Positions 1 through 64,000 of a stretch of DNA of 64,000 bases are shown here, piece after piece. This DNA comes from Candidatus Omnitrophota bacterium. GTDB taxonomy: Bacteria > Omnitrophota > Gorgyraeia > Zapsychrales > JANLHA01. The notes beneath the pieces were generated by a model. It made no database searches. It had not been told where the DNA came from and saw nothing but the letters and a program-made list of their open reading frames with translations. Position 1 is the first letter of the stretch; each line of letters begins with the position of its first letter. The position numbers were made by a program, and so were the translations under genes. The DNA lies in assembly GCA_031423615.1 (NCBI GenBank), contig JANPFV010000106.1:29-64028 (forward strand), given 5' to 3'.

Positions 1-1449
1 TTGATTGCGTCGCTCCTTTTGTTTCTAAGTGTCGTCGCCAGCAAAGTCTCCGACCGCCTGGGGGTGCCTGTCCTTCTTTTCTTTATCACGATAGGCATGC
101 TGGCCGGTTCAGAAGCCATCGGTGGAATTTATTTTAATGATCTTGGGATGGCCAAATCCTTAGGCACGATCGCCTTGGTCTTTATCCTTTTTTCGGGAGG
201 ATTTGATACGCAATGGAATGATGTCCGTCCCATTTTAGGTCCGGGGCTGATTCTTTCAACCGTCGGGGTTCTCATTACGGCGTTAAGTGTCGGCTGGTTT
301 GCAACCTATCTGCTGGGATTCTCGATGATGGAAGGTTTTTTATTAGGGGCGATCGTTTCTTCGACGGATGCCGCGGCGGTTTTTAATATTCTCCGATCCA
401 GCAAAGTGAAATTGCGCAATCCTTTACAGCCCCTGCTCGAATTTGAATCCGGCAGCAATGATCCCATGGCTGTTTTTTTAACTGTCGGGATTATCAGTTT
501 ACTTAAAAATCCCGCTCTCTCCCCCTTAAGTCTCGTACCGGTTTTTGTGACCGACATGGGAATCGGCACCATTACGGCCTATGTCTTCAGCAAACTGACT
601 CTTCTTATGATCAACCGGCTGAAATTGGACTATGAAGGACTTTATCCCGTCCTCATGCTGGCTTTAGTTTTTCTCACCTATTCCGTGGCCAGCGCCTGCC
701 AAGGGAATGGATTTCTGGCGGTCTATCTTTTAGGCATTCTTGTCGGTCAGCCCAACCTCGTGCATAAAAAAACGCTGAAAAATTTTTTTGAAGGGTTCGC
801 GTGGCTGATGCAGATCATCATGTTTCTGGCCTTGGGTCTTTTAGTTTTCCCGTCTAAAATCGTCCCGGTCATCGGAGTCGGATTGATGATTTCTCTTTTT
901 CTTATATTCGTGGCCCGGCCGCTGAGTGTTTTTCTCTGTTTGGCTTTCAGCAAAATGAATTTCCGCGACAAGACCATGGTCTCTTGGGTGGGCCTGCGCG
1001 GCGCCGTCCCCATCATTCTGGCCACCTTCCCGCTCTTGGCCGGAACGCAAAAAGCGGACATTATTTTTAATATCGTTTTTTTTATTGTTCTGACCTCGGT
1101 CCTTTTTCAAGGGACGACTTTGTCGATGGTGGCAAAACTTCTTAAAGTCGCGGCCCCTTTAAAAAACAAGAAAATCTATCCCATTGAATTCGAACATTCC
1201 GGAGAAATTGATGCCAACCTTGAGGATGTCATCGTTCCCTATAATTCGACGGCGGTCGGCAAAAGAATTTTTGAAACCAAAATCCCGCAAGGCTGTCTCG
1301 TGGTCCTCATTTCCCGCGACGACAAATTCTTTATTCCTAACGGATTGACCGAAATCCTCGGCGGGGATGTTTTTTTAGTGCTGGCCAATCAAAAAGATTT
1401 AAAAGACCTGCAAATCATTCTCAACGAACCTGTTTCTCCCGATGCCTAA
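1..1449 (+). CDS. K+/H+ (monovalent cation/H+) antiporter of the CPA1 type (NhaP2/CvrA-like) with C-terminal TrkA-C/RCK_C domain; 5' end may be cut by window edge (TTG at position 1)
   Basis: about 400 aa multi-TM core followed by soluble about 80 aa tail (RIFETKIPQGCLVVLISRDDKFFIPNGLTEILGGDVFLVL) typical of TrkA-C; overall architecture matches NhaP2 family. Confidence 0.8.
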   Translation: MIASLLLFLSVVASKVSDRLGVPVLLFFITIGMLAGSEAIGGIYFNDLGMAKSLGTIALVFILFSGGFDTQWNDVRPILGPGLILSTVGVLITALSVGWFATYLLGFSMMEGFLLGAIVSSTDAAAVFNILRSSKVKLRNPLQPLLEFESGSNDPMAVFLTVGIISLLKNPALSPLSLVPVFVTDMGIGTITAYVFSKLTLLMINRLKLDYEGLYPVLMLALVFLTYSVASACQGNGFLAVYLLGILVGQPNLVHKKTLKNFFEGFAWLMQIIMFLALGLLVFPSKIVPVIGVGLMISLFLIFVARPLSVFLCLAFSKMNFRDKTMVSWVGLRGAVPIILATFPLLAGTQKADIIFNIVFFIVLTSVLFQGTTLSMVAKLLKVAAPLKNKKIYPIEFEHSGEIDANLEDVIVPYNSTAVGKRIFETKIPQGCLVVLISRDDKFFIPNGLTEILGGDVFLVLANQKDLKDLQIILNEPVSPDA

Positions 1450-2018
1450 ACTTTTTTATATCGAAAACATTCCACCGTGTGGTCATTGACCATGCCAACG
1501 GCCTGCATGTGCGCATAAATAACCGTGGGCCCGAGAAATTTAAAGCCCCGTTCTTTGAGGTCCTTCGCCCACGCTATGGCCTCTGGCGTTACCGCGACAT
1601 AATCTTTCATGGTTCTAAATTTGTGCAGCAGCGGTCGGCCGCCGACCCACGACCACATATATTTTGAAAATGTTCCAAATTCCTTTTGCACTTTCAAAAA
1701 ACATTGCGCGTTAGCAATCGCGGCGGAAATCTTGGCGCGATTGCGGATGATTCCTGCGTTCTGCATCAGCCGGGCGTGGTCTTTTTCCGTAAAGCGCGCA
1801 ACTTTTTTATAGTCAAATTGAGCAAAGGCCTGGCGAAAATTTTCCCGTTTGTACAATACTGTTCGCCACGACAAGCCAGCCTGAAAAGATTCCAAAACAA
1901 GAAATTCAAAAATCTTTCGATCATCATAGACGGGAACACCCCATTCCTCGTCGTGATATTTAAGATACAACTCATCGTCGGCCACCGGCCAGCCACAGCG
2001 TTTCAATTCTTTTTTCAA
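1446..2018 (-). CDS. tag: DNA-3-methyladenine glycosylase I
   Basis: 190 aa; strong collinear similarity to E. coli Tag (CGW...YHDxEWGVP...LxLEsfQAGLSWxTVLxKRENFRxAF...GIIRnRxKI...FxxYxWSfV...GxTxxYahMQAvGmVNDH); stop overlaps antiporter stop region. Confidence 0.85.
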   Translation of the reverse strand: MKKELKRCGWPVADDELYLKYHDEEWGVPVYDDRKIFEFLVLESFQAGLSWRTVLYKRENFRQAFAQFDYKKVARFTEKDHARLMQNAGIIRNRAKISAAIANAQCFLKVQKEFGTFSKYMWSWVGGRPLLHKFRTMKDYVAVTPEAIAWAKDLKERGFKFLGPTVIYAHMQAVGMVNDHTVECFRYKKV

Positions 2019-3676
2019 ATCTTTTCCTCCCGTACGGTGGCTTGATCGACCGTATTTTCCGGATCAAGCTGCACCGCCGCATGAGGTTGGTCAAATACCG
2101 TTAAAGCCAAAGGAACGGTCACAAATCCCGCGTCTAAGGAAACTTCCTTTGTCTTTTCCATACGCACACGACGCGGATCAAGCTGCTCTTTGAGGACGGC
2201 ATCAAAAATAACCCTCGCCCGCGCTGAAGCCAGTTTATTTAAAGCTGTCTTATCCGGGAAAGATTCTTCGCTCAATTGACGACGAATTTCATAATTAAGC
2301 TTTTCATAATCGTATCCGCCCTTGATTTTAAACTGCTTTGAAAGATTCCAGAGTTTTCGAATTCCGTAATGACGCTGAAAAATCGTTTGTAAAACTCCGT
2401 ATTCACTGCGCGTACTTTCCTTTCTCAGCTTGGTATATTCCTTTAAAAAGCTATCGGCTTTTATGGCTTTCCAGTCACCGGACAAATTATAAGCGCCGGG
2501 GATTTCCAAAAGCAACAAGGGCCGATCCTTCAAGCTTTGAGACAAGAGCATCAATTTCTTTTCTTCCGACGACGACAACTCAGCCTTTCCCGGCAAAAAT
2601 CTCACCGTGCTTAATTCTTCCGTGGTGGCCTGTGGTCCAAAAAATGAACCTAAAACAGAAAATGGTTTTGTTACCAATTTGACAAAGAAATTATGGGTCG
2701 TCTGCCAGATCAAATGCGTATACTTAAATTGCGGATCCGCCATATCTCCCGAAACCGGCAAAGATATATTAATCACACCGTTTTGATCTTCCAGCAAGGC
2801 GACGGCCAGCGAAAAAGGCAAATTCAAAGCGTCTTGGCTTTCGACTTTATCGCCAAAAGTAAAACGTTGGATCACAATACGATGGGCGGCCGTCAATTTA
2901 TCTGCGCTGATATGATAGGTCGCAGTAAAATCCATCTTTCCATCCCGCAAACCGCGCCCCGTATATTTCCCGATATAGGGACTGAGGGGATTTAACAAAC
3001 CGTGTTCCAAAGTAAGATTAAAATCCAGGTCAAAGGGCTTAGCAAAGGGCTTAAAATGCGCTTCGCCTTTAATATCACCGCGATCATCAAGGATGGCCCG
3101 CAAGGTCACCATGGCCATCCCATCGGATGTGGTGGAAAAATTCTGAATCTTCATATGGATATCACTCAAAGCCGTCTTGAAGACGGGGCTTACGGTATGG
3201 TCATTAAATTCAATACGGCCATCGTCGATGAAAATTTCATCGATGACAACCAAAGGCGCAACACCTGTTTTTTTCTGCTGAGGGGCAAAAGGCGTGGGGA
3301 CCAAATCCATTAAAACGACCTGACCGTTTTTCAACATTTCTGCATGAATAAAAAGGCCTTTTAAATGGATACCTTGAATATGATATATTTTCTTTAACAA
3401 ACTGACAAAACTGATGTCGACGCTCAGACGTTCAAAACCTAAAATTTCTTGCCCCGCGCCATCCTGCACGTGTAAACCGAAAATATTAAAACGCCATAAA
3501 ACAGGATTGACGGATACACTTCCAACCTTGGCGTAGAAATTGTGATTTTTTTCCACATAGAGGCCGATCAACCGGGGGACAACGAGAGGGATGATAATCC
3601 AGCAGAAAAAGAAATATAAAATAACGACGCCGTACAAGCTCTGAACGAGGATTTTGAGAAATTTCTTAAAACTCAT
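2015..3676 (-). CDS. DUF748/AsmA-like protein, N-terminal membrane anchor
   Basis: 553 aa, one N-terminal TM helix then long beta-rich region; recalled resemblance to DUF748 family; 4-nt overlap with tag. Confidence 0.45.
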   Translation of the reverse strand: MSFKKFLKILVQSLYGVVILYFFFCWIIIPLVVPRLIGLYVEKNHNFYAKVGSVSVNPVLWRFNIFGLHVQDGAGQEILGFERLSVDISFVSLLKKIYHIQGIHLKGLFIHAEMLKNGQVVLMDLVPTPFAPQQKKTGVAPLVVIDEIFIDDGRIEFNDHTVSPVFKTALSDIHMKIQNFSTTSDGMAMVTLRAILDDRGDIKGEAHFKPFAKPFDLDFNLTLEHGLLNPLSPYIGKYTGRGLRDGKMDFTATYHISADKLTAAHRIVIQRFTFGDKVESQDALNLPFSLAVALLEDQNGVINISLPVSGDMADPQFKYTHLIWQTTHNFFVKLVTKPFSVLGSFFGPQATTEELSTVRFLPGKAELSSSEEKKLMLLSQSLKDRPLLLLEIPGAYNLSGDWKAIKADSFLKEYTKLRKESTRSEYGVLQTIFQRHYGIRKLWNLSKQFKIKGGYDYEKLNYEIRRQLSEESFPDKTALNKLASARARVIFDAVLKEQLDPRRVRMEKTKEVSLDAGFVTVPLALTVFDQPHAAVQLDPENTVDQATVREEKI

Positions 3677-3739
3677 GGCAACATTCTAGCATTGGGAATA
3701 CGGCCTGTCATCAAATGCAAGAATTTTAAAAACAGTTTC

Positions 3740-4204
3740 TTATTCACCAAAAAGGATCATCAAGGTCTCACGACGGAATTCAAAAATCTTGTTCAATTCC
3801 TTCTCGATGATGTGAGTATTAATCCACGGCATCCAATCCTGAAAGGGGACCCGATAGGTGATGGTATCGACCATTTCAATTCCCCCCAGAACTTCTTTAA
3901 ATTGATGTAAATGGTGCCAGTACGTATATGGCCCTTGCCGTTGTTCATCAACAAATTGACAGGGAGCGTTAACATCCCTGATTTCTGAAACCCACTTAAG
4001 AGGCAACCCTAGAAAAGGCTTGACCTGGTATTCGATGACAAGACCCGTGGAAATCTTTTCCGGGGCGTCACTCAGGATACGAAACCCCAGGGTGCCCGGG
4101 GTGAGCCGCGGCAAATTGCGGGGATTAGAAAAAAATCTCCATGCGTCATCAATTGGGATGGGCAAAAATTGCGTGCGGATGAATTTATAATCCGGGGTTT
4201 TCAT
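3740..4204 (-). CDS. SRPBCC superfamily (polyketide cyclase/dehydrase-like, START/Bet v1 fold) protein
   Basis: about 155 aa, sequence pattern of cyclase/dehydrase COG4276-like family; start ambiguous (ATG at 4204 or GTG at 4231), 5' end overlaps ABC-F 3' end by about 20 nt. Confidence 0.6.
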   Translation of the reverse strand: MKTPDYKFIRTQFLPIPIDDAWRFFSNPRNLPRLTPGTLGFRILSDAPEKISTGLVIEYQVKPFLGLPLKWVSEIRDVNAPCQFVDEQRQGPYTYWHHLHQFKEVLGGIEMVDTITYRVPFQDWMPWINTHIIEKELNKIFEFRRETLMILFGE

Positions 4205-6116
4205 CGTTGACTTCTGAAGGATCAATTTCACGGGACGATTCTAAATATTCCCAACGCTGATAAAGCTTAAGTAGTTCTTCGCCGATGGCCTCGACGCGGG
4301 CCTGGGCCTCGCCGACGTCTTTAGGATCTTTTTGATAAAAAGCGATGTCTGCCAAAAGAGCATAAATCTTTTCCTGATCACCTTCAAGTTTTTGGATCTG
4401 CTGGGGCAAAAGTTCCAGCTCTTTTTGTTCTTTATAAGACAACTTGCGGGTGATAATCGGCTTTTGCAAATCTTCTGCAATCTTGTCAGCCTTAGCTTTG
4501 GGTGCGGTTTTTTTCTCCGTGGTCTGGCTTTGCGCTAACCAATCGTCGTAACCGCCGGCATATTCATAAATTTCTCCTTGACCTTCCAGAACAATCGTCG
4601 ATGTCACCACATTATTTAAAAAAGACCGGTCATGGCTGACTAAGATCAGCGTGCCGGAATATTCCATGAGCAACTCTTCCAAAAGTTCCTGCGTTTCAAT
4701 ATCGAGATCGTTGGTAGGTTCGTCCATGACAAGAAAGTTCGACGGAGTCGTAAAAAGCCGGGCTAGAAAAATACGATTCCGCTCTCCGCCGGATAAAACC
4801 TTGACCGGCGTGCGGGCCCGGTCCGGAGTAAATAAGAAATCCTGCAAATATCCTATAACGTGCCGGGGCTTGCCATTGATCGTGATTGTATCGCCGCCTT
4901 TGGTGATGTTCTCGATGACGGTTTTTTCTTCATCCAATTGCTGGCGCATTTGATCATAATAAGCAATCTCCAAGTTCGTTCCCAAACGGACCTTTCCTTT
5001 GCTAGGGGCCAGTTGTCCCAAAAGAATACGCAGCAGGGTCGTCTTACCCGAACCATTAGCGCCAATAACGCCGATCTTGTCCCCGCGCATGATCTGGGTC
5101 GAGAAATCACGGATGATGGTTTTATCGCCATAACTGAAACCCAAATTGGAGGCCTTGATGACCAAGTGCCCTGAAGCTTCCGCTTCGTGCGATTGAATGC
5201 GGACTTTGCCGATCTGTTGGCGTTGAGTCTGTTTTTCTATACGCATCCGTTCCAGGGCTTTGACGCGGCCTTCATTACGCGTCCGACGGGCTTTGACACC
5301 TTTGCGGATCCATACTTCTTCCTCCGCCAGCTTTTTATCAAACTCCATGCGCTGGACCGCTTCATTTTCCAAAGCCATTTGTTTACGCAACAAAAATGTC
5401 TGGTAATCGCAGGCCCAGCTAAAAAGTTTTCCGCGGTCAAGTTCAAGAATGCGCGTCGACAAATGCGACATAAACATACGATCGTGAGTCACAAAGAACA
5501 ATGTGCCGGGATAATTTTTAAGAAAACCTTCCAGCCAGTTGATGGTATCGATGTCTAAATGATTGGTGGGTTCATCGAGCAACAAAATGTCAGGTTTAAG
5601 GATCAGGGCCTTGGCTAAAAGGGCGCGGCGTTTTTGTCCGCCGGACAAGGTCGCAAAATCGGATTCGCCGTCCAGGTGCATTTGCGTTAGAACGTTTTCC
5701 ACCTCGGCATTGAGGTTCCAGCCGTTGGTTTTATCGAGCTCCACCTGCACCCGGTCTAATTCCCGCATAATGTCGTCAGAATGATCGGTGTACATGCGGT
5801 GGGTGATATGGTGATACTCGCTGAGAATCTTAGCGCGCTCCCCCAGACCGGCAAAAACAACATCAAAAACCGTTCCGGTGATGTCATGCGGGACTTCTTG
5901 GGGTAAATGCGTGACCTTAACCCCTTTTTGAAAAGACATCTCTCCGCCGTCGATCTCGATTTGACCGGCCATGACCTTCATCAAGGTGGTTTTGCCTGTC
6001 CCATTGCGGCCCAGCAAAGCAATACGTTCGCCAGGCTCGACCTGCAAACTGAGCTTGTCAAAAACTAAGGGCCCGCCGAAGGCGAGAGTGATTTCCTGGA
6101 GACTGATTAAAGCCAT
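4185..6116 (-). CDS. ABC-F family ATPase (two tandem ABC domains, C-terminal coiled coil), Uup/YheS-like
   Basis: 643 aa; two Walker A (GRNGTGKTT, GANGSGKTT), two ABC signatures (LSGGQKRR, LSGGERNR), linker between domains, K/E-rich coiled-coil tail as in Uup. Confidence 0.85.
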   Translation of the reverse strand: MALISLQEITLAFGGPLVFDKLSLQVEPGERIALLGRNGTGKTTLMKVMAGQIEIDGGEMSFQKGVKVTHLPQEVPHDITGTVFDVVFAGLGERAKILSEYHHITHRMYTDHSDDIMRELDRVQVELDKTNGWNLNAEVENVLTQMHLDGESDFATLSGGQKRRALLAKALILKPDILLLDEPTNHLDIDTINWLEGFLKNYPGTLFFVTHDRMFMSHLSTRILELDRGKLFSWACDYQTFLLRKQMALENEAVQRMEFDKKLAEEEVWIRKGVKARRTRNEGRVKALERMRIEKQTQRQQIGKVRIQSHEAEASGHLVIKASNLGFSYGDKTIIRDFSTQIMRGDKIGVIGANGSGKTTLLRILLGQLAPSKGKVRLGTNLEIAYYDQMRQQLDEEKTVIENITKGGDTITINGKPRHVIGYLQDFLFTPDRARTPVKVLSGGERNRIFLARLFTTPSNFLVMDEPTNDLDIETQELLEELLMEYSGTLILVSHDRSFLNNVVTSTIVLEGQGEIYEYAGGYDDWLAQSQTTEKKTAPKAKADKIAEDLQKPIITRKLSYKEQKELELLPQQIQKLEGDQEKIYALLADIAFYQKDPKDVGEAQARVEAIGEELLKLYQRWEYLESSREIDPSEVNDENPGL

Positions 6117-6200
6117 AAGGGTATACTCTACACCAAGACCTCACTTTTTTCCACTGGATAAAAAACGTGGGGAATTCTTGGGGTATGATAAGATATTTTT

Positions 6201-6395
6201 ATGTCCCTTGAACAACACGAAGAATTTTTGTGCCCTTACTGCGGAGAAATCAATACTCTGCTATTGGATTTGACCAGCGGCCAGCAACAAAAATTTGTGG
6301 TGGATTGCGAAGTGTGCTGCTCACCGATTGTCGTAGAAGTTCAAATGCGAGGGGACCACATCAGCAAAATAAACGTTAGGCCGGAAAATGAATAA
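6201..6395 (+). CDS. CPXCG-motif cysteine-rich small protein (zinc ribbon)
   Basis: 64 aa with CPYCGE ... CEVCCSP; matches the CPXCG family. Confidence 0.6.
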   Translation: MSLEQHEEFLCPYCGEINTLLLDLTSGQQQKFVVDCEVCCSPIVVEVQMRGDHISKINVRPENE

Positions 6396-6404
6396 ATTTA
6401 CCCC

Positions 6405-6797
6405 TCACTTTTTTTTGACCGGCGCGGGGCTTTTCTCGTCTTCCAAAGCGCGGGCAATCTTGGTCTGCAATTCCGTAAAACCTCGGGATTTATCATGATA
6501 ATCGTAAGCGTTGGGGATCATTTCCTTCTGCTGCTCAATAGGGTAGACGCTAATGACAATAATTTTAATTTTCGGATCGTACTTGCGTATGACGTCGTTA
6601 AGTTTTTCGCCGCCTCGTCCTTGCATGCTAATATCCAGCAAAATAAGGTCAACTTTTTTTGTAACCATGATTTCCGCGGCATCCCAGGCATTTCCCGCCT
6701 CCAGAATATCAAAATGAGTCTGGCAAGAAGCCGTGAGCGTTTTACGGTAAATATCCCGGATAGGTTTTTCATCATCAACAATCATAACACTTTTCAT
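6405..6797 (-). CDS. stand-alone response regulator receiver (CheY-like REC domain only)
   Basis: MKSVMIVDDE...DLILLDISMQ...KIIVISV motif set; second ATG (6797) has GGGACGGGGAAAG SD-like sequence, first ATG (6827) has none. Confidence 0.8.
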   Translation of the reverse strand: MKSVMIVDDEKPIRDIYRKTLTASCQTHFDILEAGNAWDAAEIMVTKKVDLILLDISMQGRGGEKLNDVIRKYDPKIKIIVISVYPIEQQKEMIPNAYDYHDKSRGFTELQTKIARALEDEKSPAPVKKK

Positions 6798-7015
6798 GAC
6801 TTTCCCCGTCCCTTTGAGTTCCTTCATATGTACTGTTAGCCCACTTTTAATTTAATTCTATTTGCAAAATAACAAAATGAAAATTAAGAGACCATTAATT
6901 TCTCAAAAACGTATTAACTTAATTTTAACCTTCTCTTAATTTGATATTGTTTATTATATTTATAAATATCCGTTTGAGTAAATTCTCCGGCTCAAAAAAA
7001 AAGGAGTTTATAACC

Positions 7016-7825
7016 ATGCAAACCTATCTGCGCTCAAACTGGCTTAACTGCCGCAATCTGCTGGAAAATAAAACCGTGGCTCTTTTTTTGGATTTTGACG
7101 GAACATTGGCGCCTCTGGCTGCCACTCCACAGCAAGCCGAAATTACCCCTCGGAACAAAGTCATTCTAGAAAACCTGGCCCAGGCCAAAAATACCAAAGT
7201 GGCCATTATCAGCGGACGGGAAGTCAAAGACCTCAAGGCCAAAATTGGGGTCAAAGACATTATTTACGTCGGAAATCATGGGCTGGAAATGGCGTGGGAT
7301 TTTATCAACTTTGAAAGTTTTATTCCCCCCGAAGCGCGGCAAGCCACGAATTCCATCAAAGGAGAACTGGCGCGCCGCCTCTCTTTGATTAAAAATATTA
7401 TTATCGAAGATAAAAAACTGACACTCAGCGTCCATTATCGATTGGTCGATGATAAAGATTGGCCGCAACTCATGAAAATATTTTTCGAAGTCTGCCGCCC
7501 TTATCTGATCGATAAAAAAATCCGCATTTGTACCGGGAAAAAAGTCCTTGAAGTCCGTCCTTATGCGCCCTGGGAAAAAAACCATGCGATTTCGTGGCTT
7601 TTAAAAAAATATCAGGAAAATGAAGAAAAAAAGATTTTTCCAATTTTCGTCGGAGATGACAAAACCGACGAAGTCGCCTTTTCTCAACTTAAAGATAATG
7701 GCTTGACCGTTATTGTAGGAAGAGAACCTTCCCTGGCGCAATATTACGTTAATGACACGACCGAAGTGACTTGGATGCTGGAAGAAATTCTTAAATTATC
7801 ACTCCGGGAACTGGCCCCCGTTTAA
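7016..7825 (+). CDS. otsB: trehalose-6-phosphate phosphatase (HAD-IIB)
   Basis: LFLDFDGTLAP (HAD motif I), ...GDDKTDE (motif IV), overall OtsB pattern; AAAGGAG SD 8 nt upstream of ATG 7016. Confidence 0.8.
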   Translation: MQTYLRSNWLNCRNLLENKTVALFLDFDGTLAPLAATPQQAEITPRNKVILENLAQAKNTKVAIISGREVKDLKAKIGVKDIIYVGNHGLEMAWDFINFESFIPPEARQATNSIKGELARRLSLIKNIIIEDKKLTLSVHYRLVDDKDWPQLMKIFFEVCRPYLIDKKIRICTGKKVLEVRPYAPWEKNHAISWLLKKYQENEEKKIFPIFVGDDKTDEVAFSQLKDNGLTVIVGREPSLAQYYVNDTTEVTWMLEEILKLSLRELAPV

Positions 7826-9637
7826 ATGAAAAATTATGATTACGGTTTAATCGGTAATTGTACCAGCGCGGCCCTGGTCAATGCCGATTGCAGCATCGAT
7901 TGGCTGTGCCTCCCTTTTTTCGATTCCCCTTCCCTTTTCGCACGTATTCTTGATGAAAAAAAAGGCGGACATTTCAAAATAACCGGTGTCGATATCCTTC
8001 GTACCAGCCAAAACTATGTTTATCATACCGCGATTTTGAAAACGACATTCGAGACCAAGGATGGAATATTTGAAGTCAGTGATTATATGCCCCGTTTCAC
8101 GACGAGCCTGGGAGGGATGTACTGCCCTTCAGAAATCCAGAGAGACATTCATGTCATCTCAGGAACACCCAAGGTTATCATTGAGTTTTTTCCCCGTCCC
8201 CACTACGCGGCGAACGAAGTCCTTTTCATTTATCATGAGGACTTCTTAAAAATCACTTCCCCAAAGGAGTCTTCCATTAGTTTTTATCTTTACAGCAACC
8301 TCGACTTTAAGAAAATCGTCGCGGCTGAACCCCTCGAGCTTAAAGAATCTTCTTACCTGCTTTTGTCCTATCACGAGAAACTCGAACCGATTGATCTTTA
8401 CAAAATTTACGTTGAGTATGAAAAAACCAAAAGCTATTGGCTCGGGTGGTCTTTTCGCACCAAATTGCCGGCGCGATATAAAGATATTGTTGTCCGCTCG
8501 ACGATCACTCTCAAACTTTTAACCTATGAACGCACCGGTGCGGTCATTGCCGCGCCTACGACCTCTCTGCCGGAAATCATCGGCAAAAACCGCAATTGGG
8601 ATTACCGCTTCTGCTGGGTTCGCGACGCCTCCATGATCATCGACCTTTACGCACGGCTGGGTCATTTGCGGTTGGGGGAACGTTTTCTGGGTTTTATTCT
8701 CAACCGTATGCTTTTGAAAAATGACAACATTGCCGTTATGTATGGCATCAACGGCGAGCGCAATCTCGAGGAGAAAACGCTCGAATATTTAAGCGGCTAT
8801 GAAAATTCTCAACCGGTGCGGATCGGCAATGATGCTTACCGGCAAAAACAGAATGATCTCGCGGGCGCACTGATCGAAACTATTTATACCTATTTTTTCA
8901 CAATCACCCATGAACCCGGTTATCTTGATGAAGAAATTTGGACGGTCGTACGCACACTGGTCAACGAAGTCACCCAAAGCTGGCAAGAACCGGACAGCGG
9001 GATTTGGGAACGGCGGGGGCCGCCCGAACATTATGTTCACTCTAAAATGATGAATTGGGTCGCCATGGACCGCGCCGGCAAGATCGCCAAGTTCCTCGGA
9101 AAAACAGCGTATTCTGAAAACTGTTTTCTTCTCGCCGCTAAAATCAAGGCGGACATTCTGGTCCGAGGATGGAGTGAAAAAAAACAAGCCTTTACCATGG
9201 CCTATGGCACAGAAAATATGGATGCGGCCAATTTATTGATGCTCCATTACGGTTTTCTTAAACCCGATGATCCCCGAATGATCAGCACGGTACGCCAAAC
9301 TTATAAAGATCTGGCGAAAAATAATTTGCTGTTTCGCTATACCGCCGAAGATGACTTCGGTGTTCCCGAAAACGCCTTTATCGTCTGCACCTTTTGGATG
9401 ATCAATGCGATGTATTTGATCGGAGAAGAAAAAAAAGCCCGCGAAATGTTTGAGAACATTATGAGTTGTGCGAACCGTCACGGACTTTTTTCCGAAGACG
9501 TAGAAATGGCCACCCGGCGATTGACCGGAAACTTTCCGCAGGGATATTCCCACCTCGCTTTCGTTCAAACCGTGCTTTTACTTGAAACCGCTTACAATTG
9601 GAGCGATGCTTTTAAAGACCGCGCCGATAAACAATAA
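7826..9637 (+). CDS. glycoside hydrolase family 15 (glucoamylase/trehalase-type (alpha/alpha)6 enzyme)
   Basis: 603 aa; N-terminal YGLIGNCTSAALV... and C-terminal catalytic region WxRDA / EExxxxxGxFxE-type pattern characteristic of bacterial/archaeal GH15; ATG 1 nt after otsB stop. Confidence 0.8.
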   Translation: MKNYDYGLIGNCTSAALVNADCSIDWLCLPFFDSPSLFARILDEKKGGHFKITGVDILRTSQNYVYHTAILKTTFETKDGIFEVSDYMPRFTTSLGGMYCPSEIQRDIHVISGTPKVIIEFFPRPHYAANEVLFIYHEDFLKITSPKESSISFYLYSNLDFKKIVAAEPLELKESSYLLLSYHEKLEPIDLYKIYVEYEKTKSYWLGWSFRTKLPARYKDIVVRSTITLKLLTYERTGAVIAAPTTSLPEIIGKNRNWDYRFCWVRDASMIIDLYARLGHLRLGERFLGFILNRMLLKNDNIAVMYGINGERNLEEKTLEYLSGYENSQPVRIGNDAYRQKQNDLAGALIETIYTYFFTITHEPGYLDEEIWTVVRTLVNEVTQSWQEPDSGIWERRGPPEHYVHSKMMNWVAMDRAGKIAKFLGKTAYSENCFLLAAKIKADILVRGWSEKKQAFTMAYGTENMDAANLLMLHYGFLKPDDPRMISTVRQTYKDLAKNNLLFRYTAEDDFGVPENAFIVCTFWMINAMYLIGEEKKAREMFENIMSCANRHGLFSEDVEMATRRLTGNFPQGYSHLAFVQTVLLLETAYNWSDAFKDRADKQ

Positions 9638-9667
9638 AAAACCCTCGGCCCATTCTTCACCGAGGGG
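9636..9667 (-). terminator. Rho-independent terminator (bidirectional-capable hairpin) downstream of the small basic-protein gene and GH15
   Basis: CCCTCGG(9643-9649)-10 nt loop-CCGAGGG(9660-9666); on minus strand followed by UUUUUUUA (rc of 9635-9642). Confidence 0.6.
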
Positions 9668-9686
9668 AGAGTTATATTCCTTAGGC

Positions 9687-9863
9687 CTATGACTTCTTTT
9701 TGGGAACCTTGGCTCCCTTGGCCCGGGCTTCGGAAAGTCCTATGGCCACCGCCTGACGAGGATTGGTCACCTTCTGCCCGCTGCTGCTTTTTAAGGTGCC
9801 TTCTTTATAGCGGTGCACAGCGCTTTTCACCATGTCTTGGGATTTTTTTCCATATTTTGCCAT
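9687..9863 (-). CDS. small basic protein, DUF6496-like (MAKYGKKSQ...AIGLSEARAKGAKVPKKKS)
   Basis: 58 aa from ATG 9863 with AAAGGAGA SD; the longer track ORF (to 10007) would overlap the aldehyde dehydrogenase gene and has no SD. Confidence 0.45.
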   Translation of the reverse strand: MAKYGKKSQDMVKSAVHRYKEGTLKSSSGQKVTNPRQAVAIGLSEARAKGAKVPKKKS

Positions 9864-9876
9864 AACGTTCTCCTTT

Positions 9877-11238
9877 CTATTGGATAAAAACAGTTTTGAT
9901 GTTAACGAATTCCTGAATTCCAAAATTTGCCAATTCGCGTCCGTAACCGCTTTGTTTGACACCGCCGAAGGGCAGTTTGGGATCGGACCGGACCATGTCA
10001 TTGACAAAACAACAGCCTGCTTCCAATTCGTACGTGGCGATCTCCTCGCCCCGTTTTATATTTTGTGTAAAAACCGCGGCACCCAAACCGAAAACGGTAT
10101 CATTGGCTATGGCGATGGCCTGCCTTTCATCGGGGCTAGAAATAATACTGGCCACCGGTCCAAAAAATTCCTCATCATAAGCCGGCATCCCTTTTTTAAC
10201 ATCGGTTAAAACCGTAGGCGGATAGAACGCCCCCGGCCCCTCGGGAATTTCTCCGCCGAGCAAAAGACGGGCGCCTTTCACTATACTTTTTTGGACCTGT
10301 TCATGCAAACTGGCCCGCAAGTCATGCCGCGCCAAAGGACCTAAAGTCGTTTCCTGCAGTAAGGGGGAACCCATGATAGCGGACTGCATTTCTTCCACAA
10401 AACGATCTTCGAATTCTTTGACCCGCGCTTGGGCGACAATAAAACGCTTGGCAGAAATACAACTCTGTCCTCCGTTAATGAGCCGCGACGCAACACATGT
10501 GGCCACGGCCTTTTCCATATCCGCATCTTCTAAAACAATATAGGCATCGCTACCCCCTAATTCCAAAACAGTTTTTTTGATCAAGGCCCCGGCCTGAGCC
10601 GCAATAGCCTGACCGGCCGGTGTACTGCCCGTCAATGTCACGGCTTTGATCAAAGGATGTCCCAGCAAATCTTTCACCCCCGTGCTGGGAAGCAAAAATG
10701 TTTTAAAAAGACCTTCCGGAAACCCCGCTTCTTTAAAAACTTCCTCGATCGCAATGGCGCACCCGCACACATTGGAAGCATGCTTTAAAATCATGGCATT
10801 GCCAGCCATCAAGGTCGGAGCGGCGCACCGTAAAACCTGCCAAAAAGGAAAATTCCATGGCATAACGGCGAGAATAAGGCCCAGCGGCTGAAACGTTACA
10901 AAACTTTTTTGGCCTTGGGTTTGGATGGGCTGAGGGGCCAAAAAATTCTCGGCTTCATCCGCATAAAATTCGCATGTCACCGCGCATTTTTCAATTTCCG
11001 CTTCACCCTGGGCCACAGGTTTCCCCATTTCCATCGCCATAAGGACCGCATAACGTTTTTTGTGTTTTCGCAAGACAGCGGCGGCCGCCTTCATTTTTTC
11101 CCCGCGCTTATCAAAGGACAATAACCGCCAACTCTCAAAAGCCGCCTGGACTTCTTTAAAACCGCGTTCCATAGCGGCCGGAGAGATTTCTTCGTAGAAA
11201 GCAATGGTTTTACCTGTTGTCGGGTCAACGGTCTGCAT
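9877..11238 (-). CDS. NAD(P)+-dependent succinate-semialdehyde/aldehyde dehydrogenase (ALDH superfamily)
   Basis: 453 aa; ALDH glutamate-site ELGG and catalytic cysteine region (GQSCISAKR), GabD-like length and pattern. Confidence 0.85.
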   Translation of the reverse strand: MQTVDPTTGKTIAFYEEISPAAMERGFKEVQAAFESWRLLSFDKRGEKMKAAAAVLRKHKKRYAVLMAMEMGKPVAQGEAEIEKCAVTCEFYADEAENFLAPQPIQTQGQKSFVTFQPLGLILAVMPWNFPFWQVLRCAAPTLMAGNAMILKHASNVCGCAIAIEEVFKEAGFPEGLFKTFLLPSTGVKDLLGHPLIKAVTLTGSTPAGQAIAAQAGALIKKTVLELGGSDAYIVLEDADMEKAVATCVASRLINGGQSCISAKRFIVAQARVKEFEDRFVEEMQSAIMGSPLLQETTLGPLARHDLRASLHEQVQKSIVKGARLLLGGEIPEGPGAFYPPTVLTDVKKGMPAYDEEFFGPVASIISSPDERQAIAIANDTVFGLGAAVFTQNIKRGEEIATYELEAGCCFVNDMVRSDPKLPFGGVKQSGYGRELANFGIQEFVNIKTVFIQ

Positions 11239-11241
11239 GTT

Positions 11242-12891
11242 TCACTTTGATTTTCTTTCGTGCATAATTCTTAATTTTCGGATCAGTTCCCCATTAACCT
11301 TGGTGGTAATAGAAATTTCAAAAACACACAGTTCCCGTCTTGACAAAGATTTAGACAACTGGTTCCGCAATTCCTTTACACTCCGGGGCTTATACCCTTT
11401 AATACCGAAACTCTCGACATATTTTTTAAAATCAGGATTGGTAAGTGCAGTCCCCGTCGAACGTCCCCGGCTCATTTGCTGTTTCCAACTGATCAGTCCA
11501 TAATCATTATCATTAAAAATAATGACCACAAAGCCAAGCCCCAAACGTTTGGCCGTTTCCAATTCTTGAGAGTTCATCATAAATCCCCCGTCGCCCATGA
11601 CCGCGACAATGCGGCGGTGGGGTGAATGCAGGGCCGCGGCCACCGCCCCCGGCAAAGCGATTCCCATACTCGCCAATCCATTGGAAATGATGACGCCGTT
11701 AGGACAACACGCAGAGAAATTACGGGCGATCCATAACTTGTGGCTTCCCACGTCGCTGATCAAAAGATCATCTCCATGCAAAAGGGATTGCAAAATATTC
11801 AGAACCCCGGGAGTGGTAAAAGGTTGTCCCGGTTTCAATTCATAACTCATGATGTCTTTGTGAATACGCGCCCGGACGTTCTTATACCATGAACGTTCGT
11901 ATTGAAAACTTTCGCGACTTAAAAGATTATTAAGTTCCCGTAAGGTCGCAGGGACATCGGCCACAATTTCTACCGCCGGCTGGTAGTTGCTGTAAACCTC
12001 GGCGGGGGTAAAATCGATATGGATGATATTCTTTTTCTTGCCTTTGTTCCAGGCGTCCGGAGAATATTCTGCAATATCGTAACCCACGGTGATAATAAGG
12101 TCGGCCATGTCCACGGCATCCATAACAATGTCACGGAAATTAAAACCAATAGTAAATAACGATTGCGGACTGGTATCGGCGACCGCCCCCTGCCCCATAA
12201 ACGTATGCACGACCGGAATTTCATATTTGCGCACTATTTCGCTGAGTTCTTCCGAAGCCAATTTACGCACGGCTCCGTTGCCGGCGATAATAAGCGGATA
12301 CTGCGCTTTCTTCAATAATGTCACCGCATCGCGGAGCGCTTGATTATCCGGATCCGGACGACGGACACGGACGACTTTAAGCGGCTGGGATTTTGTTTGC
12401 ATGACGGCAATGTCTTCAGAAAATTCAATGTGGGTCGCCCCAGGCTTTTCGCTTTCGGCAATTTTAAATGCCTTCCGGACAACCTCCGGAATGACATCCG
12501 GCCCGAAAATAGCCGTGTTCCACTTGGTAATAGGACGGAACAATTCGACGAGATTGATATATTGGTGGCTTTCTTTATGAAGACGGCGCATGTCCGCTTG
12601 TGCGGAAATCGCAACCACCGGACTCTTATCCGAATTCGCATCGGCGACACCTGTGACAAGATTCGTGGCCCCCGGGCCTAAAGTCGATAAACAGACTCCG
12701 GCCTGACCGCTCACCCGGCCCCACACATCGGCCATGAACGCCGCACCTTGTTCATGCCGGGTGGGAATAAATTTGATCGAGGACTTTTCCAGAGAAAATA
12801 AAATATCTTCCGCTTCCTCGCCGGGAACGCCAAAAACATACTTGACCCCCTCATTTTCCAAACATTTGACAAACACATCGGATGCCTTCAT
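11242..12891 (-). CDS. acetolactate synthase large subunit / TPP-dependent enzyme (catabolic AlsS-like; no adjacent small subunit)
   Basis: 549 aa; N-terminal TPP-pyrimidine domain, central domain, C-terminal GDGGF TPP-binding motif (MGDGGFMMN...NDNDYG). Confidence 0.8.
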   Translation of the reverse strand: MKASDVFVKCLENEGVKYVFGVPGEEAEDILFSLEKSSIKFIPTRHEQGAAFMADVWGRVSGQAGVCLSTLGPGATNLVTGVADANSDKSPVVAISAQADMRRLHKESHQYINLVELFRPITKWNTAIFGPDVIPEVVRKAFKIAESEKPGATHIEFSEDIAVMQTKSQPLKVVRVRRPDPDNQALRDAVTLLKKAQYPLIIAGNGAVRKLASEELSEIVRKYEIPVVHTFMGQGAVADTSPQSLFTIGFNFRDIVMDAVDMADLIITVGYDIAEYSPDAWNKGKKKNIIHIDFTPAEVYSNYQPAVEIVADVPATLRELNNLLSRESFQYERSWYKNVRARIHKDIMSYELKPGQPFTTPGVLNILQSLLHGDDLLISDVGSHKLWIARNFSACCPNGVIISNGLASMGIALPGAVAAALHSPHRRIVAVMGDGGFMMNSQELETAKRLGLGFVVIIFNDNDYGLISWKQQMSRGRSTGTALTNPDFKKYVESFGIKGYKPRSVKELRNQLSKSLSRRELCVFEISITTKVNGELIRKLRIMHERKSK

Positions 12892-12904
12892 AGAACTCCT
12901 CGCG

Positions 12905-15271
12905 TTAACTCCCTAACTCTAAATCGACAACCAGAGGCAAATGGTCCGAACCCACTTTTTCCAAAGCGGTGCGGGCGATCATGACCGGCTTGGACTTAAA
13001 TTCCGGCGATATAAAAGCATAATCGATGCGCCGAAAAGGATATCCGGCATACCAGGTCGGATAAAGTTCTTTCCCGGCGATATTCGGCTCGCTGTCGCGC
13101 AAGCGCGTACATATTTTTTTATATCCCAGAGAACGGGGCGTCATATTAAAATCGCCGCAGAGAATGACCGGACCTTTACATTCCGGGTGAGAAACCCATT
13201 CTTCGCTCAAAATATTCTTGCATTGCAAGACTTGGACGGGTCCCAATAAACTCAAATGCGTATTAAAGACGTTGATTTTGGTTCCTTCAAAATCGATGAC
13301 GACCCAGATGACACCGCGCGGTTCAAAAACTTTTTTATTAGAAAAATTCGGCAAAAGCGCCTGTTTAATCAAGGCCATGGGATAACGGCTGATGATCGCA
13401 CGCCCATACTGTTCATCCTGACCGTGAAATGTGGAATGAAACTGAAAAAACATTCCCAGGTGCCGGGCAATTTTTTCCGCCTGGGCGACACCCGCTGATC
13501 TTTTACGGTAGGCGTCCAGTTCCTGCAAAGCCATCACGTCCGGATTATAGCGACGGATAATACGGGCAATACGATCGGTGGAAATCTTTCCGTCCATGCC
13601 GCGGCAGCCATGGACATTGTAACTCATCACGCGTAATTTCTTGTCCAAGGCCGGACGTGGAACTGTCGGTGTCGGACGAAAAAAAACTTCTTGGGTCATA
13701 AAATTCTGCGCCGCTTTACGTAAATCTTCAGGACGAATATAATTTTTTCCCGTGGGTTCAATGTAAACATCAAAAGGTAAAAGCGCAAAAGCCCGGGTCT
13801 CTTCTGTCCCGCCGCCGGAATGCGCTCCGGATTCCAGCGGAAAACTTATCGCTTGCGCACCCTGGCACCAGCCAAAAAGAATAAAATCTCCGGCATTGGC
13901 ATGATCACAAATGCGCAGGATATCTTCCTTCATAGAATCAAGAAAAGGATGATCCCGTCCAAAAACTCCCCCCAAATCTTGGGGAATAGAAAATTGCCCC
14001 GCGCTGGTAAAACCTTGGACATTGTTTTTTTCGTCCCGCATCATAACAAAGGGAATCCCCACTTCGGAAACGAGCATACGAGCATAAAAAATCTTTTCAA
14101 TCGCGTTTAACGGCCGCTTCACATAAACATGCCCTACCGGGCCCATAGCGGTGACAACGACGTCGGAAGGAAGAGGGGGAATTTCCGGCCCTCTGTCTTT
14201 CTCGCCAAAGTAGGCCTTCTTCGTGGCCATGGCCATATCGTGCTCGCCGGTAATATGACTGGTGACAGCTTGTGTCCGAAAAGCCTTCTTGACCGCCGCT
14301 TCCAAAGTCTTGCCATATTTGAGGAAATAGGGTGTTGTCTTTTCCTGACCGTGGTCGCTATAAATCCACAAATCATAATCCCGGTTGGGAGAACGTTCCA
14401 TCATCTTTTGCGTGCGTTGAATGACATTGTCAATTCCTCGCAAAGACCAATGCGCGAAGCGCGACGACGGACCGCGACAATGCGCTTGTTCGTCATAACC
14501 CAATAAATTAAAATGGATGATCGGCAAACCCCGTATCAGATCAATACAGACGCCAGCGGCAATAAATTCCCTTAAGAGCACGCAGACAAGCACCCGCAAA
14601 TAAATAAATTCCAATTCTTTAATTAATAATTTCCCTTTAAGGGTTCCGCGGATACATTCCACAACCGCGAGAAAGAATTCAATGAGTAGCAGGACAAATG
14701 TTCTGATAAAAATATCAATATAAAGCAGAAACAAGAAGGGCAAAACCAGGGGATTGACCGCGTGCAAAATACCGCTCCATCCCATTTTCGCAAAACAAAA
14801 ATGGGCCTCGTCTGCCCCGCCGGAAAAAATATTGGAATAAGAACTGCCGCCCGCCAAAAGCCCTTCGCCTTGAGTCTTTAGCTGTTCCTCGAGAGATGCG
14901 GCATAAGGGGTGTCAAACATTTTAACGGACTGACCGCTTTTGCGGTCCATAAAATTAAAAGCAGGGACACAGGTTTTGACACCATAAAATAATTCACCCT
15001 GGACGGAAGGAGTATTCGAGGGAAGACCCGAATAAAGCGTATGCAGGACATAGCGCTCTTTTTGCAACAAAGAATTTAAAAAAGGCATATGGCCTTTTTG
15101 TAGGGCTCGTTGCAGCTGGCTCATAGACAGCCCATCGATCTGGATCATGACAATCCCTGCCTGGAAGGCGGGCTTGGTTAACTTAGAAAGCCGAAGCAAG
15201 CGTATGGCCCATTGACTCCGACTAAACAAAAAACCCATCTCGCGAAAGAAAACTTTTACATGAGCGATCAT
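12905..15271 (-). CDS. fusion protein: alkaline-phosphatase-superfamily (type I phosphodiesterase/NPP-like) domain interrupted by TM helices + C-terminal endonuclease/exonuclease/phosphatase (EEP) domain
   Basis: N-part: IQIDGLS...SGLPSNTPSVQGELFYG ... YSDHGQE (metal ligands of AlkP superfamily); hydrophobic helices in the middle; C-part: VMSYNVHGCRG...DVMALQELD...GDFNMTP...GSDHLPLVVDLEL (EEP motifs). Start taken at ATG 15271, 1 nt after upstream stop. Confidence 0.6.
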   Translation of the reverse strand: MIAHVKVFFREMGFLFSRSQWAIRLLRLSKLTKPAFQAGIVMIQIDGLSMSQLQRALQKGHMPFLNSLLQKERYVLHTLYSGLPSNTPSVQGELFYGVKTCVPAFNFMDRKSGQSVKMFDTPYAASLEEQLKTQGEGLLAGGSSYSNIFSGGADEAHFCFAKMGWSGILHAVNPLVLPFLFLLYIDIFIRTFVLLLIEFFLAVVECIRGTLKGKLLIKELEFIYLRVLVCVLLREFIAAGVCIDLIRGLPIIHFNLLGYDEQAHCRGPSSRFAHWSLRGIDNVIQRTQKMMERSPNRDYDLWIYSDHGQEKTTPYFLKYGKTLEAAVKKAFRTQAVTSHITGEHDMAMATKKAYFGEKDRGPEIPPLPSDVVVTAMGPVGHVYVKRPLNAIEKIFYARMLVSEVGIPFVMMRDEKNNVQGFTSAGQFSIPQDLGGVFGRDHPFLDSMKEDILRICDHANAGDFILFGWCQGAQAISFPLESGAHSGGGTEETRAFALLPFDVYIEPTGKNYIRPEDLRKAAQNFMTQEVFFRPTPTVPRPALDKKLRVMSYNVHGCRGMDGKISTDRIARIIRRYNPDVMALQELDAYRKRSAGVAQAEKIARHLGMFFQFHSTFHGQDEQYGRAIISRYPMALIKQALLPNFSNKKVFEPRGVIWVVIDFEGTKINVFNTHLSLLGPVQVLQCKNILSEEWVSHPECKGPVILCGDFNMTPRSLGYKKICTRLRDSEPNIAGKELYPTWYAGYPFRRIDYAFISPEFKSKPVMIARTALEKVGSDHLPLVVDLELGS

Positions 15272-15272
15272 A

Positions 15273-15716
15273 TCAATTGTTTCTAGCGAACTGTGTCCTT
15301 TCTTCGTTATTATTGGCGGCGGTTTCTCCCTCCGGGGATAATACATCAATCATCTTATCAGCATTAAATATTTTCATCCATCTGTCTTCTGAAAAAATAT
15401 AAATGAAAACACCAGCTGCACTCAGAATATAAAAACCAGCACATCCGAGGGTAATGGCCATTTTAATTTCCAGACTCCAGGGTGTATAAAAAAAGATAGC
15501 CAAATGAAATAAGATAATGCCGCTTAAAAGCAAGACTAAGCAAATACCCGCCCCTAAAAAACTGATCGAAAGCAACCGGAGAGTTCTAATAGTCTGCAGA
15601 TATCCCATAGCGATTTTCAACTTTGTCAGTTCCATTGTGGCATGGGGATACGGACTAAATCTTTTAAACCAGTTTGAAGCCAGAAACAATAAACCTGTCA
15701 TAAGAATTTTTTTCAT
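15273..15716 (-). CDS. small integral membrane protein (3-4 TM), unknown function
   Basis: 147 aa hydrophobic; coupled to the downstream AlkP/EEP gene (stop and start 1 nt apart) and overlaps DUF883 gene stop by 4 nt. Confidence 0.4.
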   Translation of the reverse strand: MKKILMTGLLFLASNWFKRFSPYPHATMELTKLKIAMGYLQTIRTLRLLSISFLGAGICLVLLLSGIILFHLAIFFYTPWSLEIKMAITLGCAGFYILSAAGVFIYIFSEDRWMKIFNADKMIDVLSPEGETAANNNEERTQFARNN

Positions 15717-16045
15717 CTTTTCCCCTTTGGTTTTGATGGCTGGCTACGATATCCCATAATGATTCCCAAAACGAAACAGCCAACGGCGACTTTCCCTAAT
15801 AGGGCCCAAGGATCCCTTTTAAATCTGGATTCTAATCCCTGCGTCACGACACGAAAAGTTTTTTGCGACGCTTTTAAAATATTTTCAACCTGCATCAAGG
15901 GCAGGGCGAAAGAATTCAAAATTTTTTCAGGGACCGCGGCCGCACTTTTCGCTACCTTGCTTTCTTCTTTTTTAATTTCATGGGCATCCTCCAGCCGGTT
16001 GAGAGCCCGGTTGATGGCGGAATTTTTATTTTCGCGATTAATCAT
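15713..16045 (-). CDS. DUF883 family (ElaB/YqjD/YgaM-like) C-tail-anchored stress protein
   Basis: about 110 aa; charged coiled-coil N-part and C-terminal DPWALLGKVAVGCFVLGIIMG anchor; AAAGGAGG SD before ATG 16045. Confidence 0.65.
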   Translation of the reverse strand: MINRENKNSAINRALNRLEDAHEIKKEESKVAKSAAAVPEKILNSFALPLMQVENILKASQKTFRVVTQGLESRFKRDPWALLGKVAVGCFVLGIIMGYRSQPSKPKGKR

Positions 16046-16119
16046 TAAATCCTCCTTTTCAGAAAAATCATCCTTGTGACCCTGGAGCCCGAGGCTGCCG
16101 GGCTCCAGGGAAGGACCAA

Positions 16120-16365
16120 TTAATTTCTTCTGCTGATTCCTAAAATGAATCCGAGAAGAACGCAACCAACAGCCACGCCACCAACGATAGGCCATGGATT
16201 TTCATGAAGCTTTTTATCCACGTCGGCTATGACTTTTTGGATTTGTTCTTGGCCCTGCTTGACTTTCTTATCAATATCAGAAACGACGTTCTTGATACGG
16301 TCTTCACCTTCTTTTAAAGAAGACTGTAAATCATTTTCCTTATCCTTCATGTAGGTATTTTGCAT
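16120..16365 (-). CDS. DUF883 family (ElaB/YqjD-like) paralog
   Basis: 81 aa; ENPWPIVGGVAVGCVLLGFILG tail; AAAGGAGAATCAC SD before ATG 16365. Confidence 0.65.
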   Translation of the reverse strand: MQNTYMKDKENDLQSSLKEGEDRIKNVVSDIDKKVKQGQEQIQKVIADVDKKLHENPWPIVGGVAVGCVLLGFILGISRRN

Positions 16366-16546
16366 GTGATTCTCCTTTGTTTTGTTACGGTTGATGGGTT
16401 TAAGTATTAGTGACACCCCCGCAGGACAAATAAAAAAAATAAAATTGGTAAAGGTACACCTATAAGCCATAGGAAGGCCCAACCCACTCGGCCCTGCTCA
16501 CTTCTAATTCTTTCAATACATTTCATTAGCCTCTCCTTTCTTATTT

Positions 16547-17926
16547 TTATTTAAAGGCCAACCATCTCCACAGGGATCGGGAAACGGCTGTGGCCCCGCT
16601 TCTTTTCTTAACGTTCGATTGCGGTGACAGTGGCGTGTTCACATCGTTGCTCGCCGGAGTCCCTAATGCGGGAGAAAGCATTGCTCCCGCCGCGTTAGTT
16701 AAATTTCTGACCAAATCCCACTGTGTTTTGATCATCCGTGTCGTCCGGCTCCACGGACTGTCTTGCACATTCTTCCGAAAAAAACCTTCTACAACCAGAT
16801 TGACGTAAACTTTTAAAGCCCGCTGAGCGCATTTTTCCATCGAAAATTCCTGCGCGGTTTTAAGACAAGCTTTTTTGATTGTTTCGACCGCTTCGTCGGA
16901 TTGTTCCGCCAGCCATTGCAACGCGCTCACAAAATCATCCGTAATTTCACGAGGCAATAAACGCCCATTGATACCGTCGGAAACAACTTCCCGAACACCC
17001 GGAGCATCCACAGCCACGACCGGGACCTGCGCGGCCATGGCTTCGGTTATGACCAGGCCCTGCGTTTCGCTTTGAGAAGCAAAAACAAAAACATCCATCG
17101 CATGATAGGTGTCCACAAGGTCTTGCCCTTTGACGACACCAACCATACGCAGCCGATCGCCTACCCCTTCCTGAGTCATGATCTCCCTGATCGCTTCTTC
17201 CGACGGACCTTTACCGCCGACAAGATAATAAGCCCGCGGTTCTTTTTTCATAAATTCCGCTACCGCGCGGCTGACAAATTCCAAGTTCTTTTCCGGAGCC
17301 AATCGCCCCACATGGCCAATGACAAAAGCATCTTTGGGAATATTTTGTTTCTTGCGAAAACTGTGACCGTCTCCTAAGGCAAATTTTTCCAAATCGATCC
17401 CCGTGGGAACAACTTCGATGGGTGTAGTTACCCCGCGTTCTTTCATCAAGCGCATCACACTTTCGCTAGGTGCGAAAGCCTGATCAGCCAAATTGGCATA
17501 ACCCGTGGAAAGCTCGATGACAAATCTCTTTAACGCCTCATCATTGCCGGGAACATAATGAACATTTTCTTCATATAAAGTGTGGTGGGTGAAAACGAGC
17601 GGCACATTAAATTTCGCAGCCAGGCGCAACGCTGTATCTCCGATGAGAAAAGGATGATGGGTGTGAATCAAATGCGGTTTAAAATCGCCCAGCGCTTCGG
17701 TCAACGCTCCGGGGATGGGCAATTCGACCGAAAAATCTGACCCATTAAACTTTTGTATTGCAGGTATACGGATCACTCCTTCCTCCGGCTTCATATCAGG
17801 ATATTCCGGCGCGACGATGCGGACATCGTGTCCTGCTTTCCGGTATTCCTTCGTAAAGTTTTCCACCGACCTTTCCAGTCCGCCCAATAAAGGTTTATAC
17901 GTATTCGTCATCATGATAATATTCAT
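16547..17926 (-). CDS. glycosyltransferase family 4 (GT-B, retaining)
   Basis: 459 aa; GT4 C-terminal domain with E-x7-E region (SQSETQGLVITEAMAAQVPVV); about 80 aa low-complexity C-terminal extension; 4-nt overlap with upstream GH gene. Confidence 0.8.
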   Translation of the reverse strand: MNIIMMTNTYKPLLGGLERSVENFTKEYRKAGHDVRIVAPEYPDMKPEEGVIRIPAIQKFNGSDFSVELPIPGALTEALGDFKPHLIHTHHPFLIGDTALRLAAKFNVPLVFTHHTLYEENVHYVPGNDEALKRFVIELSTGYANLADQAFAPSESVMRLMKERGVTTPIEVVPTGIDLEKFALGDGHSFRKKQNIPKDAFVIGHVGRLAPEKNLEFVSRAVAEFMKKEPRAYYLVGGKGPSEEAIREIMTQEGVGDRLRMVGVVKGQDLVDTYHAMDVFVFASQSETQGLVITEAMAAQVPVVAVDAPGVREVVSDGINGRLLPREITDDFVSALQWLAEQSDEAVETIKKACLKTAQEFSMEKCAQRALKVYVNLVVEGFFRKNVQDSPWSRTTRMIKTQWDLVRNLTNAAGAMLSPALGTPASNDVNTPLSPQSNVKKRSGATAVSRSLWRWLAFK

Positions 17927-20244
17927 TGTTTTCCCTCTGCTTTAAAAGAAGCCACCGCCGTTGTTTTAAAAACTTCCGCGTCCTTTAGACGTTCTTCTTT
18001 CTTTATTTCAATAAAATTCTTATCTTCATCCGCCGTCCTTTTCAAATAACCGGGCAAATGAATTTCGATCCTTGGAGCATCTCCATACCATTGAGCGTCC
18101 CAAGAAATTTTTATCTTTTCGCCACAGGTGATCGTGACCGCGATTTTCCCGAAGACGGTCAAGGTATGACCAAAATAAATCGGGCTGTCTTCAACAAGCC
18201 AGCCTTGCGGAATCCCGGAACATAAAATGACGGTCTTCTCCGTTTCTTCCTCGCGGACAAACATATTGCGGATCATCTGAATCCATTCCGCGGAAGCCCA
18301 AATATGTTGCCCGTCGCCCATGCACCCGCCCAACGTTTGGGGATGGATCGCTTCGGGCCACTGTCCCGTCGGGCTGGCCAATTGGGCCACCGCATTGACA
18401 ATTTTAAAAAATTCTGGATTTCCCGCACGCAAAAGCACTTGGGCCACGTGTAATGTCAAATAAGCATTCAAACCCGAATGGCTGATTTCGTGATAAAAAG
18501 CGCCGCTTAAGAAACACTTTTTTAAAAGATATTTGGCTGTGGCTAAAATTCTCGGGTCATCGCCCCGCCAAATTTGTAACGGATAACTGCCAACGATCGA
18601 ACCGATGGCGCCCGTATCCATTCTCCGATAAGGCGATGCCGGGATAGCCAAATCATTGGTGCGCACCTTGACTAAATCCAAACTTTCTTCTATGGACTTT
18701 AATAAATCCTCTGCTCCCGCCGTAAGTTTCTGAGCGAGATCTTGGTCAAAACTTCTCAATAAAACCGCGGCTGACTTTAATCCCGCAACACCCCAGAAAT
18801 CATCCCAATAATAAAAATCATTGGGCCCAAAATGTTCGGCGCTAAAACCGGCCGGTAAAAGTCCGGTATGCGGAGCTTTGTGCTTGGGAAAGACCCTTTT
18901 TTTCTGGATCCATTTGGCCCCGCGACTTAACGCAATAAACCATTCCGGTTTGCACGGCTTATTCGTCAAAGTGCAATATCGCTCCATACTCCACAACGCT
19001 TGTCCGTTGGAATCCCATTCCCCGTCTTGAGAACGAAAATATCCCGAGGGCATTTGGCGGTCTGGAAATAAATCCAGGATCTTTTCTACATTTTTCAACA
19101 TTCCGACGTTGATCATGGTATGAAGAATAAAAGCGGCGTCGCGAAACCAAAATCTTTTATAAATGAACGGGCCCGGAAAGATATCTCCCGGCGAATGCAA
19201 GACCAAAGCCCGCAAGTTGACCTCATACAAAAATTGAAAAAGCTTGTCGGGTATTCGCAGTTGACAATGGCCGTCAAGACTTTCGTTCCAACCGGTGATC
19301 GTTTTGACCGGATTTTTAGACAAGGGAATATATACGACAACTTCTTTGTTAACATCCGGCTCGACATCATAAAGGGCTGCGGCAGCCGCCATTCCCACCG
19401 GACATGTGATCTGGGTTTCATCATTTTGCGGCTCTCCCGCCACCGATAAAAGGATTTGTTGCGATATATCTCCCTGATGATAATTAGAAAAGATATAACG
19501 GGACGGCTTCTCGGAAAGCTGAACGTCCTTTTCTTGATTTATTCTCCATCCTTCCGAATCCGAAAGACGCTGAATGTGCTCAATAAAACTCACGCCTTCC
19601 GGGTTATAAGGACGCAGACAAACAATGAGCCAGCTTTTGTGCGGAACCTTGGCCTTAAAGACCACTTTGCACGTCGGTACACCATTCCTCATTTCAACTT
19701 CCGCTGAGGAGGTCAGAGTCATATCTTCAGATTTTGACGTCGTCACAATCTGAAAAGTCCCGCCATATTCCGCTTCCTGATGGGCGTTGGCTGTCCGTGA
19801 GGGAAACAAGGACGGCTTATCAACGGCCATAATCCAGCCGTCGACTGACCAGCTGTCCCAAAAAGGAGTAACCAAGCCTCGGGGATCGACCAAAGGATAT
19901 TCCGGATAATCCGGCAAACCAATGGCTGTCCAATTCCGATTGGTCATGTTGATATGACTGATACTAAAAGCCCGCGGGATAAAGGATTTATCTTTGGGAT
20001 CGAATTGAAGATTGACCCAATAAGGCCAAACCCAATCGAGATTATGCTGAATCGCCTGGCTGTTGATCAATCCCCGGGCTTGCAAAATAGAACCCGAGCG
20101 CAAAAGTTCGGTGGGCACCCAGACCTCAGCGGGTTTAGCAAAACGCTGCAAATGAGAAAAAAGCAAAACCGGATCCATAAACCCTTTGGATTTTGCTAAT
20201 CGCGTCAAGATAAAATTCCAAAACGATCCTTTATGCAAGGGCAT
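17923..20244 (-). CDS. large (alpha/alpha)6-barrel glycoside hydrolase, GDE_C/amylo-alpha-1,6-glucosidase-like (family assignment uncertain)
   Basis: 773 aa; central WFRDAAF motif reminiscent of GDE_C WGRD; N-terminal beta-sandwich-like region; coupled to GT4. Confidence 0.45.
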   Translation of the reverse strand: MPLHKGSFWNFILTRLAKSKGFMDPVLLFSHLQRFAKPAEVWVPTELLRSGSILQARGLINSQAIQHNLDWVWPYWVNLQFDPKDKSFIPRAFSISHINMTNRNWTAIGLPDYPEYPLVDPRGLVTPFWDSWSVDGWIMAVDKPSLFPSRTANAHQEAEYGGTFQIVTTSKSEDMTLTSSAEVEMRNGVPTCKVVFKAKVPHKSWLIVCLRPYNPEGVSFIEHIQRLSDSEGWRINQEKDVQLSEKPSRYIFSNYHQGDISQQILLSVAGEPQNDETQITCPVGMAAAAALYDVEPDVNKEVVVYIPLSKNPVKTITGWNESLDGHCQLRIPDKLFQFLYEVNLRALVLHSPGDIFPGPFIYKRFWFRDAAFILHTMINVGMLKNVEKILDLFPDRQMPSGYFRSQDGEWDSNGQALWSMERYCTLTNKPCKPEWFIALSRGAKWIQKKRVFPKHKAPHTGLLPAGFSAEHFGPNDFYYWDDFWGVAGLKSAAVLLRSFDQDLAQKLTAGAEDLLKSIEESLDLVKVRTNDLAIPASPYRRMDTGAIGSIVGSYPLQIWRGDDPRILATAKYLLKKCFLSGAFYHEISHSGLNAYLTLHVAQVLLRAGNPEFFKIVNAVAQLASPTGQWPEAIHPQTLGGCMGDGQHIWASAEWIQMIRNMFVREEETEKTVILCSGIPQGWLVEDSPIYFGHTLTVFGKIAVTITCGEKIKISWDAQWYGDAPRIEIHLPGYLKRTADEDKNFIEIKKEERLKDAEVFKTTAVASFKAEGKQ

Positions 20245-20285
20245 TTCTCCTCCCCAAGTTGGCTGACTTCGTTATTCGATGATGA

Positions 20286-20903
20286 TTACGGATGACGGAC
20301 TAAAATATTATTATTCACCTTGCCGAAACCCACAAAGGTGCCGGCTTTATCTCCTGCGGTCATTTTTTCTTGGTCGCTGGAAACATATCCTTCCAGAGTG
20401 ACAATACCGTTTGTGGTTCTGACATGGATATTCTCTATCCCATCCGCTAAAGATCCTTCTTTCCGAAGAGCGCGTTCAATATCCGTCGACATTTGTTTAT
20501 CGGCATAGGGATAGCGGGGACCATATTTTGAAAAAGCAAAGCTTCGCGGAATTTCCCCAATTTCATCTTCAATGGTCGGAGCGCTTTCTTCTTCTCCTAC
20601 CGGAAGAAAATCTTCTTGCGCTTGGGACAGACAGTTCTCCGCACGCGGGGCGGGTGTTTGCGGATCAGGTTTCCCGATATCGGGAACCTCCGAGGGTTGG
20701 GTCCCGGGTTTACCCCGATTTTCGTCGGCGGCTATTCTCGACAAACCCACAGGAAGCTGAGTGTTGGGATTGCCTTCATCAATGAACCGGGAGACCGGAT
20801 CAGAAATGGCTGGATCATTTTTCCTTTCCCCTTTCTTTTGCTCATAAATATTCTTTCCTTTTTCTGTGAGCTGGTATCCTTTACGTTCCTTGGAATTTTC
20901 CAT
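20286..20903 (-). CDS. BON-domain protein with long disordered proline/acidic N-terminal region
   Basis: C-terminal HVRTTNGIVTLEGYVSSDQEKMTAGDKA = BON domain; start at ATG 20903 supported by GGGAGG SD. Confidence 0.6.
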   Translation of the reverse strand: MENSKERKGYQLTEKGKNIYEQKKGERKNDPAISDPVSRFIDEGNPNTQLPVGLSRIAADENRGKPGTQPSEVPDIGKPDPQTPAPRAENCLSQAQEDFLPVGEEESAPTIEDEIGEIPRSFAFSKYGPRYPYADKQMSTDIERALRKEGSLADGIENIHVRTTNGIVTLEGYVSSDQEKMTAGDKAGTFVGFGKVNNNILVRHP

Positions 20904-21204
20904 AACAGCCTCCCTTGTTCTTTTATTGTTTGATGAATCCTTGGGGTCGGGTCCAAGGGGATAATAATCGTCCCACTCCATAAACGATAAAACTGATCAT
21001 GATAATCAATAGCTGTCCCATATCGCTTCCTTTCGTATAAACCTTACTTTTTAATCTGTAACCATTTATATTCTTGTTTCATATTCTTGTCCTCGCACTG
21101 TTAAGAAATTTAATATCATCGAGTTATATATATAGCGGTATGTTACAAAATGATGCATTAAGAGAGTATTAAGTTTGAATTAATTCACTTCTCTTTTCCG
21201 TCTA

Positions 21205-21242
21205 CACAAAAGAAACCCGTCTTGGCATAAACCAAAACGGGC
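21205..21242 (-). terminator. Rho-independent terminator downstream of osmY-like gene
   Basis: CCCGTCTTGG / CCAAAACGGG stem (one mismatch), 6-nt loop, followed on minus strand by UUUCUUUUGUGU. Confidence 0.5.
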
Positions 21243-21261
21243 TTCTCACTTAACTCCTCAA

Positions 21262-22017
21262 CTATATAACGTCCATCTTGTTATCGACACCCTTCACTCC
21301 CTTGATGTCATTGACAAGCTTACTCACTAAAGCTTTTTGAGCTTCATTGTTGGCTTTTCCTTCAACGGTGACGACACCATCCCGGGTTTCAATTTGGGTT
21401 TTGATGGCACTGGTAGAACGATGGGCCCCTAACGCTCCCTTGACCTGAGCGGTGATGGAGGCGTCGTCAATATTCTCATTTTTCTTATTGACCATTTTTT
21501 CATCTTTGACAACATTGATGTTATTCACGATACTTTTAACACCTTCGATATCCTTGGTGTATTCAGCCGTCAGCTCTTTTTGAGCTTCGCTGGCCGCTGT
21601 TCCTTCCAACGTAACGATGCCATCTGTGACATAGACCTTGGTGTCGGTGGCACTGACATTACGATGAACTAAAAGAGCCGCCTTGACCTTGATGCTGACC
21701 CAGGCATCCGAATTTTCAGCCGGGCGTTCTCCTGTGGTCTTTATCTGATTGTCAACGCGGGTCACTCCCGGTAAACTGGCGGCCGTATTTTCAGCCAAGG
21801 TGCGTTCATTGTCATCTGCAACCGTACCTTTAAGTGTCACCACACCGTTTTCGGAATGAACATCGACTTTATCGTCTTTAAGATAGGTCTTGAAGACATA
21901 CGAGCTTTTGATCGAATTGACCGTGCGATCATCGGTATCACTGGCGCGGACCACCGCGCTGGTCATGACAACGGCAATCGCCGCTGCGAGAATAACTGGA
22001 AGATGATTGACTTTCAT
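21262..22017 (-). CDS. periplasmic OsmY-like protein with three BON domains and signal peptide
   Basis: MKVNHLPVILAAAIAVVMTSAVVRA signal; three repeats of the form (V)xxDGVVTLxGxxxxxxxxxxAxxxxxxxxGVxxVxN; AAGGAG SD before ATG 22017. Confidence 0.75.
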   Translation of the reverse strand: MKVNHLPVILAAAIAVVMTSAVVRASDTDDRTVNSIKSSYVFKTYLKDDKVDVHSENGVVTLKGTVADDNERTLAENTAASLPGVTRVDNQIKTTGERPAENSDAWVSIKVKAALLVHRNVSATDTKVYVTDGIVTLEGTAASEAQKELTAEYTKDIEGVKSIVNNINVVKDEKMVNKKNENIDDASITAQVKGALGAHRSTSAIKTQIETRDGVVTVEGKANNEAQKALVSKLVNDIKGVKGVDNKMDVI

Positions 22018-22360
22018 GTGCTTAACTCCTTGTAGGTTGATGGTTATGTTCTTTTGCTGAAAATAAATAATCCGCCCATAAGTAATAAAACGGCGGTGAT
22101 AATGAAAATAAAAAATAGAACTTGGGCAATGCCTAAAGCCGAACCAGCGATATTGGTGTACCCCAGCATGGCTGCAACAATGGAAACCGCAAAAAATATG
22201 AGTGACCACTTTAACACTGCATCCTCCTTGGTTAACGGTTAAGAAGCCTCTCTACGGATTTCAAAATATCGTCCTCCTTTAAATAAAGACCGAAATGAAC
22301 TCCATCAACGCCCCCAAGTTAGCAGAGGAAATATTAAGGGACGGTTAATTAAGGATTAAT

Positions 22361-22402
22361 TTTGAAAAATAACCCTCTTGCAACTTCCGTTACAAGAGGG
22401 TT
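22361..22402 (-). terminator. Rho-independent terminator of dps
   Basis: perfect 10-bp inverted repeat AACCCTCTTG-12 nt-CAAGAGGGTT, followed on minus strand by AUUUUUCAAA, 40 nt after dps stop. Confidence 0.65.
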
Positions 22403-22441
22403 AAGAGGGCGCCATTTCTAGACGCTTTTTTTTACTGTAAT

Positions 22442-22912
22442 TTATTCTAGATAGGATCTTAACATCCAAGCCATTTTTTCATGGTCTTCCATAAGGCCGG
22501 TCAAGAAATCCGTTGTCCCCTGATCTTCGTATTTCTCATCACAGTCTTTAATATCTTTACGAAGCTCACCGATGAGAGTTTCGTGATCCTCTAAAAGGAT
22601 CTTAATCATTTTTAAAGCCGGCGGCTTTTCTAAACTCTCCGTAAGACGGGTCTTTTGCAAAAACTCTTTTAACGTCCCGGACGAATTTTCACCCAATTGA
22701 CGAATCCTCTCGGCAAGAGAGTCGACGATTTCTTGCATTTCCTTGTATTGCTTTTCCAAAAATTCATGTAATTCTAAAAAACTGGGCCCGCGCAAATTCC
22801 AATGGTAGTTCAATGTTTTGGTATAGAGAACAAATTCATCGGCCAACAAAATATCCAAGATTTTTGCTACTTTTTGTCGGTTTTTTTCGGTGATGCCAAT
22901 ATTTGGTTTCAT
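22442..22912 (-). CDS. dps: Dps (DNA starvation/stationary-phase protection protein, ferritin-like)
   Basis: 156 aa; NYHWNLRGPSFLELHEFLE ... ferroxidase ligands (H, D, E) pattern of Dps. Confidence 0.85.
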   Translation of the reverse strand: MKPNIGITEKNRQKVAKILDILLADEFVLYTKTLNYHWNLRGPSFLELHEFLEKQYKEMQEIVDSLAERIRQLGENSSGTLKEFLQKTRLTESLEKPPALKMIKILLEDHETLIGELRKDIKDCDEKYEDQGTTDFLTGLMEDHEKMAWMLRSYLE

Positions 22913-22941
22913 GACGCCTCCTTTGAATTAATGAATTCTTC

Positions 22942-23331
22942 TTATGCCATCCGAGAAGGAATGACCTTAAAGACCCAGAACTTAAAACAAAAATAACTGA
23001 CCAAGCTTGAAACGATCGTTGCCATGACCACCGCCAAGCCGACCTGCTGCGGCCAGGTATTGATCATCATTTGATTCACAAAAATATTAATTCCCAAAGC
23101 CGCAAAGTTCACAATCCAATAGCGACCCATTTCTGAACCCGAGCCTTGCTTTTGCTTGAAGGTCCAATATTTATTAAGCCCATACCCTAGAATGCCAGCG
23201 CATGTGAAAGACGTTCCTTTAGCCACACTAAAAGGGAGCCAATGAATCAACAAAAAATAAATCCCGAAATCCGTGGCCGTGACTAAAATTCCCGCTATCA
23301 GAAAGCGCAGCATCTCCTTTTGCGAATTCAT
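22942..23331 (-). CDS. GtrA family membrane protein (polysaccharide-synthesis associated)
   Basis: 129 aa, 4 TM, LRFLIAGILVTATDFGIYFLL ... NKYWTFK signature. Confidence 0.75.
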   Translation of the reverse strand: MNSQKEMLRFLIAGILVTATDFGIYFLLIHWLPFSVAKGTSFTCAGILGYGLNKYWTFKQKQGSGSEMGRYWIVNFAALGINIFVNQMMINTWPQQVGLAVVMATIVSSLVSYFCFKFWVFKVIPSRMA

Positions 23332-23338
23332 CAGAACA

Positions 23339-23506
23339 TTATCCCTTAGGTTTCATCAATAGGAAATAAAGTCCCATGCCAAGAACCGGCAGAAGAATGA
23401 TCAAAACGACCCATAAAGCTTTTTGGGTCCCTTCGAGCGAACTTTTCAAAACATCGACGATAGCAATAATGTCGAGAATTAAAATAATAACGCCAATTAT
23501 ACCCAT
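23339..23506 (-). CDS. PLDc_N-family small membrane protein
   Basis: 55 aa from ATG 23506 (GGAGG SD), two TM helices with LWVVLIILLPVLGMGLYFLL motif. Confidence 0.45.
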   Translation of the reverse strand: MGIIGVIILILDIIAIVDVLKSSLEGTQKALWVVLIILLPVLGMGLYFLLMKPKG

Positions 23507-23642
23507 ACGACCCTCCCCACCTGTGTCCTTCATTTTAATATTTGCAGAATAGTAACAGAGGCTAGATTAAGAGAAGATTAAATCAGCAGAGAAAGCGAAG
23601 ACATAAACCGGCGGGAACTCGAAAAAAAATTTATAATTTCAA

Positions 23643-25028
23643 CTAGGCCTTTCCGATGCGGTACTTCTTTCCCTTGATCTTCCCAGCCTGCAAGCGGCTT
23701 ACCGCCTGTTGGACCTTTTGGACCGCAACAGCCACATAGGTATTAACCTCAAGAATGCGGATGGCCCCCACATCTTTTGCTTCCAAACCGGCTTCTTTGG
23801 TCAGCGCGCCGAGAATGTCGCCCGGACGAATATTGTCCTTTCGCCCGCCGCTGATATAAATGGTCGCCATAGAAGGTTTCAAGGCAAACTCTTTATTTCT
23901 TTTCAAAACGCTCAATTCCACAATTTCACATGCCACTTTCAAATAATCCGCAATGCCCGCGAGGTAATAGCGTTGCTTACCGATAAACAAACTCAAGGCC
24001 AATCCTTGCAATCCCGCCCGTGCGGTGCGTCCGATGCGATGAATATAAAGCTCATGTTCCGACGGCAGATCGTAATTAATCACCGCGCCCACATTTTTAA
24101 TATCCAGCCCACGGGCCGCCAAATCCGTGGCCACCAAGACACAACAACTTTTATTGGCAAACTTTGTCAAAACCAAGGTTCGATCCTGCTGTTGAAGATC
24201 GGAATGAATTTCTAAAGCTTCGACCTGTTGTTTACGTAACAATTGGGCCACCTTGGCGCATACCACCCGGCTTTTACAAAAAATAATGGCGGATTCCGGC
24301 CGGTAATGTCCCAGCAAAAGCATGAGCGCATCAGGCTTATGATCTTCGCCGTCCACTTTAAAAAACAACTGCTTAAGGTCATTGATTTCATGCTGTGAAT
24401 CGATACTCACCTGGGCCGGATCATCCTGCAAACTCGAACTCAACGCCTTGATTCCGTGGGGAAACGTTGCGGAAAACAATAATGTCTGACGGTTCTGCGG
24501 TGTATGAGCCACAATGGCGTTGATTTCGCTGCTAAATCCCAATTCCAGCAACCGGTCAGCCTCATCCAGCACAAAAACCTTTAACCCATCCAGTTTTAAT
24601 GCCCCTTTCTCAATCAATTTGATAATGCGGCCGGGTGTCCCAACGACAATATGAGCGCCTTGTTTGAGCGATTTGATTTTGTGGCGCTCCTCAGTCCCTC
24701 CCGCCAGAGAAAGAACTTTAATATTACTCGTAAAGCGCGCCAGCCGACGGATTTCGACGCACACCTGATCGGCCAATTCTCTCGTCGGACAAAGCACCAG
24801 CGCCTGCGGATCATTGAGGGCCATGTCCAATTGAGCAAGAATACCCAAACCGAACGCCGCCGTCTTTCCGCTGCCCGTGTTCGCCTGCCCGATCAAATCC
24901 CGACCGGCCAAAATAAAAGGCAACCCTTGTTCTTGGATCGGCGTCATCTCTAAATATTTGAGCGATTCTAAATTGGCCAGAATCTCTGGACTTAAACCTA
25001 AACCTTTAAACTTTTTTGTATGTGTCAT
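23643..25028 (-). CDS. dbpA: ATP-dependent DEAD-box RNA helicase DbpA (23S rRNA hairpin-92 specific type)
   Basis: Q-motif, GSGKT, PTRELA, DEAD(VLDEADRLL), SAT, HRIGRT(A)R motifs; C-terminal about 75 aa DbpA-type RNA-binding domain (ISGGRKDNIRPGDILGAL). Confidence 0.85.
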   Translation of the reverse strand: MTHTKKFKGLGLSPEILANLESLKYLEMTPIQEQGLPFILAGRDLIGQANTGSGKTAAFGLGILAQLDMALNDPQALVLCPTRELADQVCVEIRRLARFTSNIKVLSLAGGTEERHKIKSLKQGAHIVVGTPGRIIKLIEKGALKLDGLKVFVLDEADRLLELGFSSEINAIVAHTPQNRQTLLFSATFPHGIKALSSSLQDDPAQVSIDSQHEINDLKQLFFKVDGEDHKPDALMLLLGHYRPESAIIFCKSRVVCAKVAQLLRKQQVEALEIHSDLQQQDRTLVLTKFANKSCCVLVATDLAARGLDIKNVGAVINYDLPSEHELYIHRIGRTARAGLQGLALSLFIGKQRYYLAGIADYLKVACEIVELSVLKRNKEFALKPSMATIYISGGRKDNIRPGDILGALTKEAGLEAKDVGAIRILEVNTYVAVAVQKVQQAVSRLQAGKIKGKKYRIGKA

Positions 25029-25031
25029 CCT

Positions 25032-26606
25032 TTACCAATCTACGGGGGCATAGTCTTTAAGAAACTTTCCGCACCAGTGTTGGCCTCTTAATATCCCGTC
25101 AAAGAAGGGGTCACAGACCCGCGCGGCCCCGTCGACAATATCCAAAGGCGGTTGAAAATCATGCATCGTTTGTTTACGCTGCGACAAAGCCAGAGGGTCT
25201 TCATCCGTGACCCAGCCCGTGTCGACGGCATTCATAAAAATTCCATAATTAGCCAGATCACTCGCCGAAGTATGGGTCAACATATTCAATGCGGCCTTGG
25301 CCATATTGGTATGTGGGTGGCGGTCGGTTTTGGTAAAACGGTGAAACTTCCCTTCCATAGCGGAAACATTGACAATATGTTTCTTTCCTGTGTTGTCGCG
25401 CTTCATCATCCGGGACAATTTATTACAGAGAACAAAAGGGGCTATGGCATTGACCAGTTGCAATTCAATCATTTCCGCCGTGGGAATATCACCTAATCGC
25501 AGGCGCCAGCTGTTGGTTTCGCGCAAATCCACCTGCTGTAAATCAGCATCCAGTTTCCCTTGCGGAAAAATTTTCTCGACGGATAAATTGGTATCATGGG
25601 TGTAAGGAATTTGGGAAAGCTGGGCCGATGCGCTCAAGCCAATTCCAATAAGAGGCCCATTCCAACTCAGCCCAGGTTTTTGAAACGAGTCAACCGCAAG
25701 GGCGGGTTCCTTCACCAGACTTAAAGAAGGGACAACTTTTCTTTTGCATTCTTCGAAAGGCCGCAAAAGATTTTGCACTTTGAGCGGCAGGTCATTAAAG
25801 GACATCCTTTCATTCTCCAGCAAATGGCTGTAAAAACCCGGAGGACGTCGAACAGTTTGAGCGGCATTGTTAATGAGCAAATCCAAGCGATCGTATTTCT
25901 CTTCTACATAATTGCAAAAAAGTTCCACACTGGGTGTATGGCGCAAGTCCAGTCCATAAATATGCAGCCGATCCTTCCATTGGTTGAAATCTTTTTCCCG
26001 AGAGTAACGCCAAGCCGAATCGACGGGAAAGCGGGTCGTCGCAATGACCTGGGCCCCCGCGCGAAGCATCATGAGCGCTGACTGATAACCGATCTTCAAA
26101 CGGGAACCCGTAATGAGCGCCACCTGTCCTTCGAGCGAAGCGGTCTGAAAACGCTTGGTATAGTTCAATTGTGCGCACACCGGACACATGGAATCATAAA
26201 AAAAATGCAGACGGGTAAAAGAAGTTTTACAAATATAACACGCCCGGGGATTGACCAATTGTGTCGCTTGAAAAGGTTCGCTGTCTTGCGCCTGCGTGAT
26301 TTTACCCGGCGCGATAAAAACCGCCGCTTCCCGGGCACTGCGGATTCCCGTCGCAGCGCGGGCCCGGCGCTCGTGATCGTCAATTTTCTGGCGCTTCAAA
26401 CGGTCACGGTCGCGGTGACGTTTGCGAAGTTCATACTTATCGGGACGGGAAATTTGACCCGCCGCACTCAAGAGGGCTACTTTTTGTTCTAAAGATAAAT
26501 GCGCCAGCTCGACGCTGTTTTGGGCCAGATATTGGAGCACCGCGATACAGGTGTTTATTTCGTCGGTGGAAAGTGTGGGAGGAGCTATCCGTTCGGTATT
26601 GTTCAT
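25032..26606 (-). CDS. SDR-family oxidoreductase with about 200 aa N-terminal basic/Cys-rich (CxxC...CxxC) extension
   Basis: Rossmann [14 protein letters not shown]..., NNAAQ, catalytic Y/K region; N-terminal [14 protein letters not shown] basic stretch and CYICKTSF...CPVCAQ; start at ATG 26606 chosen because longer ORF overlaps the U32 gene. Confidence 0.6.
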
Positions 26607-26613
26607 GGAAACC

Positions 26614-27978
26614 TTAAGCAAAAACAACTTTCTGGGCATCAAACTCATTGACTTTTTCACGCAAAAGGGCATAGGGCCCCGGATCTTCATCGCAAGCCAT
26701 CCAGCCCGCCTGGGACCCTCCATGCAGTTCTTCCACAGCTTGTCCCTTTTCATTGAAAAGTTCCTTGATTTCGAAAATAATATCGCGGTCGGGAAGACAC
26801 AGCTCATGCGTTTGCCCAATTTTGATAGTATTGCGGGCTTCCAATGCGATCCACTTTCTTTCGGCATCATATCCTTTAACCAGACCAGTGAAACGATAAG
26901 CACTGTATTGCGAATTACCGCTCTGGTATTCTTGGCCGTCCTTGCCGGGATTGCCGTGCAAGAATCCGCCGATAAAACCGCGGTTGGATGTTGCAAAAAT
27001 GTCTCGGGTATGTTCCGGATTAAAAGGTCGGCCCGCCGCTAAATCATCAATGGCCCGGCGATACGCGCGCGTCACCATGGAAAGATAGTAAACCGATTTG
27101 GAACGGCCTTCGACTTTGAAAGAACCCACTCCCGCATCCCGCAATTCTTCCAGAGAATTGATGGCACAAAGGTCCTTAGAATTCATAAGATAACTGCCAT
27201 TCTCATCTTCATCGAGTTCAAAAAGTTCATCCGGCCTTTCGCTTTCTTTCACATAATACTGGCCTTGGAGCGGTGTATAATCTTGCCCATCAGCTGTTTG
27301 GGTTTTATCGGGATTGTCCGGCCGGCCGCAGCCTTCCGGCTGAATGTCGCCCTTCTTATAAACTTTATATTCCCACCGGCAGGAATTAGCGCAGGCACCC
27401 TGATTCCCGTCGCGATTGCTCAAATAATTGGAAATCAAACAGCGGCCGGAATAGGCCATGCAGATCGCACCGTGCACGAAGGACTCTAATTCCATGTCGG
27501 GACAGGCCGTATGGATATCTTTCATTTCCTTAATACTGATCTCGCGTGAAACAATAATGCGCTTAGCCCCGTTGCGCTGCCAAAATCTTACCGACGCGTA
27601 ATTGATCGTATTGGCCTGCACGGAAATGTGAACAATTTGCTCAGGAAAATTTTCCATGAGCAGCATAATCAGTCCGGGATCCGACATGATCCAAGCATCA
27701 GGTTTGCAAAGCCGCAAAAGTTCGGCGACATATTTGGGAAAAGATTCCAGCTTATGACTGTGAGGAAAAATGTTGGCCGTGACATAGGCCTTTTTTCCCA
27801 GACCATGGGCGTACTTGACCGCTTCGGCGACCTGTTCAAAACTTTTAAAACCATTCTCGCGAGCACGCAAGGAAAAACGGGGAATGCCAAGATAGACAGC
27901 GTCCGCGCCAAAAGCGAAAGCAAATTTCACTTTTTCAAAATCTCCGCCGGGCATCAAAAGTTCAGGAACCATGGTCAC
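26614..27978 (-). CDS. peptidase U32 family protein (RlhA/TrhP-type RNA hydroxylation enzyme family)
   Basis: U32 signature [22 protein letters not shown] matches E-x-F-x2-G-[SA]-[LIVM]-C-x4-G-x-C-x-[LIVM]-S; 454 aa. Confidence 0.85.
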
Positions 27979-29114
27979 AGCTTTTCTCCAAGTTTAGAAT
28001 TCTTTAGTAAACTGCCGTAATGAAAGACAGCACATGTGACACCATATCGCCGGCATATCAGCAATTCCTTTTCAAACACATCGGGATTCTGTAAAAATTT
28101 ATAAGCCCCAACCCCAATCTTAATCTTTTGTAAACTCCCTATCTTGACTTTGATATTTTCTATCCCTTGCTCATATTCTTCCGGCACATCAGAATAGTCC
28201 ATTATTGTCACAAAATCAACAATGCTGGTACCGACCCACGTCGCCCAATCTTGAAAAGCCTCGTGATACGCCCGGGAATAGGGCATACATCCCGTCGTCG
28301 AAACTTGAATGGCGGGATGTAATGAACGCGCTTTTTCTTTCAACATAAAAAGAAGTTCCGTCACTTGATCCCGCTTCCACTGTTTCCATCCGTCGCTTTC
28401 CTCGTCGATATGGGTGACACCGTTGGCTTTCTTGTAGCGATCCATATTGATTTGGGTGTAACCATAGTGCGGATGCATGTCGGGATAGCGGATATAGTCG
28501 AATTGGATGCCGTCAAGATGAGGATAGGTTTTTACCACCTCTTCTACAAGAATCGTCAGGTCCGTTCGCACTCGAAGGTCACCGGGTTCAAGGAAATACT
28601 GGTCGTCAATTTTATAATCTTCGATCTTCCTTTTTTTTTGCGTATTTCTCGTCAGGATATCCGGCCCATATTTCTTTAAAAAAAAGGCGTCGGTGTTGGC
28701 GCCGAGGCTTAAAAGATTCATCCACGCATGCACCTCAAGGCCCGCACGGTGCGCTTCCAAGATGAGTAAGGCCAACGGATCTTCCCCCACTTTCGCAACT
28801 GCATCGTGATAAGGCTCACTGTCGGCTATACGAGACGGAAACCAACTTTTATTAGACCGGTAAACTTGCACAAAAAGAATTTTGATCTTTTTCTCTTTAG
28901 CAAAGGCCACAAGGCGGGTGATTTCCTCTCGGCTGGAAAAAACCGGCGGGTCCTGAATCTGAGAGACAAATAAAGCCTGCGGCGCTGGATCCTGAGCGCG
29001 GACAGGGACACAAAAAGAAATGATAAAGAAAATGAAAAATAATATCGCGGGGCGCTGGCCTAGAGTTAATTCAGTCCTGCCCGAGCCTAAGCCTTGAAAA
29101 TATCTAATCCTCAT
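27975..29114 (-). CDS. secreted TIM-barrel glycoside-hydrolase-like lipoprotein (GHL10/UPF0748, YddW-like)
   Basis: signal peptide, about 350 aa barrel with DGIQFDYIRYP motif typical of GHL10 family. Confidence 0.55.
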   Translation of the reverse strand: MRIRYFQGLGSGRTELTLGQRPAILFFIFFIISFCVPVRAQDPAPQALFVSQIQDPPVFSSREEITRLVAFAKEKKIKILFVQVYRSNKSWFPSRIADSEPYHDAVAKVGEDPLALLILEAHRAGLEVHAWMNLLSLGANTDAFFLKKYGPDILTRNTQKKRKIEDYKIDDQYFLEPGDLRVRTDLTILVEEVVKTYPHLDGIQFDYIRYPDMHPHYGYTQINMDRYKKANGVTHIDEESDGWKQWKRDQVTELLFMLKEKARSLHPAIQVSTTGCMPYSRAYHEAFQDWATWVGTSIVDFVTIMDYSDVPEEYEQGIENIKVKIGSLQKIKIGVGAYKFLQNPDVFEKELLICRRYGVTCAVFHYGSLLKNSKLGEKL

Positions 29115-29892
29115 GATTTCCTCTGACGTGTTGTATGCTTTTTTCCAAATCCTTCAATGTCATGTCTCCCTCAATGGCTATTCGGCCCATCGTGTAGGTT
29201 TTGTCCGCCCGGTAAATATATCCTATGTTGCTTCCGCTTACCACAACCGCACTTTGGTACCCGGCCTTCTTGACCATTTCAATGACCTTTTCGCTATAAT
29301 TACCGAAAGGATAGGCAAAAATAGTCACCGGCTTTTGGAGATGACTTTCCAATGCTTTCCTGGACTCCGTTATCTCCCGATAAGCCTGTTGATCACTTAA
29401 ACCTGTCAAATGCGGATGTGTCACCGAGTGAGATTGGATATCGGCCACAGGAGAAGCCGCCATATCTTTAAGATCTTCCCATGTCACAAACGCGGAATGT
29501 CCGGCCGATTCGGTGGTGATAAAAAATGTCGCCGGAAAATGATATTTCCGCAGCACAGGGAAAACAATGGTGTAGTGATCTTTCCACCCATCATCAAATG
29601 TCAAAACCAGAGGGTTCTTCGGGAGAGGGGAGCCCTTCTGAATATACTGGCTCAATTCCAATACACTCATGACCGTAAATCCCTTTTGCTGAATCCATTG
29701 GATGTGCAGAGCAAACTGTTCAGGGGTCACCGACCAACGGCGCAAAGCCGCACTCGCATCGTCGGGCGTGACTTGGATATGATGATATAAAAGAACCGGA
29801 ACAGGGACAGTGTCCCGCGGGTCCGCATGGGCCAATTTTACCGATAATAATCCCGCAGAAAATAAAAAAAGAATAAAGACCGTGCGGCTCAT
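29104..29892 (-). CDS. polysaccharide deacetylase (carbohydrate esterase family 4, NodB homology)
   Basis: signal peptide; LTFDDGWKDHY (motif 1), SHSVTHPHL (motif 2), FAYPFG (motif 3); 4-nt overlap with prfC stop. Confidence 0.8.
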   Translation of the reverse strand: MSRTVFILFLFSAGLLSVKLAHADPRDTVPVPVLLYHHIQVTPDDASAALRRWSVTPEQFALHIQWIQQKGFTVMSVLELSQYIQKGSPLPKNPLVLTFDDGWKDHYTIVFPVLRKYHFPATFFITTESAGHSAFVTWEDLKDMAASPVADIQSHSVTHPHLTGLSDQQAYREITESRKALESHLQKPVTIFAYPFGNYSEKVIEMVKKAGYQSAVVVSGSNIGYIYRADKTYTMGRIAIEGDMTLKDLEKSIQHVRGNHED

Positions 29893-31484
29893 GAACTTGG
29901 CGGGGAATCGAAAAGTTTTACTTCGGGATGATTGTCGCTGTAATACCGCAAATACCATTCGGTCGTAAATAAAAGGACCCTCCGGCCTTGATCGTCCGTG
30001 GCCAGCGCGGCACCCTGCGGCAAGGAATGGGTCATCTCCGCATTTTCCAGACGAGACTCAACCCAGCGCATGACTTTCCACGGCATCATGTCCAAGTCCG
30101 TCGGAGAACCGTATTCATCTTTCAAACGGTACTGCAAAACCTCAAACTGTAAAGGCCCGACCGCCCCCAAGAGAGGCGTATTTTGACGGGAATTCTGCAA
30201 AGTAAAAGTCTGCACAATATCTTCGGCCAGCAAATGGTCCAGCCCTTTACGAAAAGATTTGGCGGTCGCCGATGAAGAATTCTGCAAATATCCAAAACAT
30301 TCCGGCGCGAATCGCGGGATCTCAGTATAAATAAGTTTGGGATCCGTGCTGATCGTGTCGCCGATCCGAAAATCCAGTTTCGTGACAAAACCGATAATGT
30401 CGCCGGGAAAAGCTTCATTCATGACTTCCCGGTCGCGGCCAAACAAATTAAACGAATCCGACAAACGGATCATCCGTTTCGAACGGGCATGATAAACGCT
30501 CATGTCCCGATAAAATTGGCCGGAGCAAACCCGGGCAAAAACGACCCGGTCTCGGTGCAAAGGATTCATATTGGTTTGCACTTTAAAAATGAATGCGGAA
30601 AAATCCTTGCTATCGAGCGGCACGAGGCCCGTCGTAGATCTACGGGGCGAAGGCGCCGCGGAATATTCCAAAAAACCTTTCAATAAAAATTCCACACCAA
30701 AATTATTGGCAGCGCTGCCAAAGAAAACCGGCGTCGTCCTTCCCTCTAAGACCGCCTGAGGATCAAATCCGCCGTGAGCTCCTTCCAGCATGGCCAATTC
30801 TTCGACCACTTCATGATAAACCTGGGCGTTTAAAATATTTTTCACCGAGGGATCAGAAAGGTCATGCACCGAGACGGGGGCCCGGTAAGCGCCTCCGGGG
30901 ACACGTTCGAAAAGATGCACCTCCTTATTCAACCGGTCATAAATCCCTTTAAACTCCTGACCATTTCCCAAAGGCCAGTTGACGGGATAAGCATGCAGAT
31001 TAAGGATTTTCTCCAATTCATCAATCAGTTCCAAGGGAGAACGAGCCGGACGATCAAGCTTATTCATAAAGGTAAAAATAGGAATGCCCCGTTTACGGCA
31101 AATTTCAAAAAGTTTTCGCGTTTGCGTCTGGATCCCTTTCCCGGCGTCGATGACCATGATGACCGCATCAACGGCCATGAGAACCCGGTAAGTGTCCTCG
31201 GAGAAATCTTTGTGCCCCGGCGTATCCAGCAAATTCAAGCGGAACAGTCCATAATCAAATTGCAAAACCGTCGAGGAAATTGAAATCCCCCGTTTTTTTT
31301 CCAACTCCATCCAGTCCGACGCTGTCTCGCGCTGCTTTTTCTTTGCCGTCACGGAACCGGCCAAATCGAGAGCGCCGCCATATAATAAAAGTTTCTCGGT
31401 GAGAGTGGTTTTACCAGCGTCGGGATGCGAAATGATCGCGAATGTACGTCGGCGGGCTATTTCTTCCCGCAATTCCATATTCAT
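29889..31484 (-). CDS. prfC: peptide chain release factor 3 (GTPase)
   Basis: AIISHPDAGKTTLTEKLL, DTPGHKDF, NKLDR G-motifs; 531 aa RF3 length. Confidence 0.9.
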   Translation of the reverse strand: MNMELREEIARRRTFAIISHPDAGKTTLTEKLLLYGGALDLAGSVTAKKKQRETASDWMELEKKRGISISSTVLQFDYGLFRLNLLDTPGHKDFSEDTYRVLMAVDAVIMVIDAGKGIQTQTRKLFEICRKRGIPIFTFMNKLDRPARSPLELIDELEKILNLHAYPVNWPLGNGQEFKGIYDRLNKEVHLFERVPGGAYRAPVSVHDLSDPSVKNILNAQVYHEVVEELAMLEGAHGGFDPQAVLEGRTTPVFFGSAANNFGVEFLLKGFLEYSAAPSPRRSTTGLVPLDSKDFSAFIFKVQTNMNPLHRDRVVFARVCSGQFYRDMSVYHARSKRMIRLSDSFNLFGRDREVMNEAFPGDIIGFVTKLDFRIGDTISTDPKLIYTEIPRFAPECFGYLQNSSSATAKSFRKGLDHLLAEDIVQTFTLQNSRQNTPLLGAVGPLQFEVLQYRLKDEYGSPTDLDMMPWKVMRWVESRLENAEMTHSLPQGAALATDDQGRRVLLFTTEWYLRYYSDNHPEVKLFDSPPSS

Positions 31485-31508
31485 GGGAGTGTTTTTCTAA
31501 ATAACGGC

Positions 31509-32522
31509 TTAGCCGTCCTGTTCTGCGAAGCGAATGATCTTGTTCATCATATCCACGCATTCGACGGGATAAGCGCCGGTAGCCGTCTCGGCGGAAAGCA
31601 TCACGTAATTGGTCCCATCTAAAATGGCGTTGGCCACATCGGAAACCTCAGCGCGCGTCGGTCTTAAATTTTCGGTCATGCTTTCCAGCATTTGGGTTGC
31701 AGTAATGGCGATTTTCCAGGAACGGTTGCATTTGCGAATAATTCTTTTTTGGATCATGGGCACTTCATAAATGGGTACAGAAACACCCAGGTCTCCCCGG
31801 GCAATCAAGATACCCGCACACGATTCCATGATCCCGTCGACATTCCGGAGTCCCTCGCGGTCTTCAATCTTGGCAATAAGCAAAGGCTGATGCCCATTTT
31901 TAGGAATATATTTTTGTAAATTCATGATGTCATTCTTATTGCGCACAAAGGACTGGGCGATAAAATCGACATTATTCTTGAGGCAGAATTTCAGGTTGAT
32001 CACATCCTTATCCGTGATGCCCTTAAACTGCAAGCGCACATCGGGAATGTTGATCCCTTTGTCCTGCTTAATCACCCCTCCCACAAAAACCCGCGTCCGC
32101 AAAACATTTTTGGCGTGACCTTGGACCACAAGGGCGATGTTCCCATCATCGATGAAAATGTAACTTCCCTTCTTGATCTGTCCCAGAGGCCCGTAATAGT
32201 CGAAAGGAAGCATGCGGCCATCCCCCATCACATCCTTGTTTGTCAAGAAAATTTCCTGTCCCTTCTTGACGACAACCCCGGCCTTCTCCTTTAAACGGCC
32301 GATACGAACACGGTAACCTTCCAGATCGCCAAGAATCTTAATATGCCTATGATGTTTACGATTGAGGGTCCGGATCGTATCAATTTTGTCCTGATGTTCA
32401 TCCAGCGTACCATGCGAAAAATTAAGACGGACAACATCCATTCCTGCCCGCATCATCTTTAACAAGACGGCGCTGGTTTCCGACGCCGGCCCCAGAGTGC
32501 AAATGATTTTGGTTTTAGACAT
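31509..32522 (-). CDS. pyk: pyruvate kinase, short form (A and B domains only; C-terminal allosteric domain absent)
   Basis: [11 protein letters not shown]...[11 protein letters not shown]...[10 protein letters not shown]...MLESM motifs; only 337 aa, ends where the canonical C domain would begin; next gene starts 24 nt downstream. Confidence 0.8.
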
Positions 32523-32736
32523 AGGGCTAATTGTAGCATTAAATGTCGGCTAAAAAAACAAAAACCCCTAACAAATATTTGCACTCTGATCCAATTGTAA
32601 TAATTGCCGACCGGACTTATAAAAGTTGTGATAAAATCCGCAAAGGAAAGTTCCAGGGGATTTAAAAAACCGTCTGATTAGCCGGCGATTATCTATTATC
32701 ATTTTCACAATTAATATAGAGGAGACTTCTAAATCT

Positions 32737-33225
32737 ATGGACACCTTTCTTTCGATTGCTCCGGATGTCAAATTGGGCGCCAATGTCAAATTGGCAAAAT
32801 TTATCAACCTCTATGGCTGCACTATCGGCGATAACTCTAAAATCGGGACTTTTGTTGAAATTCAAAAAAATGCAAGCATTGGCAAGAATTGCAAAATCTC
32901 CTCTCACACTTTTATTTGCGAGGGAATTACGATCGGCGACAACTGCTTTATCGGGCATGCCGTCATTTTTGTTAATGATAACCACCCGCGGGCAGTCAAT
33001 TCCAATGGCGAGTTAGAGACACAAAAGGATTGGGCTCACCGTTTTGCCACAACCGTGATCGAATCTCATGTTTCGATTGGGAGCAATGCCACGATTTTGG
33101 CCAATGTGCGCATTGGGGCCGGCGCCATGATCGGAGCCGGAAGTGTCGTTACGAAAAATATCCCGGCTGGCGAAATTTGGGCGGGAAACCCAGCTCGTTT
33201 GATAGGCCAACGAACAGACGTATGA
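32737..33225 (+). CDS. hexapeptide-repeat (left-handed beta-helix) sugar N-acetyltransferase
   Basis: repeated [LIV]GxNxxI hexapeptides across 162 aa. Confidence 0.8.
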   Translation: MDTFLSIAPDVKLGANVKLAKFINLYGCTIGDNSKIGTFVEIQKNASIGKNCKISSHTFICEGITIGDNCFIGHAVIFVNDNHPRAVNSNGELETQKDWAHRFATTVIESHVSIGSNATILANVRIGAGAMIGAGSVVTKNIPAGEIWAGNPARLIGQRTDV

Positions 33226-33230
33226 AAAAA

Positions 33231-33683
33231 TCATGAATTTTTCTTATTTAATATAAATATTTTATAATTCAGCATCCCCAAAGCGGCGCAAATCGTGTCA
33301 AAGATGACGTCCAAAAGCTGAGGACTGCGCCCCGGCACAAAGGACTGGTGCCATTCATCCACACTCCCGCTTGCGAAAACGAGCACCGATAAAAATAAAA
33401 TCTTTACAAGGGTGACTCGACGGACTTCATGAGCATAAGCCCGCATTATTAAAATTCCCAAAATACTATACTCGATAAAATGAGCGATACGATGACCCCA
33501 AAACAAATATGTTTCTATCGGTATTTTGAAAAGAGGGTTATCCGCCGAGGACAAAATATTAAGGAGAAGAGAGGGCAGGGATGAAACCGTATCACCGCGG
33601 ACGGATGAAAACAAACAGATGCCGGCATACCACATCCCAACCGGCAACCACAATAAAATTCTTTCAGAGATCTTTTTATTCAT
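33231..33683 (-). CDS. VanZ-family membrane protein
   Basis: about 150 aa, 4 TM, VanZ-like pattern; start uncertain (ATG 33683 lacks clear SD). Confidence 0.5.
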   Translation of the reverse strand: MNKKISERILLWLPVGMWYAGICLFSSVRGDTVSSLPSLLLNILSSADNPLFKIPIETYLFWGHRIAHFIEYSILGILIMRAYAHEVRRVTLVKILFLSVLVFASGSVDEWHQSFVPGRSPQLLDVIFDTICAALGMLNYKIFILNKKNS

Positions 33684-33697
33684 TGGACAGTGCAATT

Positions 33698-34759
33698 TCA
33701 AACGGATTTTTGTTCTTTCGCTAAGTTTAAATTTTGTTGCCAGGTCCAGGCATGTTTTAAAGCCTCTTCGATCCTCCATGCGGGCTTCCAACCCAATTTG
33801 CGACGAGCTTTCCGCACATCAGCATAAATGATATCGATATCGCCCGTCCGGCGCGGTCCTATGACATAAGGGACTTCCCGGCGGGTCACCGTCTTAAATT
33901 TTTCAATCATTTCTAATACACTATAACCGCAGCCTGACCCTAAGTTTATGGCCTCATAAAAATTTTTCTTTTTTTGTTTATGCAAATATTCTAAAGCTTT
34001 GACATGGGCCTCTGCGATATCTAAAACGTGGGTATAATCACGCACCGATGTGCCGTCGGGTGTTTGATAGTCATTCCCCGCGACAACCAGTTTAGAACTC
34101 CCACCCCAAGCGGCTTCCATGATCAACGGCACAAGATTTTTAAAATTTCCTTTTGTATCTTCTCCAATTAATCCCGACGGATGCGCCCCCACAATGTTGA
34201 AATACCGTAAGGACACGGTTTTAATTTTTTCCCCGCGCAAAGTCATTCCCTGGAGAATCTGTTCGCTGATTTGCTTGGAATGGCCGTAGGGAGACTCCGC
34301 CTTGGCTAAAGACATTGTCTCCTGAACCGGCACTCGCGAAGGTTTTCCGTAAACCGTACAAGATGAGGAAAAAACAAAATATTGAATTTCTCTTCTAGTC
34401 ATCTCCTGAAGAACCGTTGTCAAGGCTCCGACATTGTTCCGGTAATACATTAACGGGTGGGCGATAGACTCAGCGACCGATTTATGAGCGGCGAAATGAA
34501 TGACCGCCGAGACTGATTTTTCTTTTTCAAGCACTCCCGAGAGAAATTCACTGTCACAGCAATCCCCTTCATAAACCGACAAAGGCCGCTTTATTAATTT
34601 CCGCAGTCCTTTAAGAATGTTTTTATCCGCATTGATAAAATTGTCCACAATAATGGGGGTGTATCCAGCCTCAGCCAAAAGACCAACAGCATGAGATCCG
34701 CAGTATCCCGCTCCCCCGGTTACCAAAACTTTATTTCGTGAAGCCAACACTTTTGACAA
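33698..34759 (-). CDS. galE: UDP-glucose 4-epimerase
   Basis: VLVTGGAGYCGSH, YxxxK (YGHSK), 353 aa, extended-SDR GalE pattern. Confidence 0.85.
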   Translation of the reverse strand: MSKVLASRNKVLVTGGAGYCGSHAVGLLAEAGYTPIIVDNFINADKNILKGLRKLIKRPLSVYEGDCCDSEFLSGVLEKEKSVSAVIHFAAHKSVAESIAHPLMYYRNNVGALTTVLQEMTRREIQYFVFSSSCTVYGKPSRVPVQETMSLAKAESPYGHSKQISEQILQGMTLRGEKIKTVSLRYFNIVGAHPSGLIGEDTKGNFKNLVPLIMEAAWGGSSKLVVAGNDYQTPDGTSVRDYTHVLDIAEAHVKALEYLHKQKKKNFYEAINLGSGCGYSVLEMIEKFKTVTRREVPYVIGPRRTGDIDIIYADVRKARRKLGWKPAWRIEEALKHAWTWQQNLNLAKEQKSV

Positions 34760-34806
34760 TTTTCAAACCTCGTTTTTTAAAGAATCGCGCCTTCTTTACC
34801 GACTTT

Positions 34807-36273
34807 TCAATTTTTCTGACTTAAAAGCGATTGCCTTACAAAGGCCGTCTTTTGAATAACTTCCTTTATAAATCCTGCCGTGCCCTTGTATTTCCATAAT
34901 TTAAAAATATACTGCAAAGCTAATGTGGGATGGCTAATAAACATTTTGGCCTTGCGGTATTGCGCATACGTCATGGCCTTGTAAACATCATTGTCCTTTA
35001 ATTGCGGATAGCTTAAGACGTAACTGGTGTTGGGTTCATAGCGGCTCCAGTCCATTGTCGTAAGCCAATTATTCTTTTTCGCTTCATCAAAGAATGCGGT
35101 TCCCGGCAGAGGCGTGGCCATCGAGACCTGAAAAGTGGTGAGACCACTCTCGGCGGCGAAATCAATGGTCCGCTTCATGGTTTCGGGGGTATCTTTTTGC
35201 AAGCCGATACAAAAAGCCCCCAGGGTCATCAGTCCGAGTTTCCGGCAATTGGCAATCAAGACTTCAATATCTTTGACCGGCTCCGGCTTATTGGCCCCCT
35301 TTCTCACTTCCTGATCGATCGACTCAATACCAAATTTTACGCCGATACATCCGCTGTGTTTCATAAGTTTCAATGTTTCATACGGTGTCCCCCAATGAAT
35401 CCAGCAATGCCAATTGACCTTAACTTTATTTTCGATCAAGGCTTCCGCTAACTTTTTGCCCCAGTCCGGCATAACAATAGGGTCATCAAAATAAATCTCT
35501 TCAATCCCATATTTTTCCTGCAACCGCCGAATTTCCGAAATAACCAAAGGCAAGGACCGGTGCTTATAACTGCGATTGTAATTGGCCGCCTCCACACAAA
35601 AACTGCATTTATAAGGGCACCCGCGCGAAACGGTAATTTTAGCGGTTTTACGTTTCTTGCTAAAAGGTTCGCTATAGCGCTCCATAGGCAACTGATCAGT
35701 TTCCGGGAATGGCAATTCATCAAGATTTTTGATGACATCCCGTCGCGGCGTGACAATGATGTCTTTTTCTTTTTTAAACGCCAGGCCTTTGATATTTTCG
35801 AAATCTGTTCTTCCCGCTTTTATAAATTCCGCCAATTCGCGCAAAGTATAATCCATTTCCCACATGACCACGAAATCAATAAAATCCTGAGCCAACATTT
35901 CCTCCGGCAGACCCGAAGCATGAATGCCGGCGCAGGCAATAACACTTTTTACACGCTGTTTGACGTTTTTCAAAAAATCAATATCCACATAAATTGACGG
36001 GGTAAATACTTCGCTGAGAATAAGATCGGGATTGACCTGCTCGACGTAATCTAAACATTGCTCCTTCGTTAATTCCTCAGCCACGGCGTCCTTAATAAAC
36101 ATTTCAAAACCCGCCTCTTTGATAATCGAAGCGGCATTTGCTAAAAAATAAGGATAGGGATAATAAGGCATAAAACGGTCTTTATTGCGCAGCGCTCCCC
36201 AGCGCGTTCCCGATTTGAGACCATATTGTGCTGGGGTGTTGATCCACGGCGAATTGAGCAGTAAGACTTTCAT
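34807..36273 (-). CDS. B12-binding domain radical SAM protein
   Basis: N-terminal cobalamin-binding domain, CPYKCSFC (CxxxCxxC) radical SAM motif. Confidence 0.85.
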   Translation of the reverse strand: MKVLLLNSPWINTPAQYGLKSGTRWGALRNKDRFMPYYPYPYFLANAASIIKEAGFEMFIKDAVAEELTKEQCLDYVEQVNPDLILSEVFTPSIYVDIDFLKNVKQRVKSVIACAGIHASGLPEEMLAQDFIDFVVMWEMDYTLRELAEFIKAGRTDFENIKGLAFKKEKDIIVTPRRDVIKNLDELPFPETDQLPMERYSEPFSKKRKTAKITVSRGCPYKCSFCVEAANYNRSYKHRSLPLVISEIRRLQEKYGIEEIYFDDPIVMPDWGKKLAEALIENKVKVNWHCWIHWGTPYETLKLMKHSGCIGVKFGIESIDQEVRKGANKPEPVKDIEVLIANCRKLGLMTLGAFCIGLQKDTPETMKRTIDFAAESGLTTFQVSMATPLPGTAFFDEAKKNNWLTTMDWSRYEPNTSYVLSYPQLKDNDVYKAMTYAQYRKAKMFISHPTLALQYIFKLWKYKGTAGFIKEVIQKTAFVRQSLLSQKN

Positions 36274-36274
36274 A

Positions 36275-37174
36275 TCATTCTCTTCTTACGGCAGTTAAAA
36301 AGATCCCGCTCCTGAATAAAAGCTTATTAATAAAAATCAACGGCGTATAAAAAATGATTTTTCCATCATAGAAAATATTATATTTCAGAATTCGCAAGGT
36401 CGTCATCAACGCCAAAGGAACAATTAAAAAGAAATGAATTAGCGGATTTGATAAAAGCCCATACCAATGACGAAACAGGACCGGATGATTTTTATAAAGT
36501 TTTAAACCGATATGCCGCCCATAAATAAAGTTTTTCTTAAACATCGCTTTGAGCGTCATAACACCGTGATGGTGGAAAACCGTGATCGCCGACGAATACA
36601 CGATCTTCTCCCCGCGGGTCACCAGTCTTAAAGCCAGATCTTGGTCTTCTCCCACGCGCATAAAATTGGCAAATCCTCCCAACTGATCAAAAGTTGTTCT
36701 AAAAATAGCCGCGCACGACGTATTAAAAAAATCTGTATGGCGCTTGTCGTCATTCATGACAAAACCATACAAACTGTATGCATGCACCCTTTCCACCAAG
36801 GAGGGCGACGATTGCAACCGTCCCGCCAGGGCTTTCACCCTCGGGTCCTTTTGATTCTCCGCCAATAAATTTTCCTGATAATCTTTAACCCAATTCTTGG
36901 GCACAACACAATCCGCATCGGTAAACATGAGAATATTTCCCCCACTGTGGGCCACACCGACATTCCTCGCTTGGGCCGGCCCTTGATTTTGGGATAAACG
37001 GATATATTTGCATAAAAAATCTTTCGCGACCAGGGCGATATCTTCCAAAGAATTATCATCGACCACAATCACTTCAAAATCTTGATAAGCCGTGTCATAA
37101 AGAGCGGTTAAACAGTTCAATAAATTCGCTCGGTCATTAAAAACAGGAATAATAACCGAGACAGCAATTACCAT
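36275..37174 (-). CDS. glycosyltransferase family 2
   Basis: VSVIIPVFND ... VVDDNS ... FTDADCV (DxD) GT-A motifs; start ATG 37174 with AAGGTTAAGGGA upstream. Confidence 0.8.
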   Translation of the reverse strand: MVIAVSVIIPVFNDRANLLNCLTALYDTAYQDFEVIVVDDNSLEDIALVAKDFLCKYIRLSQNQGPAQARNVGVAHSGGNILMFTDADCVVPKNWVKDYQENLLAENQKDPRVKALAGRLQSSPSLVERVHAYSLYGFVMNDDKRHTDFFNTSCAAIFRTTFDQLGGFANFMRVGEDQDLALRLVTRGEKIVYSSAITVFHHHGVMTLKAMFKKNFIYGRHIGLKLYKNHPVLFRHWYGLLSNPLIHFFLIVPLALMTTLRILKYNIFYDGKIIFYTPLIFINKLLFRSGIFLTAVRRE

Positions 37175-38094
37175 TCCCTTAACCTTGTAAAAAAATCCTG
37201 GACCGTAATAGCGTCGATGTCCCCCGAAATGCAAAAAGCGCCTCGGCAAGAACCCGGCCACCTGCCGGCAGGATTATTTTTATGCCACTGGGCTACGTCC
37301 CCTAGAGTGGTAATCCATATCGCCGGCTGCAAAGACTTGGCGTATTGGATCAATCCCATTAAGACTTCTTTGAGTTCAAGAAAACGTTCAGGGTGCAATT
37401 GAAGAACAAAAACTTCTTTATTGTCATGGCAAGTTTTTAACATCTGTTGCCACATCGGTCCGATGGCCGCAGAATTTAATCGTTCCCGGTCAAGAGTGAT
37501 ATCATCGTCAGGCAAAGAAACCGGGATTTCCGTCAAGGCGTCCGCATCATAAGGCAACGCTAAGCCTTTTGCATACGGTTGGGCTTTATAAAAATCTTGA
37601 ATCCATGAATAATATTTCTCACCCGGCCCATAAACATCCTCCCAAATAATCGATGCACTGCTGTCAAATTGGAAACGGCCCGCGGCTAGCAAAGCTTTTT
37701 TTGTGTGCTCATTAAATTTCAGATAGGGACAACGGAATCCTTTAAATCTGAAGTTGTATTTATCGAATATTTCAATCGCCTTGATTATTTGGGTCTTTTG
37801 CCGTTCATAAGCCAGCTGGGAATGATCGGTATGAACCAACCCATGAATACCCCACTCAATCGTTTCTTGATCAATGACCCTTAAATGAGACGCGTAGCGT
37901 TCCAACAATATGGCCGGAATAAAGAACGTTCCGCGGACTCCCTGGGCTTTTAGATAATCCGCGAACTGCAGGATAATATTCACTTGCTTGTAAGGAACAA
38001 AGGAAAAACGCCGCCCGATGCTGATAAAGCGCCGCAGCCATTTTGAAATACCCCGGGAAAAGAATAAAAATTTGACCCCGTGGACCTTGATCAT
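37168..38094 (-). CDS. polysaccharide deacetylase-like (CE4-fold) protein
   Basis: GTFFIPAILLERY, HGLVHTDHS motifs; 308 aa. Confidence 0.5.
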   Translation of the reverse strand: MIKVHGVKFLFFSRGISKWLRRFISIGRRFSFVPYKQVNIILQFADYLKAQGVRGTFFIPAILLERYASHLRVIDQETIEWGIHGLVHTDHSQLAYERQKTQIIKAIEIFDKYNFRFKGFRCPYLKFNEHTKKALLAAGRFQFDSSASIIWEDVYGPGEKYYSWIQDFYKAQPYAKGLALPYDADALTEIPVSLPDDDITLDRERLNSAAIGPMWQQMLKTCHDNKEVFVLQLHPERFLELKEVLMGLIQYAKSLQPAIWITTLGDVAQWHKNNPAGRWPGSCRGAFCISGDIDAITVQDFFTRLREW

Positions 38095-39113
38095 AACGCC
38101 CCTGTGCTTATTTTTTCAGCTGAAATCTCAGCCGCGACCATCGTACCCTTTATATTGGGATGGACCGATGCATCGAGAAATAATGGCTCCTGACGATGAG
38201 CAATAAAAGCGGGCAATAAATCAACATAATCAATGTTGTGGGCCTGCAAAAAAGATGTCATATCCTGCTGGATTTTATTGTCTTCTTCTTTACCATACAG
38301 TTGGATTTGATTGGGAAAAAGGACGACTAAAAACTTTTTGTGATGTCTTTGGCACTGCTCAGCGATATGTTTCAAAGTTTCTTTCATTTTGGACCAATTC
38401 TTTTCATAAACACGGGAATTGAGAAAAACATTAGCCTTGAATCGTTGGGCCAGCATCGGGTGATTATAAATCGTCCGTTTAAATAAGTATTTCATGTATA
38501 CAAAAAATCTCGATTGATTTAAAACCGCCCGCACATTCATATCCGAAACATTGCGGATAGGATTTTCAGCCAATAAAATCCCGTTTTTATCAATAATATT
38601 CGCCGGATCAGAATCGTTGGAACAAAATCCCAAAATTACTAAATCTGGCTGCAGATCAAAACCTTTCATTTTTAAAAAAGCCTCTTCCTGTTGGGTGTTA
38701 TACCCGGGAACGCCCATATTGATGACTTTAACATCCGGCCAGTTGTATTTATTCTTTAATAGCGTTTCCAACGAAACCGCATAGGTATCTTCCAGTGCAA
38801 GACCGAGACCGAAAATGATAGAGTCTCCCAAAACAATGATCCGCGCTTGGCCCGGCGGCTTAGGGGACTCGATCGGTTCCCCGCGCAAGCCGTTCTGATT
38901 AATAGAATAAAACTTATGTTGAGAAAGAGGTTTCAATTGATACCCTAAAAGGGAATGGGACGTCGGTTCTAAAAGGTCTTTATATTCGACATAAAAATTG
39001 GAAATCTGGAGCGCAAAAAGAATCCTCAAAACAATCTCAAAAACAAGAATAAAAACACTCAAGCTAAGCAAAACATACAAGAAAACTAGCTTTTTATCCT
39101 TATGAATGGCCAT
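38091..39113 (-). CDS. SGNH/GDSL hydrolase family protein, N-terminal membrane anchor
   Basis: IIVLGDSIIFG (GDS block I), later G and DxxH-type blocks; N-terminal TM. Confidence 0.7.
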   Translation of the reverse strand: MAIHKDKKLVFLYVLLSLSVFILVFEIVLRILFALQISNFYVEYKDLLEPTSHSLLGYQLKPLSQHKFYSINQNGLRGEPIESPKPPGQARIIVLGDSIIFGLGLALEDTYAVSLETLLKNKYNWPDVKVINMGVPGYNTQQEEAFLKMKGFDLQPDLVILGFCSNDSDPANIIDKNGILLAENPIRNVSDMNVRAVLNQSRFFVYMKYLFKRTIYNHPMLAQRFKANVFLNSRVYEKNWSKMKETLKHIAEQCQRHHKKFLVVLFPNQIQLYGKEEDNKIQQDMTSFLQAHNIDYVDLLPAFIAHRQEPLFLDASVHPNIKGTMVAAEISAEKISTGAL

Positions 39114-40605
39114 ACAAATTTTTTGATTTATTATGCGCGGTTGGTTTGTGCATTAAAATGATTCCCATCGCAGCGATAAATATAAAAGAATAGCTTAACG
39201 GGAGAATGTTAAAACCGTTTGATTCAAAAAAATTGTGGACGAATTGCCCCAGCAAGGCCGCCATGGCTCCGACGATTAAAGCAAAATTCAAACTGCCATC
39301 ATTGTGATGCGTTTTTATGAAAACAAGAAACGTCCGCAAATAGTTACCGTAAAACAAAAGAAAAACGATGGGAGCGGCCACTCCCATTTCAAAAGCATAA
39401 TTAAGAAAAACATTATGCGCATGAATGGTTTTTAAAACGCCGGTATTTCCTTCCACGAGAATCCTATTTAAAATATATTGTAAATCATGAACCGAGGGCG
39501 TAAGAAACCGCGAAAAGGATTCTTGCGGGAAGGTCCCCATCCCATGCCCCACCAGAGGATGTTCACCAATCAATGTGGTCGCATTCTGCCAAATAATATC
39601 ACGGTTTGAAAGCCCCGAGGAAAAACGTAAAAAAGCAACAACCGGACTTGAGAATACCGCTGTCATCAGGACCGCAAGTATAGCGCCATAAATTTTGATT
39701 CTTGTGGAAAGAGCTTTCCAATAAATAGCCAACAAAAACAAACTCGAAACAATCATGTTCATTAGCGATCCCCTTGAACCCGAAGAGAATATACCGAGGA
39801 CAACAATGCCAGCCGCACCAACAATGAAACAACGCCCCAGGACATTTCTTATGGAAGAAAGCATACTCAAAAAAACAGGCAAGCTAAGCGCCAGATAAGC
39901 TCCCAAATTGTTGGGATGAAAAAATGTGCCCGTACTGCGATAGCTGTCGGCAATTCCATTATTATTCGCAAATAATGCGAACCGGTGTATGCCCGGAATC
40001 ACATACGGCGTCAGACCAATGAAAACATGATGGACCATGATAGCGTACTGCAAAAGAGCCAGCAGAGCGTTGAGCAAAGAAAAACACAGGAATAAATAAA
40101 GGGCTTTTTTCAAATAGGCCTCGACCCGCAGAACGTCCAAAAAATAGTACATACTTAAAAAAACCGCCATATGAATGGCCAGCATTCGTGAGCTTTCCAC
40201 AATATCAAGAGAGCCGACCAAAGAAATAAGCATCAATAATGTAAAAAGGATAAAGAACAAATGGAATTCTTTAAATTGCAGGAAAGCCCATTTGTCTTTT
40301 TTTGTGGAAACCTGCAATTGAATAAACCAAATCAGGATACTTAAAAAAATCATTGATAACAGCGTCGGTTGAATCAATTCTCCCATTCCGGGAATGCGGG
40401 AAATGGGAGTCAGTATAATCAGAAAATAAATGGGCCATTGCGGGCGCGCAAAGGTGGCAACGACATAGACACCCAGAAAAAGAATGACGGCGACATTTTT
40501 TAAAGGAAAGCACAGCAGGCACGCACCCATGAAAATAATCCCCAGGGACCACAGTATTTCCCGGTTCATCTTCCAACCCGATAATGGCCATATGCTATTT
40601 ATCAT
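39100..40605 (-). CDS. O-antigen ligase/polymerase family (Wzy_C-type) integral membrane protein
   Basis: 501 aa, about 10-12 TM with large periplasmic loop typical of Wzy/WaaL superfamily. Confidence 0.6.
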   Translation of the reverse strand: MINSIWPLSGWKMNREILWSLGIIFMGACLLCFPLKNVAVILFLGVYVVATFARPQWPIYFLIILTPISRIPGMGELIQPTLLSMIFLSILIWFIQLQVSTKKDKWAFLQFKEFHLFFILFTLLMLISLVGSLDIVESSRMLAIHMAVFLSMYYFLDVLRVEAYLKKALYLFLCFSLLNALLALLQYAIMVHHVFIGLTPYVIPGIHRFALFANNNGIADSYRSTGTFFHPNNLGAYLALSLPVFLSMLSSIRNVLGRCFIVGAAGIVVLGIFSSGSRGSLMNMIVSSLFLLAIYWKALSTRIKIYGAILAVLMTAVFSSPVVAFLRFSSGLSNRDIIWQNATTLIGEHPLVGHGMGTFPQESFSRFLTPSVHDLQYILNRILVEGNTGVLKTIHAHNVFLNYAFEMGVAAPIVFLLFYGNYLRTFLVFIKTHHNDGSLNFALIVGAMAALLGQFVHNFFESNGFNILPLSYSFIFIAAMGIILMHKPTAHNKSKNLYGHS

Positions 40606-40606
40606 T

Positions 40607-41695
40607 TTATCCTATCAACATTTTTCTATGCCGCCAGGCCAGCGGGAGTCCCATGGTCAAAATAAAACTTATCAATCCCCCGATCAATAACCCGTTGATT
40701 CGCCCTTTAGGCTTTAAAGGAACCGGGGCGGGAAATACCACCTTGATGTTCTCCGTCGTTTCTTTGGCTTTGATCAATTGCGCTTTTTCTTGTTCTCCGG
40801 TGAGAAATCGAAAGGAGGCTTCATCGATAAGAACCAGCCGCTGTAGCCTTGCCAGGACCATCTCTTTTTCAGGAATATTCTTAAAACGGTCTTCGAGGGA
40901 AATGCCCTGCAACCTTTGTTTGAGTTCGGCTACTTCCTCTTTTAAATATTTCACTTGCGGACTTTCATCGGTGTACAATTCTTTTTGCTGCATCAATTTT
41001 ATTTCCAATTCCAATTCTTTTTCAGAAGTGGTCTTCATGAATTCGTACATCAGCCTCACGTCTTCGGACGAATCCATAAGCTGGTTCTCATCTCGGAATT
41101 TCTTAAGATCATCCTCGGATTTGCTCAATCTTTGTTGGGCTTGTTCTATTTCCTTATTGAGATAGGTTAGAACATTATGGACTTCCTGGTGGTTAAATTC
41201 CACATTCCATTCGATGAAGTGCGAGATGAGGTGATTGACGATATCCGCTGCTTTTTGCGCCTGGGGGTATCGGGCTTTGACAATAATCAAGGTTGTAAAA
41301 GGTGGTGACGTAGTGGTCAAAACACTTTTGCGGAGATTTTGCATCTCTTTTCTTATTAAAATTTCTTTTTCCAGATCGGAAGCCACAAACTTTTTCTTTT
41401 TAAAGAAAAGGAAATTGTCGTCATCTTCATATAACTTTAAGTCCTCGACAACCTTTCTTAAGATCGGGTCACTGACTAAAAGCTCCTGATTAAAACGGAC
41501 CGGGCCCAAGTTGTCTTGCAGATTAACTTTGTCAGAATCCACCGACGTGGCCCTGTTCTTCGTATCAATCATGAGCATGGCCGCCGTTTCATAACGGGGA
41601 AAACAAAAAACCTTGATCACCACAATGATCATAAAGAAAATAAAAATAATAAACATTTGTCGTCGATTATATAAAATATTATCCAAGGTTTTCAT
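40607..41695 (-). CDS. polysaccharide chain-length determinant (PCP/Wzz-like; no kinase domain)
   Basis: N- and C-terminal TM helices flanking long coiled-coil periplasmic domain; C-terminal GLLIGGLISFILTMGL. Confidence 0.6.
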   Translation of the reverse strand: MKTLDNILYNRRQMFIIFIFFMIIVVIKVFCFPRYETAAMLMIDTKNRATSVDSDKVNLQDNLGPVRFNQELLVSDPILRKVVEDLKLYEDDDNFLFFKKKKFVASDLEKEILIRKEMQNLRKSVLTTTSPPFTTLIIVKARYPQAQKAADIVNHLISHFIEWNVEFNHQEVHNVLTYLNKEIEQAQQRLSKSEDDLKKFRDENQLMDSSEDVRLMYEFMKTTSEKELELEIKLMQQKELYTDESPQVKYLKEEVAELKQRLQGISLEDRFKNIPEKEMVLARLQRLVLIDEASFRFLTGEQEKAQLIKAKETTENIKVVFPAPVPLKPKGRINGLLIGGLISFILTMGLPLAWRHRKMLIG

Positions 41696-42396
41696 TGGCG
41701 TAAGATCCCGGGTTTTCTTATGTCATAGATGTCTAAATAATATTTAAGGACCGGATCGGTCTTGGTAAAAAACTGATCGATGAATTTGTCCAGATTGGCA
41801 ATAAACGTTTTCGGCACAAAAACTATATCTGATGGCTCGACGGAGATATTACCCTTGGGGTCACCCTTCTTGACCAAATCCAAAAGATTAACCCGTATCA
41901 CCCGTGATTTTGCAGCATGTCCATATTTGATAACAATGATACTTTTAAGAGCGGCCGTATCATCCTTGTATCCTCCCGCCTTCGCTAAAACATCCAGCAC
42001 CCGCTCTTGCCCTTCAAAAGGATAAACGCCCGGTTGCCTGACCTCGCCTAAGACAAAGATTTTCTTGCTTTCAAAGCCAACCACATTGACTGTCACCTGC
42101 GGATCGCGGAGAATGCGGCCCAGCTTGGTGTCGAGTTGTTTTTTTAAATCTTGCGGCGTAATATTGCGGACATCTATTTCATCAACGAGTGGAAAAGCGA
42201 TTTTGCAATCGGGCCGGACCGTGACCTTCATATCCAGATCCGGATGGCGCCACACCTTGATCTCAATGGTGTCTCCCGGGCCAATTTGATAAGTGAATTC
42301 TCCTCGATAAACTTCATCGGCACCCGTGTCTTTAGGCTCTTGAGCAAAACAAACTCCCGAGGAGACGATCAACAATAAAAATAAAAAGTATCGCAT
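41692..42396 (-). CDS. polysaccharide biosynthesis/export protein (Wza-like Poly_export + SLBB domains)
   Basis: signal peptide, YQIGPGDTIEIKVW (Poly_export PES motif), SLBB-like repeat. Confidence 0.8.
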   Translation of the reverse strand: MRYFLFLLLIVSSGVCFAQEPKDTGADEVYRGEFTYQIGPGDTIEIKVWRHPDLDMKVTVRPDCKIAFPLVDEIDVRNITPQDLKKQLDTKLGRILRDPQVTVNVVGFESKKIFVLGEVRQPGVYPFEGQERVLDVLAKAGGYKDDTAALKSIIVIKYGHAAKSRVIRVNLLDLVKKGDPKGNISVEPSDIVFVPKTFIANLDKFIDQFFTKTDPVLKYYLDIYDIRKPGILRQ

Positions 42397-44021
42397 CAGG
42401 GATTCCCCTCAATTAAGACAACGGTTATGTCTCCGTAGCGTTGTGTAAAACCATCCGCCTGCTGGTATTCAACACCTGCAGCTATGCTCACATAACCCGG
42501 AGTCGATGGAGAAAATTCAATGACCGCTTGTCCCTTTTCATCAGTCTTCAAATCCCCGGTCTGATTGTCCCAACCAATAGCTTGGAATATTGCGGATTTG
42601 ACAGTTTGTCCCTCGAGCGGATGACCGAAAGCATCTTTGACGCTGACGGTCACCCCAACTTTTTCATTTACTTTATATTTCGTCTGGGCGGCCCGGAGCA
42701 TCACCTTATAAGGGGCATTTTCCGCAAGCTTTCCTACCCAAATATCCCGGCCTTTTGAGGTAAGTATCTTCTTGGCATTATCTAAGGCTTTGATTTCCAG
42801 ATGATGTTTCCCGTCCGCTAATTCGGAAATATTTATTTCCCCTTGCCACCACAGACTCCCATTCTTTTTTAAACGGCCCCACGGCTGTTCATCCAATTTA
42901 TATTGCACGGCTTGCACCTTTTCCGTTGCATAGACGGCCAGGGGTAAAACCTTTGAATAAAAATGAGTGTTCTGAGGTTCAATAATCAGAGCTTGATTAT
43001 ATTTTTTAAGGGCCTCCCCTGCGGGCCGGGCAACAGCTTTACCGTTTTTATCATACTCCGTTATTCCATACCATTTTTCCGGATTATCATCTTCATGGGC
43101 TTGTTTATTTCCGGAAAGCCACCAAGAATCATTCCATAGAAAAACACAGGCGCCCGTTGCCGCACTTTGAATAATGTCGTCATACATCTGAACATCTCCT
43201 TGGGCTTGCTCAGCCATGCTGTTACCGCCATATCCAAAGAAATGGGCGATGGGCTCACCTTTGCGCGTCGGTGAGATGGACAGTCCAAATTCAGTAATAA
43301 TTAATGGCTTGTCCACCGCGAGATTTTGTTTAAGCCATTGAATATATCCTTGATATCCCAAGGCATGGGTAATAAGGCTGGGTGAATAAATGTAGGCGTT
43401 AAATCCTATGAAATCCAAAAATGAATGGTCCAAAAATCCCAAAGGGACCCAGTTCGCAAAGGATACGGGTTTTGAGGCATCAACGGTTTTAACATATTGG
43501 GTCAATCGTTTTAAAAATTCTTCCGTCGGGGCTTGCCCGGCATCACGTACACGTTTGACAGGCGGTTCATTTAAGAACAAATATCCCAAAACATTATCAA
43601 ATTCTTTGGCCCATACCAAATCTTTATTTAAAAGGGTTTGGGCATACGTCAAAGTCTCAGGACGGCGGTAATCTTTTTCCTTATCAAACCAAATCCCGTG
43701 CAATATAAACAAACCGTGCTTTTGCGCCAGCGTCTCAATTTCGGGAGTCAAAGCTCCGGCCGTTCGGATCGTATTAAAACCCGCTTCTTTGATCAAACGG
43801 AAATCATCATCGACTAAATCCAGATTGACTTTGTCGTGGTCACCCGGAGATTGGCCGGGCCGATAAGCCTGATAATTGACCCCTTTAATAAAAAACTTTT
43901 CTCCGTTAACATAAAACCAATCCCCTTTGATCTCGACGGGATTTCCCGCAAAAGCCGGAACGCCCCATAATAGAAAAACCATATTTATAAGCCCTATTTT
44001 TAAATTTGACGTTTTGATCAT
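42396..44021 (-). CDS. secreted glycoside hydrolase, clan GH-A TIM barrel (GH5-like) with C-terminal Ig-like domain
   Basis: signal peptide; LFLNEPP (acid/base NEP) and LIITEFG (nucleophile TE) motifs; C-terminal about 100 aa beta-sandwich. Confidence 0.6.
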   Translation of the reverse strand: MIKTSNLKIGLINMVFLLWGVPAFAGNPVEIKGDWFYVNGEKFFIKGVNYQAYRPGQSPGDHDKVNLDLVDDDFRLIKEAGFNTIRTAGALTPEIETLAQKHGLFILHGIWFDKEKDYRRPETLTYAQTLLNKDLVWAKEFDNVLGYLFLNEPPVKRVRDAGQAPTEEFLKRLTQYVKTVDASKPVSFANWVPLGFLDHSFLDFIGFNAYIYSPSLITHALGYQGYIQWLKQNLAVDKPLIITEFGLSISPTRKGEPIAHFFGYGGNSMAEQAQGDVQMYDDIIQSAATGACVFLWNDSWWLSGNKQAHEDDNPEKWYGITEYDKNGKAVARPAGEALKKYNQALIIEPQNTHFYSKVLPLAVYATEKVQAVQYKLDEQPWGRLKKNGSLWWQGEINISELADGKHHLEIKALDNAKKILTSKGRDIWVGKLAENAPYKVMLRAAQTKYKVNEKVGVTVSVKDAFGHPLEGQTVKSAIFQAIGWDNQTGDLKTDEKGQAVIEFSPSTPGYVSIAAGVEYQQADGFTQRYGDITVVLIEGNP

Positions 44022-44047
44022 TTTTTCCCCTTTTCGGTAATGGCTTC

Positions 44048-44593
44048 CTAATCAATAAAAAGTGAATTCCATTTTTCGATCTGTTGAAGGAGTTGCTGAT
44101 AAGATTCCTCGATACTTTGCTGTTCGGTGGCAATTGTAATCTCTGCCCCGACGGGCGCTTCATAAGGGTCATCAAGACCGGTAAAATATAAAATTTGTCC
44201 GGAGCGCGCTTTTTTGTAAAGTCCCTTAGGATCGCGGCGTTCACATTCCTGCAAAGACGCGGAAACAAACACTTCGATAAAATGCTCACACATATTGCGA
44301 ACCACATGACGGGCTTCGCTATAGGGAGATATGAATGAAGCAATCACAATCACCCCATGCTTTTCCAATAAAGACGCAATAAATCCCATTCGCTTGATAT
44401 GTTCATCCCGGTCCTCTTTGGTAAAACTTGTTTGCGGAAATATCGAGCGCACTTTATCTCCGTCGAGATGTTCCACCTGAAAACCCTGCCCCGTATAGAA
44501 GGCATATAATTTCTCGGCCAAAGTACTTTTGCCGGCCCCGGATAATCCCGTGAGCCAGACCACAAAACCTTTGGGCGGTACGCTTTTAACCAT
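44048..44593 (-). CDS. cysC: adenylyl-sulfate (APS) kinase
   Basis: VVWLTGLSGAGKSTLA P-loop, DGDxxR, full-length collinearity with CysC (181 aa). Confidence 0.9.
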   Translation of the reverse strand: MVKSVPPKGFVVWLTGLSGAGKSTLAEKLYAFYTGQGFQVEHLDGDKVRSIFPQTSFTKEDRDEHIKRMGFIASLLEKHGVIVIASFISPYSEARHVVRNMCEHFIEVFVSASLQECERRDPKGLYKKARSGQILYFTGLDDPYEAPVGAEITIATEQQSIEESYQQLLQQIEKWNSLFID

Positions 44594-45245
44594 GGCGCAC
44601 TCTCAGCGATCCTGCGCTGCTTTTGTTATCACACGGAAAAGACGACGAGACTGTTGAAAAACCCAGAAAGGGGCACAATTTTTCCCAGCCATCCCCGCGG
44701 CACACATTCATAATCAATAAATCCTGGGGTCTTTTATTAAAATACGCTTTTACATTTTTATATTTTTCTAAATGCTCGGCTATGATTTGTTTTTGCATCT
44801 CTTTGTAATTTCTTATTAAAAAAGCAGGCGGAATACCGCTGGCATTGATGTCGGCGGAGAAATATTTTTCATGACTTATACTCCACTCATCTAAGTCCCG
44901 CTCCAAAAGAATAAATTTGCTGCCCGGAAAACGCCGGTCCAATTCCTGATAAAGATCAAAGTCGTGCCACGGGCCGTCGACAAAAGTATCAAACATATTT
45001 GCGACTTCAAAAGTTTCCGTAAAATCGCCTCTTTTGCATTGTTCATAGAGATAAGGGTCCCATCCCTTGCGGGTAAGGGCCAACTTTTTAAAAGCATTGC
45101 CCAGTGACGTGGTCCCTGTTTTGGGTGATCCCACTTCAAAAATTTTATTAAATGTTCTTTGACCCCGGGGCCGATGAAAGGGATCAAAATGAGCCACCTG
45201 CTTGCAAAGGCGCAAATGCTCGATTAAAAATGTTTTCAACTTCAT
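44586..45245 (-). CDS. sulfotransferase family protein (PAPS-dependent)
   Basis: 5'-PSB-like loop GSPKTGTTSL; about 219 aa; overlaps cysC start by 8 nt. Confidence 0.65.
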   Translation of the reverse strand: MKLKTFLIEHLRLCKQVAHFDPFHRPRGQRTFNKIFEVGSPKTGTTSLGNAFKKLALTRKGWDPYLYEQCKRGDFTETFEVANMFDTFVDGPWHDFDLYQELDRRFPGSKFILLERDLDEWSISHEKYFSADINASGIPPAFLIRNYKEMQKQIIAEHLEKYKNVKAYFNKRPQDLLIMNVCRGDGWEKLCPFLGFSTVSSSFPCDNKSSAGSLRVRHG

Positions 45246-46246
45246 AACGCAATCCTTTGTCCGCCATTCTTCAAAGAAAGGTCGGACGCTTCAAGCCATT
45301 TGACAACCCTTAAACCGGCCTGACCGTTGTTCAGCGGTTCCGTTCCCGTGTTAATGCAGTGCACAAAATATTTTGCTTCCTCCTCCAGCGCCTCTTTTCT
45401 CACGATATGCGGAGAGAGGACATCCCCGACACGATAATCGACAAGAATGTCCCGCCTATTATCCGAAGTTTTGATATCCACCCCGGCATCATAAATCTTT
45501 ATCTTTTCATCCGCTTCCACATCATCCCAAACCAGCATTTTTTTCTGCCCGCTTAACAAGATCTGGCGAATTTTCAAAGGGGCCAGCCAATTGAGCCGGA
45601 TTTGCGCAACAAAATTATCCGGATAATACAAAAAAATTGAGGCTAAATTGATTCTCCCCGTCTCAAAGTGATCCACGCCCTGCGAGCTGATCGCCAGAGG
45701 TTTTTCGGCAATCAAATAATCCAGAATCGAAAAATCGTGCGGCGCCAAATCCCAGATCACGTCCACATCATCTTGAAAAGCCCCCAAACGGATCCGGGTC
45801 GAATCATAATAAAAAAGTTTTCCCAAAGTTTCTTCCGCCAGGACTTTTTTAATGCATTTGATGGCGCCCGTAAATAAAAAGGTGTGATCAACCATGATCT
45901 TAAGATTTTTTCTTTGCGCCAAATCAACCAGGATTTGCGCTTGTTTGACTGATAAGGTCAATGGCTTTTCAACAAAAATATGTTTGCCATTTTCCAAGGC
46001 CTCGTGGGCTATCGTAAAATGCGATGAAACCGGGGTGGCAATGAGGACAGCATCAATGTCCGGGGCCTGAATAATATCCCGGTAATTTTTCGTCACCTTG
46101 ACAAAAGAATAACTTTGTTTGGCCTTGGCTAAGTTTTCCTCGACTAAATCACAAATAGTCATGATGACGCATCCGGGCGTGGCGTTAAAATTTCTCACCA
46201 AATTGGGACCCCAATAACCATATCCGATGACACCCAATCTTATCAT
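45242..46246 (-). CDS. Gfo/Idh/MocA-family NAD(P)-dependent sugar oxidoreductase
   Basis: IRLGVIGYGYWGPN Rossmann, EKPL motif; start ATG 46246 with GAGGGGG SD. Confidence 0.8.
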   Translation of the reverse strand: MIRLGVIGYGYWGPNLVRNFNATPGCVIMTICDLVEENLAKAKQSYSFVKVTKNYRDIIQAPDIDAVLIATPVSSHFTIAHEALENGKHIFVEKPLTLSVKQAQILVDLAQRKNLKIMVDHTFLFTGAIKCIKKVLAEETLGKLFYYDSTRIRLGAFQDDVDVIWDLAPHDFSILDYLIAEKPLAISSQGVDHFETGRINLASIFLYYPDNFVAQIRLNWLAPLKIRQILLSGQKKMLVWDDVEADEKIKIYDAGVDIKTSDNRRDILVDYRVGDVLSPHIVRKEALEEEAKYFVHCINTGTEPLNNGQAGLRVVKWLEASDLSLKNGGQRIAL

Positions 46247-46250
46247 AAGA

Positions 46251-47078
46251 TTAAGTCTGCCCCCTCTTATGTTGCCCCAAGGCCATCGCCAAGCCATGTT
46301 TATTGAAAAAATACAAAATATTAAGAATATGAACAATGCTCAATTTCCCGAATTTCTTAACACTGTCTCGCCGGTAGTAATGAACCGCATGAACTTCGGG
46401 GATGTAGTAGACTTTTAATCCATTGATCCGCGCCCGGAAACACCATTCCACATCTTCCAGATAAAAGGGCTGAAAAAGTTTGTAATCTAAACCGCCGATC
46501 TTTTCAATAGCGGATCTTCTCATTAAAAATAAAGCCGAAAGCACCCAGTCCACCGACCGGGTTGTCTTGTGATCGTAGTCCTTCATCAGATATTTCTGCA
46601 CGGTGGAACTATTGGATATTTTCTTGCCGGACTTGATCCAACGAAAGAAATGCGGCAAACGGTTGAAATAAATCAAGGGGGTGGGAAACTGCCGGCAGGT
46701 CAACTGCAAAGTCCCGTCCTCAAAAACCAATTTAGAACTGCTCACCGCGGCATCAGGGTTTTTTTCCATAAAATCAATCATGTAGGCCATGGTGTTGGGC
46801 ATCAATTCGATGTCCGAGTTAAGCAGCAGCACATAGCGCCCGCGGCAATTATTTGTGGCTTCGATATTGTTGTGGATATAACCCAATTTCTTTTCATTGC
46901 GCCTCAATATCACTTCGGGAAAATCCTGAGCAACCATGTGTGCCGTCCCATCCGTTGAAGCATTATCGACGACAATGGTCTCTATAGAATATACAGTTTG
47001 TGACCGCCGTATGGATTCCAGACATTTCTTTAAATGATGCTTTTCATTTGTTCCAACGACAATAATAGACACATCCAC
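46251..47078 (-). CDS. glycosyltransferase family 2
   Basis: VSIIVVGTNE...VVDNASTDGT...LNSDIEL GT-A motifs. Confidence 0.8.
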   Translation of the reverse strand: MDVSIIVVGTNEKHHLKKCLESIRRSQTVYSIETIVVDNASTDGTAHMVAQDFPEVILRRNEKKLGYIHNNIEATNNCRGRYVLLLNSDIELMPNTMAYMIDFMEKNPDAAVSSSKLVFEDGTLQLTCRQFPTPLIYFNRLPHFFRWIKSGKKISNSSTVQKYLMKDYDHKTTRSVDWVLSALFLMRRSAIEKIGGLDYKLFQPFYLEDVEWCFRARINGLKVYYIPEVHAVHYYRRDSVKKFGKLSIVHILNILYFFNKHGLAMALGQHKRGQT

Positions 47079-47105
47079 AGCGTTCTCCTGGATTTTAAGG
47101 ACAGT

Positions 47106-48164
47106 TCACATGCAAATGACCCTGTACCGGCACGACCAGTACAGGCGTCCATAATATTCCGACAATTCCCTTACCGCATATATAAAAAAAGCGGTGATGG
47201 TTTCTTTCCCGGTTAAGGTTGATCCTTTTTTTTGGACTTCTTTTCTGATCTTAAAACAATAATAAAGGCACGCTGACAAAAACATCACCAACAAGAAAGT
47301 CGGCGATATCCAGGCACTGACCGACAGCGCGACGATCAAAAATAGAACTTTTAAAACATTGGTCATCAACACCATCGTCAGGCCCATGTTATTGCGCCAA
47401 TGATAATAATTTCGCGGTAGACAAATAAAAACTTGCCCCCGGAAATGCCTGTCGATATTCACTACCAACCCGCGAGCATAAGAAAATTCCCGTTTGACCA
47501 AAGATCGAAGAGGGATATCTTGCAAGTGATAAACAGCCATGGGAGCATGCCACGCCATGATTTTTCCGCCCGCCTCCACCGCCCGCAGGGTAATATCGAC
47601 GTCCTCACCGGCGATGAATGTTTCATCAAAACCATTAATTTTTCTAAAAAACGCCTTACGGAAAGCGCAGTTAAAGGAAATGATGACTTTTTGATCAAAG
47701 TAATCTTTCTTTCGCTGGATCAGAGATTCCGGAATGTGATACGAAGCCAGCCAAAAAGCCGATAAAAATTTCCCCATAACGGTAGTTGGAGCAAAGGATA
47801 TGACATTCACACCTCCCATGCCGTCTAAATCGTCATCTTTGCTAAAAGCCTGTTTAATACTGCACACCCAAGAAGGAGTCGGGACACAATCCGAATCTGT
47901 AAAAGCCACAATGTCACCCGTGGCCAGAAAAGCCCCTTTATTTCTTGCGGCCGATGGCCCTTTTTTAACTTCGTTGCAAAGAATAATGTTAAGACCAGGA
48001 AATTGTTTCATCGCCTCTTGCACAGTCACCTGGCTTTGATCGGTCGAGTTGTTGTCTACCATAATGACTTCTTCCGGTAACACATCCTGTTCCGCCAAGG
48101 CGTGGATGCATTTTAAAATCGTCTTTGACGCATTAAACATCGGGATCACGACGGATATTTTCAT
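47106..48164 (-). CDS. glycosyltransferase family 2 with C-terminal transmembrane segments
   Basis: KISVVIPMFN...MVDNNSTD...FTDSDCV; 3-4 C-terminal TM helices. Confidence 0.75.
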   Translation of the reverse strand: MKISVVIPMFNASKTILKCIHALAEQDVLPEEVIMVDNNSTDQSQVTVQEAMKQFPGLNIILCNEVKKGPSAARNKGAFLATGDIVAFTDSDCVPTPSWVCSIKQAFSKDDDLDGMGGVNVISFAPTTVMGKFLSAFWLASYHIPESLIQRKKDYFDQKVIISFNCAFRKAFFRKINGFDETFIAGEDVDITLRAVEAGGKIMAWHAPMAVYHLQDIPLRSLVKREFSYARGLVVNIDRHFRGQVFICLPRNYYHWRNNMGLTMVLMTNVLKVLFLIVALSVSAWISPTFLLVMFLSACLYYCFKIRKEVQKKGSTLTGKETITAFFIYAVRELSEYYGRLYWSCRYRVICM

Positions 48165-49420
48165 ATTTTCGCTTCCGACGGTAAAACCGTACGCTTCACA
48201 AAGTGCAGATGGATAAAAGCCAGACAGATCAGAGTCAGAATATCGGCGTAAGCCATCCCCAAGGTCCCCCATTCTTTGACAAAAACAATACTCAGGACAA
48301 AAAATAATGGCAAACCGATCATCAACGCCACAACATCTTTATTCTGCTGATTGGCGGCTATAAGAAATCGGGACCATAAAAAGGAAAGACTCAACGGAAC
48401 AATTTTCCATATCAAAACCTGAATAAACTTTACTGTCGGAAGAAAGGCCGCACCTAAAAAAAGATTGATCAACGTATGCGCCAAAAAATAGACCGACGTG
48501 GCGATCGAAAAACTTACGATCAACATCAAAAAAGACAATCTGGCGAAATAAGAATATATCATTTTATGATTTTTATGTAGAGTTTCAACAATGGTCGGGA
48601 AAGAGGCTGAAACCATGCTGAATATCAAAATGAAACTGACCCGCAGTATCTTTTTTGTCACATTATAGAATCCCACATCCTCAACCGAAACCAACTTTGA
48701 CAAAATGACAACATCGACTTCTAACAGCAGATTGCTCAAAAGATTAATAAGAAAAAAAGCCGGGATCAGCCCCAGTATTTCTTTAAACTTAAAGACCTGA
48801 AAATCCCCCCACCATGAAATCTTTTCCTGTTGTAAAAGATAAGCCAGGAAAACGACACCGACCATTCTCGAGACAATAAAAGCCCCGATAACCGCATTGA
48901 TGTCGTGGCTGAGACTTAACCACCACACGCCCAACACCAACCAGGCCGTCTCTCTGACCAAGGCGGTATAAAAAGCAAATCTCGCTTTTTTTAATCCGAT
49001 AAAAATATTTTCTCCCAATACATTTAAGAAACAGGGAAATAAAACCAGGCTACTCAAATAAACAGATTTCATTATAAGGGGCGAATAATTCAAAATGTTT
49101 CCTATGATCGCCATTAATACTGCACCGACGGCACAGGAAAGCACTCCCAGTAAAATGCCATTCTTTATGAGCCAGCTTCCTTGATCTTGGTCCTTGCCGA
49201 TTTCGCGAATGACAATGGTGTCGTAGCCTAAAATAGATAAATATTGAAATATCGTGCATAAAGCCATGGCCACGGAAAACAAACCCAATGGACCGGGGCC
49301 CAAATTTCTGGCTATAAAAATGGTAATGATTAAGGAAGAACAGGAAAGACTCATGCGAGTCAACAAAATCGAAAAACTATTTTCAAAGAAGGATCCGGAA
49401 TGGATTTTAGGAATGATCAT
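48161..49420 (-). CDS. oligosaccharide flippase (Wzx, MOP/PST family)
   Basis: 419 aa, about 12 TM, polysaccharide-biosynthesis-protein pattern. Confidence 0.7.
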   Translation of the reverse strand: MIIPKIHSGSFFENSFSILLTRMSLSCSSLIITIFIARNLGPGPLGLFSVAMALCTIFQYLSILGYDTIVIREIGKDQDQGSWLIKNGILLGVLSCAVGAVLMAIIGNILNYSPLIMKSVYLSSLVLFPCFLNVLGENIFIGLKKARFAFYTALVRETAWLVLGVWWLSLSHDINAVIGAFIVSRMVGVVFLAYLLQQEKISWWGDFQVFKFKEILGLIPAFFLINLLSNLLLEVDVVILSKLVSVEDVGFYNVTKKILRVSFILIFSMVSASFPTIVETLHKNHKMIYSYFARLSFLMLIVSFSIATSVYFLAHTLINLFLGAAFLPTVKFIQVLIWKIVPLSLSFLWSRFLIAANQQNKDVVALMIGLPLFFVLSIVFVKEWGTLGMAYADILTLICLAFIHLHFVKRTVLPSEAKI

Positions 49421-49438
49421 GCCTTTCTCAAATATTCT

Positions 49439-50083
49439 TTAAGGTTTTCGTGCAATCCCGCATAAAAGCGAAATGGTTTTAAGAATGATTTTAAAATCCA
49501 ACAGCAAAGACCAGTGATCCACATAGTACAAATCCATAGTGACCATGTTCTTATAATCTATGGAACGCCCGCTATTGATTTGCCACAGACCGGTCAGACC
49601 CGACTTGACGTTAAATCTTCTGAGCATATTTTGATTATGATATTTGATTTCATAATCAATGGCGGGCCGGGGGCCCACAAAACTCATGTCGCCTTTTACA
49701 ACATTCCATATTTGCGGCAATTCATCAAGCTTAAACTTTCTTAAAATTCTTCCGCATCGGGTGATCCGTTTCACATTTATTTTTTCATAAACAATGATAC
49801 TGGCTTGTTTTTGTTCTTTGTCTTGCGTCATCAACTGCTCGATCAACTTTCTATGTATCGACTCATCGTTATAGCAATACATAGATCTGAATTTATAACA
49901 TTCAAATTGGCGTTGGTTTTGTCCGACTCTCATCTGTTTAAAAAAAACCGGTCCCCGAGAATCTAATTTTATAGCGACAGCAATCAAAACAAATACCGGC
50001 CACAAAAGCATCAACAGTATAAGGCCCAAACACCAATCAAAGACTTTCTTAATAACTAATTGAATAGATAAATAATTCTTCAT
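49439..50083 (-). CDS. initiating undecaprenyl-phosphate sugar phosphotransferase (bacterial sugar transferase, PglC/WbaP-C type)
   Basis: single N-terminal TM, GPVFFKQMRVG, KFRSM, DELPQ, VGPRP motifs. Confidence 0.85.
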   Translation of the reverse strand: MKNYLSIQLVIKKVFDWCLGLILLMLLWPVFVLIAVAIKLDSRGPVFFKQMRVGQNQRQFECYKFRSMYCYNDESIHRKLIEQLMTQDKEQKQASIIVYEKINVKRITRCGRILRKFKLDELPQIWNVVKGDMSFVGPRPAIDYEIKYHNQNMLRRFNVKSGLTGLWQINSGRSIDYKNMVTMDLYYVDHWSLLLDFKIILKTISLLCGIARKP

Positions 50084-50536
50084 AGATTAATTATCTTTTT
50101 AATTTTATTATGTGTTCACCTTGTTCAATAAGTACAAGCTCAGGGACCGCTGGCTCAAGGACTAAAAACATGGCAGCCATAAGCGATGTCCAGATCTGCC
50201 GGGCCCAAAAAGCAAGGAGAGTAAACCCGCTGACGTCTTTACGATAAAACAATATATTGTGAGGGCATAAAAGGTGCGGCACAAGCCCTTTTCGGTAACG
50301 ATAAAAATACTTAACTGGCAAGGTGATGAAAATTAAGAGCGTGTAGAGCGTTCTTATGAGAGGCTGTTGACAATTTTATTTATACAGCTTTTCAGAGGGA
50401 AATGCAAGAAAAACGCCGTGCTGCCGGCGAGGGGTTTAGTTTTTCAAAACAGGCCGTAATGGAGAATTTGTGTACGACCCAACAGCCCCCCTAATCATCA
50501 TCGAGAATGGGGATTTTTTTGCTATTTTTACAGCCT

Positions 50537-51046
50537 TCAGGGCGTTTTGACTCTAATGGTCTCGCCGACCTTCAATGTCCCTTCCCGCAAAACCTGCGCG
50601 TAAAATCCGCATCGTCCTTTGATAGCATCTTTCAAATGCGGGTCAATCGCATCCAAGACATAACAAGGATGCCGCTCCTTGGTCAATTGCAAAACAACGC
50701 CGCCGGAAAATTTCAAAATCGTTCCCACCGCCATTCTTTGCACATTCATATTACGGACAGTGAGATTTTCGCCGATTGTCCCGCTTACAAGAGAAAATCC
50801 CTCCCGCGATAACTCCTCCAGCACTTCAGCATCCTGAAAACAAACCGCCTGCGCAGGACGATTATGCTTTTCATGATGATGGCCGTCTCCTTCCAAGCCT
50901 TTTAAAAAAATGCGTACCGATGAGACTCCTTTTTTAGGAATTCCTCCCACGGATATGCATATTCCGTCGACAATAGCGCACGGAGCCTTAGACTCACCGA
51001 AAGTCAAACAAACTTTTGGCTCAGTCAGCACATTTTCCATGGCCAT
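50537..51046 (-). CDS. MOSC-domain protein (Moco sulfurase C-terminal-like; YcbX/YiiM type)
   Basis: about 170 aa; GENLTV...G core; longer ORF start (51079) would overlap nasA-like 3' end by about 20 nt. Confidence 0.65.
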   Translation of the reverse strand: MAMENVLTEPKVCLTFGESKAPCAIVDGICISVGGIPKKGVSSVRIFLKGLEGDGHHHEKHNRPAQAVCFQDAEVLEELSREGFSLVSGTIGENLTVRNMNVQRMAVGTILKFSGGVVLQLTKERHPCYVLDAIDPHLKDAIKGRCGFYAQVLREGTLKVGETIRVKTP

Positions 51047-51059
51047 GTTTTCTTTGAGA

Positions 51060-53267
51060 TTAAAGATTCTTTGCAACATGCGCGGCGCTCAATTTGTAAG
51101 ACGGCTGCCGGGAATAAGGATCAAAAGCCGGGAACGTCAGTTTGTTCGTTTCTTCGTAATGCATGGGAAGAAAAATTTGTCCGGGTTGAATGGTCGCCAT
51201 GATTTTCGCCTGCGCTTTGATCCGTCCCCGTTTTGTCGTGATAAAAACCCATTGATGGGGTTGGATCTTTAACCGCTGGGCATCGAAGGGATTGATCTCG
51301 ACGTATAAATTCTGAGGATACGTTTTTCTCAGAACCGGAGATTTCCCCGTCCGGGTTTGCGTATGCCACTGCGAACTGGTTCCCCGGCCGGTCAAGAGCA
51401 CAAACGAATAAAACTCATCGGTTTCCTCCGGCGGCGGACGGATGGGATCAAATAAGAATCTGGCCTTGCCGTCGTGATGATAAAAAACACCATCCGCCAA
51501 CAGATGGCGTTCCGTTTCTATCAGTTCTTCATTTTCCCGCAAAGGCCACTGTATTCCACCATGATTATCAATCATGCGATAATCTTTAATACCCATTATG
51601 TCGGCGGGTGTTCCTTTCGAAATCTTTTTTAAGATCTGAAAAACCGCTTCCGGCGATGACCACTCCTTAAAAAGCTCTTCACAACCCCAATAACGGGCAA
51701 TCGCTTTGAAAATATAAAAATCAGCCAAGGCCGCTCCCGGAGCCGGTGCGACTTTTTTAAACAAACCGATGCGCCGTTCGGAATTGATCACCGTCCCGCC
51801 TTTTTCTCCCCAGCCGGCGGCCGGAAGAACAAGGTCCGCCATTTGCGCGGTTTCCGTCGTGTGATACATATCCTGCACGACGAGAAATTCCAATGACTTG
51901 AGATGTTCGCGAAATTCACTTTGATTAATCCAAGAATGCGATGGGTTTGTGGCAATGATCCACAGTCCTTTGATTTTATTAACGGGTATGCTCTCGAGGA
52001 TTTGATCATACGCTAAACTGTTGCGATCGGGAATCAGAAGAGTATCCATATTGAGAATAGCGGCAATCTTGGTTCGATGCTCGGCATTGAGAAAATCATG
52101 GCCGCCCAAAAGATTGGTGGTGTTGCTGAACAATCGCGATCCCATGGCATTGCATTGACCGGTGATGGAATTGGCGCCAGTGCCGGGCCGTCCGATGTTT
52201 CCTGTCATCAGGGCCAGATTAATCAGCGACTGCGCCGTCCGCACACCTTCATATCCCTGATTGACACCCATGGTCCACCAAAACGAAACCCGTTGACCGG
52301 CCGCAATGATTGCCGCAAATTCATTTAACTGCAAAACACTCAAGCCCGTCGAGCGGCTGACACTTTCGGGGGTAAACGTTTTAACATGAATTTTAAAAGC
52401 TTCAAAATCAACCGTATGCTGGGCAATATATTTTTCATCAATTGAGCCGCGCTCAATTAAAATATTCGCCAATCCATAAAAAAGAATAAGATCGGTCTTC
52501 GGCAGCAAAGCATAATGTTTCGTTGCCGCCATTGCCGTCTCAGTCTTACGTGGATCGACAACAATAATTTGTGGATTATTTTTATTGCGGCTGACCCGCT
52601 GCCACATGATGGGATGCGCGATGCAGGGATTAGCCCCGACAAAAACAAGGACATCACTCTCCTCAAGATCTTTGTAACTAAACGGCGGCGCATCAAAACC
52701 GAACGAGTGTTTATACGCCACGGCCGCGGTGGCCATGCATTGGCGCGTATTGCCGTCTCCGTGGAGCAGGCCCATGCCGAATTTGGCCAAAGCTCCCAAG
52801 AGCGCCATTTCCTCGGTGCAGATCTGCCCGGTACTTAAAAAAGCCACGCTCTCTTTGCCATATTTGTCCTGAATCCTTTTAAAATTTTCCACAAAACTTT
52901 TTAAGGCCGTGTCCCAATCCACCGGCACTAACTTCCCCGAACGGTCTTTACGATAAGGGGTTGTTGCGCGATCGTGCGCCTTTAATGGAGTCAGCGCTTC
53001 CCATCCCTTAGGACAAGCCTCGCCGAGGTTGACCGGATAATGGACAGTCGGCGTTAAATTGACCGGTTCATTATTCTTAAGATGCACCGTCAGGGAACAA
53101 CCCGTCGAGCAATAACCGCAAACCATGGTGGCTGTCCGGTCAGGGAGAAGACGTTGCGGCAGTTTTCCTAAACCCAAGGCCGACGATTCCAACGCCAATT
53201 CCTTTGTCAAACGCCCGTCCTTTTGCAACATGATATCGTTAAACTTTTGTCTTAGATTTTCTTTCAT
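51060..53267 (-). CDS. molybdopterin (bis-MGD) oxidoreductase, assimilatory nitrate reductase catalytic subunit-like (NasA/NarB type), no Tat signal
   Basis: N-terminal 4Fe-4[10 protein letters not shown]...C motif, MopB domains I-IV, 735 aa; no twin-arginine motif; embedded in nirBD-narK operon. Confidence 0.8.
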
Positions 53268-54940
53268 GACATCCTTGCTCCTGGCATTTTAAGCGGCACG
53301 ACGGCCCGAAAAAATAAATAGCGCTCCAAAAATTCCGCAATCAACGACAAGAGACAAATGAAAACCACGATCCAAATGAGAGTATGGATTTCTAAAGATG
53401 CATAGGCCGACTGAAGATACAGCGGCAGAATCACTCCACCGAGTGTACCCAGAAGAAAACGCCAAAACGTCACGTAGGGAAAGGTCTCCTTCATTAGAAA
53501 AGCGGTTTTCTTTAAAGACGTCCACTGTCGCTCTTGCAAATGCCCAAAAAGACTTGCCTCACTGAGCAATTTAACCGCGGTCAAAATCGCCAAAACCTCG
53601 CAGCCCGTTTTCCCCAGAGCCTCCATTAATGAAGAAATATCAATTCCCGTCGATAAAGCAACGCTGACCGCAACCAAAAGGGTACTGGAAATCCCGGTGA
53701 TCGCTGTGGTCAAATAAAATTTAATAGCCGTCATCGGATGGTCCCAAAAAGGACGGCGCGTCACCTGATAAACCATGATGGAACACAAAACTCCCAATAA
53801 TCCGGTTGCCGACGTTAAAATAGCAAAGACATCCTGTATCTGCCGTAAATAATTTTTTTCCCAATGACCCATCCACCGTTCAACAAAATACGGCCAGATC
53901 GTCAGCGCATAACAGGCGGCAAAGAACGCGAATAGGCCAAAGACCACAATCTCGCGGCTTAACCACGATTTTCTCAATCCCAGCACCGCGCGAAAAGCAT
54001 ACAACGGCCGTCCCAAATGAAACACACTGACCCCCAAGGCCATCACCCCGACAACCAAGGCCATCAGAGCATGATACGAAATCATCTTAACGCGGATGGG
54101 ATCAGCGAGAACATGCCGCAAAAACAATCCCGCTCCAAAAGCCCCGACGGAAAACTGGGTCAAAACCAACATCACAATCAAAGGACTATGCGAATGTTCT
54201 GGGGTAACGGTGTACGAATCATTGGACTCCATATTCTCCGGGAATTTTTCTTTTCGCAAATAACGGGTGGTCGGTAAACTGTACCGGGAATCCGGTGCAT
54301 CCGGAATTTGCACAAAGTGATTTGGGTCATTTCTAACCGCCTGAACATCAACCAACGTAACCCGAATCGCCGCCGTAGGACAAGCGCGAACACAAGCCGG
54401 AGCTTCGCCGACGTTCAAGCGGCTGATACACATATCGCATTTGTGCACAATACCTTTTTTCTTATGATATTTGGGAACATCATAAGCGCAGGTAAAGGTG
54501 CAGTACTGACAACCGATACATTGATCATCCAAATGTTTTACAATTCCCGTCGCAGTATCTTTTTCATACGCATTGACCGGACAGCCGTTCAAACATGCGG
54601 GATCAAGACAGTGATGACAGGCGGTCGTGATATGCTGAATGACCGGAGATTGGGTGGTCCCGCCGTGAATTTGCCCGACGGAACGCCAGATTTCATCTTC
54701 ATCGAGGCCATTTTCATTATGACAGGCCGTGATGCAAGCCTTACATCCCGAACATTGGTCCAAATTTACTTCAAACGCATACTGCTGCCCCGGGCCGGGA
54801 GTTGTTTTGGGAATCAATTCCTTATAAAGACTCTGCGCTGCGGGCAGTTGCTTTAAATCATGGGCTATAGAAAATTTTTCTACTGCACTTAGATCCTGCT
54901 GCTCTTTTAAAAAATCGTCCATTGAATTTTGCTTGATCAT
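53264..54940 (-). CDS. fusion of 4x[4Fe-4S] ferredoxin (DmsB-like) with polytopic DmsC/NrfD-like membrane anchor
   Basis: four Cys clusters ([11 protein letters not shown]; [14 protein letters not shown]; [11 protein letters not shown]; CDMCISR...CVRACP) then about 300 aa with about 8 TM helices. Confidence 0.7.
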
Positions 54941-56292
54941 GATGAAACAGCGACGGTTGGTGTAATGACTTTAAGACGGTGGCTTAATGACCCCGCCGCC
55001 GCAAAAGCCTGCTTGGTTTCATTTTCTTCTTGCAATGAAAACTTAACCAGCCAAACCGCAAAAGAAATAATACTGACAATCATGCCCAGATAAAAAAGCC
55101 CTTGACCATAACTCATCGCATCGCTACGAAATAAAAAACCAAATAAAACCCCTCCCACATTTCCGCCGGCGCCAATGATCCCGGCCACCGCCCCGATGGC
55201 TTTGGGCTTAAGAAAAGGGACCACGGAATATGTCGCGCCATTGGCCATTTTAATAAACAGGGCAAAAACCATCATCATGGCGATCGCCGCCGGAAGAATG
55301 GTCATCTGCGAAAAAACCATCAGCGCCAAGCCTCCCACAAATAACGAAATTCCCAAAAACTGAACCCTGGCTTTCAGTCCCCACTTGCGGGCACAAAAAT
55401 CCGAAATAATCCCGCCTAAAGCGCGGGCAAAAAGATTCATCATACCGAAAATCCCGGCGACCAAACCCGCCGCGGTGATCGATAAAGAAAACCTGTCCGT
55501 ATAATAAAGAGCCGCCATATTATTGATTGTCAACTCCACTCCAAAACTTGCGGCGTAAATAAAAAATAAAGCCCAGACCCGTCGGTCTTTTAGGGCTTCA
55601 CGAAATGAACCTTTGGCCGCAGCCTTAGACGGCATTTTTCCCTGTGCTCGCAATTCCTCAATATTTCCCTCGGGAAAATCTTTCGTGCCCCGATAATAAA
55701 CGATTCCCATAACAAAAAGTAGGATCCCAGGAATCATCATGCTCAATCGCCAGCCCCAAAAATGATTGATCCCTAAATTTAACATCCCCGTCAAAATCAA
55801 CGGCATCATCATCTGCGTCATGCCGCCGCCCATGTTTCCCCATCCCGCAGCCGCGCCATTGGCCGTGCCCACGCAATTGGGAGCAAACATCACCGAAGTA
55901 TGATACTGCGTGATCACAAACGAAGCGCCGATGGCCCCGATGGCCAAACGAAACAGAAGAAAACTTTCATAATTGTGTGCCAAACCAATCCCCATGATAG
56001 GCATGGATCCCAGCAATAAAAGAGTTGTATATGCTCGTCGGGCGCCGATCCGGTCACATAACCATCCCATCAGCAAACGCACGACAATGGTGATCGCAAC
56101 CGAAGCGATCATGGTATTACCGATTTGGGTTTTCGTTAAGCCCAAATCGTCACGGACCAAGGGCATCAAGGGCGCGATAGCAAACCAACCGAAAAAACTT
56201 AAAAAAAACGCAAACCACGTCAGATGAAAAGTCCTCATCGCAACGGATTTGAAATCCCATAAATTGACCCGCAGCGCTTTTTGACCGGACAT
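54937..56292 (-). CDS. narK: nitrate/nitrite transporter (MFS, NNP family)
   Basis: 451 aa, 12 TM, NNP signature regions (GxxxNxG-like); operon context. Confidence 0.8.
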   Translation of the reverse strand: MSGQKALRVNLWDFKSVAMRTFHLTWFAFFLSFFGWFAIAPLMPLVRDDLGLTKTQIGNTMIASVAITIVVRLLMGWLCDRIGARRAYTTLLLLGSMPIMGIGLAHNYESFLLFRLAIGAIGASFVITQYHTSVMFAPNCVGTANGAAAGWGNMGGGMTQMMMPLILTGMLNLGINHFWGWRLSMMIPGILLFVMGIVYYRGTKDFPEGNIEELRAQGKMPSKAAAKGSFREALKDRRVWALFFIYAASFGVELTINNMAALYYTDRFSLSITAAGLVAGIFGMMNLFARALGGIISDFCARKWGLKARVQFLGISLFVGGLALMVFSQMTILPAAIAMMMVFALFIKMANGATYSVVPFLKPKAIGAVAGIIGAGGNVGGVLFGFLFRSDAMSYGQGLFYLGMIVSIISFAVWLVKFSLQEENETKQAFAAAGSLSHRLKVITPTVAVSS

Positions 56293-56295
56293 AGG

Positions 56296-56655
56296 CTACT
56301 CCTGTTGATTGTCTTTAGAGATCTTTAACGCCCTGCATTCCACCATCATTTTTCCTTCTAAAACCCAGGCTTTAAAAACATGGACACATTCATGCCCTTC
56401 GCCGCCTTGGCCGGTTTCAAGGTCGAATTTATGACCATGCAAGGGACAAACCACGTGGCCGTCGCCTATGATTCCGTCGGAAAGCGGTCCCTGCCGGTGG
56501 GGACAGCGGTCTTCGACGGCAAAAACTTTTCCATCGCGGGCGCGAAAAACAGCAATGACCTGGTCATTGATCACAAAACGCCACCCTTGCCCGACGGGAA
56601 ATTGCTCAATAGCCCCCAAATCAACAGCCCTGGGTTTGGACATCGTGTCACCCAT
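56296..56655 (-). CDS. nirD: nitrite reductase small subunit (Rieske-like)
   Basis: CPHRQGPL...CPLHGHKF Rieske-type motifs; alternative start at 56643 just after nirB stop. Confidence 0.85.
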   Translation of the reverse strand: MGDTMSKPRAVDLGAIEQFPVGQGWRFVINDQVIAVFRARDGKVFAVEDRCPHRQGPLSDGIIGDGHVVCPLHGHKFDLETGQGGEGHECVHVFKAWVLEGKMMVECRALKISKDNQQE

Positions 56656-59161
56656 TGTTTTCCGCCTCTTGTAAAGTTTTAATCAACTGCGGTCCCGCAA
56701 ACTGCGCCGGATCAACCGGAACATCAGCTTCCTTCCAAGGGTCCTTATAAGCGTCTACCGCTTCCTGAATACGGTGGTCAAGCTGACTGCAAATTCCCAA
56801 TGAATCTTCAATCAGAATTCCTTTTAAAACATCAATGCCGATCCGCTCGGCAAAACCATAGGTCCGCTCCAAATATTTGCCATGCTCGCGGTAATACTGA
56901 ATAAAGCGGCCGATGATTTTGAGCGCTTGCTCGTGGCTGTCGACGGTGCACAGCAGATCGCCTTTGCGCACCGTGGCTCCGGCCGCTCCGCCGATATAAA
57001 TTTCCCAAAAACCGCCTTCAATGGCCACCGCGCCAATGTCTTTCACATAAGCCTCAGAACAGTTGCGCGGACAACCCGCTGTTGCTAATTTCATTTTGTG
57101 GGGAGATTCGATCCCCTGAAAACGATGCTCTATTTTTTGCGCCAGCGCAATCGCATCGCCCAAACCATAACGACAAAAATCTGTTCCTACGCAACTCTTG
57201 CACGTGCGAAAAGATTTTGTATACGCATGTCCGCTGGGCATCCCGAGGTCTTTCCAAATATTTGGCAAGTCTTCCTTCTTGACACCGAGGAGGTCAATGC
57301 GCTGGCCGCCGGTGATTTTGACCATCTTGACCTGATATTTGACCGCCGCCTGAGCAATCGCCATCAATTCTTGGGGTGTTGTGACCCCGCCGTAAATCCG
57401 CGGCACGACCGAAAAAGTCCCGTCCTTTTGAATATTGGCGTGCACGCGATCATTAATAAAACGCGCGTCGCGCTGATCCTCATAGTCCTTGGGCCAAATG
57501 GTTTTCAACAAAGAGGCCAATCCCACCTTACTGTCGGTGTCTTCCTTGCCTTCGGCCAATTCCGCAAAAATCGCGCTGACCGACTTTAAATTTCGGACTT
57601 TGATTTCCGCAACCAACTGGGATTTTTCCAAGGGAATCCCGGGGGCATAATAATGTTCGCTGGGGTCATAAGAAACTTTTCCTAATTTGCTTTCAATAAT
57701 CTGGGCAATCAAACCCCGGCAAGACCCGCAACCCTTCCCCGCTTTTGTTCTTGCCCCGACGCTGGCGACAGTTTCACACCCGCTATCGATCGCATTGAGA
57801 ATTTTACCTTTCACAACTCCGTTACAATTACAAACCTGGGCATGATCCGGCAAATCCGCGACTTGAATAAATGCGGTGCCTTTAACTTCACCAAATAAAA
57901 GTTCAGAACGATTCTCAGCCACCGCTTGCTCATTTAAAAACATCTGGATCAAAACATCCGCCGCAGCCGCATCTCCCAGCAAAATCGCACCATGCAATTT
58001 ATTGTCGCGGATGATCAATTTTTTATAAATCCCCCGATGAGGCTCGCGGTAAACAACGACCTCATCGGTGTCAGCACCAGCCTCTTTCTCACCCAAAGAC
58101 ATTAAATCGACTCCCATCACTTTGAGTTTTGTCCCGATTTTGGAACCCCCATAAGCGGCCTGTGGATTAAATCCGCTGATCACATCCGCAACAACCCTCG
58201 CCTGCGCCCAAATCGGCTCGATTAGCCCATAAAGTTTCCCGCGGTGCTCAACACATTCCCCTACTGAAAAAATATGGGGATCATTGGTCCGCATTTGATC
58301 ATCACAGACAATCCCTTTGTTGACTTTTATTCCACTGTCCTGGGCGACTTCTATAATCGGGCGAATCCCGGCGCTGACGACGACCATGTCCGCCGGTATC
58401 GTTGATCCGTCGGAAAAAATAAGCGAATGGACTTTTCCGTCAACCTTATGGATTTTTGCGGTCTTGCGGTCGGTCAAAACGGTTAAGCCCATGCCTTCCA
58501 TAGTCCGTTTTAAAATCTGGCTGGATTCGACATCCAGTTGAGCGGGCATCAACTGTGGTGCGGCTTCAACAATGGTCACTTCCAAATGATGGGTCATAAG
58601 CCCGCGCGCGGCCTCCAGTCCCAACAATCCGCCGCCGATGACCACCGCCCGGCGGCATTGTTTGGCATAAGCGGCGATATGATCACAATCATCAATGGTG
58701 CGAAATAAAAACGTTCCCTCGCCGGAAAATCCTTCCATGGGCGGCACAAAAGGACGCGAACCGGTGGCCATAATCAAATAGTCATAGGTTTCTTTAATAT
58801 CTTTGATTACAAAAGCATTGTCATCATGGACCGCATAAGCTGCGGCCCGCGGCTGCAGCGGCCGACCCGTCACGATTTGCTCTTGCGTGTTGATTTTGAC
58901 CGCTTTGACACCGGCGTGTAGAACAATATTATTTTCTTGATACCAACTCAAAGGATTAATAAAAATATCACCGGCCTCCTGGGTTTGATTAAGCACATTG
59001 CTCAACAAAATACGATTATAATTGCCGTAAGGCTCGGCCCCGAACATGACAAAGTCAAATTGGCCCGGCGTTCTTCCGATAATTTCTTCTACCACCCTTG
59101 CCCCGGCCATGCCATTGCCGATCACCACGATTTTTTTCTTAGTCATATTTATCATTTTCAT
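56648..59161 (-). CDS. nirB: NAD(P)H-dependent nitrite reductase large subunit
   Basis: 837 aa; N-terminal FAD/NAD Rossmann (VVIGNGMAG), BFD-like 2Fe-2S, sirohaem/4Fe-4S sulfite-nitrite reductase domain (CxxxxxC...CxxxC). Confidence 0.9.
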   Translation of the reverse strand: MKMINMTKKKIVVIGNGMAGARVVEEIIGRTPGQFDFVMFGAEPYGNYNRILLSNVLNQTQEAGDIFINPLSWYQENNIVLHAGVKAVKINTQEQIVTGRPLQPRAAAYAVHDDNAFVIKDIKETYDYLIMATGSRPFVPPMEGFSGEGTFLFRTIDDCDHIAAYAKQCRRAVVIGGGLLGLEAARGLMTHHLEVTIVEAAPQLMPAQLDVESSQILKRTMEGMGLTVLTDRKTAKIHKVDGKVHSLIFSDGSTIPADMVVVSAGIRPIIEVAQDSGIKVNKGIVCDDQMRTNDPHIFSVGECVEHRGKLYGLIEPIWAQARVVADVISGFNPQAAYGGSKIGTKLKVMGVDLMSLGEKEAGADTDEVVVYREPHRGIYKKLIIRDNKLHGAILLGDAAAADVLIQMFLNEQAVAENRSELLFGEVKGTAFIQVADLPDHAQVCNCNGVVKGKILNAIDSGCETVASVGARTKAGKGCGSCRGLIAQIIESKLGKVSYDPSEHYYAPGIPLEKSQLVAEIKVRNLKSVSAIFAELAEGKEDTDSKVGLASLLKTIWPKDYEDQRDARFINDRVHANIQKDGTFSVVPRIYGGVTTPQELMAIAQAAVKYQVKMVKITGGQRIDLLGVKKEDLPNIWKDLGMPSGHAYTKSFRTCKSCVGTDFCRYGLGDAIALAQKIEHRFQGIESPHKMKLATAGCPRNCSEAYVKDIGAVAIEGGFWEIYIGGAAGATVRKGDLLCTVDSHEQALKIIGRFIQYYREHGKYLERTYGFAERIGIDVLKGILIEDSLGICSQLDHRIQEAVDAYKDPWKEADVPVDPAQFAGPQLIKTLQEAENNG

Positions 59162-59167
59162 TCTCCT

Positions 59168-59215
59168 TAAAACAGAAAAACCCCACCTTCCCGCTCATCC
59201 GACGGGAAAATGGGG
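59168..59215 (-). terminator. intrinsic terminator/attenuator hairpin in nirB leader, immediately upstream of the SD
   Basis: minus-strand RNA: CCCCAUUUUCCCG-UCGGAUGAG-CGGGAAGGUGGGG (13-bp stem incl. 2 GU) followed by UUUUUCUGUUUUAAGGAGAAUG. Confidence 0.6.
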
Positions 59216-59408
59216 CGTCAATGCCCAAGAACCACCCATAAAAAATCCCTGAGCCACGCGTACTGCCAATGCGTCGGTTCAGGGCATCAAAGTCCTTTAT
59301 CTGTTTCTTCCGCGAAACAACCTTATGACAACACTGCCTAAGGTTCCATGATTGTTTCTTTATAAAACATTCCTTCGACAGCGTCAATACCTAATTTTGT
59401 AGGTAGGA

Positions 59409-60272
59409 TCAGGGAAAGAAATAAATGCGCAAATATTCCCCCAGATCAATGCCGCGCTTAGCAATTCCCATTTTCTTGCGGATATGATTTCGATGATGCT
59501 CAACAGTCCGCACCGAGGTGGATAAAAGATCAGCCATGTCCTTGGTCGTCAGGCCATTTTTTAACATTTTGCAAATCTCAATCTCCCGGGAGGATAACCG
59601 CCACTTTTTGTCGGTCAATTTTACGGAAAAATCATCGGCAATGTCTCGCAGGGATTTTTCCAAAAGCAAAACATTTCGCCGGTCCAAAGCTGTTCCGTCC
59701 CGCTTTAAGCGCTCCAGCAATGGCCACACGGTTTGTTCAAGATTTTTCTGAATACTGTCCCGCAACTGACGCTTCTCGACATCCCGTCGATCGAGCCAAC
59801 CAAAAAGGACCGCATTGTTTTTTTCCACGGCCAGCTTTTGCCGGCCGAGTTTTTGTTTCGTAAGCCACAAGGTGCGTGCCATTTGGTAGCGTTCCGTAAT
59901 ATCCACAACACTCCCCCGCGTATTGATCAGTTTTCCCGCCTTGTCAAACCGCGCCGAAGCATTCAGCAAAACGTGGACCTGCCGGCCACTTTTGGTGACC
60001 ATGGTATAATTTAAATTCCGGATCTCTCCTGCGGTATTGATTTTTTGCCAATGCTGTTCAAACCGAACAGCTTCCGCCGGAATAATAAGATCTGACCAGC
60101 TTTTTTTCCCTACAATTTCTTCTTTGCGGTAGCCCAGCATATCCAATTCGGTCTTGTTTATGTCGATGATTTTGCGGTCTGGTCCGAACGCATGAAATCC
60201 GATGGGCGCATGATCAAAAAAATCCAGCAAATATTTACGATCAGAATTATTCAAACTTTTATTTGTCGGCAT
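59409..60272 (-). CDS. PAS-domain + LuxR/GerE-type HTH transcriptional regulator
   Basis: N-terminal PAS (FHAFGPDRKIIDINKTELDMLGY...), C-terminal LSSREIEICKMLKNGLTTKDMADLLSTSVRTVEHHRNHIRKKMG HTH. Confidence 0.75.
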   Translation of the reverse strand: MPTNKSLNNSDRKYLLDFFDHAPIGFHAFGPDRKIIDINKTELDMLGYRKEEIVGKKSWSDLIIPAEAVRFEQHWQKINTAGEIRNLNYTMVTKSGRQVHVLLNASARFDKAGKLINTRGSVVDITERYQMARTLWLTKQKLGRQKLAVEKNNAVLFGWLDRRDVEKRQLRDSIQKNLEQTVWPLLERLKRDGTALDRRNVLLLEKSLRDIADDFSVKLTDKKWRLSSREIEICKMLKNGLTTKDMADLLSTSVRTVEHHRNHIRKKMGIAKRGIDLGEYLRIYFFP

Positions 60273-60452
60273 AAACCCATCTCCTCCGCAAAGAACCCAC
60301 GCCGGGATAAAACTATAAAAAAATCTCTACGGCAACATTATCATGACGGACCACGGAGAGCAAAAAATCTATCCTAGGCGACAGATCCGGTGAATATTTG
60401 CTTGTTCCCCTAGAACTCGGGCAAGGAATAAGTAGGGTCTGTCCCTACTTAT

Positions 60453-60962
60453 TTATTTCTTAAAACCATGAATATCGATAGTCTCTTTGCCGTCTTTCAT
60501 GACAATCTCCATTTCATATCCATCCATCATATTAAACGTTTTCAGAAAATCCAGTGGATCGTCACTAGCAAGGTTTTGTTGAGCATGCGATGCGTACATC
60601 AATTTTATTTTCTTTGAGGTGATCCTTTCGATCCGGGCCCCCTCAAAAATCTCCTGCCCTTTTCTTTTATCCTCGGGAAGTTGAGCAATAAATTCTTTTA
60701 ACTGTTCAACATTTTGGGGCATTTCTTTCTTGGCCCCATAATACAAACTGATCAATGATAGGCTGGCGACGGCAGGCTCAAGAGTTTGCGTCATGACAAC
60801 TTTGCCAAATTCTGCCAAAGCATTATTATCATGAGTGTATTGAATGGCGCCGCTTTTCTTATCCAAAACAACTAAGTATCCAACAGAAAACATACTAAGA
60901 AATTTGGGGCTAAAGTAAACATACCAACTATCCGGATACTTGAGTTTGTGGCCCTCCCTCAT
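60453..60962 (-). CDS. hypothetical protein (no recognizable domain), in lower-GC islet
   Basis: ORF 179 aa (170 aa from first ATG); no SD; AT-richer than flanks. Confidence 0.35.
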   Translation of the reverse strand: MREGHKLKYPDSWYVYFSPKFLSMFSVGYLVVLDKKSGAIQYTHDNNALAEFGKVVMTQTLEPAVASLSLISLYYGAKKEMPQNVEQLKEFIAQLPEDKRKGQEIFEGARIERITSKKIKLMYASHAQQNLASDDPLDFLKTFNMMDGYEMEIVMKDGKETIDIHGFKK

Positions 60963-61072
60963 GGCCGTGTGAAAAAAATTGGGCCTAATCAAGCGGAGCC
61001 AAAACGTTCTGCTATAGCATAGGCTTTAAAATAGCGAAGCAAGACGTTGCACGCGTTTCCTCTTTATTCAAA

Positions 61073-61606
61073 TTAAGTTCTTACTTTTGCATCCTCGATA
61101 CAGTAAGCAAGAGCGATTTCCATCTTCAATTGCTCATCATTTATCACGGTAAGCCAATCCCAACAACATTTGGTGTATTCTAAGGAGTTTGTAAAATCAT
61201 CGCACATGATCTGCGGAGAATCGCGGGCAATAATGAGCTCTTCCTTTATAAAGAATTTTTTTCGCTTCTCTCCTGCCTTCAACACGGAGCCGAACTTCTC
61301 CACAAACGCAGCAAGGAGCTTCAATGGTGATAATCGGTCTATATTCGCGATCATAATATTGGGATAAATCTTAAATGCTGCGGCAACCAGCAACGTATCG
61401 TCATCATAGTCATGGGCCTCAATGAGCCAATAAAATGGTTTCGACCCCAATGAATCTTTTTTTGTGTAGACCCGAATCGTTCTGCCGATAAATTCAATAA
61501 TCTCTTCAGCGTCCTTGTCTCTGATAGCCGCAATGATTTGAGATTCAGTGATTTCGGAAGACCGATTTATCTTTATTTTGAGTATTGCGGGCAGTAAAAT
61601 TTTCAT
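61073..61606 (-). CDS. hypothetical protein (no recognizable domain), in lower-GC islet
   Basis: ORF 182 aa (TTG) or 177 aa from ATG 61606; weak SD. Confidence 0.35.
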   Translation of the reverse strand: MKILLPAILKIKINRSSEITESQIIAAIRDKDAEEIIEFIGRTIRVYTKKDSLGSKPFYWLIEAHDYDDDTLLVAAAFKIYPNIMIANIDRLSPLKLLAAFVEKFGSVLKAGEKRKKFFIKEELIIARDSPQIMCDDFTNSLEYTKCCWDWLTVINDEQLKMEIALAYCIEDAKVRT

Positions 61607-61674
61607 ACATCCGACTTTCAATTGTGATGATCACAACGCATCTGATCAATCTAAAAAACAAATTCCATTCCCTC

Positions 61675-61971
61675 TCATCCTCCCGCCACTGATCCTACGA
61701 CGAGGAAAGGTTCTTTGCCGAATGCGACAGCGTCAGGTAGGGACGTGTCGGGAGATTCGAGCGAAAAATCTTCCTGACAAGCAAAATAACGCAAAAAAGG
61801 ACGGCGCTTGAGAGTCACATGCTCGCGGATTGTGCCGCGCAACATCGGATATTTCATTTCGAGCGCATCAAGAAGCGTTTGGATAGTGAGCTTGCCTTTG
61901 ACGTCGAGCGTAACTTCCCCTTGGATAGCCGCTAATGTCTGAAGATGTGCTGGTAAAACGACGCGGATCAT
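61675..61971 (-). CDS. MoaD/ThiS-family ubiquitin-like sulfur-carrier-type protein ending in Gly-Gly
   Basis: 98 aa, C-terminus ...VVGSVAGG-stop; start ATG overlaps upstream BNR gene stop (ATGA). Confidence 0.6.
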
Positions 61972-63155
61972 TTGAACACTTGAGCCTCAACGGATAAAAC
62001 AGCGGGAAGATCGTGGACAATGGTTTCCCAGCTGTCACCGCCGTTTGGGGAAACATAAACTTGCCCGCCGGTTGTTCCAAAATAAATTCCGCAATCATCC
62101 AGTGTATCAACGGATGATGCATCGCGCAGAATATTGACGTAACAATCTTTTTGCGGCAAGCCTTTGGTAAGCGCTTCCCATTCGTTTCCTCCGGTCTTGC
62201 TGCGATAGACGCGGAGCTTGCCTTCGGGCGGAAAATGTTCCGAGTCACTTTTGATAGGAACAACGTAAACGGTTTTGGGGTCGTGGGCATGAACTTCAAT
62301 GGGAAACCCAAAATCCGTCGGCAGATTGCCGCTGATTTCGTGCCAGCTTTCTCCGCCGTTGTCACTGCGCATGACGTCCCAGTGTTTTTGCATATACAAA
62401 ACATCCGGCTTCGACGGGTGAAAAGCGATACGGTGAACACAGTGTCCGACTTGGGCTTCTGGATCCGGCATAAATTGTGATTTTAATCCGCGATTAATAG
62501 GCATCCACGTTTTTCCGGCATCATCCGTGCGGAATGCTCCGGCCGCGGAAATGGCAATAAACATACGGTTAGGATTTTTAGGGTCGAGCAAAATGGTGTG
62601 CAGACCCATGCCGCCCGCGCCGGGCATCCATTCTTTGCCGGATTTATGGCCGCGCAGGCCTGAAAGTTCTTTCCAATTTTTTCCCCCGTCTTTGGAAACG
62701 AACAGGGCCGCGTCTTCTGCTCCGGCGTAAACCAAATCAGGATCCGTGAGCGAGGGTTCCAAATGCCAGATACGCTTAAATTCCCAGGGATGCTGGGTGC
62801 CGTCATACCACTGGTGGGTTGTTAAAGCTCTTCCTGTTTTTTTTGCTGTGTCATAAACGAATTTATTGCTTTCCCCGAGAGTCCTGCCTTCGGGAGTTGT
62901 GGCGGTCTTCCCGGACGGTGTTCCGGGCTGGTGCCAGCTTTTTCCGCCGTCGTCGGAACGTTGGATGATCTGTCCGAACCAGCCGCTTGTTTGCGAGACG
63001 TAAATGCGCTGAGGGTCAATCGGAGAACCTTTGAGATGATAAATTTCCCATCCGGCGAAATGCGGCCCATCGACTTTCCACTGCTTACGAAGAGCGTCAG
63101 AGGTGAGAATGAAGGCGCCTTTCTTGGTTCCAACCAAAACTCGGACTTTACTCAT
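61968..63155 (-). CDS. BNR/Asp-box repeat beta-propeller protein (Ycf48/sialidase-like fold)
   Basis: five Asp-box motifs [40 protein letters not shown] spaced 55-100 aa. Confidence 0.75.
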
Positions 63156-63248
63156 GGCCGCCTCCGTTTAAAATTAAAAGACGAGGTAATTATATCCACA
63201 ATAATTTTGACTATCAATTTTTAATTTTATTATTACAATAAACACATT

Positions 63249-64000
63249 ATGGATGCACAATTCTCCCCATCAGAAAAAATCCGTTACAGCCGCCAGACTA
63301 TTCTGCCCCCCGTGGGGTTAGACGGTCAGGCCAAATTAAAAAAGTCCCGAGTTCTTTTCGTCGGAGCCGGAGGTTTGGGCTCGGCGCCGGCGATTTATCT
63401 GACCGCCGCAGGTGTGGGCACAATCGGCTTGATTGATCCCGACACAGTCTCTCTTTCTAATTTGCACCGGCAAATTTTGCATTTTACTCCCGACATCGAC
63501 AAGCCTAAAGTCATTTCAGCCGCGGAAAAATTAGCCCAGATCAACCCCGACGTAAAAATTGTCCCCTATCAAGGTCGATTGACTGTACAAAACGCACTTT
63601 CCATAATCGGCGATTATGATGTGGTCATCGACGGGACAGACAACCTTCCTTCCCGCTATTTAATTAATGATGCGTGTTTCTTTTTAAAAAAGAATTTTAT
63701 TTTTGGCGGGGTGTTTCAATTTGAAGGCCAGGTCAGTGTTTTTGGCATAAACGGTCCCTGTTACCGCTGTATCTTTCGCGAAATGCCGTTACCAGAAGAA
63801 ATGCCGTCCTGTGCGCAAGCCGGCGTCATTGGCGTTATTCCCGGCATCATCGGCTTGATGCAAGCCAATGAAGCGATCAAGGGAATTTGCGGGATAGGAG
63901 AACCGCTCTTAGGCCGCCTGCTTATTTTTGACGCTTTGTCCGCTTTTTGGCGCGAAGTAAAAATTAAAAAAGACCCGGAGTGTCCTTTGTGCGGGACGCA
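63249..64000 (+). CDS. moeB: molybdopterin-synthase adenylyltransferase (ThiF/MoeB/HesA E1-like), 3' end beyond window
   Basis: not in ORF track (runs off window) but clear: YSRQTIL, FVGAGGLGSAPAIYLTAAGVG Rossmann, zinc CxxC pairs (CYRC ... CPLC) as in MoeB. Confidence 0.8.
   Translation, partial: MDAQFSPSEKIRYSRQTILPPVGLDGQAKLKKSRVLFVGAGGLGSAPAIYLTAAGVGTIGLIDPDTVSLSNLHRQILHFTPDIDKPKVISAAEKLAQINPDVKIVPYQGRLTVQNALSIIGDYDVVIDGTDNLPSRYLINDACFFLKKNFIFGGVFQFEGQVSVFGINGPCYRCIFREMPLPEEMPSCAQAGVIGVIPGIIGLMQANEAIKGICGIGEPLLGRLLIFDALSAFWREVKIKKDPECPLCGT

Follow-up and report, generated by a model that had tools for sequence, protein, structure and literature searches.

Polysaccharide clusters that combine PAPS genes with sulfotransferases accompany chemically verified sulfated capsules, and this combination has been termed a hallmark of sulfated polysaccharide synthesis by the authors who described it in Vibrio and Cobetia (PMC11641403, PMC11766843). 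Synechocystis PCC 6803 likewise has, for synechan, a Wzx/Wzy-type exopolysaccharide (EPS) cluster with sulfotransferases, named xss; in the published model, sulfate is added to the repeat unit on the cytoplasmic face, ahead of flipping (PMC8205485). A PAPS gene is not mentioned in the searched text of that report, whose cyanobacterial survey used PF00685, PF03567 and PF13469 and not PF17784 (PMC8205485). In the PVC superphylum, the cultured marine anaerobe Pontiella sulfatireligans F21 carries a putative sulfated glycosaminoglycan cluster with a sulfotransferase among GT2 and GT4 genes, its sulfotransferases having the PF13469 domain; the searched text mentions no PAPS gene and reports experimental detection of a sulfated exopolymer, mostly N-sulfated (PMC7356697). 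Finally, the oligosaccharide sulfotransferase Sam10 of the saccharomicin cluster is accompanied by Sam35, a cluster-encoded CysC-only helper which raises Sam10 sulfation. Since deletion of this kinase reduces sulfation, a cysC-only helper is functional (PMC13291958). Vibrio, Cobetia, Synechocystis and Pontiella thus all provide documented sulfated capsule or EPS loci (PMC11641403, PMC11766843, PMC8205485, PMC7356697), and the rarity of such loci, as asserted in the initial annotation of the DNA described here, is overstated.

The present locus comes from an Omnitrophota MAG of an uncultured host and lies in a 64-kb window (the whole stretch of DNA that was analysed). It is a tightly packed Wzx/Wzy-type polysaccharide locus (33231-50083), a run of 17 genes, all on the minus strand, in which neighbours overlap or are separated by at most 47 nt. 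What it shares with Vibrio sp. KMM 8419 and Cobetia marina KMM 1449 is the combination of PAPS gene and sulfotransferase. However, the capsule clusters of these Gammaproteobacteria comprise 70-80 genes, require an ABC transporter (kps) and include the whole of cysDN(C), in some cases with cysQ, whereas the Omnitrophota operon, of the Wzx/Wzy type, is compact (17 kb) and has cysC only. The xss cluster has its OPX gene at another location and includes the regulators XssQRS; here the OPX gene is inside and no regulator was seen. Sam10 and Sam35 share the same module logic, an APS kinase only in a cluster lacking CysDN, but saccharomicin is an actinobacterial secondary-metabolite glycoside rather than an exported polymer, and overlap of the two genes is not reported (PMC13291958).

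The gene set for a Wzx/Wzy-exported polymer is complete: the genes listed in the initial annotation are present where it placed them, and all but Wzz exceed their Pfam cut-offs. The run opens with a small (214 aa) PglC-type initiating polyprenyl-phosphate glycosyl-1-phosphate transferase (49439-50083; Bac_transf, E 5.4e-65), which has hydrophobic segments at its N-terminus and matches NCBIfam EPS_sugtrans (E 2.8e-77) over its C-terminal catalytic domain only. The Wzx flippase follows (48161-49420; Polysacc_synt, Polysacc_synt_3 and MatE; about 12 hydrophobic segments). Of the GT2 glycosyltransferases, the initial annotation had listed three together and a further one, but the total is three: two lie between Wzx and the Gfo/Idh/MocA gene, and the remaining one precedes the radical SAM gene (Glycos_transf_2 in each). 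The longest open reading frame of the first (47106-48164; E 7.7e-30) extends to 48272, the likely start giving 352 aa, a length also found by an independent gene call on a Logan contig. The second occupies 46251-47078 (E 2e-23) and the third 36275-37261 (E 6.6e-28), the real start of the latter probably being downstream of 37261.

Several further genes could act on sugar precursors or on the glycan itself. The Gfo/Idh/MocA NAD-dependent sugar oxidoreductase (45242-46162; GFO_IDH_MocA, E 7e-27; 306 aa in the Logan gene call) has UDP-GlcNAc 3-dehydrogenase as its top NCBIfam match (E 6e-44, though far under the family cut-off), and its PDB relatives are uncharacterised oxidoreductases. The B12-binding radical SAM enzyme (34807-36273; B12-binding and Radical_SAM) is HpnJ-like (E 1.8e-68, under the cut-off), with AprD4 as the closest solved structure (E 6e-21), and a similar enzyme is present in the EPS locus of one sulfotransferase homolog (P0017). 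UDP-glucose 4-epimerase GalE (33698-34759) scores 371 bits with TIGR01179 against a cut-off of 262. For the CE4 polysaccharide deacetylase (37168-38094; Polysacc_deac_1, E 4e-11), a crude scan detected no signal peptide and no hydrophobic segment. The neighbouring SGNH/GDSL hydrolase or acyl-transferase-like protein (38091-39113; Lipase_GDSL_2, E 2.6e-13, and weak ALGX) is membrane-anchored, with a single N-terminal hydrophobic segment. The final gene of the run encodes a VanZ-like membrane protein (33231-33791; VanZ, E 9.9e-13). Convergent with the operon, on the plus strand, is a hexapeptide-repeat acyltransferase gene (32737-33225; Hexapep, E 5.8e-26), which is within the variable region, is missing from the syntenic relatives and may belong to the pathway. 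The product of 42396-44021 had been called a secreted GH5-like hydrolase. It does appear secreted, its N-terminus resembling a signal peptide (...VPAFA|GNP), and its TIM barrel is that of a clan GH-A glycoside hydrolase, followed at the C-terminus by an Ig-like domain (Big_1). Membership of GH5 is not demonstrable, since the Pfam matches are to Glyco_hydro_72 and Glyco_hydro_2_C, both weak, and among solved structures the closest is 9fz9 (a 'GH2 catalytic domain-containing protein', E 2.8e-57).

The polymerisation and export genes bear on the nature of the product. A short (234 aa) Wza-type outer-membrane polysaccharide export (OPX) protein (41692-42396; Poly_export, E 1.5e-22, and SLBB), whose N-terminus resembles a signal peptide, is encoded beside a Wzz-type polysaccharide co-polymerase without a kinase domain (40607-41695). 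The Pfam score of the latter is weak (22.6 against a cut-off of 25.5), and the call is backed by NCBIfam chain-length-determinant matches (pepcterm_ChnLen, E 4e-17; Wzc, E 2.6e-12) and a TM segment at each end. The Wzy-type polymerase (39100-40605; Wzy_C, E 1.7e-12; about 13 hydrophobic segments) belongs to the O-antigen ligase/polymerase superfamily. As Wzy_C is common to WaaL ligases and Wzy polymerases, this protein might be a ligase, and the product a capsule, an O-antigen-like LPS chain or a protein-linked glycan instead of a free exopolysaccharide. Small PglC-type initiating transferases, moreover, are frequent in protein glycosylation and O-antigen loci. This seems distinctly unlikely, however: Wza-type OPX and Wzz-type PCP proteins are typical of capsule/EPS export and not of O-antigen ligation, and an oligosaccharyltransferase is absent from the locus. 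Sequence cannot distinguish a capsule from a released EPS.

In the middle of the operon lies the gene for a 219-aa sulfotransferase (44586-45245), predicted to be PAPS-dependent and cytoplasmic; a hydrophobicity scan found no TM segment. Its family is Sulfotransfer_4 (PF17784, E 1.1e-20; 74.8 bits, the cut-off being 22.8) rather than Sulfotransfer_1 or Sulfotransfer_3, the two profiles that the initial annotation had proposed for a search. The GSPKTGTTSL loop noted in the initial annotation corresponds to residues 39-48, and profile and structure comparison confirms that the PAPS-binding residues are kept, both the 5'-PSB (K42-T-G-T) and the 3'-PB (R116...S124) being intact. Among 38 homologs, K42, T43, G44, T45 and D90 are near-invariant and R116 and S124 invariant. 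The same motifs align with those of the PAP-bound or PAPS-using Cpz8, SgdX2 and Schistosoma SULT enzymes, with which profile matches range from E 1e-17 to 3e-19. In Foldseek searches with an AlphaFold (AF2) model (pLDDT 89.5), the best matches are likewise PAP-bound Cpz8, which is first, SgdX2 and the Schistosoma sulfotransferase. The fold and a conserved acidic residue near the acceptor are thus common to Cpz8 (9kf2), SgdX2 (8y9p) and Schistosoma SULT-OR (4mua, 5tiv); D90 aligns with the Asp of a T-D-L-P segment in the Schistosoma enzyme, probably Asp91, which hydrogen-bonds the acceptor hydroxyl (PMC4618941). However, identity to these proteins is only 18-25%, and the present enzyme has an additional N-terminal helix of about 33 aa.

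Of the profile matches, the best (E 2.9e-19) is to SgdX2, which is described as an 'activating sulfotransferase' and ranks third in Foldseek. By analogy with SgdX2 or CurM-type enzymes, sulfate might serve as a leaving group and be eliminated or displaced to give an unusual sugar in a sulfate-free final polymer; the redox and radical enzymes of the same operon (Gfo/Idh/MocA and B12-radical SAM) would fit such chemistry. We consider this highly improbable: no elimination partner is recognisable beside the sulfotransferase, the presence of a dedicated CysC points to stoichiometric PAPS use at high flux, and the known polysaccharides whose clusters include PAPS genes keep their sulfate (PMC11641403, PMC11766843, PMC8205485). 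In the favoured reading, sulfate would be kept in the final polymer.

The APS kinase CysC (44048-44593, 181 aa; APS_kinase, E 2.5e-54) scores 196.5 bits with TIGR00455 apsK against a cut-off of 138.7 and has the P-loop GLSGAGKST and the motifs LDGD, SFISPY and DPKGLYKKAR. Its gene is translationally coupled to that of the sulfotransferase, the stop of the latter and the start of cysC lying in an overlap of exactly 8 nt (ATGGTTAA), as first reported; upstream, the sulfotransferase start overlaps the Gfo/Idh/MocA stop by 4 nt (ATGA). This is a standard APS kinase, however, and its closest relatives (42-62% identical) are mostly in sat-cysC assimilatory-type contexts, so that it could be a housekeeping enzyme for assimilation through PAPS reductase, located here by chance. 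The single cysC copy in the 64-kb window agrees with that explanation. Yet the overlap with the sulfotransferase gene is found inside a lower-GC, non-syntenic polysaccharide island, and no sat, cysH or sulfite reductase gene adjoins cysC, in contrast to the 80 closest cysC genes, next to which ATP sulfurylase is encoded more often than anything else (15-16 of 106 adjacent ORFs). Membership of a cysDNC/cysH assimilatory operon, named in the initial annotation as a ground for refutation, is not seen for cysC: ATP sulfurylase (sat), cysDN, cysH and cysQ are all absent from the window. A chance location is therefore quite improbable, and it would be compatible with a sulfated polymer, since a sole cysC would still feed PAPS to the adjacent sulfotransferase.

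Comparative evidence is mixed. In the nearest relatives, genes are kept on one side, synteny ending at pyruvate kinase (31509-32522), and the locus, with its lower GC and island-like position, is absent from the syntenic position; conservation therefore gives no support for its function. The cysC-sulfotransferase pairing is rare and not conserved: two of the 80 loci with a sulfotransferase homolog show it, and around the 80 closest cysC loci no Sulfotransfer_4 homolog lies within 10 kb. Two independent loci (L078 and L003) do unite PAPS genes, Sulfotransfer_4 and glycan genes.

Because all the biochemically characterised relatives found (Cpz8, SgdX2 and Schistosoma SULT) sulfate small molecules and not glycans, it is the context of the gene, and not its kinship, that suggests a glycan as sulfate acceptor. 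The enzyme could instead act on a lipid, a small metabolite or a peptide, the pair being merely carried in the operon and the polysaccharide unsulfated. Three of the eight closest homologs are indeed outside glycan contexts, and the genes around the 80 genome homologs mostly have no relation to glycans. Nevertheless, the other five closest homologs are among epimerase, glycosyltransferase, methyltransferase or export genes, the commonest neighbours in the 80 genome loci are GT2 and other sulfotransferases, and glycan genes and further sulfotransferases predominate where the context is identifiable. Translational coupling on both sides within a 17-gene polysaccharide operon, in a locus without a gene for an alternative acceptor pathway, makes a non-glycan acceptor unlikely.

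We therefore favour, with a probability of about 60%, a heteropolysaccharide made and exported via the Wzx/Wzy route, its repeat unit being sulfated intracellularly with PAPS while lipid-linked, before flipping. The PglC-like transferase would prime undecaprenyl phosphate, and the three GT2 enzymes would lengthen the repeat unit at the cytoplasmic face, with precursors supplied or remodelled by GalE, Gfo/Idh/MocA, the B12-radical SAM enzyme, CE4 and the hexapeptide acyltransferase. The soluble Sulfotransfer_4 enzyme would then move sulfate from PAPS onto the lipid-linked oligosaccharide. The PAPS consumed in this step would be made by the coupled CysC from APS, itself provided by an ATP sulfurylase encoded outside the locus. 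Sulfation is placed before flipping because PAPS is cytoplasmic. The sulfated unit would be flipped by Wzx, polymerised by Wzy under Wzz control and exported by the short Wza, and the polymer could be trimmed or modified beyond the cytoplasm by the secreted GH-A hydrolase and the anchored SGNH protein. The PAPS-dependent O-sulfation of the repeat unit put forward in the initial annotation is thus supported by the PAPS motifs and the cysC coupling as regards the donor, the glycan acceptor being deduced from context; O-sulfation is an assumption, N-sulfation being possible as well.

The locus follows a published logic, that of the Vibrio and Cobetia capsules, synechan and the saccharomicin Sam10/Sam35 pair, and its cluster type is already known from other bacteria. 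Since a complete surface-polysaccharide cluster is combined with a sulfotransferase and a sulfate-donor enzyme, this bacterium probably makes a sulfated slime or capsule.

The contiguous minus-strand operon proposed in the initial annotation is upheld by the ORF map and by Pfam and NCBIfam scans: 17 genes follow one another without interruption from 50083 to 33231, with intergenic gaps of at most 47 nt and frequent overlaps. Identical gene content and order are found, at 99-100% identity, in an independently assembled 24-kb Logan contig (SRR20217181). The run opens with a small PglC-type initiating transferase (Bac_transf, E 5.4e-65) and a Wzx flippase of the MOP superfamily (Polysacc_synt, E 2e-18; 12 hydrophobic segments), followed by two GT2 genes, a Gfo/Idh/MocA gene, the 219-aa sulfotransferase (44586-45245), the APS kinase CysC (44048-44593), a secreted 541-aa hydrolase (42396-44021) and a short Wza (OPX) protein of 234 aa (Poly_export, E 1.5e-22, plus SLBB). 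A Wzz-like co-polymerase, a Wzy_C protein, an SGNH/GDSL protein, a CE4 deacetylase, a third GT2, a B12-binding radical SAM enzyme, GalE (TIGR01179, above cut-off) and VanZ complete the series. The GT2 genes, first counted as four, number three. A hexapeptide acyltransferase gene on the plus strand (32737-33225) converges on the 3' end of the run. Promoter and terminator scans of the locus give numbers near shuffled expectation (44 versus 38 and 34 versus 22), and no tRNA or Rfam feature is detected in the window.

The export and assembly proteins are assigned with varying precision, topology being called by a simple hydropathy scan. Signal-peptide-like N-termini are seen in the secreted hydrolase and in Wza; the same scan detects neither a hydrophobic segment nor such an N-terminus in the sulfotransferase, CysC or CE4 proteins. 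The short Wza may require a separate outer-membrane barrel or partner. The Wzz assignment retains the support of chain-length-determinant models of NCBIfam (E 4e-17, with scores far under their cut-offs) and of a fitting terminal pair of transmembrane segments, but the Pfam Wzz score falls below threshold (22.6 versus 25.5); the protein has no kinase domain. The Wzy candidate has about 13 transmembrane segments and exceeds the cut-off for Wzy_C, a domain that cannot tell a polymerase from a WaaL-type ligase. That the locus makes a capsule or an LPS-type chain instead of a released exopolysaccharide appears improbable.

The GH5-like hydrolase of the initial annotation is a TIM barrel of clan GH-A. 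The GH5 label itself is dropped, as the matches are weak ones to GH72 and GH2_C and the closest solved relative is PDB 9fz9 (E 2.8e-57 over residues 28-438). This structure, together with 9g5g and 9g4n, is named 'GH2 catalytic domain-containing protein'; all three are apparently unpublished, and a literature search found no paper describing any of them. Two further assignments were considered and set aside. The Gfo/Idh/MocA protein is not taken as a WbpB-type UDP-GlcNAc 3-dehydrogenase (score 150.7 versus a cut-off of 450, with no aminotransferase in the locus). Membership of the XrtA/PEP-CTERM systems, raised by NCBIfam matches, is rejected because the scores lie far under the cut-offs (pepcterm_export 140.6 versus 180; pepcterm_ChnLen 61.6 versus 278.9; EpsB_2 163 versus 393) and because the Pfam scan reveals no exosortase among window ORFs of at least 150 aa.

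The protein annotated as a sulfotransferase is predicted to be of the PAPS type, and its family can now be specified as Sulfotransfer_4 (PF17784; 74.8 bits against a curated cut-off of 22.8); NCBIfam holds no model that matches it. The segment GSPKTGTTSL occupies residues 39-48 and contains the 5'-phosphosulfate loop (G-x-x-K/R-T-G-T) as G39-S-P-K42-T-G-T-T46. In an alignment of 38 homologs, K42, T43, G44, T45 and D90 are each conserved at 90% or more, and the 3'-phosphate-binding residues R116 and S124 (LLERDLDEWSIS) are invariant. In the profile alignment the 5' loop corresponds to GFGRTGT in Cpz8 and SgdX2 and to GLPRTGT in the Schistosoma SULT, and R116 and S124 fall in register with TVRDxxxWxxS of the solved enzymes (consensus T-V/I-R-D-x-x-x-W-x-x-S). 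Both PAPS-binding motifs are therefore kept, and the loss of PAPS-binding residues, which would have spoken against the original call, is not observed. The 38-homolog profile matches SgdX2 at E 2.9e-19, Cpz8 at E 5.8e-19 and the oxamniquine sulfotransferases of Schistosoma at about E 1e-17. Moreover, a Foldseek search with the confident AlphaFold (AF2) model (pLDDT 89.5, pTM 0.82) ranks Cpz8 with bound PAP first (E 1.9e-9, TM 0.63-0.65), then SgdX2 and the Schistosoma enzymes; adenylate kinases come after these, with far lower scores.

D90 aligns with the aspartate of the T-D-L-P segment of the Schistosoma enzyme, in which Asp91 hydrogen-bonds the acceptor hydroxyl (PMC4618941). From its position in the alignment, D90 is the probable counterpart of Asp91; this contact is all that emerged from a literature search, which returned no stated catalytic base for the Schistosoma enzyme. 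The window protein is also extended at its N-terminus by about 33 aa (residues 1-33; 45147-45245, minus strand) that are absent from most of 37 aligned homologs. This extension is predicted, with lower confidence, to be helical (pLDDT 60-73) and may be a membrane- or partner-docking element.

The sulfotransferase gene is embedded mid-operon between the Gfo/Idh/MocA gene, which it overlaps by 4 nt (ATGA), and cysC. The 8-nt overlap with cysC reported in the middle of the locus is present in the sequence (ATGGTTAA). Such overlaps suggest that the three genes are co-translated in fixed proportion. CysC exceeds the NCBIfam equivalog-domain cut-off (TIGR00455, 196.5 versus 138.7; Pfam APS_kinase, E 2.5e-54) and contains the P-loop, LDGD, SFISPY and KGLYKKAR, the canonical motifs of CysC (EC 2.7.1.25). 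It is the only PAPS-synthesis gene of the locus. Among ORFs of at least 150 aa in the 64-kb window, Pfam detects no ATP sulfurylase, CysD/N, PAPS/APS reductase or CysQ; an assimilatory cysDNC/cysH set around cysC, the concern raised at first, is thus not seen within the window. It is improbable that this cysC is the sole housekeeping copy of the genome, and even a housekeeping enzyme could still feed the adjacent sulfotransferase. A NirB-like protein of 837 aa (56648-59161) is grouped with a molybdopterin oxidoreductase and an MFS transporter, a neighbourhood that looks like nitrate assimilation. The cluster as a whole (50537-59161, minus strand) comprises a MOSC protein, the oxidoreductase, which is NasA-like, the transporter and the NirB-like reductase, with an unusual 558-aa protein in which a 4Fe-4S dicluster domain is fused to a DmsC-type membrane anchor; it is followed by a PAS-LuxR regulator (59409-60272).

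The context of cysC in other organisms was surveyed in the 80 closest cysC loci of metagenomes (42-62% identity), counting directly adjacent ORFs only (n=106). ATP sulfurylase (15) with its PUA_2 domain (16) heads the list, which also includes PAPS_reduct (3) and Sulfotransfer_3 (3), and none of the 80 loci has a Sulfotransfer_4 homolog within 10 kb of cysC. Pairing with ATP sulfurylase is thus the setting most often seen for related cysC genes, and the window cysC, coupled to a sulfotransferase, differs from it. In the same loci, a Phosphodiest domain (PF01663) adjoins cysC in 13 of the 106 ORFs, nearly as often as ATP sulfurylase, and the pairing of cysC with a phosphodiesterase/nucleotide pyrophosphatase is recurrent.

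The genomic setting points to a locus of variable occurrence. Among named sequences, release factor 3 (29889-31484) is closest to those of Candidatus Omnitrophota (75-79% identity), and one relative contig, with an RF3 86% identical, was assigned to Omnitrophota by its depositors. In two relatives with RF3 86-89% identical, the genes of 16547-32522 are kept at 59-89% aa identity (DEAD helicase, short-chain dehydrogenase, peptidase U32, GHL10, RF3 and a short pyruvate kinase), and in one of the two a GT4 and a 773-aa protein are syntenic as well. Synteny ends exactly at the pyruvate kinase; on its far side both relatives lack the polysaccharide locus, and genes for GGDEF-EAL, ABC_sub_bind, RNase II and an epimerase are found there. 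Its G+C content is 0.426, against 0.468 for the rest of the window. With this synteny break and lower G+C, the locus behaves like a variable surface-polysaccharide island, and conservation in close relatives therefore cannot serve as functional evidence.

Several flanking genes have features of their own. The pyruvate kinase (31509-32522, minus strand; 337 aa) consists of the barrel domain alone, without the C-terminal domain, and this short form (318-340 aa) adjoins prfC in two Omnitrophota relatives as well. The 773-aa ORF (17923-20244, minus strand) has no Pfam match and is 77% identical in an Omnitrophota relative, where, as in the window, a GT4 glycosyltransferase adjoins it. Just downstream of prfC and outside the locus, a glycoside-hydrolase-like gene of the GHL10 type and another CE4 deacetylase gene are encoded (27975-29958, minus strand); the former is kept in the relatives at about 60% identity, the latter is not conserved. 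At 6941-9637 on the plus strand, a trehalose-phosphatase gene comes immediately before a GH15 trehalase-like gene.

Relatives of the sulfotransferase number at least 551 in a collection of species-representative genomes and are spread over many phyla. The cysC and sulfotransferase pair is not conserved in these relatives: among the 80 best loci, only two have an APS kinase within 10 kb of the homolog, and tight coupling of cysC to Sulfotransfer_4 is rare. One of the two (L078:2097-12272), in the Patescibacteria-group MAG JAHJAU010000038 from a reduced-genome lineage, encodes a fused PUA_2/ATP-sulfurylase/APS-kinase, two Sulfotransfer_4 proteins, two Wzx-like proteins, GT2s and FkbM methyltransferases, and is an independent glycan locus uniting PAPS synthesis with Sulfotransfer_4. 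The other (L003:742-13701), in the Brocadiaceae MAG CAYMPV010000041, contains a cysC-like ORF, UDP-glucose dehydrogenase, two epimerases, three GT4, Sulfotransfer_4 and a radical SAM-SPASM-TPR protein. It may bear on the sulfated glycosaminoglycan-like polymers of anammox granules, a report cited in a passage of PMC7356697.

ORFs immediately adjoining the 80 best homologs (n=133; like the cysC survey, based on crude longest-ORF calls and immediate neighbours) are headed by GT2 (10), Sulfotransfer_3 (9) and Sulfotransfer_1 (6), then GT1/GT4-type domains, the remainder being mostly heterogeneous. Five of the eight closest homologs (49-60% identity) have genes for epimerases, glycosyltransferases, methyltransferases, radical SAM proteins or export around them, and the locus of one of the five, with PEP-CTERM, Bac_transf, Poly_export and B12-radical-SAM, closely resembles that of the window; the other three lie outside such contexts. 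The association of Sulfotransfer_4 with glycan assembly is thus recurrent, not universal. Every characterised relative, on the other hand, is a small-molecule sulfotransferase, which makes a non-glycan acceptor conceivable, though unlikely. SgdX2 is an activating sulfotransferase, and a sulfate added here only transiently and later eliminated is conceivable by analogy but highly improbable.

Sulfation of the polymer by the Sulfotransfer_4 enzyme of the locus is the preferred reading, with a probability of roughly 60%. From the gene identities, motifs, predicted locations and gene coupling observed, we infer the following steps. PAPS is synthesised and consumed in the cytoplasm, and the sulfotransferase is a soluble protein, so that sulfation would take place on a nucleotide sugar or on the lipid-linked repeat unit, prior to flipping. 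The undecaprenyl-PP-linked repeat unit is the likelier acceptor, and would be modified before Wzx acts, the same order as in the synechan model (PMC8205485). The behaviour of the saccharomicin sulfotransferase Sam10, whose substrate is the assembled oligosaccharide and not TDP-fucose (PMC13291958), is consistent with sulfation of an assembled unit here. CysC would raise local PAPS from APS made elsewhere; in the saccharomicin system the cysC-only helper Sam35 raises sulfation experimentally (PMC13291958). After flipping, polymerisation by Wzy, length control by Wzz and export by Wza would follow, and the secreted GH-A hydrolase and the anchored SGNH protein would process the polymer in the periplasm or outside the cell, a role that is plausible by comparison with hydrolases in other EPS operons.

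Since the CE4 enzyme appears to be cytoplasmic, N-sulfation might follow a deacetylation step. CE4 and Sulfotransfer_4 would then together correspond, as two separate bacterial proteins, to the eukaryotic N-deacetylase/N-sulfotransferase, with an N-acetyl-hexosamine of the lipid-linked unit first deacetylated and then N-sulfated. Sulfated exopolymers that are 75-80% N-sulfated are described for the PVC bacterium Pontiella (PMC7356697). This variant is speculative and we consider it unlikely. If true, it would imply a heparan-like N-sulfo-hexosamine polymer in Omnitrophota, the first prokaryotic glycosaminoglycan-type N-sulfotransferase and a glycan function for the widespread Sulfotransfer_4 family (more than 550 matches in species-representative genomes).

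O- or N-linked, sulfation of the polymer would follow a logic already documented in other systems. In Vibrio sp. KMM 8419 and Cobetia marina, the clusters behind the sulfated capsules contain PAPS-synthesis genes and sulfotransferases. Synechan is a sulfated EPS made by the Wzx/Wzy route, and its sulfotransferases are encoded in the cluster (PMC8205485). Saccharomicin offers a validated sulfotransferase with a cysC-only module, as found here (PMC13291958). In sulfated-polysaccharide clusters as described in PMC11641403, a sulfotransferase and PAPS genes lie inside a polysaccharide cluster; the window locus has the sulfotransferase inside it, and of the PAPS genes only cysC. The prediction is sound and testable and describes no new kind of system: known elements are combined in a new host phylum, in an unusually compact and translationally coupled form. 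Since the concept is already established experimentally elsewhere in bacteria, the result adds a member and opens no new field. The 17-kb operon, compact and with its own APS kinase, is a practical candidate for heterologous production of sulfated polysaccharides, a subject of current biotechnological interest.

A literature search for Omnitrophota and sulfotransferase returned nothing relevant. Should the prediction prove correct, this largely uncultured PVC-related phylum would join the bacteria with sulfated surface polysaccharides. Sulfotransfer_4 proteins occur in many bacterial phyla, often beside glycosyltransferases or other sulfotransferases, and have been characterised on small molecules only; a family so far without a link to glycans is now found in a glycan operon, and would thereby receive its first glycan-directed assignment.

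Follow-up and report, generated by a model that had tools for sequence, protein, structure and literature searches.

Soluble assimilatory nitrate reductases (Nas) are described as receiving electrons from NAD(P)H via NasB/NasG, Flp or NasB-type diaphorases, or otherwise from ferredoxin or flavodoxin (PMC4724949 and, in part, established knowledge). For Paracoccus, it has been proposed that NasB and NasG, which are homologues of NirB and NirD, feed NasC (PMC4724949). Among the membrane-bound systems, the sulfite:quinone oxidoreductase SoeABC of Allochromatium vinosum, Aquifex aeolicus and Ruegeria pomeroyi has been proposed to have its subunits on the cytoplasmic side, where its NrfD/DmsC-type anchor would be inverted and its quinone site would lie on the N side (PMC8076601; PMC6335251). 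A cytoplasm-facing complex of a molybdenum (Mo) subunit and a fused Fe-S/anchor protein, of the type described here, is not listed in two surveys of these families, within a literature search of open-access text. In the window (the whole 64-kb stretch of DNA that was analysed), we identified a gene pair of this type, which probably encodes a two-gene, membrane-bound, cytoplasm-facing nitrate reductase, the function being read from sequence.

The operon comprises six genes, all on the minus strand, as are the other features reported here. The Pfam and NCBIfam matches of the five genes from nirB to the Mo subunit are far above chance level. The first, nirB (56648..59161), encodes the large subunit of an NAD(P)H-dependent sirohaem nitrite reductase (TIGR02374, 822.8 bits vs a cut-off of 578) with Pyr_redox_2, Fer2_BFD, NIR_SIR_ferr and NIR_SIR domains. 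It is followed by the gene of a small NirD/NasG-like Rieske protein (56296..56655; Rieske 1.4e-17; TIGR02378 69 vs a cut-off of 75) and by that of a NarK-like MFS nitrate/nitrite transporter (54937..56292; MFS_1 6.6e-36; TIGR00886 306.2 vs a cut-off of 311.7). The fusion gene (53264..54940) and the Mo-subunit gene (51060..53267) come next, and both of their products score under every curated NCBIfam cut-off. The initial annotation had described this gene order with 4-nt overlaps at all junctions; the five genes were found where it placed them, but overlaps of this length occur only at narK/fusion and fusion/Mo, with an 8-nt overlap between nirB and nirD and a 3-nt gap between nirD and narK. 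Its span, 51060-56292, omitted the nirB and nirD genes that it described and also missed the sixth member of the operon, a MOSC-domain gene (50537..51079; 180 aa; PF03473 1.5e-15) that shares 20 nt with the Mo gene. The position after the Mo gene is likewise filled in loci L002, L003 and L005, and the MOSC protein may contribute to maturation of the cofactor.

Directly upstream of the operon, as context, lies a gene for a PAS/LuxR(GerE)-type regulator (59409..60272; Pfam PAS_4 4.5e-14, GerE 2.8e-11). A terminator-like hairpin with a U-run was observed in the nirB leader (59180..59216), with a 15-bp stem that includes 8 GC pairs and is followed by TTTTTCTGTTT; it ends about 20 nt ahead of the Shine-Dalgarno sequence and ATG of nirB. 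The leader has a folding z of -4.2, and an Rfam search returned no family match. This element may be the terminator of the regulator gene, a leader attenuator, or both. Another terminator-like hairpin (50414..50429; 5 GC pairs, then TTTTTCTTGC), located about 110 nt past the MOSC gene, is the probable end of the operon.

The fusion protein (558 aa; PF13247 Fer4_11 3.6e-20, PF04976 DmsC 8.7e-18) is colinear with a head-to-tail arrangement of E. coli DmsB and DmsC. Its initial description as a DmsB-like ferredoxin fused to a DmsC-like anchor of about eight transmembrane helices was confirmed for the domains, the 16 Cys and the eight helices. The Fe-S domain (residues ~53-198; 54347..54784) contains four Cys groups for 4x[4Fe-4S], namely C63/66/69/73, C108/111/116/120, C141/144/147/151 and C168/171/183/187, which are invariant across 82 sequences; against TIGR02951 (dmsB) the protein scores 129 bits, under the cut-off of 214. 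The DmsC-type membrane domain (residues ~252-545; 53306..54187) exhibits eight hydrophobic cores and as many long helices, and eight transmembrane helices were obtained both from hydropathy of an 18-sequence alignment and from the AlphaFold model (pLDDT 89.8, pTM 0.88). Foldseek matched the N-terminal domain to FdnH, PsrB and ArrB and the C-terminal domain to ActC and PsrC. Residues S305, H308, S325 and E330 correspond to the quinol-site residues S62, H65, S82 and E87 of DmsC, whose roles are listed in PMC8076601. H308 and E330 are invariant in 82/82 sequences, S325 is also invariant, and S305 is nearly so. The membrane domain has only two invariant His, and the haem ligand pattern is absent from it.

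The loops of the anchor carry a mean of 14.4 K+R on the Fe-S side vs 3.4 on the opposite side. This bias is present in 82/82 sequences and is reversed relative to E. coli DmsC, which has 3 on the Fe-S side vs 8. By the positive-inside rule, which is statistical, the inverted bias predicts an N-in/C-in topology with the Fe-S domain and the quinol site in the cytoplasm, the face that had initially been suggested. Tat and Sec signals are absent from both the fusion and the Mo subunit.

The Mo-bisPGD catalytic subunit (735 aa; PF00384 5e-62, PF01568 4e-29, PF04879 1.2e-9) possesses an FS0 [4Fe-4S] motif, C50-x2-C53-x3-C57-x27-C85 (53013..53120; motif scan and PF04879), which is the NasA/NarB-type N-terminal motif first ascribed to it. 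Its placement in the cytoplasm, proposed from the lack of a twin-arginine signal, is upheld by the lack of a cryptic Tat signal among 119 homologues scored. Ahead of FS0, an N-terminal extension (residues 1-49; 53121..53267) displays the conserved motif Q-x-x-G-x-L-T-x-E-L...G-L-G-K-L-P-x-R-L-x-P-D and may represent a docking arm. As a Tat signal, the extension was rejected because it is non-hydrophobic (mean 12-residue hydropathy maximum of 0.61 over the scored homologues). In the alignment with D. desulfuricans NapA, the active-site residues Cys177-Met178 fall on Cys140-Met141, and the Arg of AMGS-R-LFS, found in 12/12 family members examined, falls on NapA R354. The family forms its own clade in 60/60 bootstraps, apart from periplasmic NapA, with identities to NasA, NapA and Fdh of at most ~35%; its members are annotated by JGI as 'assimilatory nitrate reductase catalytic subunit'. 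Taken with the gene context, the active-site residues suggest a cytoplasmic nitrate reductase from a distinct NapA/Nas-related clade.

In all 78 loci long enough to show it, which come from at least seven phyla, the Mo gene comes after the fusion gene in the same orientation, and in 76 of them the gap is below 400 nt. Look-ups begun at the Mo gene found the fusion immediately upstream in 3/3 cases, and the proposed co-conservation with a nasA-type gene was thereby seen from both sides. The distance matrices of the fusion and the Mo subunit correlate with r = 0.93 (partial r 0.84), vs 0.78 and 0.75 in the comparisons with NirB. Synteny and co-variation point to physical contact between the two proteins. 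Nitrate/nitrite assimilation genes were identified in 43 of the 44 well-flanked loci, of which 32 have NirB and 11 a NirA/CysI-type gene; the types of nitrite reductase and of transporter vary between loci, and some genomes encode NrtABC. L092 has no adjacent nitrite reductase, and L093 contains a CysJ-like gene and a NIR_SIR gene. Omnitrophota MAGs are the closest relatives of the window. Other carriers of the pair include Gimesia and Planctopirus, and also Sorangium and many Planctomycetota, which are aerobic heterotrophs.

We propose that the fusion acts as a quinol dehydrogenase and as the electron donor to the Mo subunit. Quinol would be oxidised near the cytoplasmic face of the anchor, and electrons would travel via the fusion's four Fe-S clusters to FS0 and on to the Mo-bisPGD, with the N-terminal arm of the Mo subunit probably aiding docking on the Fe-S domain. 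Nitrate, brought in by the NarK-like transporter (NrtABC in other genomes), would be reduced to nitrite at the Mo subunit. NirBD, or elsewhere a NirA/CysI-type enzyme, would then convert nitrite to the ammonium that is assimilated.

The fusion had been considered the operon's sole candidate redox partner. It does qualify as a candidate, and no further Fe-S, flavodoxin or diaphorase gene was found as a partner within the window, but NirB together with the Rieske-bearing NirD constitutes a second possible donor. In a conventional NADH-dependent Nas, electrons would flow from NADH through NirB (FAD) and the NirD/NasG Rieske protein to the Mo subunit, leaving the fusion as a tether or a secondary route. 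This arrangement would agree with the shared operon of nirB, nirD and the Mo gene, with the retained cluster ligands of NirD (CPH...CPLH; motif scan) and with the NasB-NasG-NasC scheme of Paracoccus (PMC4724949). We nevertheless regard it as unlikely: the pair persists without a nearby NirB, at the 11 of 44 loci with a NirA/CysI-type gene and also at L092 and L093, its co-variation is much tighter than that of either member with NirB, and a mere tether would not have kept 16 invariant Cys and an invariant quinol site. Equally improbable, in our estimate, is a complex whose main role is dissimilation or redox balancing, so that it would amount to a NarGHI-like quinol:nitrate oxidoreductase that works in the cytoplasm without haem, with NirBD detoxifying or ammonifying. 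The respiratory quinone pool as donor is in line with such a role, the Omnitrophota MAGs nearest to the window may be so too, and in enterobacteria NarK-type transporters and NirBD serve dissimilatory nitrate ammonification too; however, the context is of assimilatory type (NrtABC, NirA/CysI-type, CysJ-like, NirBD) in 43/44 loci, and the aerobic Sorangium and many Planctomycetota are among the carriers.

It is very doubtful that the Mo enzyme acts on another substrate (formate, chlorate, selenate, or an S- or N-oxide) in an incidental nitrate context, even though Fdh-alpha gives its best NCBIfam score (477 bits vs ~427 for NasA_Halo and NasC, all below cut-offs) and its top PDB match is an F420-dependent formate dehydrogenase. 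In the alignment, the Sec/Cys-His pair of formate dehydrogenases is absent and replaced by Cys-Met, and formate dehydrogenases have no Arg at the R354-equivalent position that is filled in 12/12 members; nitrate/nitrite genes are also linked in 43/44 loci. Least to be expected is a periplasm-facing complex like DmsABC, whose export would need a cryptic Tat signal or a partner to hitch-hike on. Canonical DmsABC, PsrABC and NapA are periplasmic, and a loose RR-x-hydrophobic-hydrophobic match occurs in 1/119 Mo and 2/120 fusion homologues, but these three sequences lack a hydrophobic h-region, with a 12-residue hydropathy maximum of 0.4-0.5 before the first Cys motif vs 1.97 and 1.57 for the signal peptides of E. 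coli NapA and DmsA. Furthermore, neither protein could take the other across the membrane, 82/82 sequences have a K+R bias that puts the Fe-S side in the cytoplasm, and the operon contains no NapD, DmsD or TorD-type chaperone gene.

Nitrate reduction by the fusion and the Mo subunit would probably depend on quinol. A quinol-fed Mo subunit would mean that the first step of nitrate assimilation draws on the quinone pool instead of NAD(P)H or ferredoxin, and the reducing equivalents of NADH could then go via a proton-pumping NADH dehydrogenase first. Hundreds of species have conserved this pair, and in many bacteria the electrons for growth-supporting nitrate reduction therefore probably come from membrane quinol and not from NADH or ferredoxin.

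The closest analogue of the proposed cytoplasm-facing complex is SoeABC, which likewise combines a signal-less Mo-bisPGD subunit, a four-cluster Fe-S subunit and a haem-less anchor. SoeC is listed with the DmsC-type quinone-site positions His65, Glu87 and Ser82 (PMC8076601), all conserved in the fusion. SoeABC oxidises sulfite and reduces quinone, whereas the complex described here would pass electrons from quinol to nitrate; Soe is made of three separate polypeptides, SoeB and SoeC being likened to the single Fe-S/anchor polypeptide by description, and the Mo subunit belongs to a NapA/Nas/Fdh clade, unlike the Soe catalytic subunit. The E. coli DmsB/DmsC and YnfG/YnfH pairs (DmsABC and YnfFGH, DMSO and selenate reductases) are ~28-32% identical to the fusion, and DmsBC shares its four Cys groups, eight helices and quinol-site residues. 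In contrast, DmsA has a Tat signal and DmsAB faces the periplasm, while the fusion has the opposite charge bias and its genes are fused; the Mo subunit is 22% identical to DmsA and falls in a different clade.

NarGHI is likewise a membrane-bound quinol:nitrate system; it has a four-cluster subunit, and its active site lies in the cytoplasm. However, NarI is a di-haem cytochrome b at which quinol is oxidised on the periplasmic face and which conducts the electrons through the membrane in a redox loop, and the fusion anchor is without the haem ligand pattern; NarG has an Asp ligand and a clade distant from that of the Mo subunit, and NarH matches the fusion at 41 bits only. Outside the family, the nearest sequence is a Mo-oxidoreductase on a Cetobacterium somerae plasmid (43% identity; sister in 60/60 bootstraps), with an identical RxCMAT + AMGSRLFS active-site signature, no signal peptide and no N-terminal extension. 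The adjacent genes encode a small soluble 4Fe-4S dicluster protein and an FAD-dependent oxidoreductase but no membrane anchor, so that its electrons come by a soluble NAD(P)H-type route, and the operon presumably resembles that of the clostridial cytoplasmic NarA-NarB-NarC nitrate reductase. The soluble Nas enzymes (Klebsiella NasA, Paracoccus/Bradyrhizobium NasC, cyanobacterial NarB, Bacillus NasC) share with the Mo subunit a cytoplasmic Mo-bisPGD, an N-terminal [4Fe-4S] motif and a Cys ligand, and they too are encoded with nirBD/nirA and nitrate transporters. The Mo subunit is only 32-33% identical to Klebsiella and Sinorhizobium NasA, lies in a separate clade far under the NasA/NasC equivalog cut-offs and, unlike soluble Nas, has its own N-terminal extension. 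Judged from these sequences, the complex appears to differ from the described Nas systems in its proposed redox partner.

The nitrate operon of the window consists of six co-directional genes on the minus strand: nirB (56648-59161; 837 aa; TIGR02374 at 823 bits, cut-off 578), nirD (56296-56655; with a Rieske domain), an MFS gene of NarK-like type (54937-56292), a gene for a four-cluster Fe-S protein fused to a DmsC-type membrane anchor (53264-54940; 558 aa; hereafter the fusion), a Mo-bisPGD gene (51060-53267; 735 aa; the Mo subunit) and a MOSC-domain gene (50537-51079; 180 aa). Neighbouring genes share 4 nt at the narK/fusion and fusion/Mo junctions, 8 nt between nirB and nirD and 20 nt between the Mo and MOSC genes, whereas 3 nt separate nirD from narK. 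The initial annotation is confirmed, except that it described every junction as a 4-nt overlap and missed the MOSC gene. A terminator-like hairpin is located 3' of the MOSC gene, and a PAS/LuxR regulator gene (59409-60272) lies upstream of the operon.

Several features were observed around these genes. A second terminator-like hairpin (59180-59216, minus strand; 15 bp followed by a U-run) is situated about 20 nt 5' of the nirB ribosome-binding site, with a promoter-like TTGACG-17 nt-TATAAA element upstream of it at approximately 59358-59386; the 261-nt nirB leader (59150-59410, minus strand) has a folding z of -4.2. This leader hairpin could terminate the regulator gene, act as a nitrate-responsive attenuator (compare NasR/NasT antitermination), or do both. 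A search of the whole window, nirB leader included, gave no Rfam match. The MOSC gene recurs at the 3' end of the Mo gene in the closest relatives (loci L002, L003 and L005), and in another lineage a MobA-like NTP_transf_3 gene occupies its position (L092, 10189-10827). Both resemble add-ons for cofactor maturation, perhaps serving Mo sulfuration or guanylylation. Directly downstream of the operon, a polysaccharide-synthesis cluster (44048-50083, minus strand) encodes a sugar transferase, a flippase-like protein, glycosyltransferases, a Sulfotransfer_4 protein and an APS kinase, a set that points to a sulfated exopolysaccharide. Three minus-strand ORFs, 17923-20244 (773 aa), 60453-60992 (179 aa) and 61073-61621 (182 aa), had no Pfam match at E <= 1e-5.

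The fusion combines the two non-catalytic parts of a DMSO reductase-type complex in one polypeptide, and E. coli DmsB joined to DmsC aligns with it end to end. Residues ~53-198 resemble DmsB-type four-cluster proteins (TIGR02951, 129 bits, under the cut-off of 214), and residues 252-544 match the Pfam DmsC family (PF04976, 8.7e-18). In an alignment of 82 sequences, all 16 cysteines of the four ferredoxin-type groups are invariant. Eight hydrophobic cores in the hydropathy profile correspond to eight long helices (residues 252-545) in the AlphaFold model (pLDDT 89.8, pTM 0.88). Foldseek related the N-terminal half to FdnH, PsrB and ArrB, and the C-terminal half to the NrfD-family subunits ActC and PsrC. 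The residues listed for the quinol site of E. coli DmsC are S62, H65, S82 and E87; quinol oxidation is blocked when H65 is replaced, and E87 matters for the coordination of quinone/quinol (PMC8076601). Their equivalents in the fusion are S305, H308, S325 and E330, with H308 and E330 invariant in 82/82 sequences. A NarI-like di-haem anchor is disfavoured because the membrane domain contains just two invariant histidines.

The Mo subunit carries an N-terminal C-x2-C-x3-C-x(about 27)-C motif (C50/C53/C57/C85) for a [4Fe-4S] cluster, FS0. It is preceded by a conserved, non-hydrophobic and family-specific extension of 35-50 residues (…G-x-L-T-x-E-L…G-L-G-K-L-P-x-R-L-x-P-D). The best PDB matches were F420-dependent formate dehydrogenase, D. 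desulfuricans NapA and FdhF-type enzymes, and every NCBIfam equivalog score fell under its cut-off: 477 bits for Fdh-alpha (TIGR01591; cut-off 666), 428 for NasA_Halo (NF041323; 1000), 427 for NasC (NF047855; 1100), and 313 and 295 for the NapA equivalogs (904 and 931). The residue-level alignment settles the predicted chemistry as that of a nitrate reductase. Cys177-Met178 is aligned with Cys140-Met141 of D. desulfuricans NapA, the arginine of AMGS-R-LFS is aligned with NapA Arg354, and the active-site motifs also align with those of Klebsiella and Sinorhizobium NasA. At the Mo-ligand site, formate dehydrogenases carry U/C and then H or Q, and they lack an arginine at the NapA-Arg354 position; a formate dehydrogenase identity was therefore ruled out by the Cys-Met pair and the arginine, with no Sec/Cys-His dyad present. 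NapA identity was likewise rejected on the absence of a Tat signal, the sub-cut-off scores and the lack of nap genes, as no napD, napB, napC or napGH was found in the window.

In a neighbour-joining tree (694 columns, DmsA root, 60 bootstraps), 12 family members from eight or more phyla, 62-82% identical to the Mo protein of the window, formed one clade (60/60). The identity of this protein was 32-33% to Klebsiella and Sinorhizobium NasA, 30-33% to NapA, 33-35% to the Hymenobacter and Staphylococcus enzymes and 28-33% to formate dehydrogenases. The family branched apart from the Klebsiella and Sinorhizobium NasA in this tree, which contains neither Bacillus NasC nor cyanobacterial NarB; a reference labelled 'Bacillus NasC' proved to be a YjgC-type formate dehydrogenase. 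The sister branch (60/60) is a gene on plasmid p1 of Cetobacterium somerae, 43% identical to the Mo protein of the window. Its operon (L083, 7980-12697), for which the NCBI annotation is only generic, is soluble, cytoplasmic and nitrate-reductase-like, and includes a 135-aa 4Fe-4S dicluster protein, a FAD-dependent oxidoreductase and a TDT-family transporter. With a small soluble 4Fe-4S protein and a FAD oxidoreductase as neighbours, the closest outgroup would have a soluble electron supply. Judged from these gene neighbourhoods, the family appears to have exchanged such a supply for the membrane module.

No Tat or Sec export signal was found in either protein of the window or among the homologues. 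A loose RR-x-hydrophobic-hydrophobic match before the first Cys motif occurs in 1 of 119 Mo and 2 of 120 fusion homologues, and these three lack a hydrophobic stretch (12-residue hydropathy maximum 0.4-0.5, compared with 1.97 for E. coli NapA and 1.57 for DmsA). The anchor loops contain on average 14.4 K+R on the Fe-S side and 3.4 on the opposite side, and the Fe-S side is the richer one in 82/82 sequences. In E. coli DmsC, which presents DmsB to the periplasm, the distribution over the aligned positions is the opposite (3 K+R versus 8). Given the missing export signals and this reversed charge bias, the predicted topology of the module is N-in/C-in. Its Fe-S domain and quinol site would then lie at the cytoplasmic face, as in an inverted form of canonical DmsBC. 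A periplasmic placement was rejected on the same two grounds. The initial annotation had proposed a cytoplasmic Nas-type enzyme with a fused DmsB-DmsC-like partner from this locus alone. The signal search, the charge bias and the phylogeny, in which the Mo subunit forms its own clade and does not group with periplasmic NapA, all agree with that proposal.

The fusion and the Mo gene are co-inherited across a wide range of bacteria. The best 120 fusion matches all possess both domains (514-589 aa, 49-63% identity), and a scan of one genome per species confirmed the fusion in at least 594 species-level genomes (594/600 candidate stretches). Among the matches listed were Planctomycetota, Omnitrophota, Myxococcota (many Sorangium), Verrucomicrobiota, Acidobacteriota (Vicinamibacterales), Poribacteria and Fibrobacteria. 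For synteny, 80 loci were kept, 78 of them long enough to be informative. The Mo gene is located 3' of the fusion gene on the same strand in 78/78, with a gap below 400 nt in 76. Look-ups started from three Mo homologues (P0196, P0216 and P0237) found the fusion directly upstream in each case. The distance matrices of fusion and Mo correlate at r = 0.93 (partial r 0.84), compared with 0.78 and 0.75 against NirB.

Nitrate/nitrite assimilation genes are present in 43 of the 44 loci with at least 5 kb on each side. Their types vary: NirB in 32, a NirA/CysI-type reductase in 11, NarK in 23, NrtABC in 3 and a CysJ-like flavoprotein in 4. The constant pair amid varying neighbours indicates that fusion and Mo subunit form the invariant core, with interchangeable nitrite reductases and transporters. 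In 12 of these 44 loci, mostly of Planctomycetota type, an Alginate_exp (AlgE-like) outer-membrane beta-barrel gene adjoins the pair (e.g., L093, 4773-6347; L094, 4238-5860); the barrel is a candidate outer-membrane nitrate/nitrite channel. Locus L094 also encodes NirB and NirD as a single 997-aa protein (11584-14577; Pyr_redox, BFD, NIR_SIR and Rieske domains).

Fe-S motifs in the 64-kb window are confined to the nitrate operon, and no ferredoxin or flavodoxin gene was found within it; the remaining large ORFs are unrelated (glycosyltransferases, an ABC-F ATPase, RF3, pyruvate kinase and others). The initial annotation had called the fusion the only candidate redox partner, which is an overstatement, as NirB and the Rieske-bearing NirD are a second possible donor. 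By analogy, electrons from NADH may pass from NirB through NirD to the Mo subunit in this operon. NirB and NirD are homologous to NasB and NasG, which in Paracoccus have been proposed to pass NADH electrons to NasC (PMC4724949). NirD retains the full Rieske ligand set CPH…CPLH (56437-56505, minus strand), so it is NasG-like and could carry electrons. Such a route is argued not to be general, however, because loci without NirB exist and the fusion co-varies more tightly with Mo than with NirB.

A quinol-linked route through the fusion is considered the likeliest. The H308/E330 site, close to the cytoplasmic face, would oxidise quinol, and the electrons would pass through the four clusters of the fusion to FS0 and on to Mo-bisPGD, across a fusion-Mo interface that we infer from the pairing. 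Nitrate brought in by the NarK-like transporter would be reduced to nitrite at the Mo subunit, and nitrite to ammonium by NirBD. Since nitrate/nitrite lies at ~+420 mV and menaquinone at ~-75 mV, the transfer from quinol to nitrate is thermodynamically favourable. Since both sites would lie on the N-side, an electroneutral scheme is the simplest, and its benefit would be that NADH electrons pass the proton-pumping complex I first while NAD(P)H and ferredoxin are spared. We consider it rather unlikely that the inverted DmsC-type domain instead sends the two quinol protons to the periplasm by an NrfD-family path, with nitrate reduction taking cytoplasmic protons. Candidate residues for such a path, conserved and membrane-embedded in TM6 and TM8, are K457, E461, E536, E539 and R540. 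Proton release of this kind would parallel the charge separation demonstrated for QrcABCD (PMC6303296). It would make assimilatory nitrate reduction itself electrogenic, with up to 2 H+ per 2 e-, and in Planctomycetota, Verrucomicrobiota, Acidobacteriota, Myxococcota and Omnitrophota would turn it into a part-assimilatory, part-respiratory process under oxic conditions.

According to textbooks, assimilatory nitrate reduction is carried out by soluble enzymes with NAD(P)H or ferredoxin/flavodoxin as donor. The module would imply a third electron-donor class, quinol-linked and membrane-bound. It would name a donor for 'orphan' nasA-type genes in the carrier phyla, and it would change the cost of growth on nitrate, because NADH electrons could cross complex I first. 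Where source records give a name, the fusion appears as 'formate dehydrogenase iron-sulfur subunit' or as 'DMSO reductase anchor subunit', and 'anaerobic selenocysteine-containing dehydrogenase' is sometimes used for the Mo subunit. With such names on the fusion, metagenomic nitrogen- and carbon-cycle inventories may mis-score the module, and those based on gene names likely misassign it.

Searches for earlier descriptions covered open-access full text, and no Nas-type enzyme paired with a DmsC-type module was found there; PMC4013037 and PMC10732223 concern other systems (ACIII-like clusters and eukaryote-type Nas, respectively). The NrfD-family complexes listed in PMC8076601 are Nrf, Psr, ACIII, Dms, Hyd-2, Arr, Ttr, Qrc, Sre, Nhc, Dsr, Mcc, Fqo and Soe, with no nitrate reductase among them, and Duarte et al. 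give a similar list (PMC6303296). When plasmids were searched by tblastn with the fusion, the matches were separate DmsB/DmsC or YnfG/YnfH pairs (<=~32% identity) and single Fe-S subunits; neither a fused homologue nor SoeBC was among them. The module is a widespread variant, apparently undescribed, in which a Nas-type enzyme is combined with a quinol module of DmsBC type that is both fused and inverted. Each part has precedents, as does the cytoplasm-facing arrangement, so the module does not amount to a categorically new kind.

The Mo subunit shares with Nas enzymes (NasA/NasC/NarB) the N-terminal [4Fe-4S] motif, the lack of an export signal and the Cys-Met plus arginine site, and its context of nitrite reductase and nitrate uptake genes, here and in the well-flanked relatives, is Nas-like. 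The enzyme may serve growth on nitrate. It scores far under the cut-offs of the curated NasA/NasC equivalogs, however, and whereas Nas enzymes are soluble and fed by NAD(P)H diaphorases (NasB/NasC/Flp) or by ferredoxin/flavodoxin, its conserved partner is a membrane-integral Fe-S/DmsC fusion. In architecture the module is a complex iron-sulfur molybdoenzyme (CISM); complexes of the DmsABC/PsrABC type also contain a four-cluster protein and a haem-less NrfD/DmsC-type anchor of at least eight helices, whose quinol site adjoins the Fe-S subunit. The module departs from them in three respects. Its catalytic subunit, 22% identical to DmsA, belongs to the NapA/Nas/Fdh superclade and not to the DmsA/PsrA/NarG lineages; the Fe-S protein and anchor form one polypeptide; and the predicted orientation is cytoplasmic, with no Tat signal on the catalytic subunit and a reversed charge bias in the anchor. 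If correct, this contradicts the generalisation of Wells et al. that members of the Fdh/Nas/Aio/Nap clade are never associated with canonical four-cluster or anchor subunits (PMC7331816). In the survey of Calisto and Pereira, SoeABC is the sole NrfD-family complex treated as inverted, and the fusion would join SoeC as the second inverted entry in the NrfD/DmsC catalogue (PMC8076601). As described there, SoeABC likewise has Mo and Fe-S subunits that lack export signals, together with an NrfD/DmsC-type anchor that is inverted and has its quinone site on the N-side, and by this analogy it is the nearest functional analogue, although Soe oxidises sulfite whereas the active site and gene context of the present module point to nitrate.
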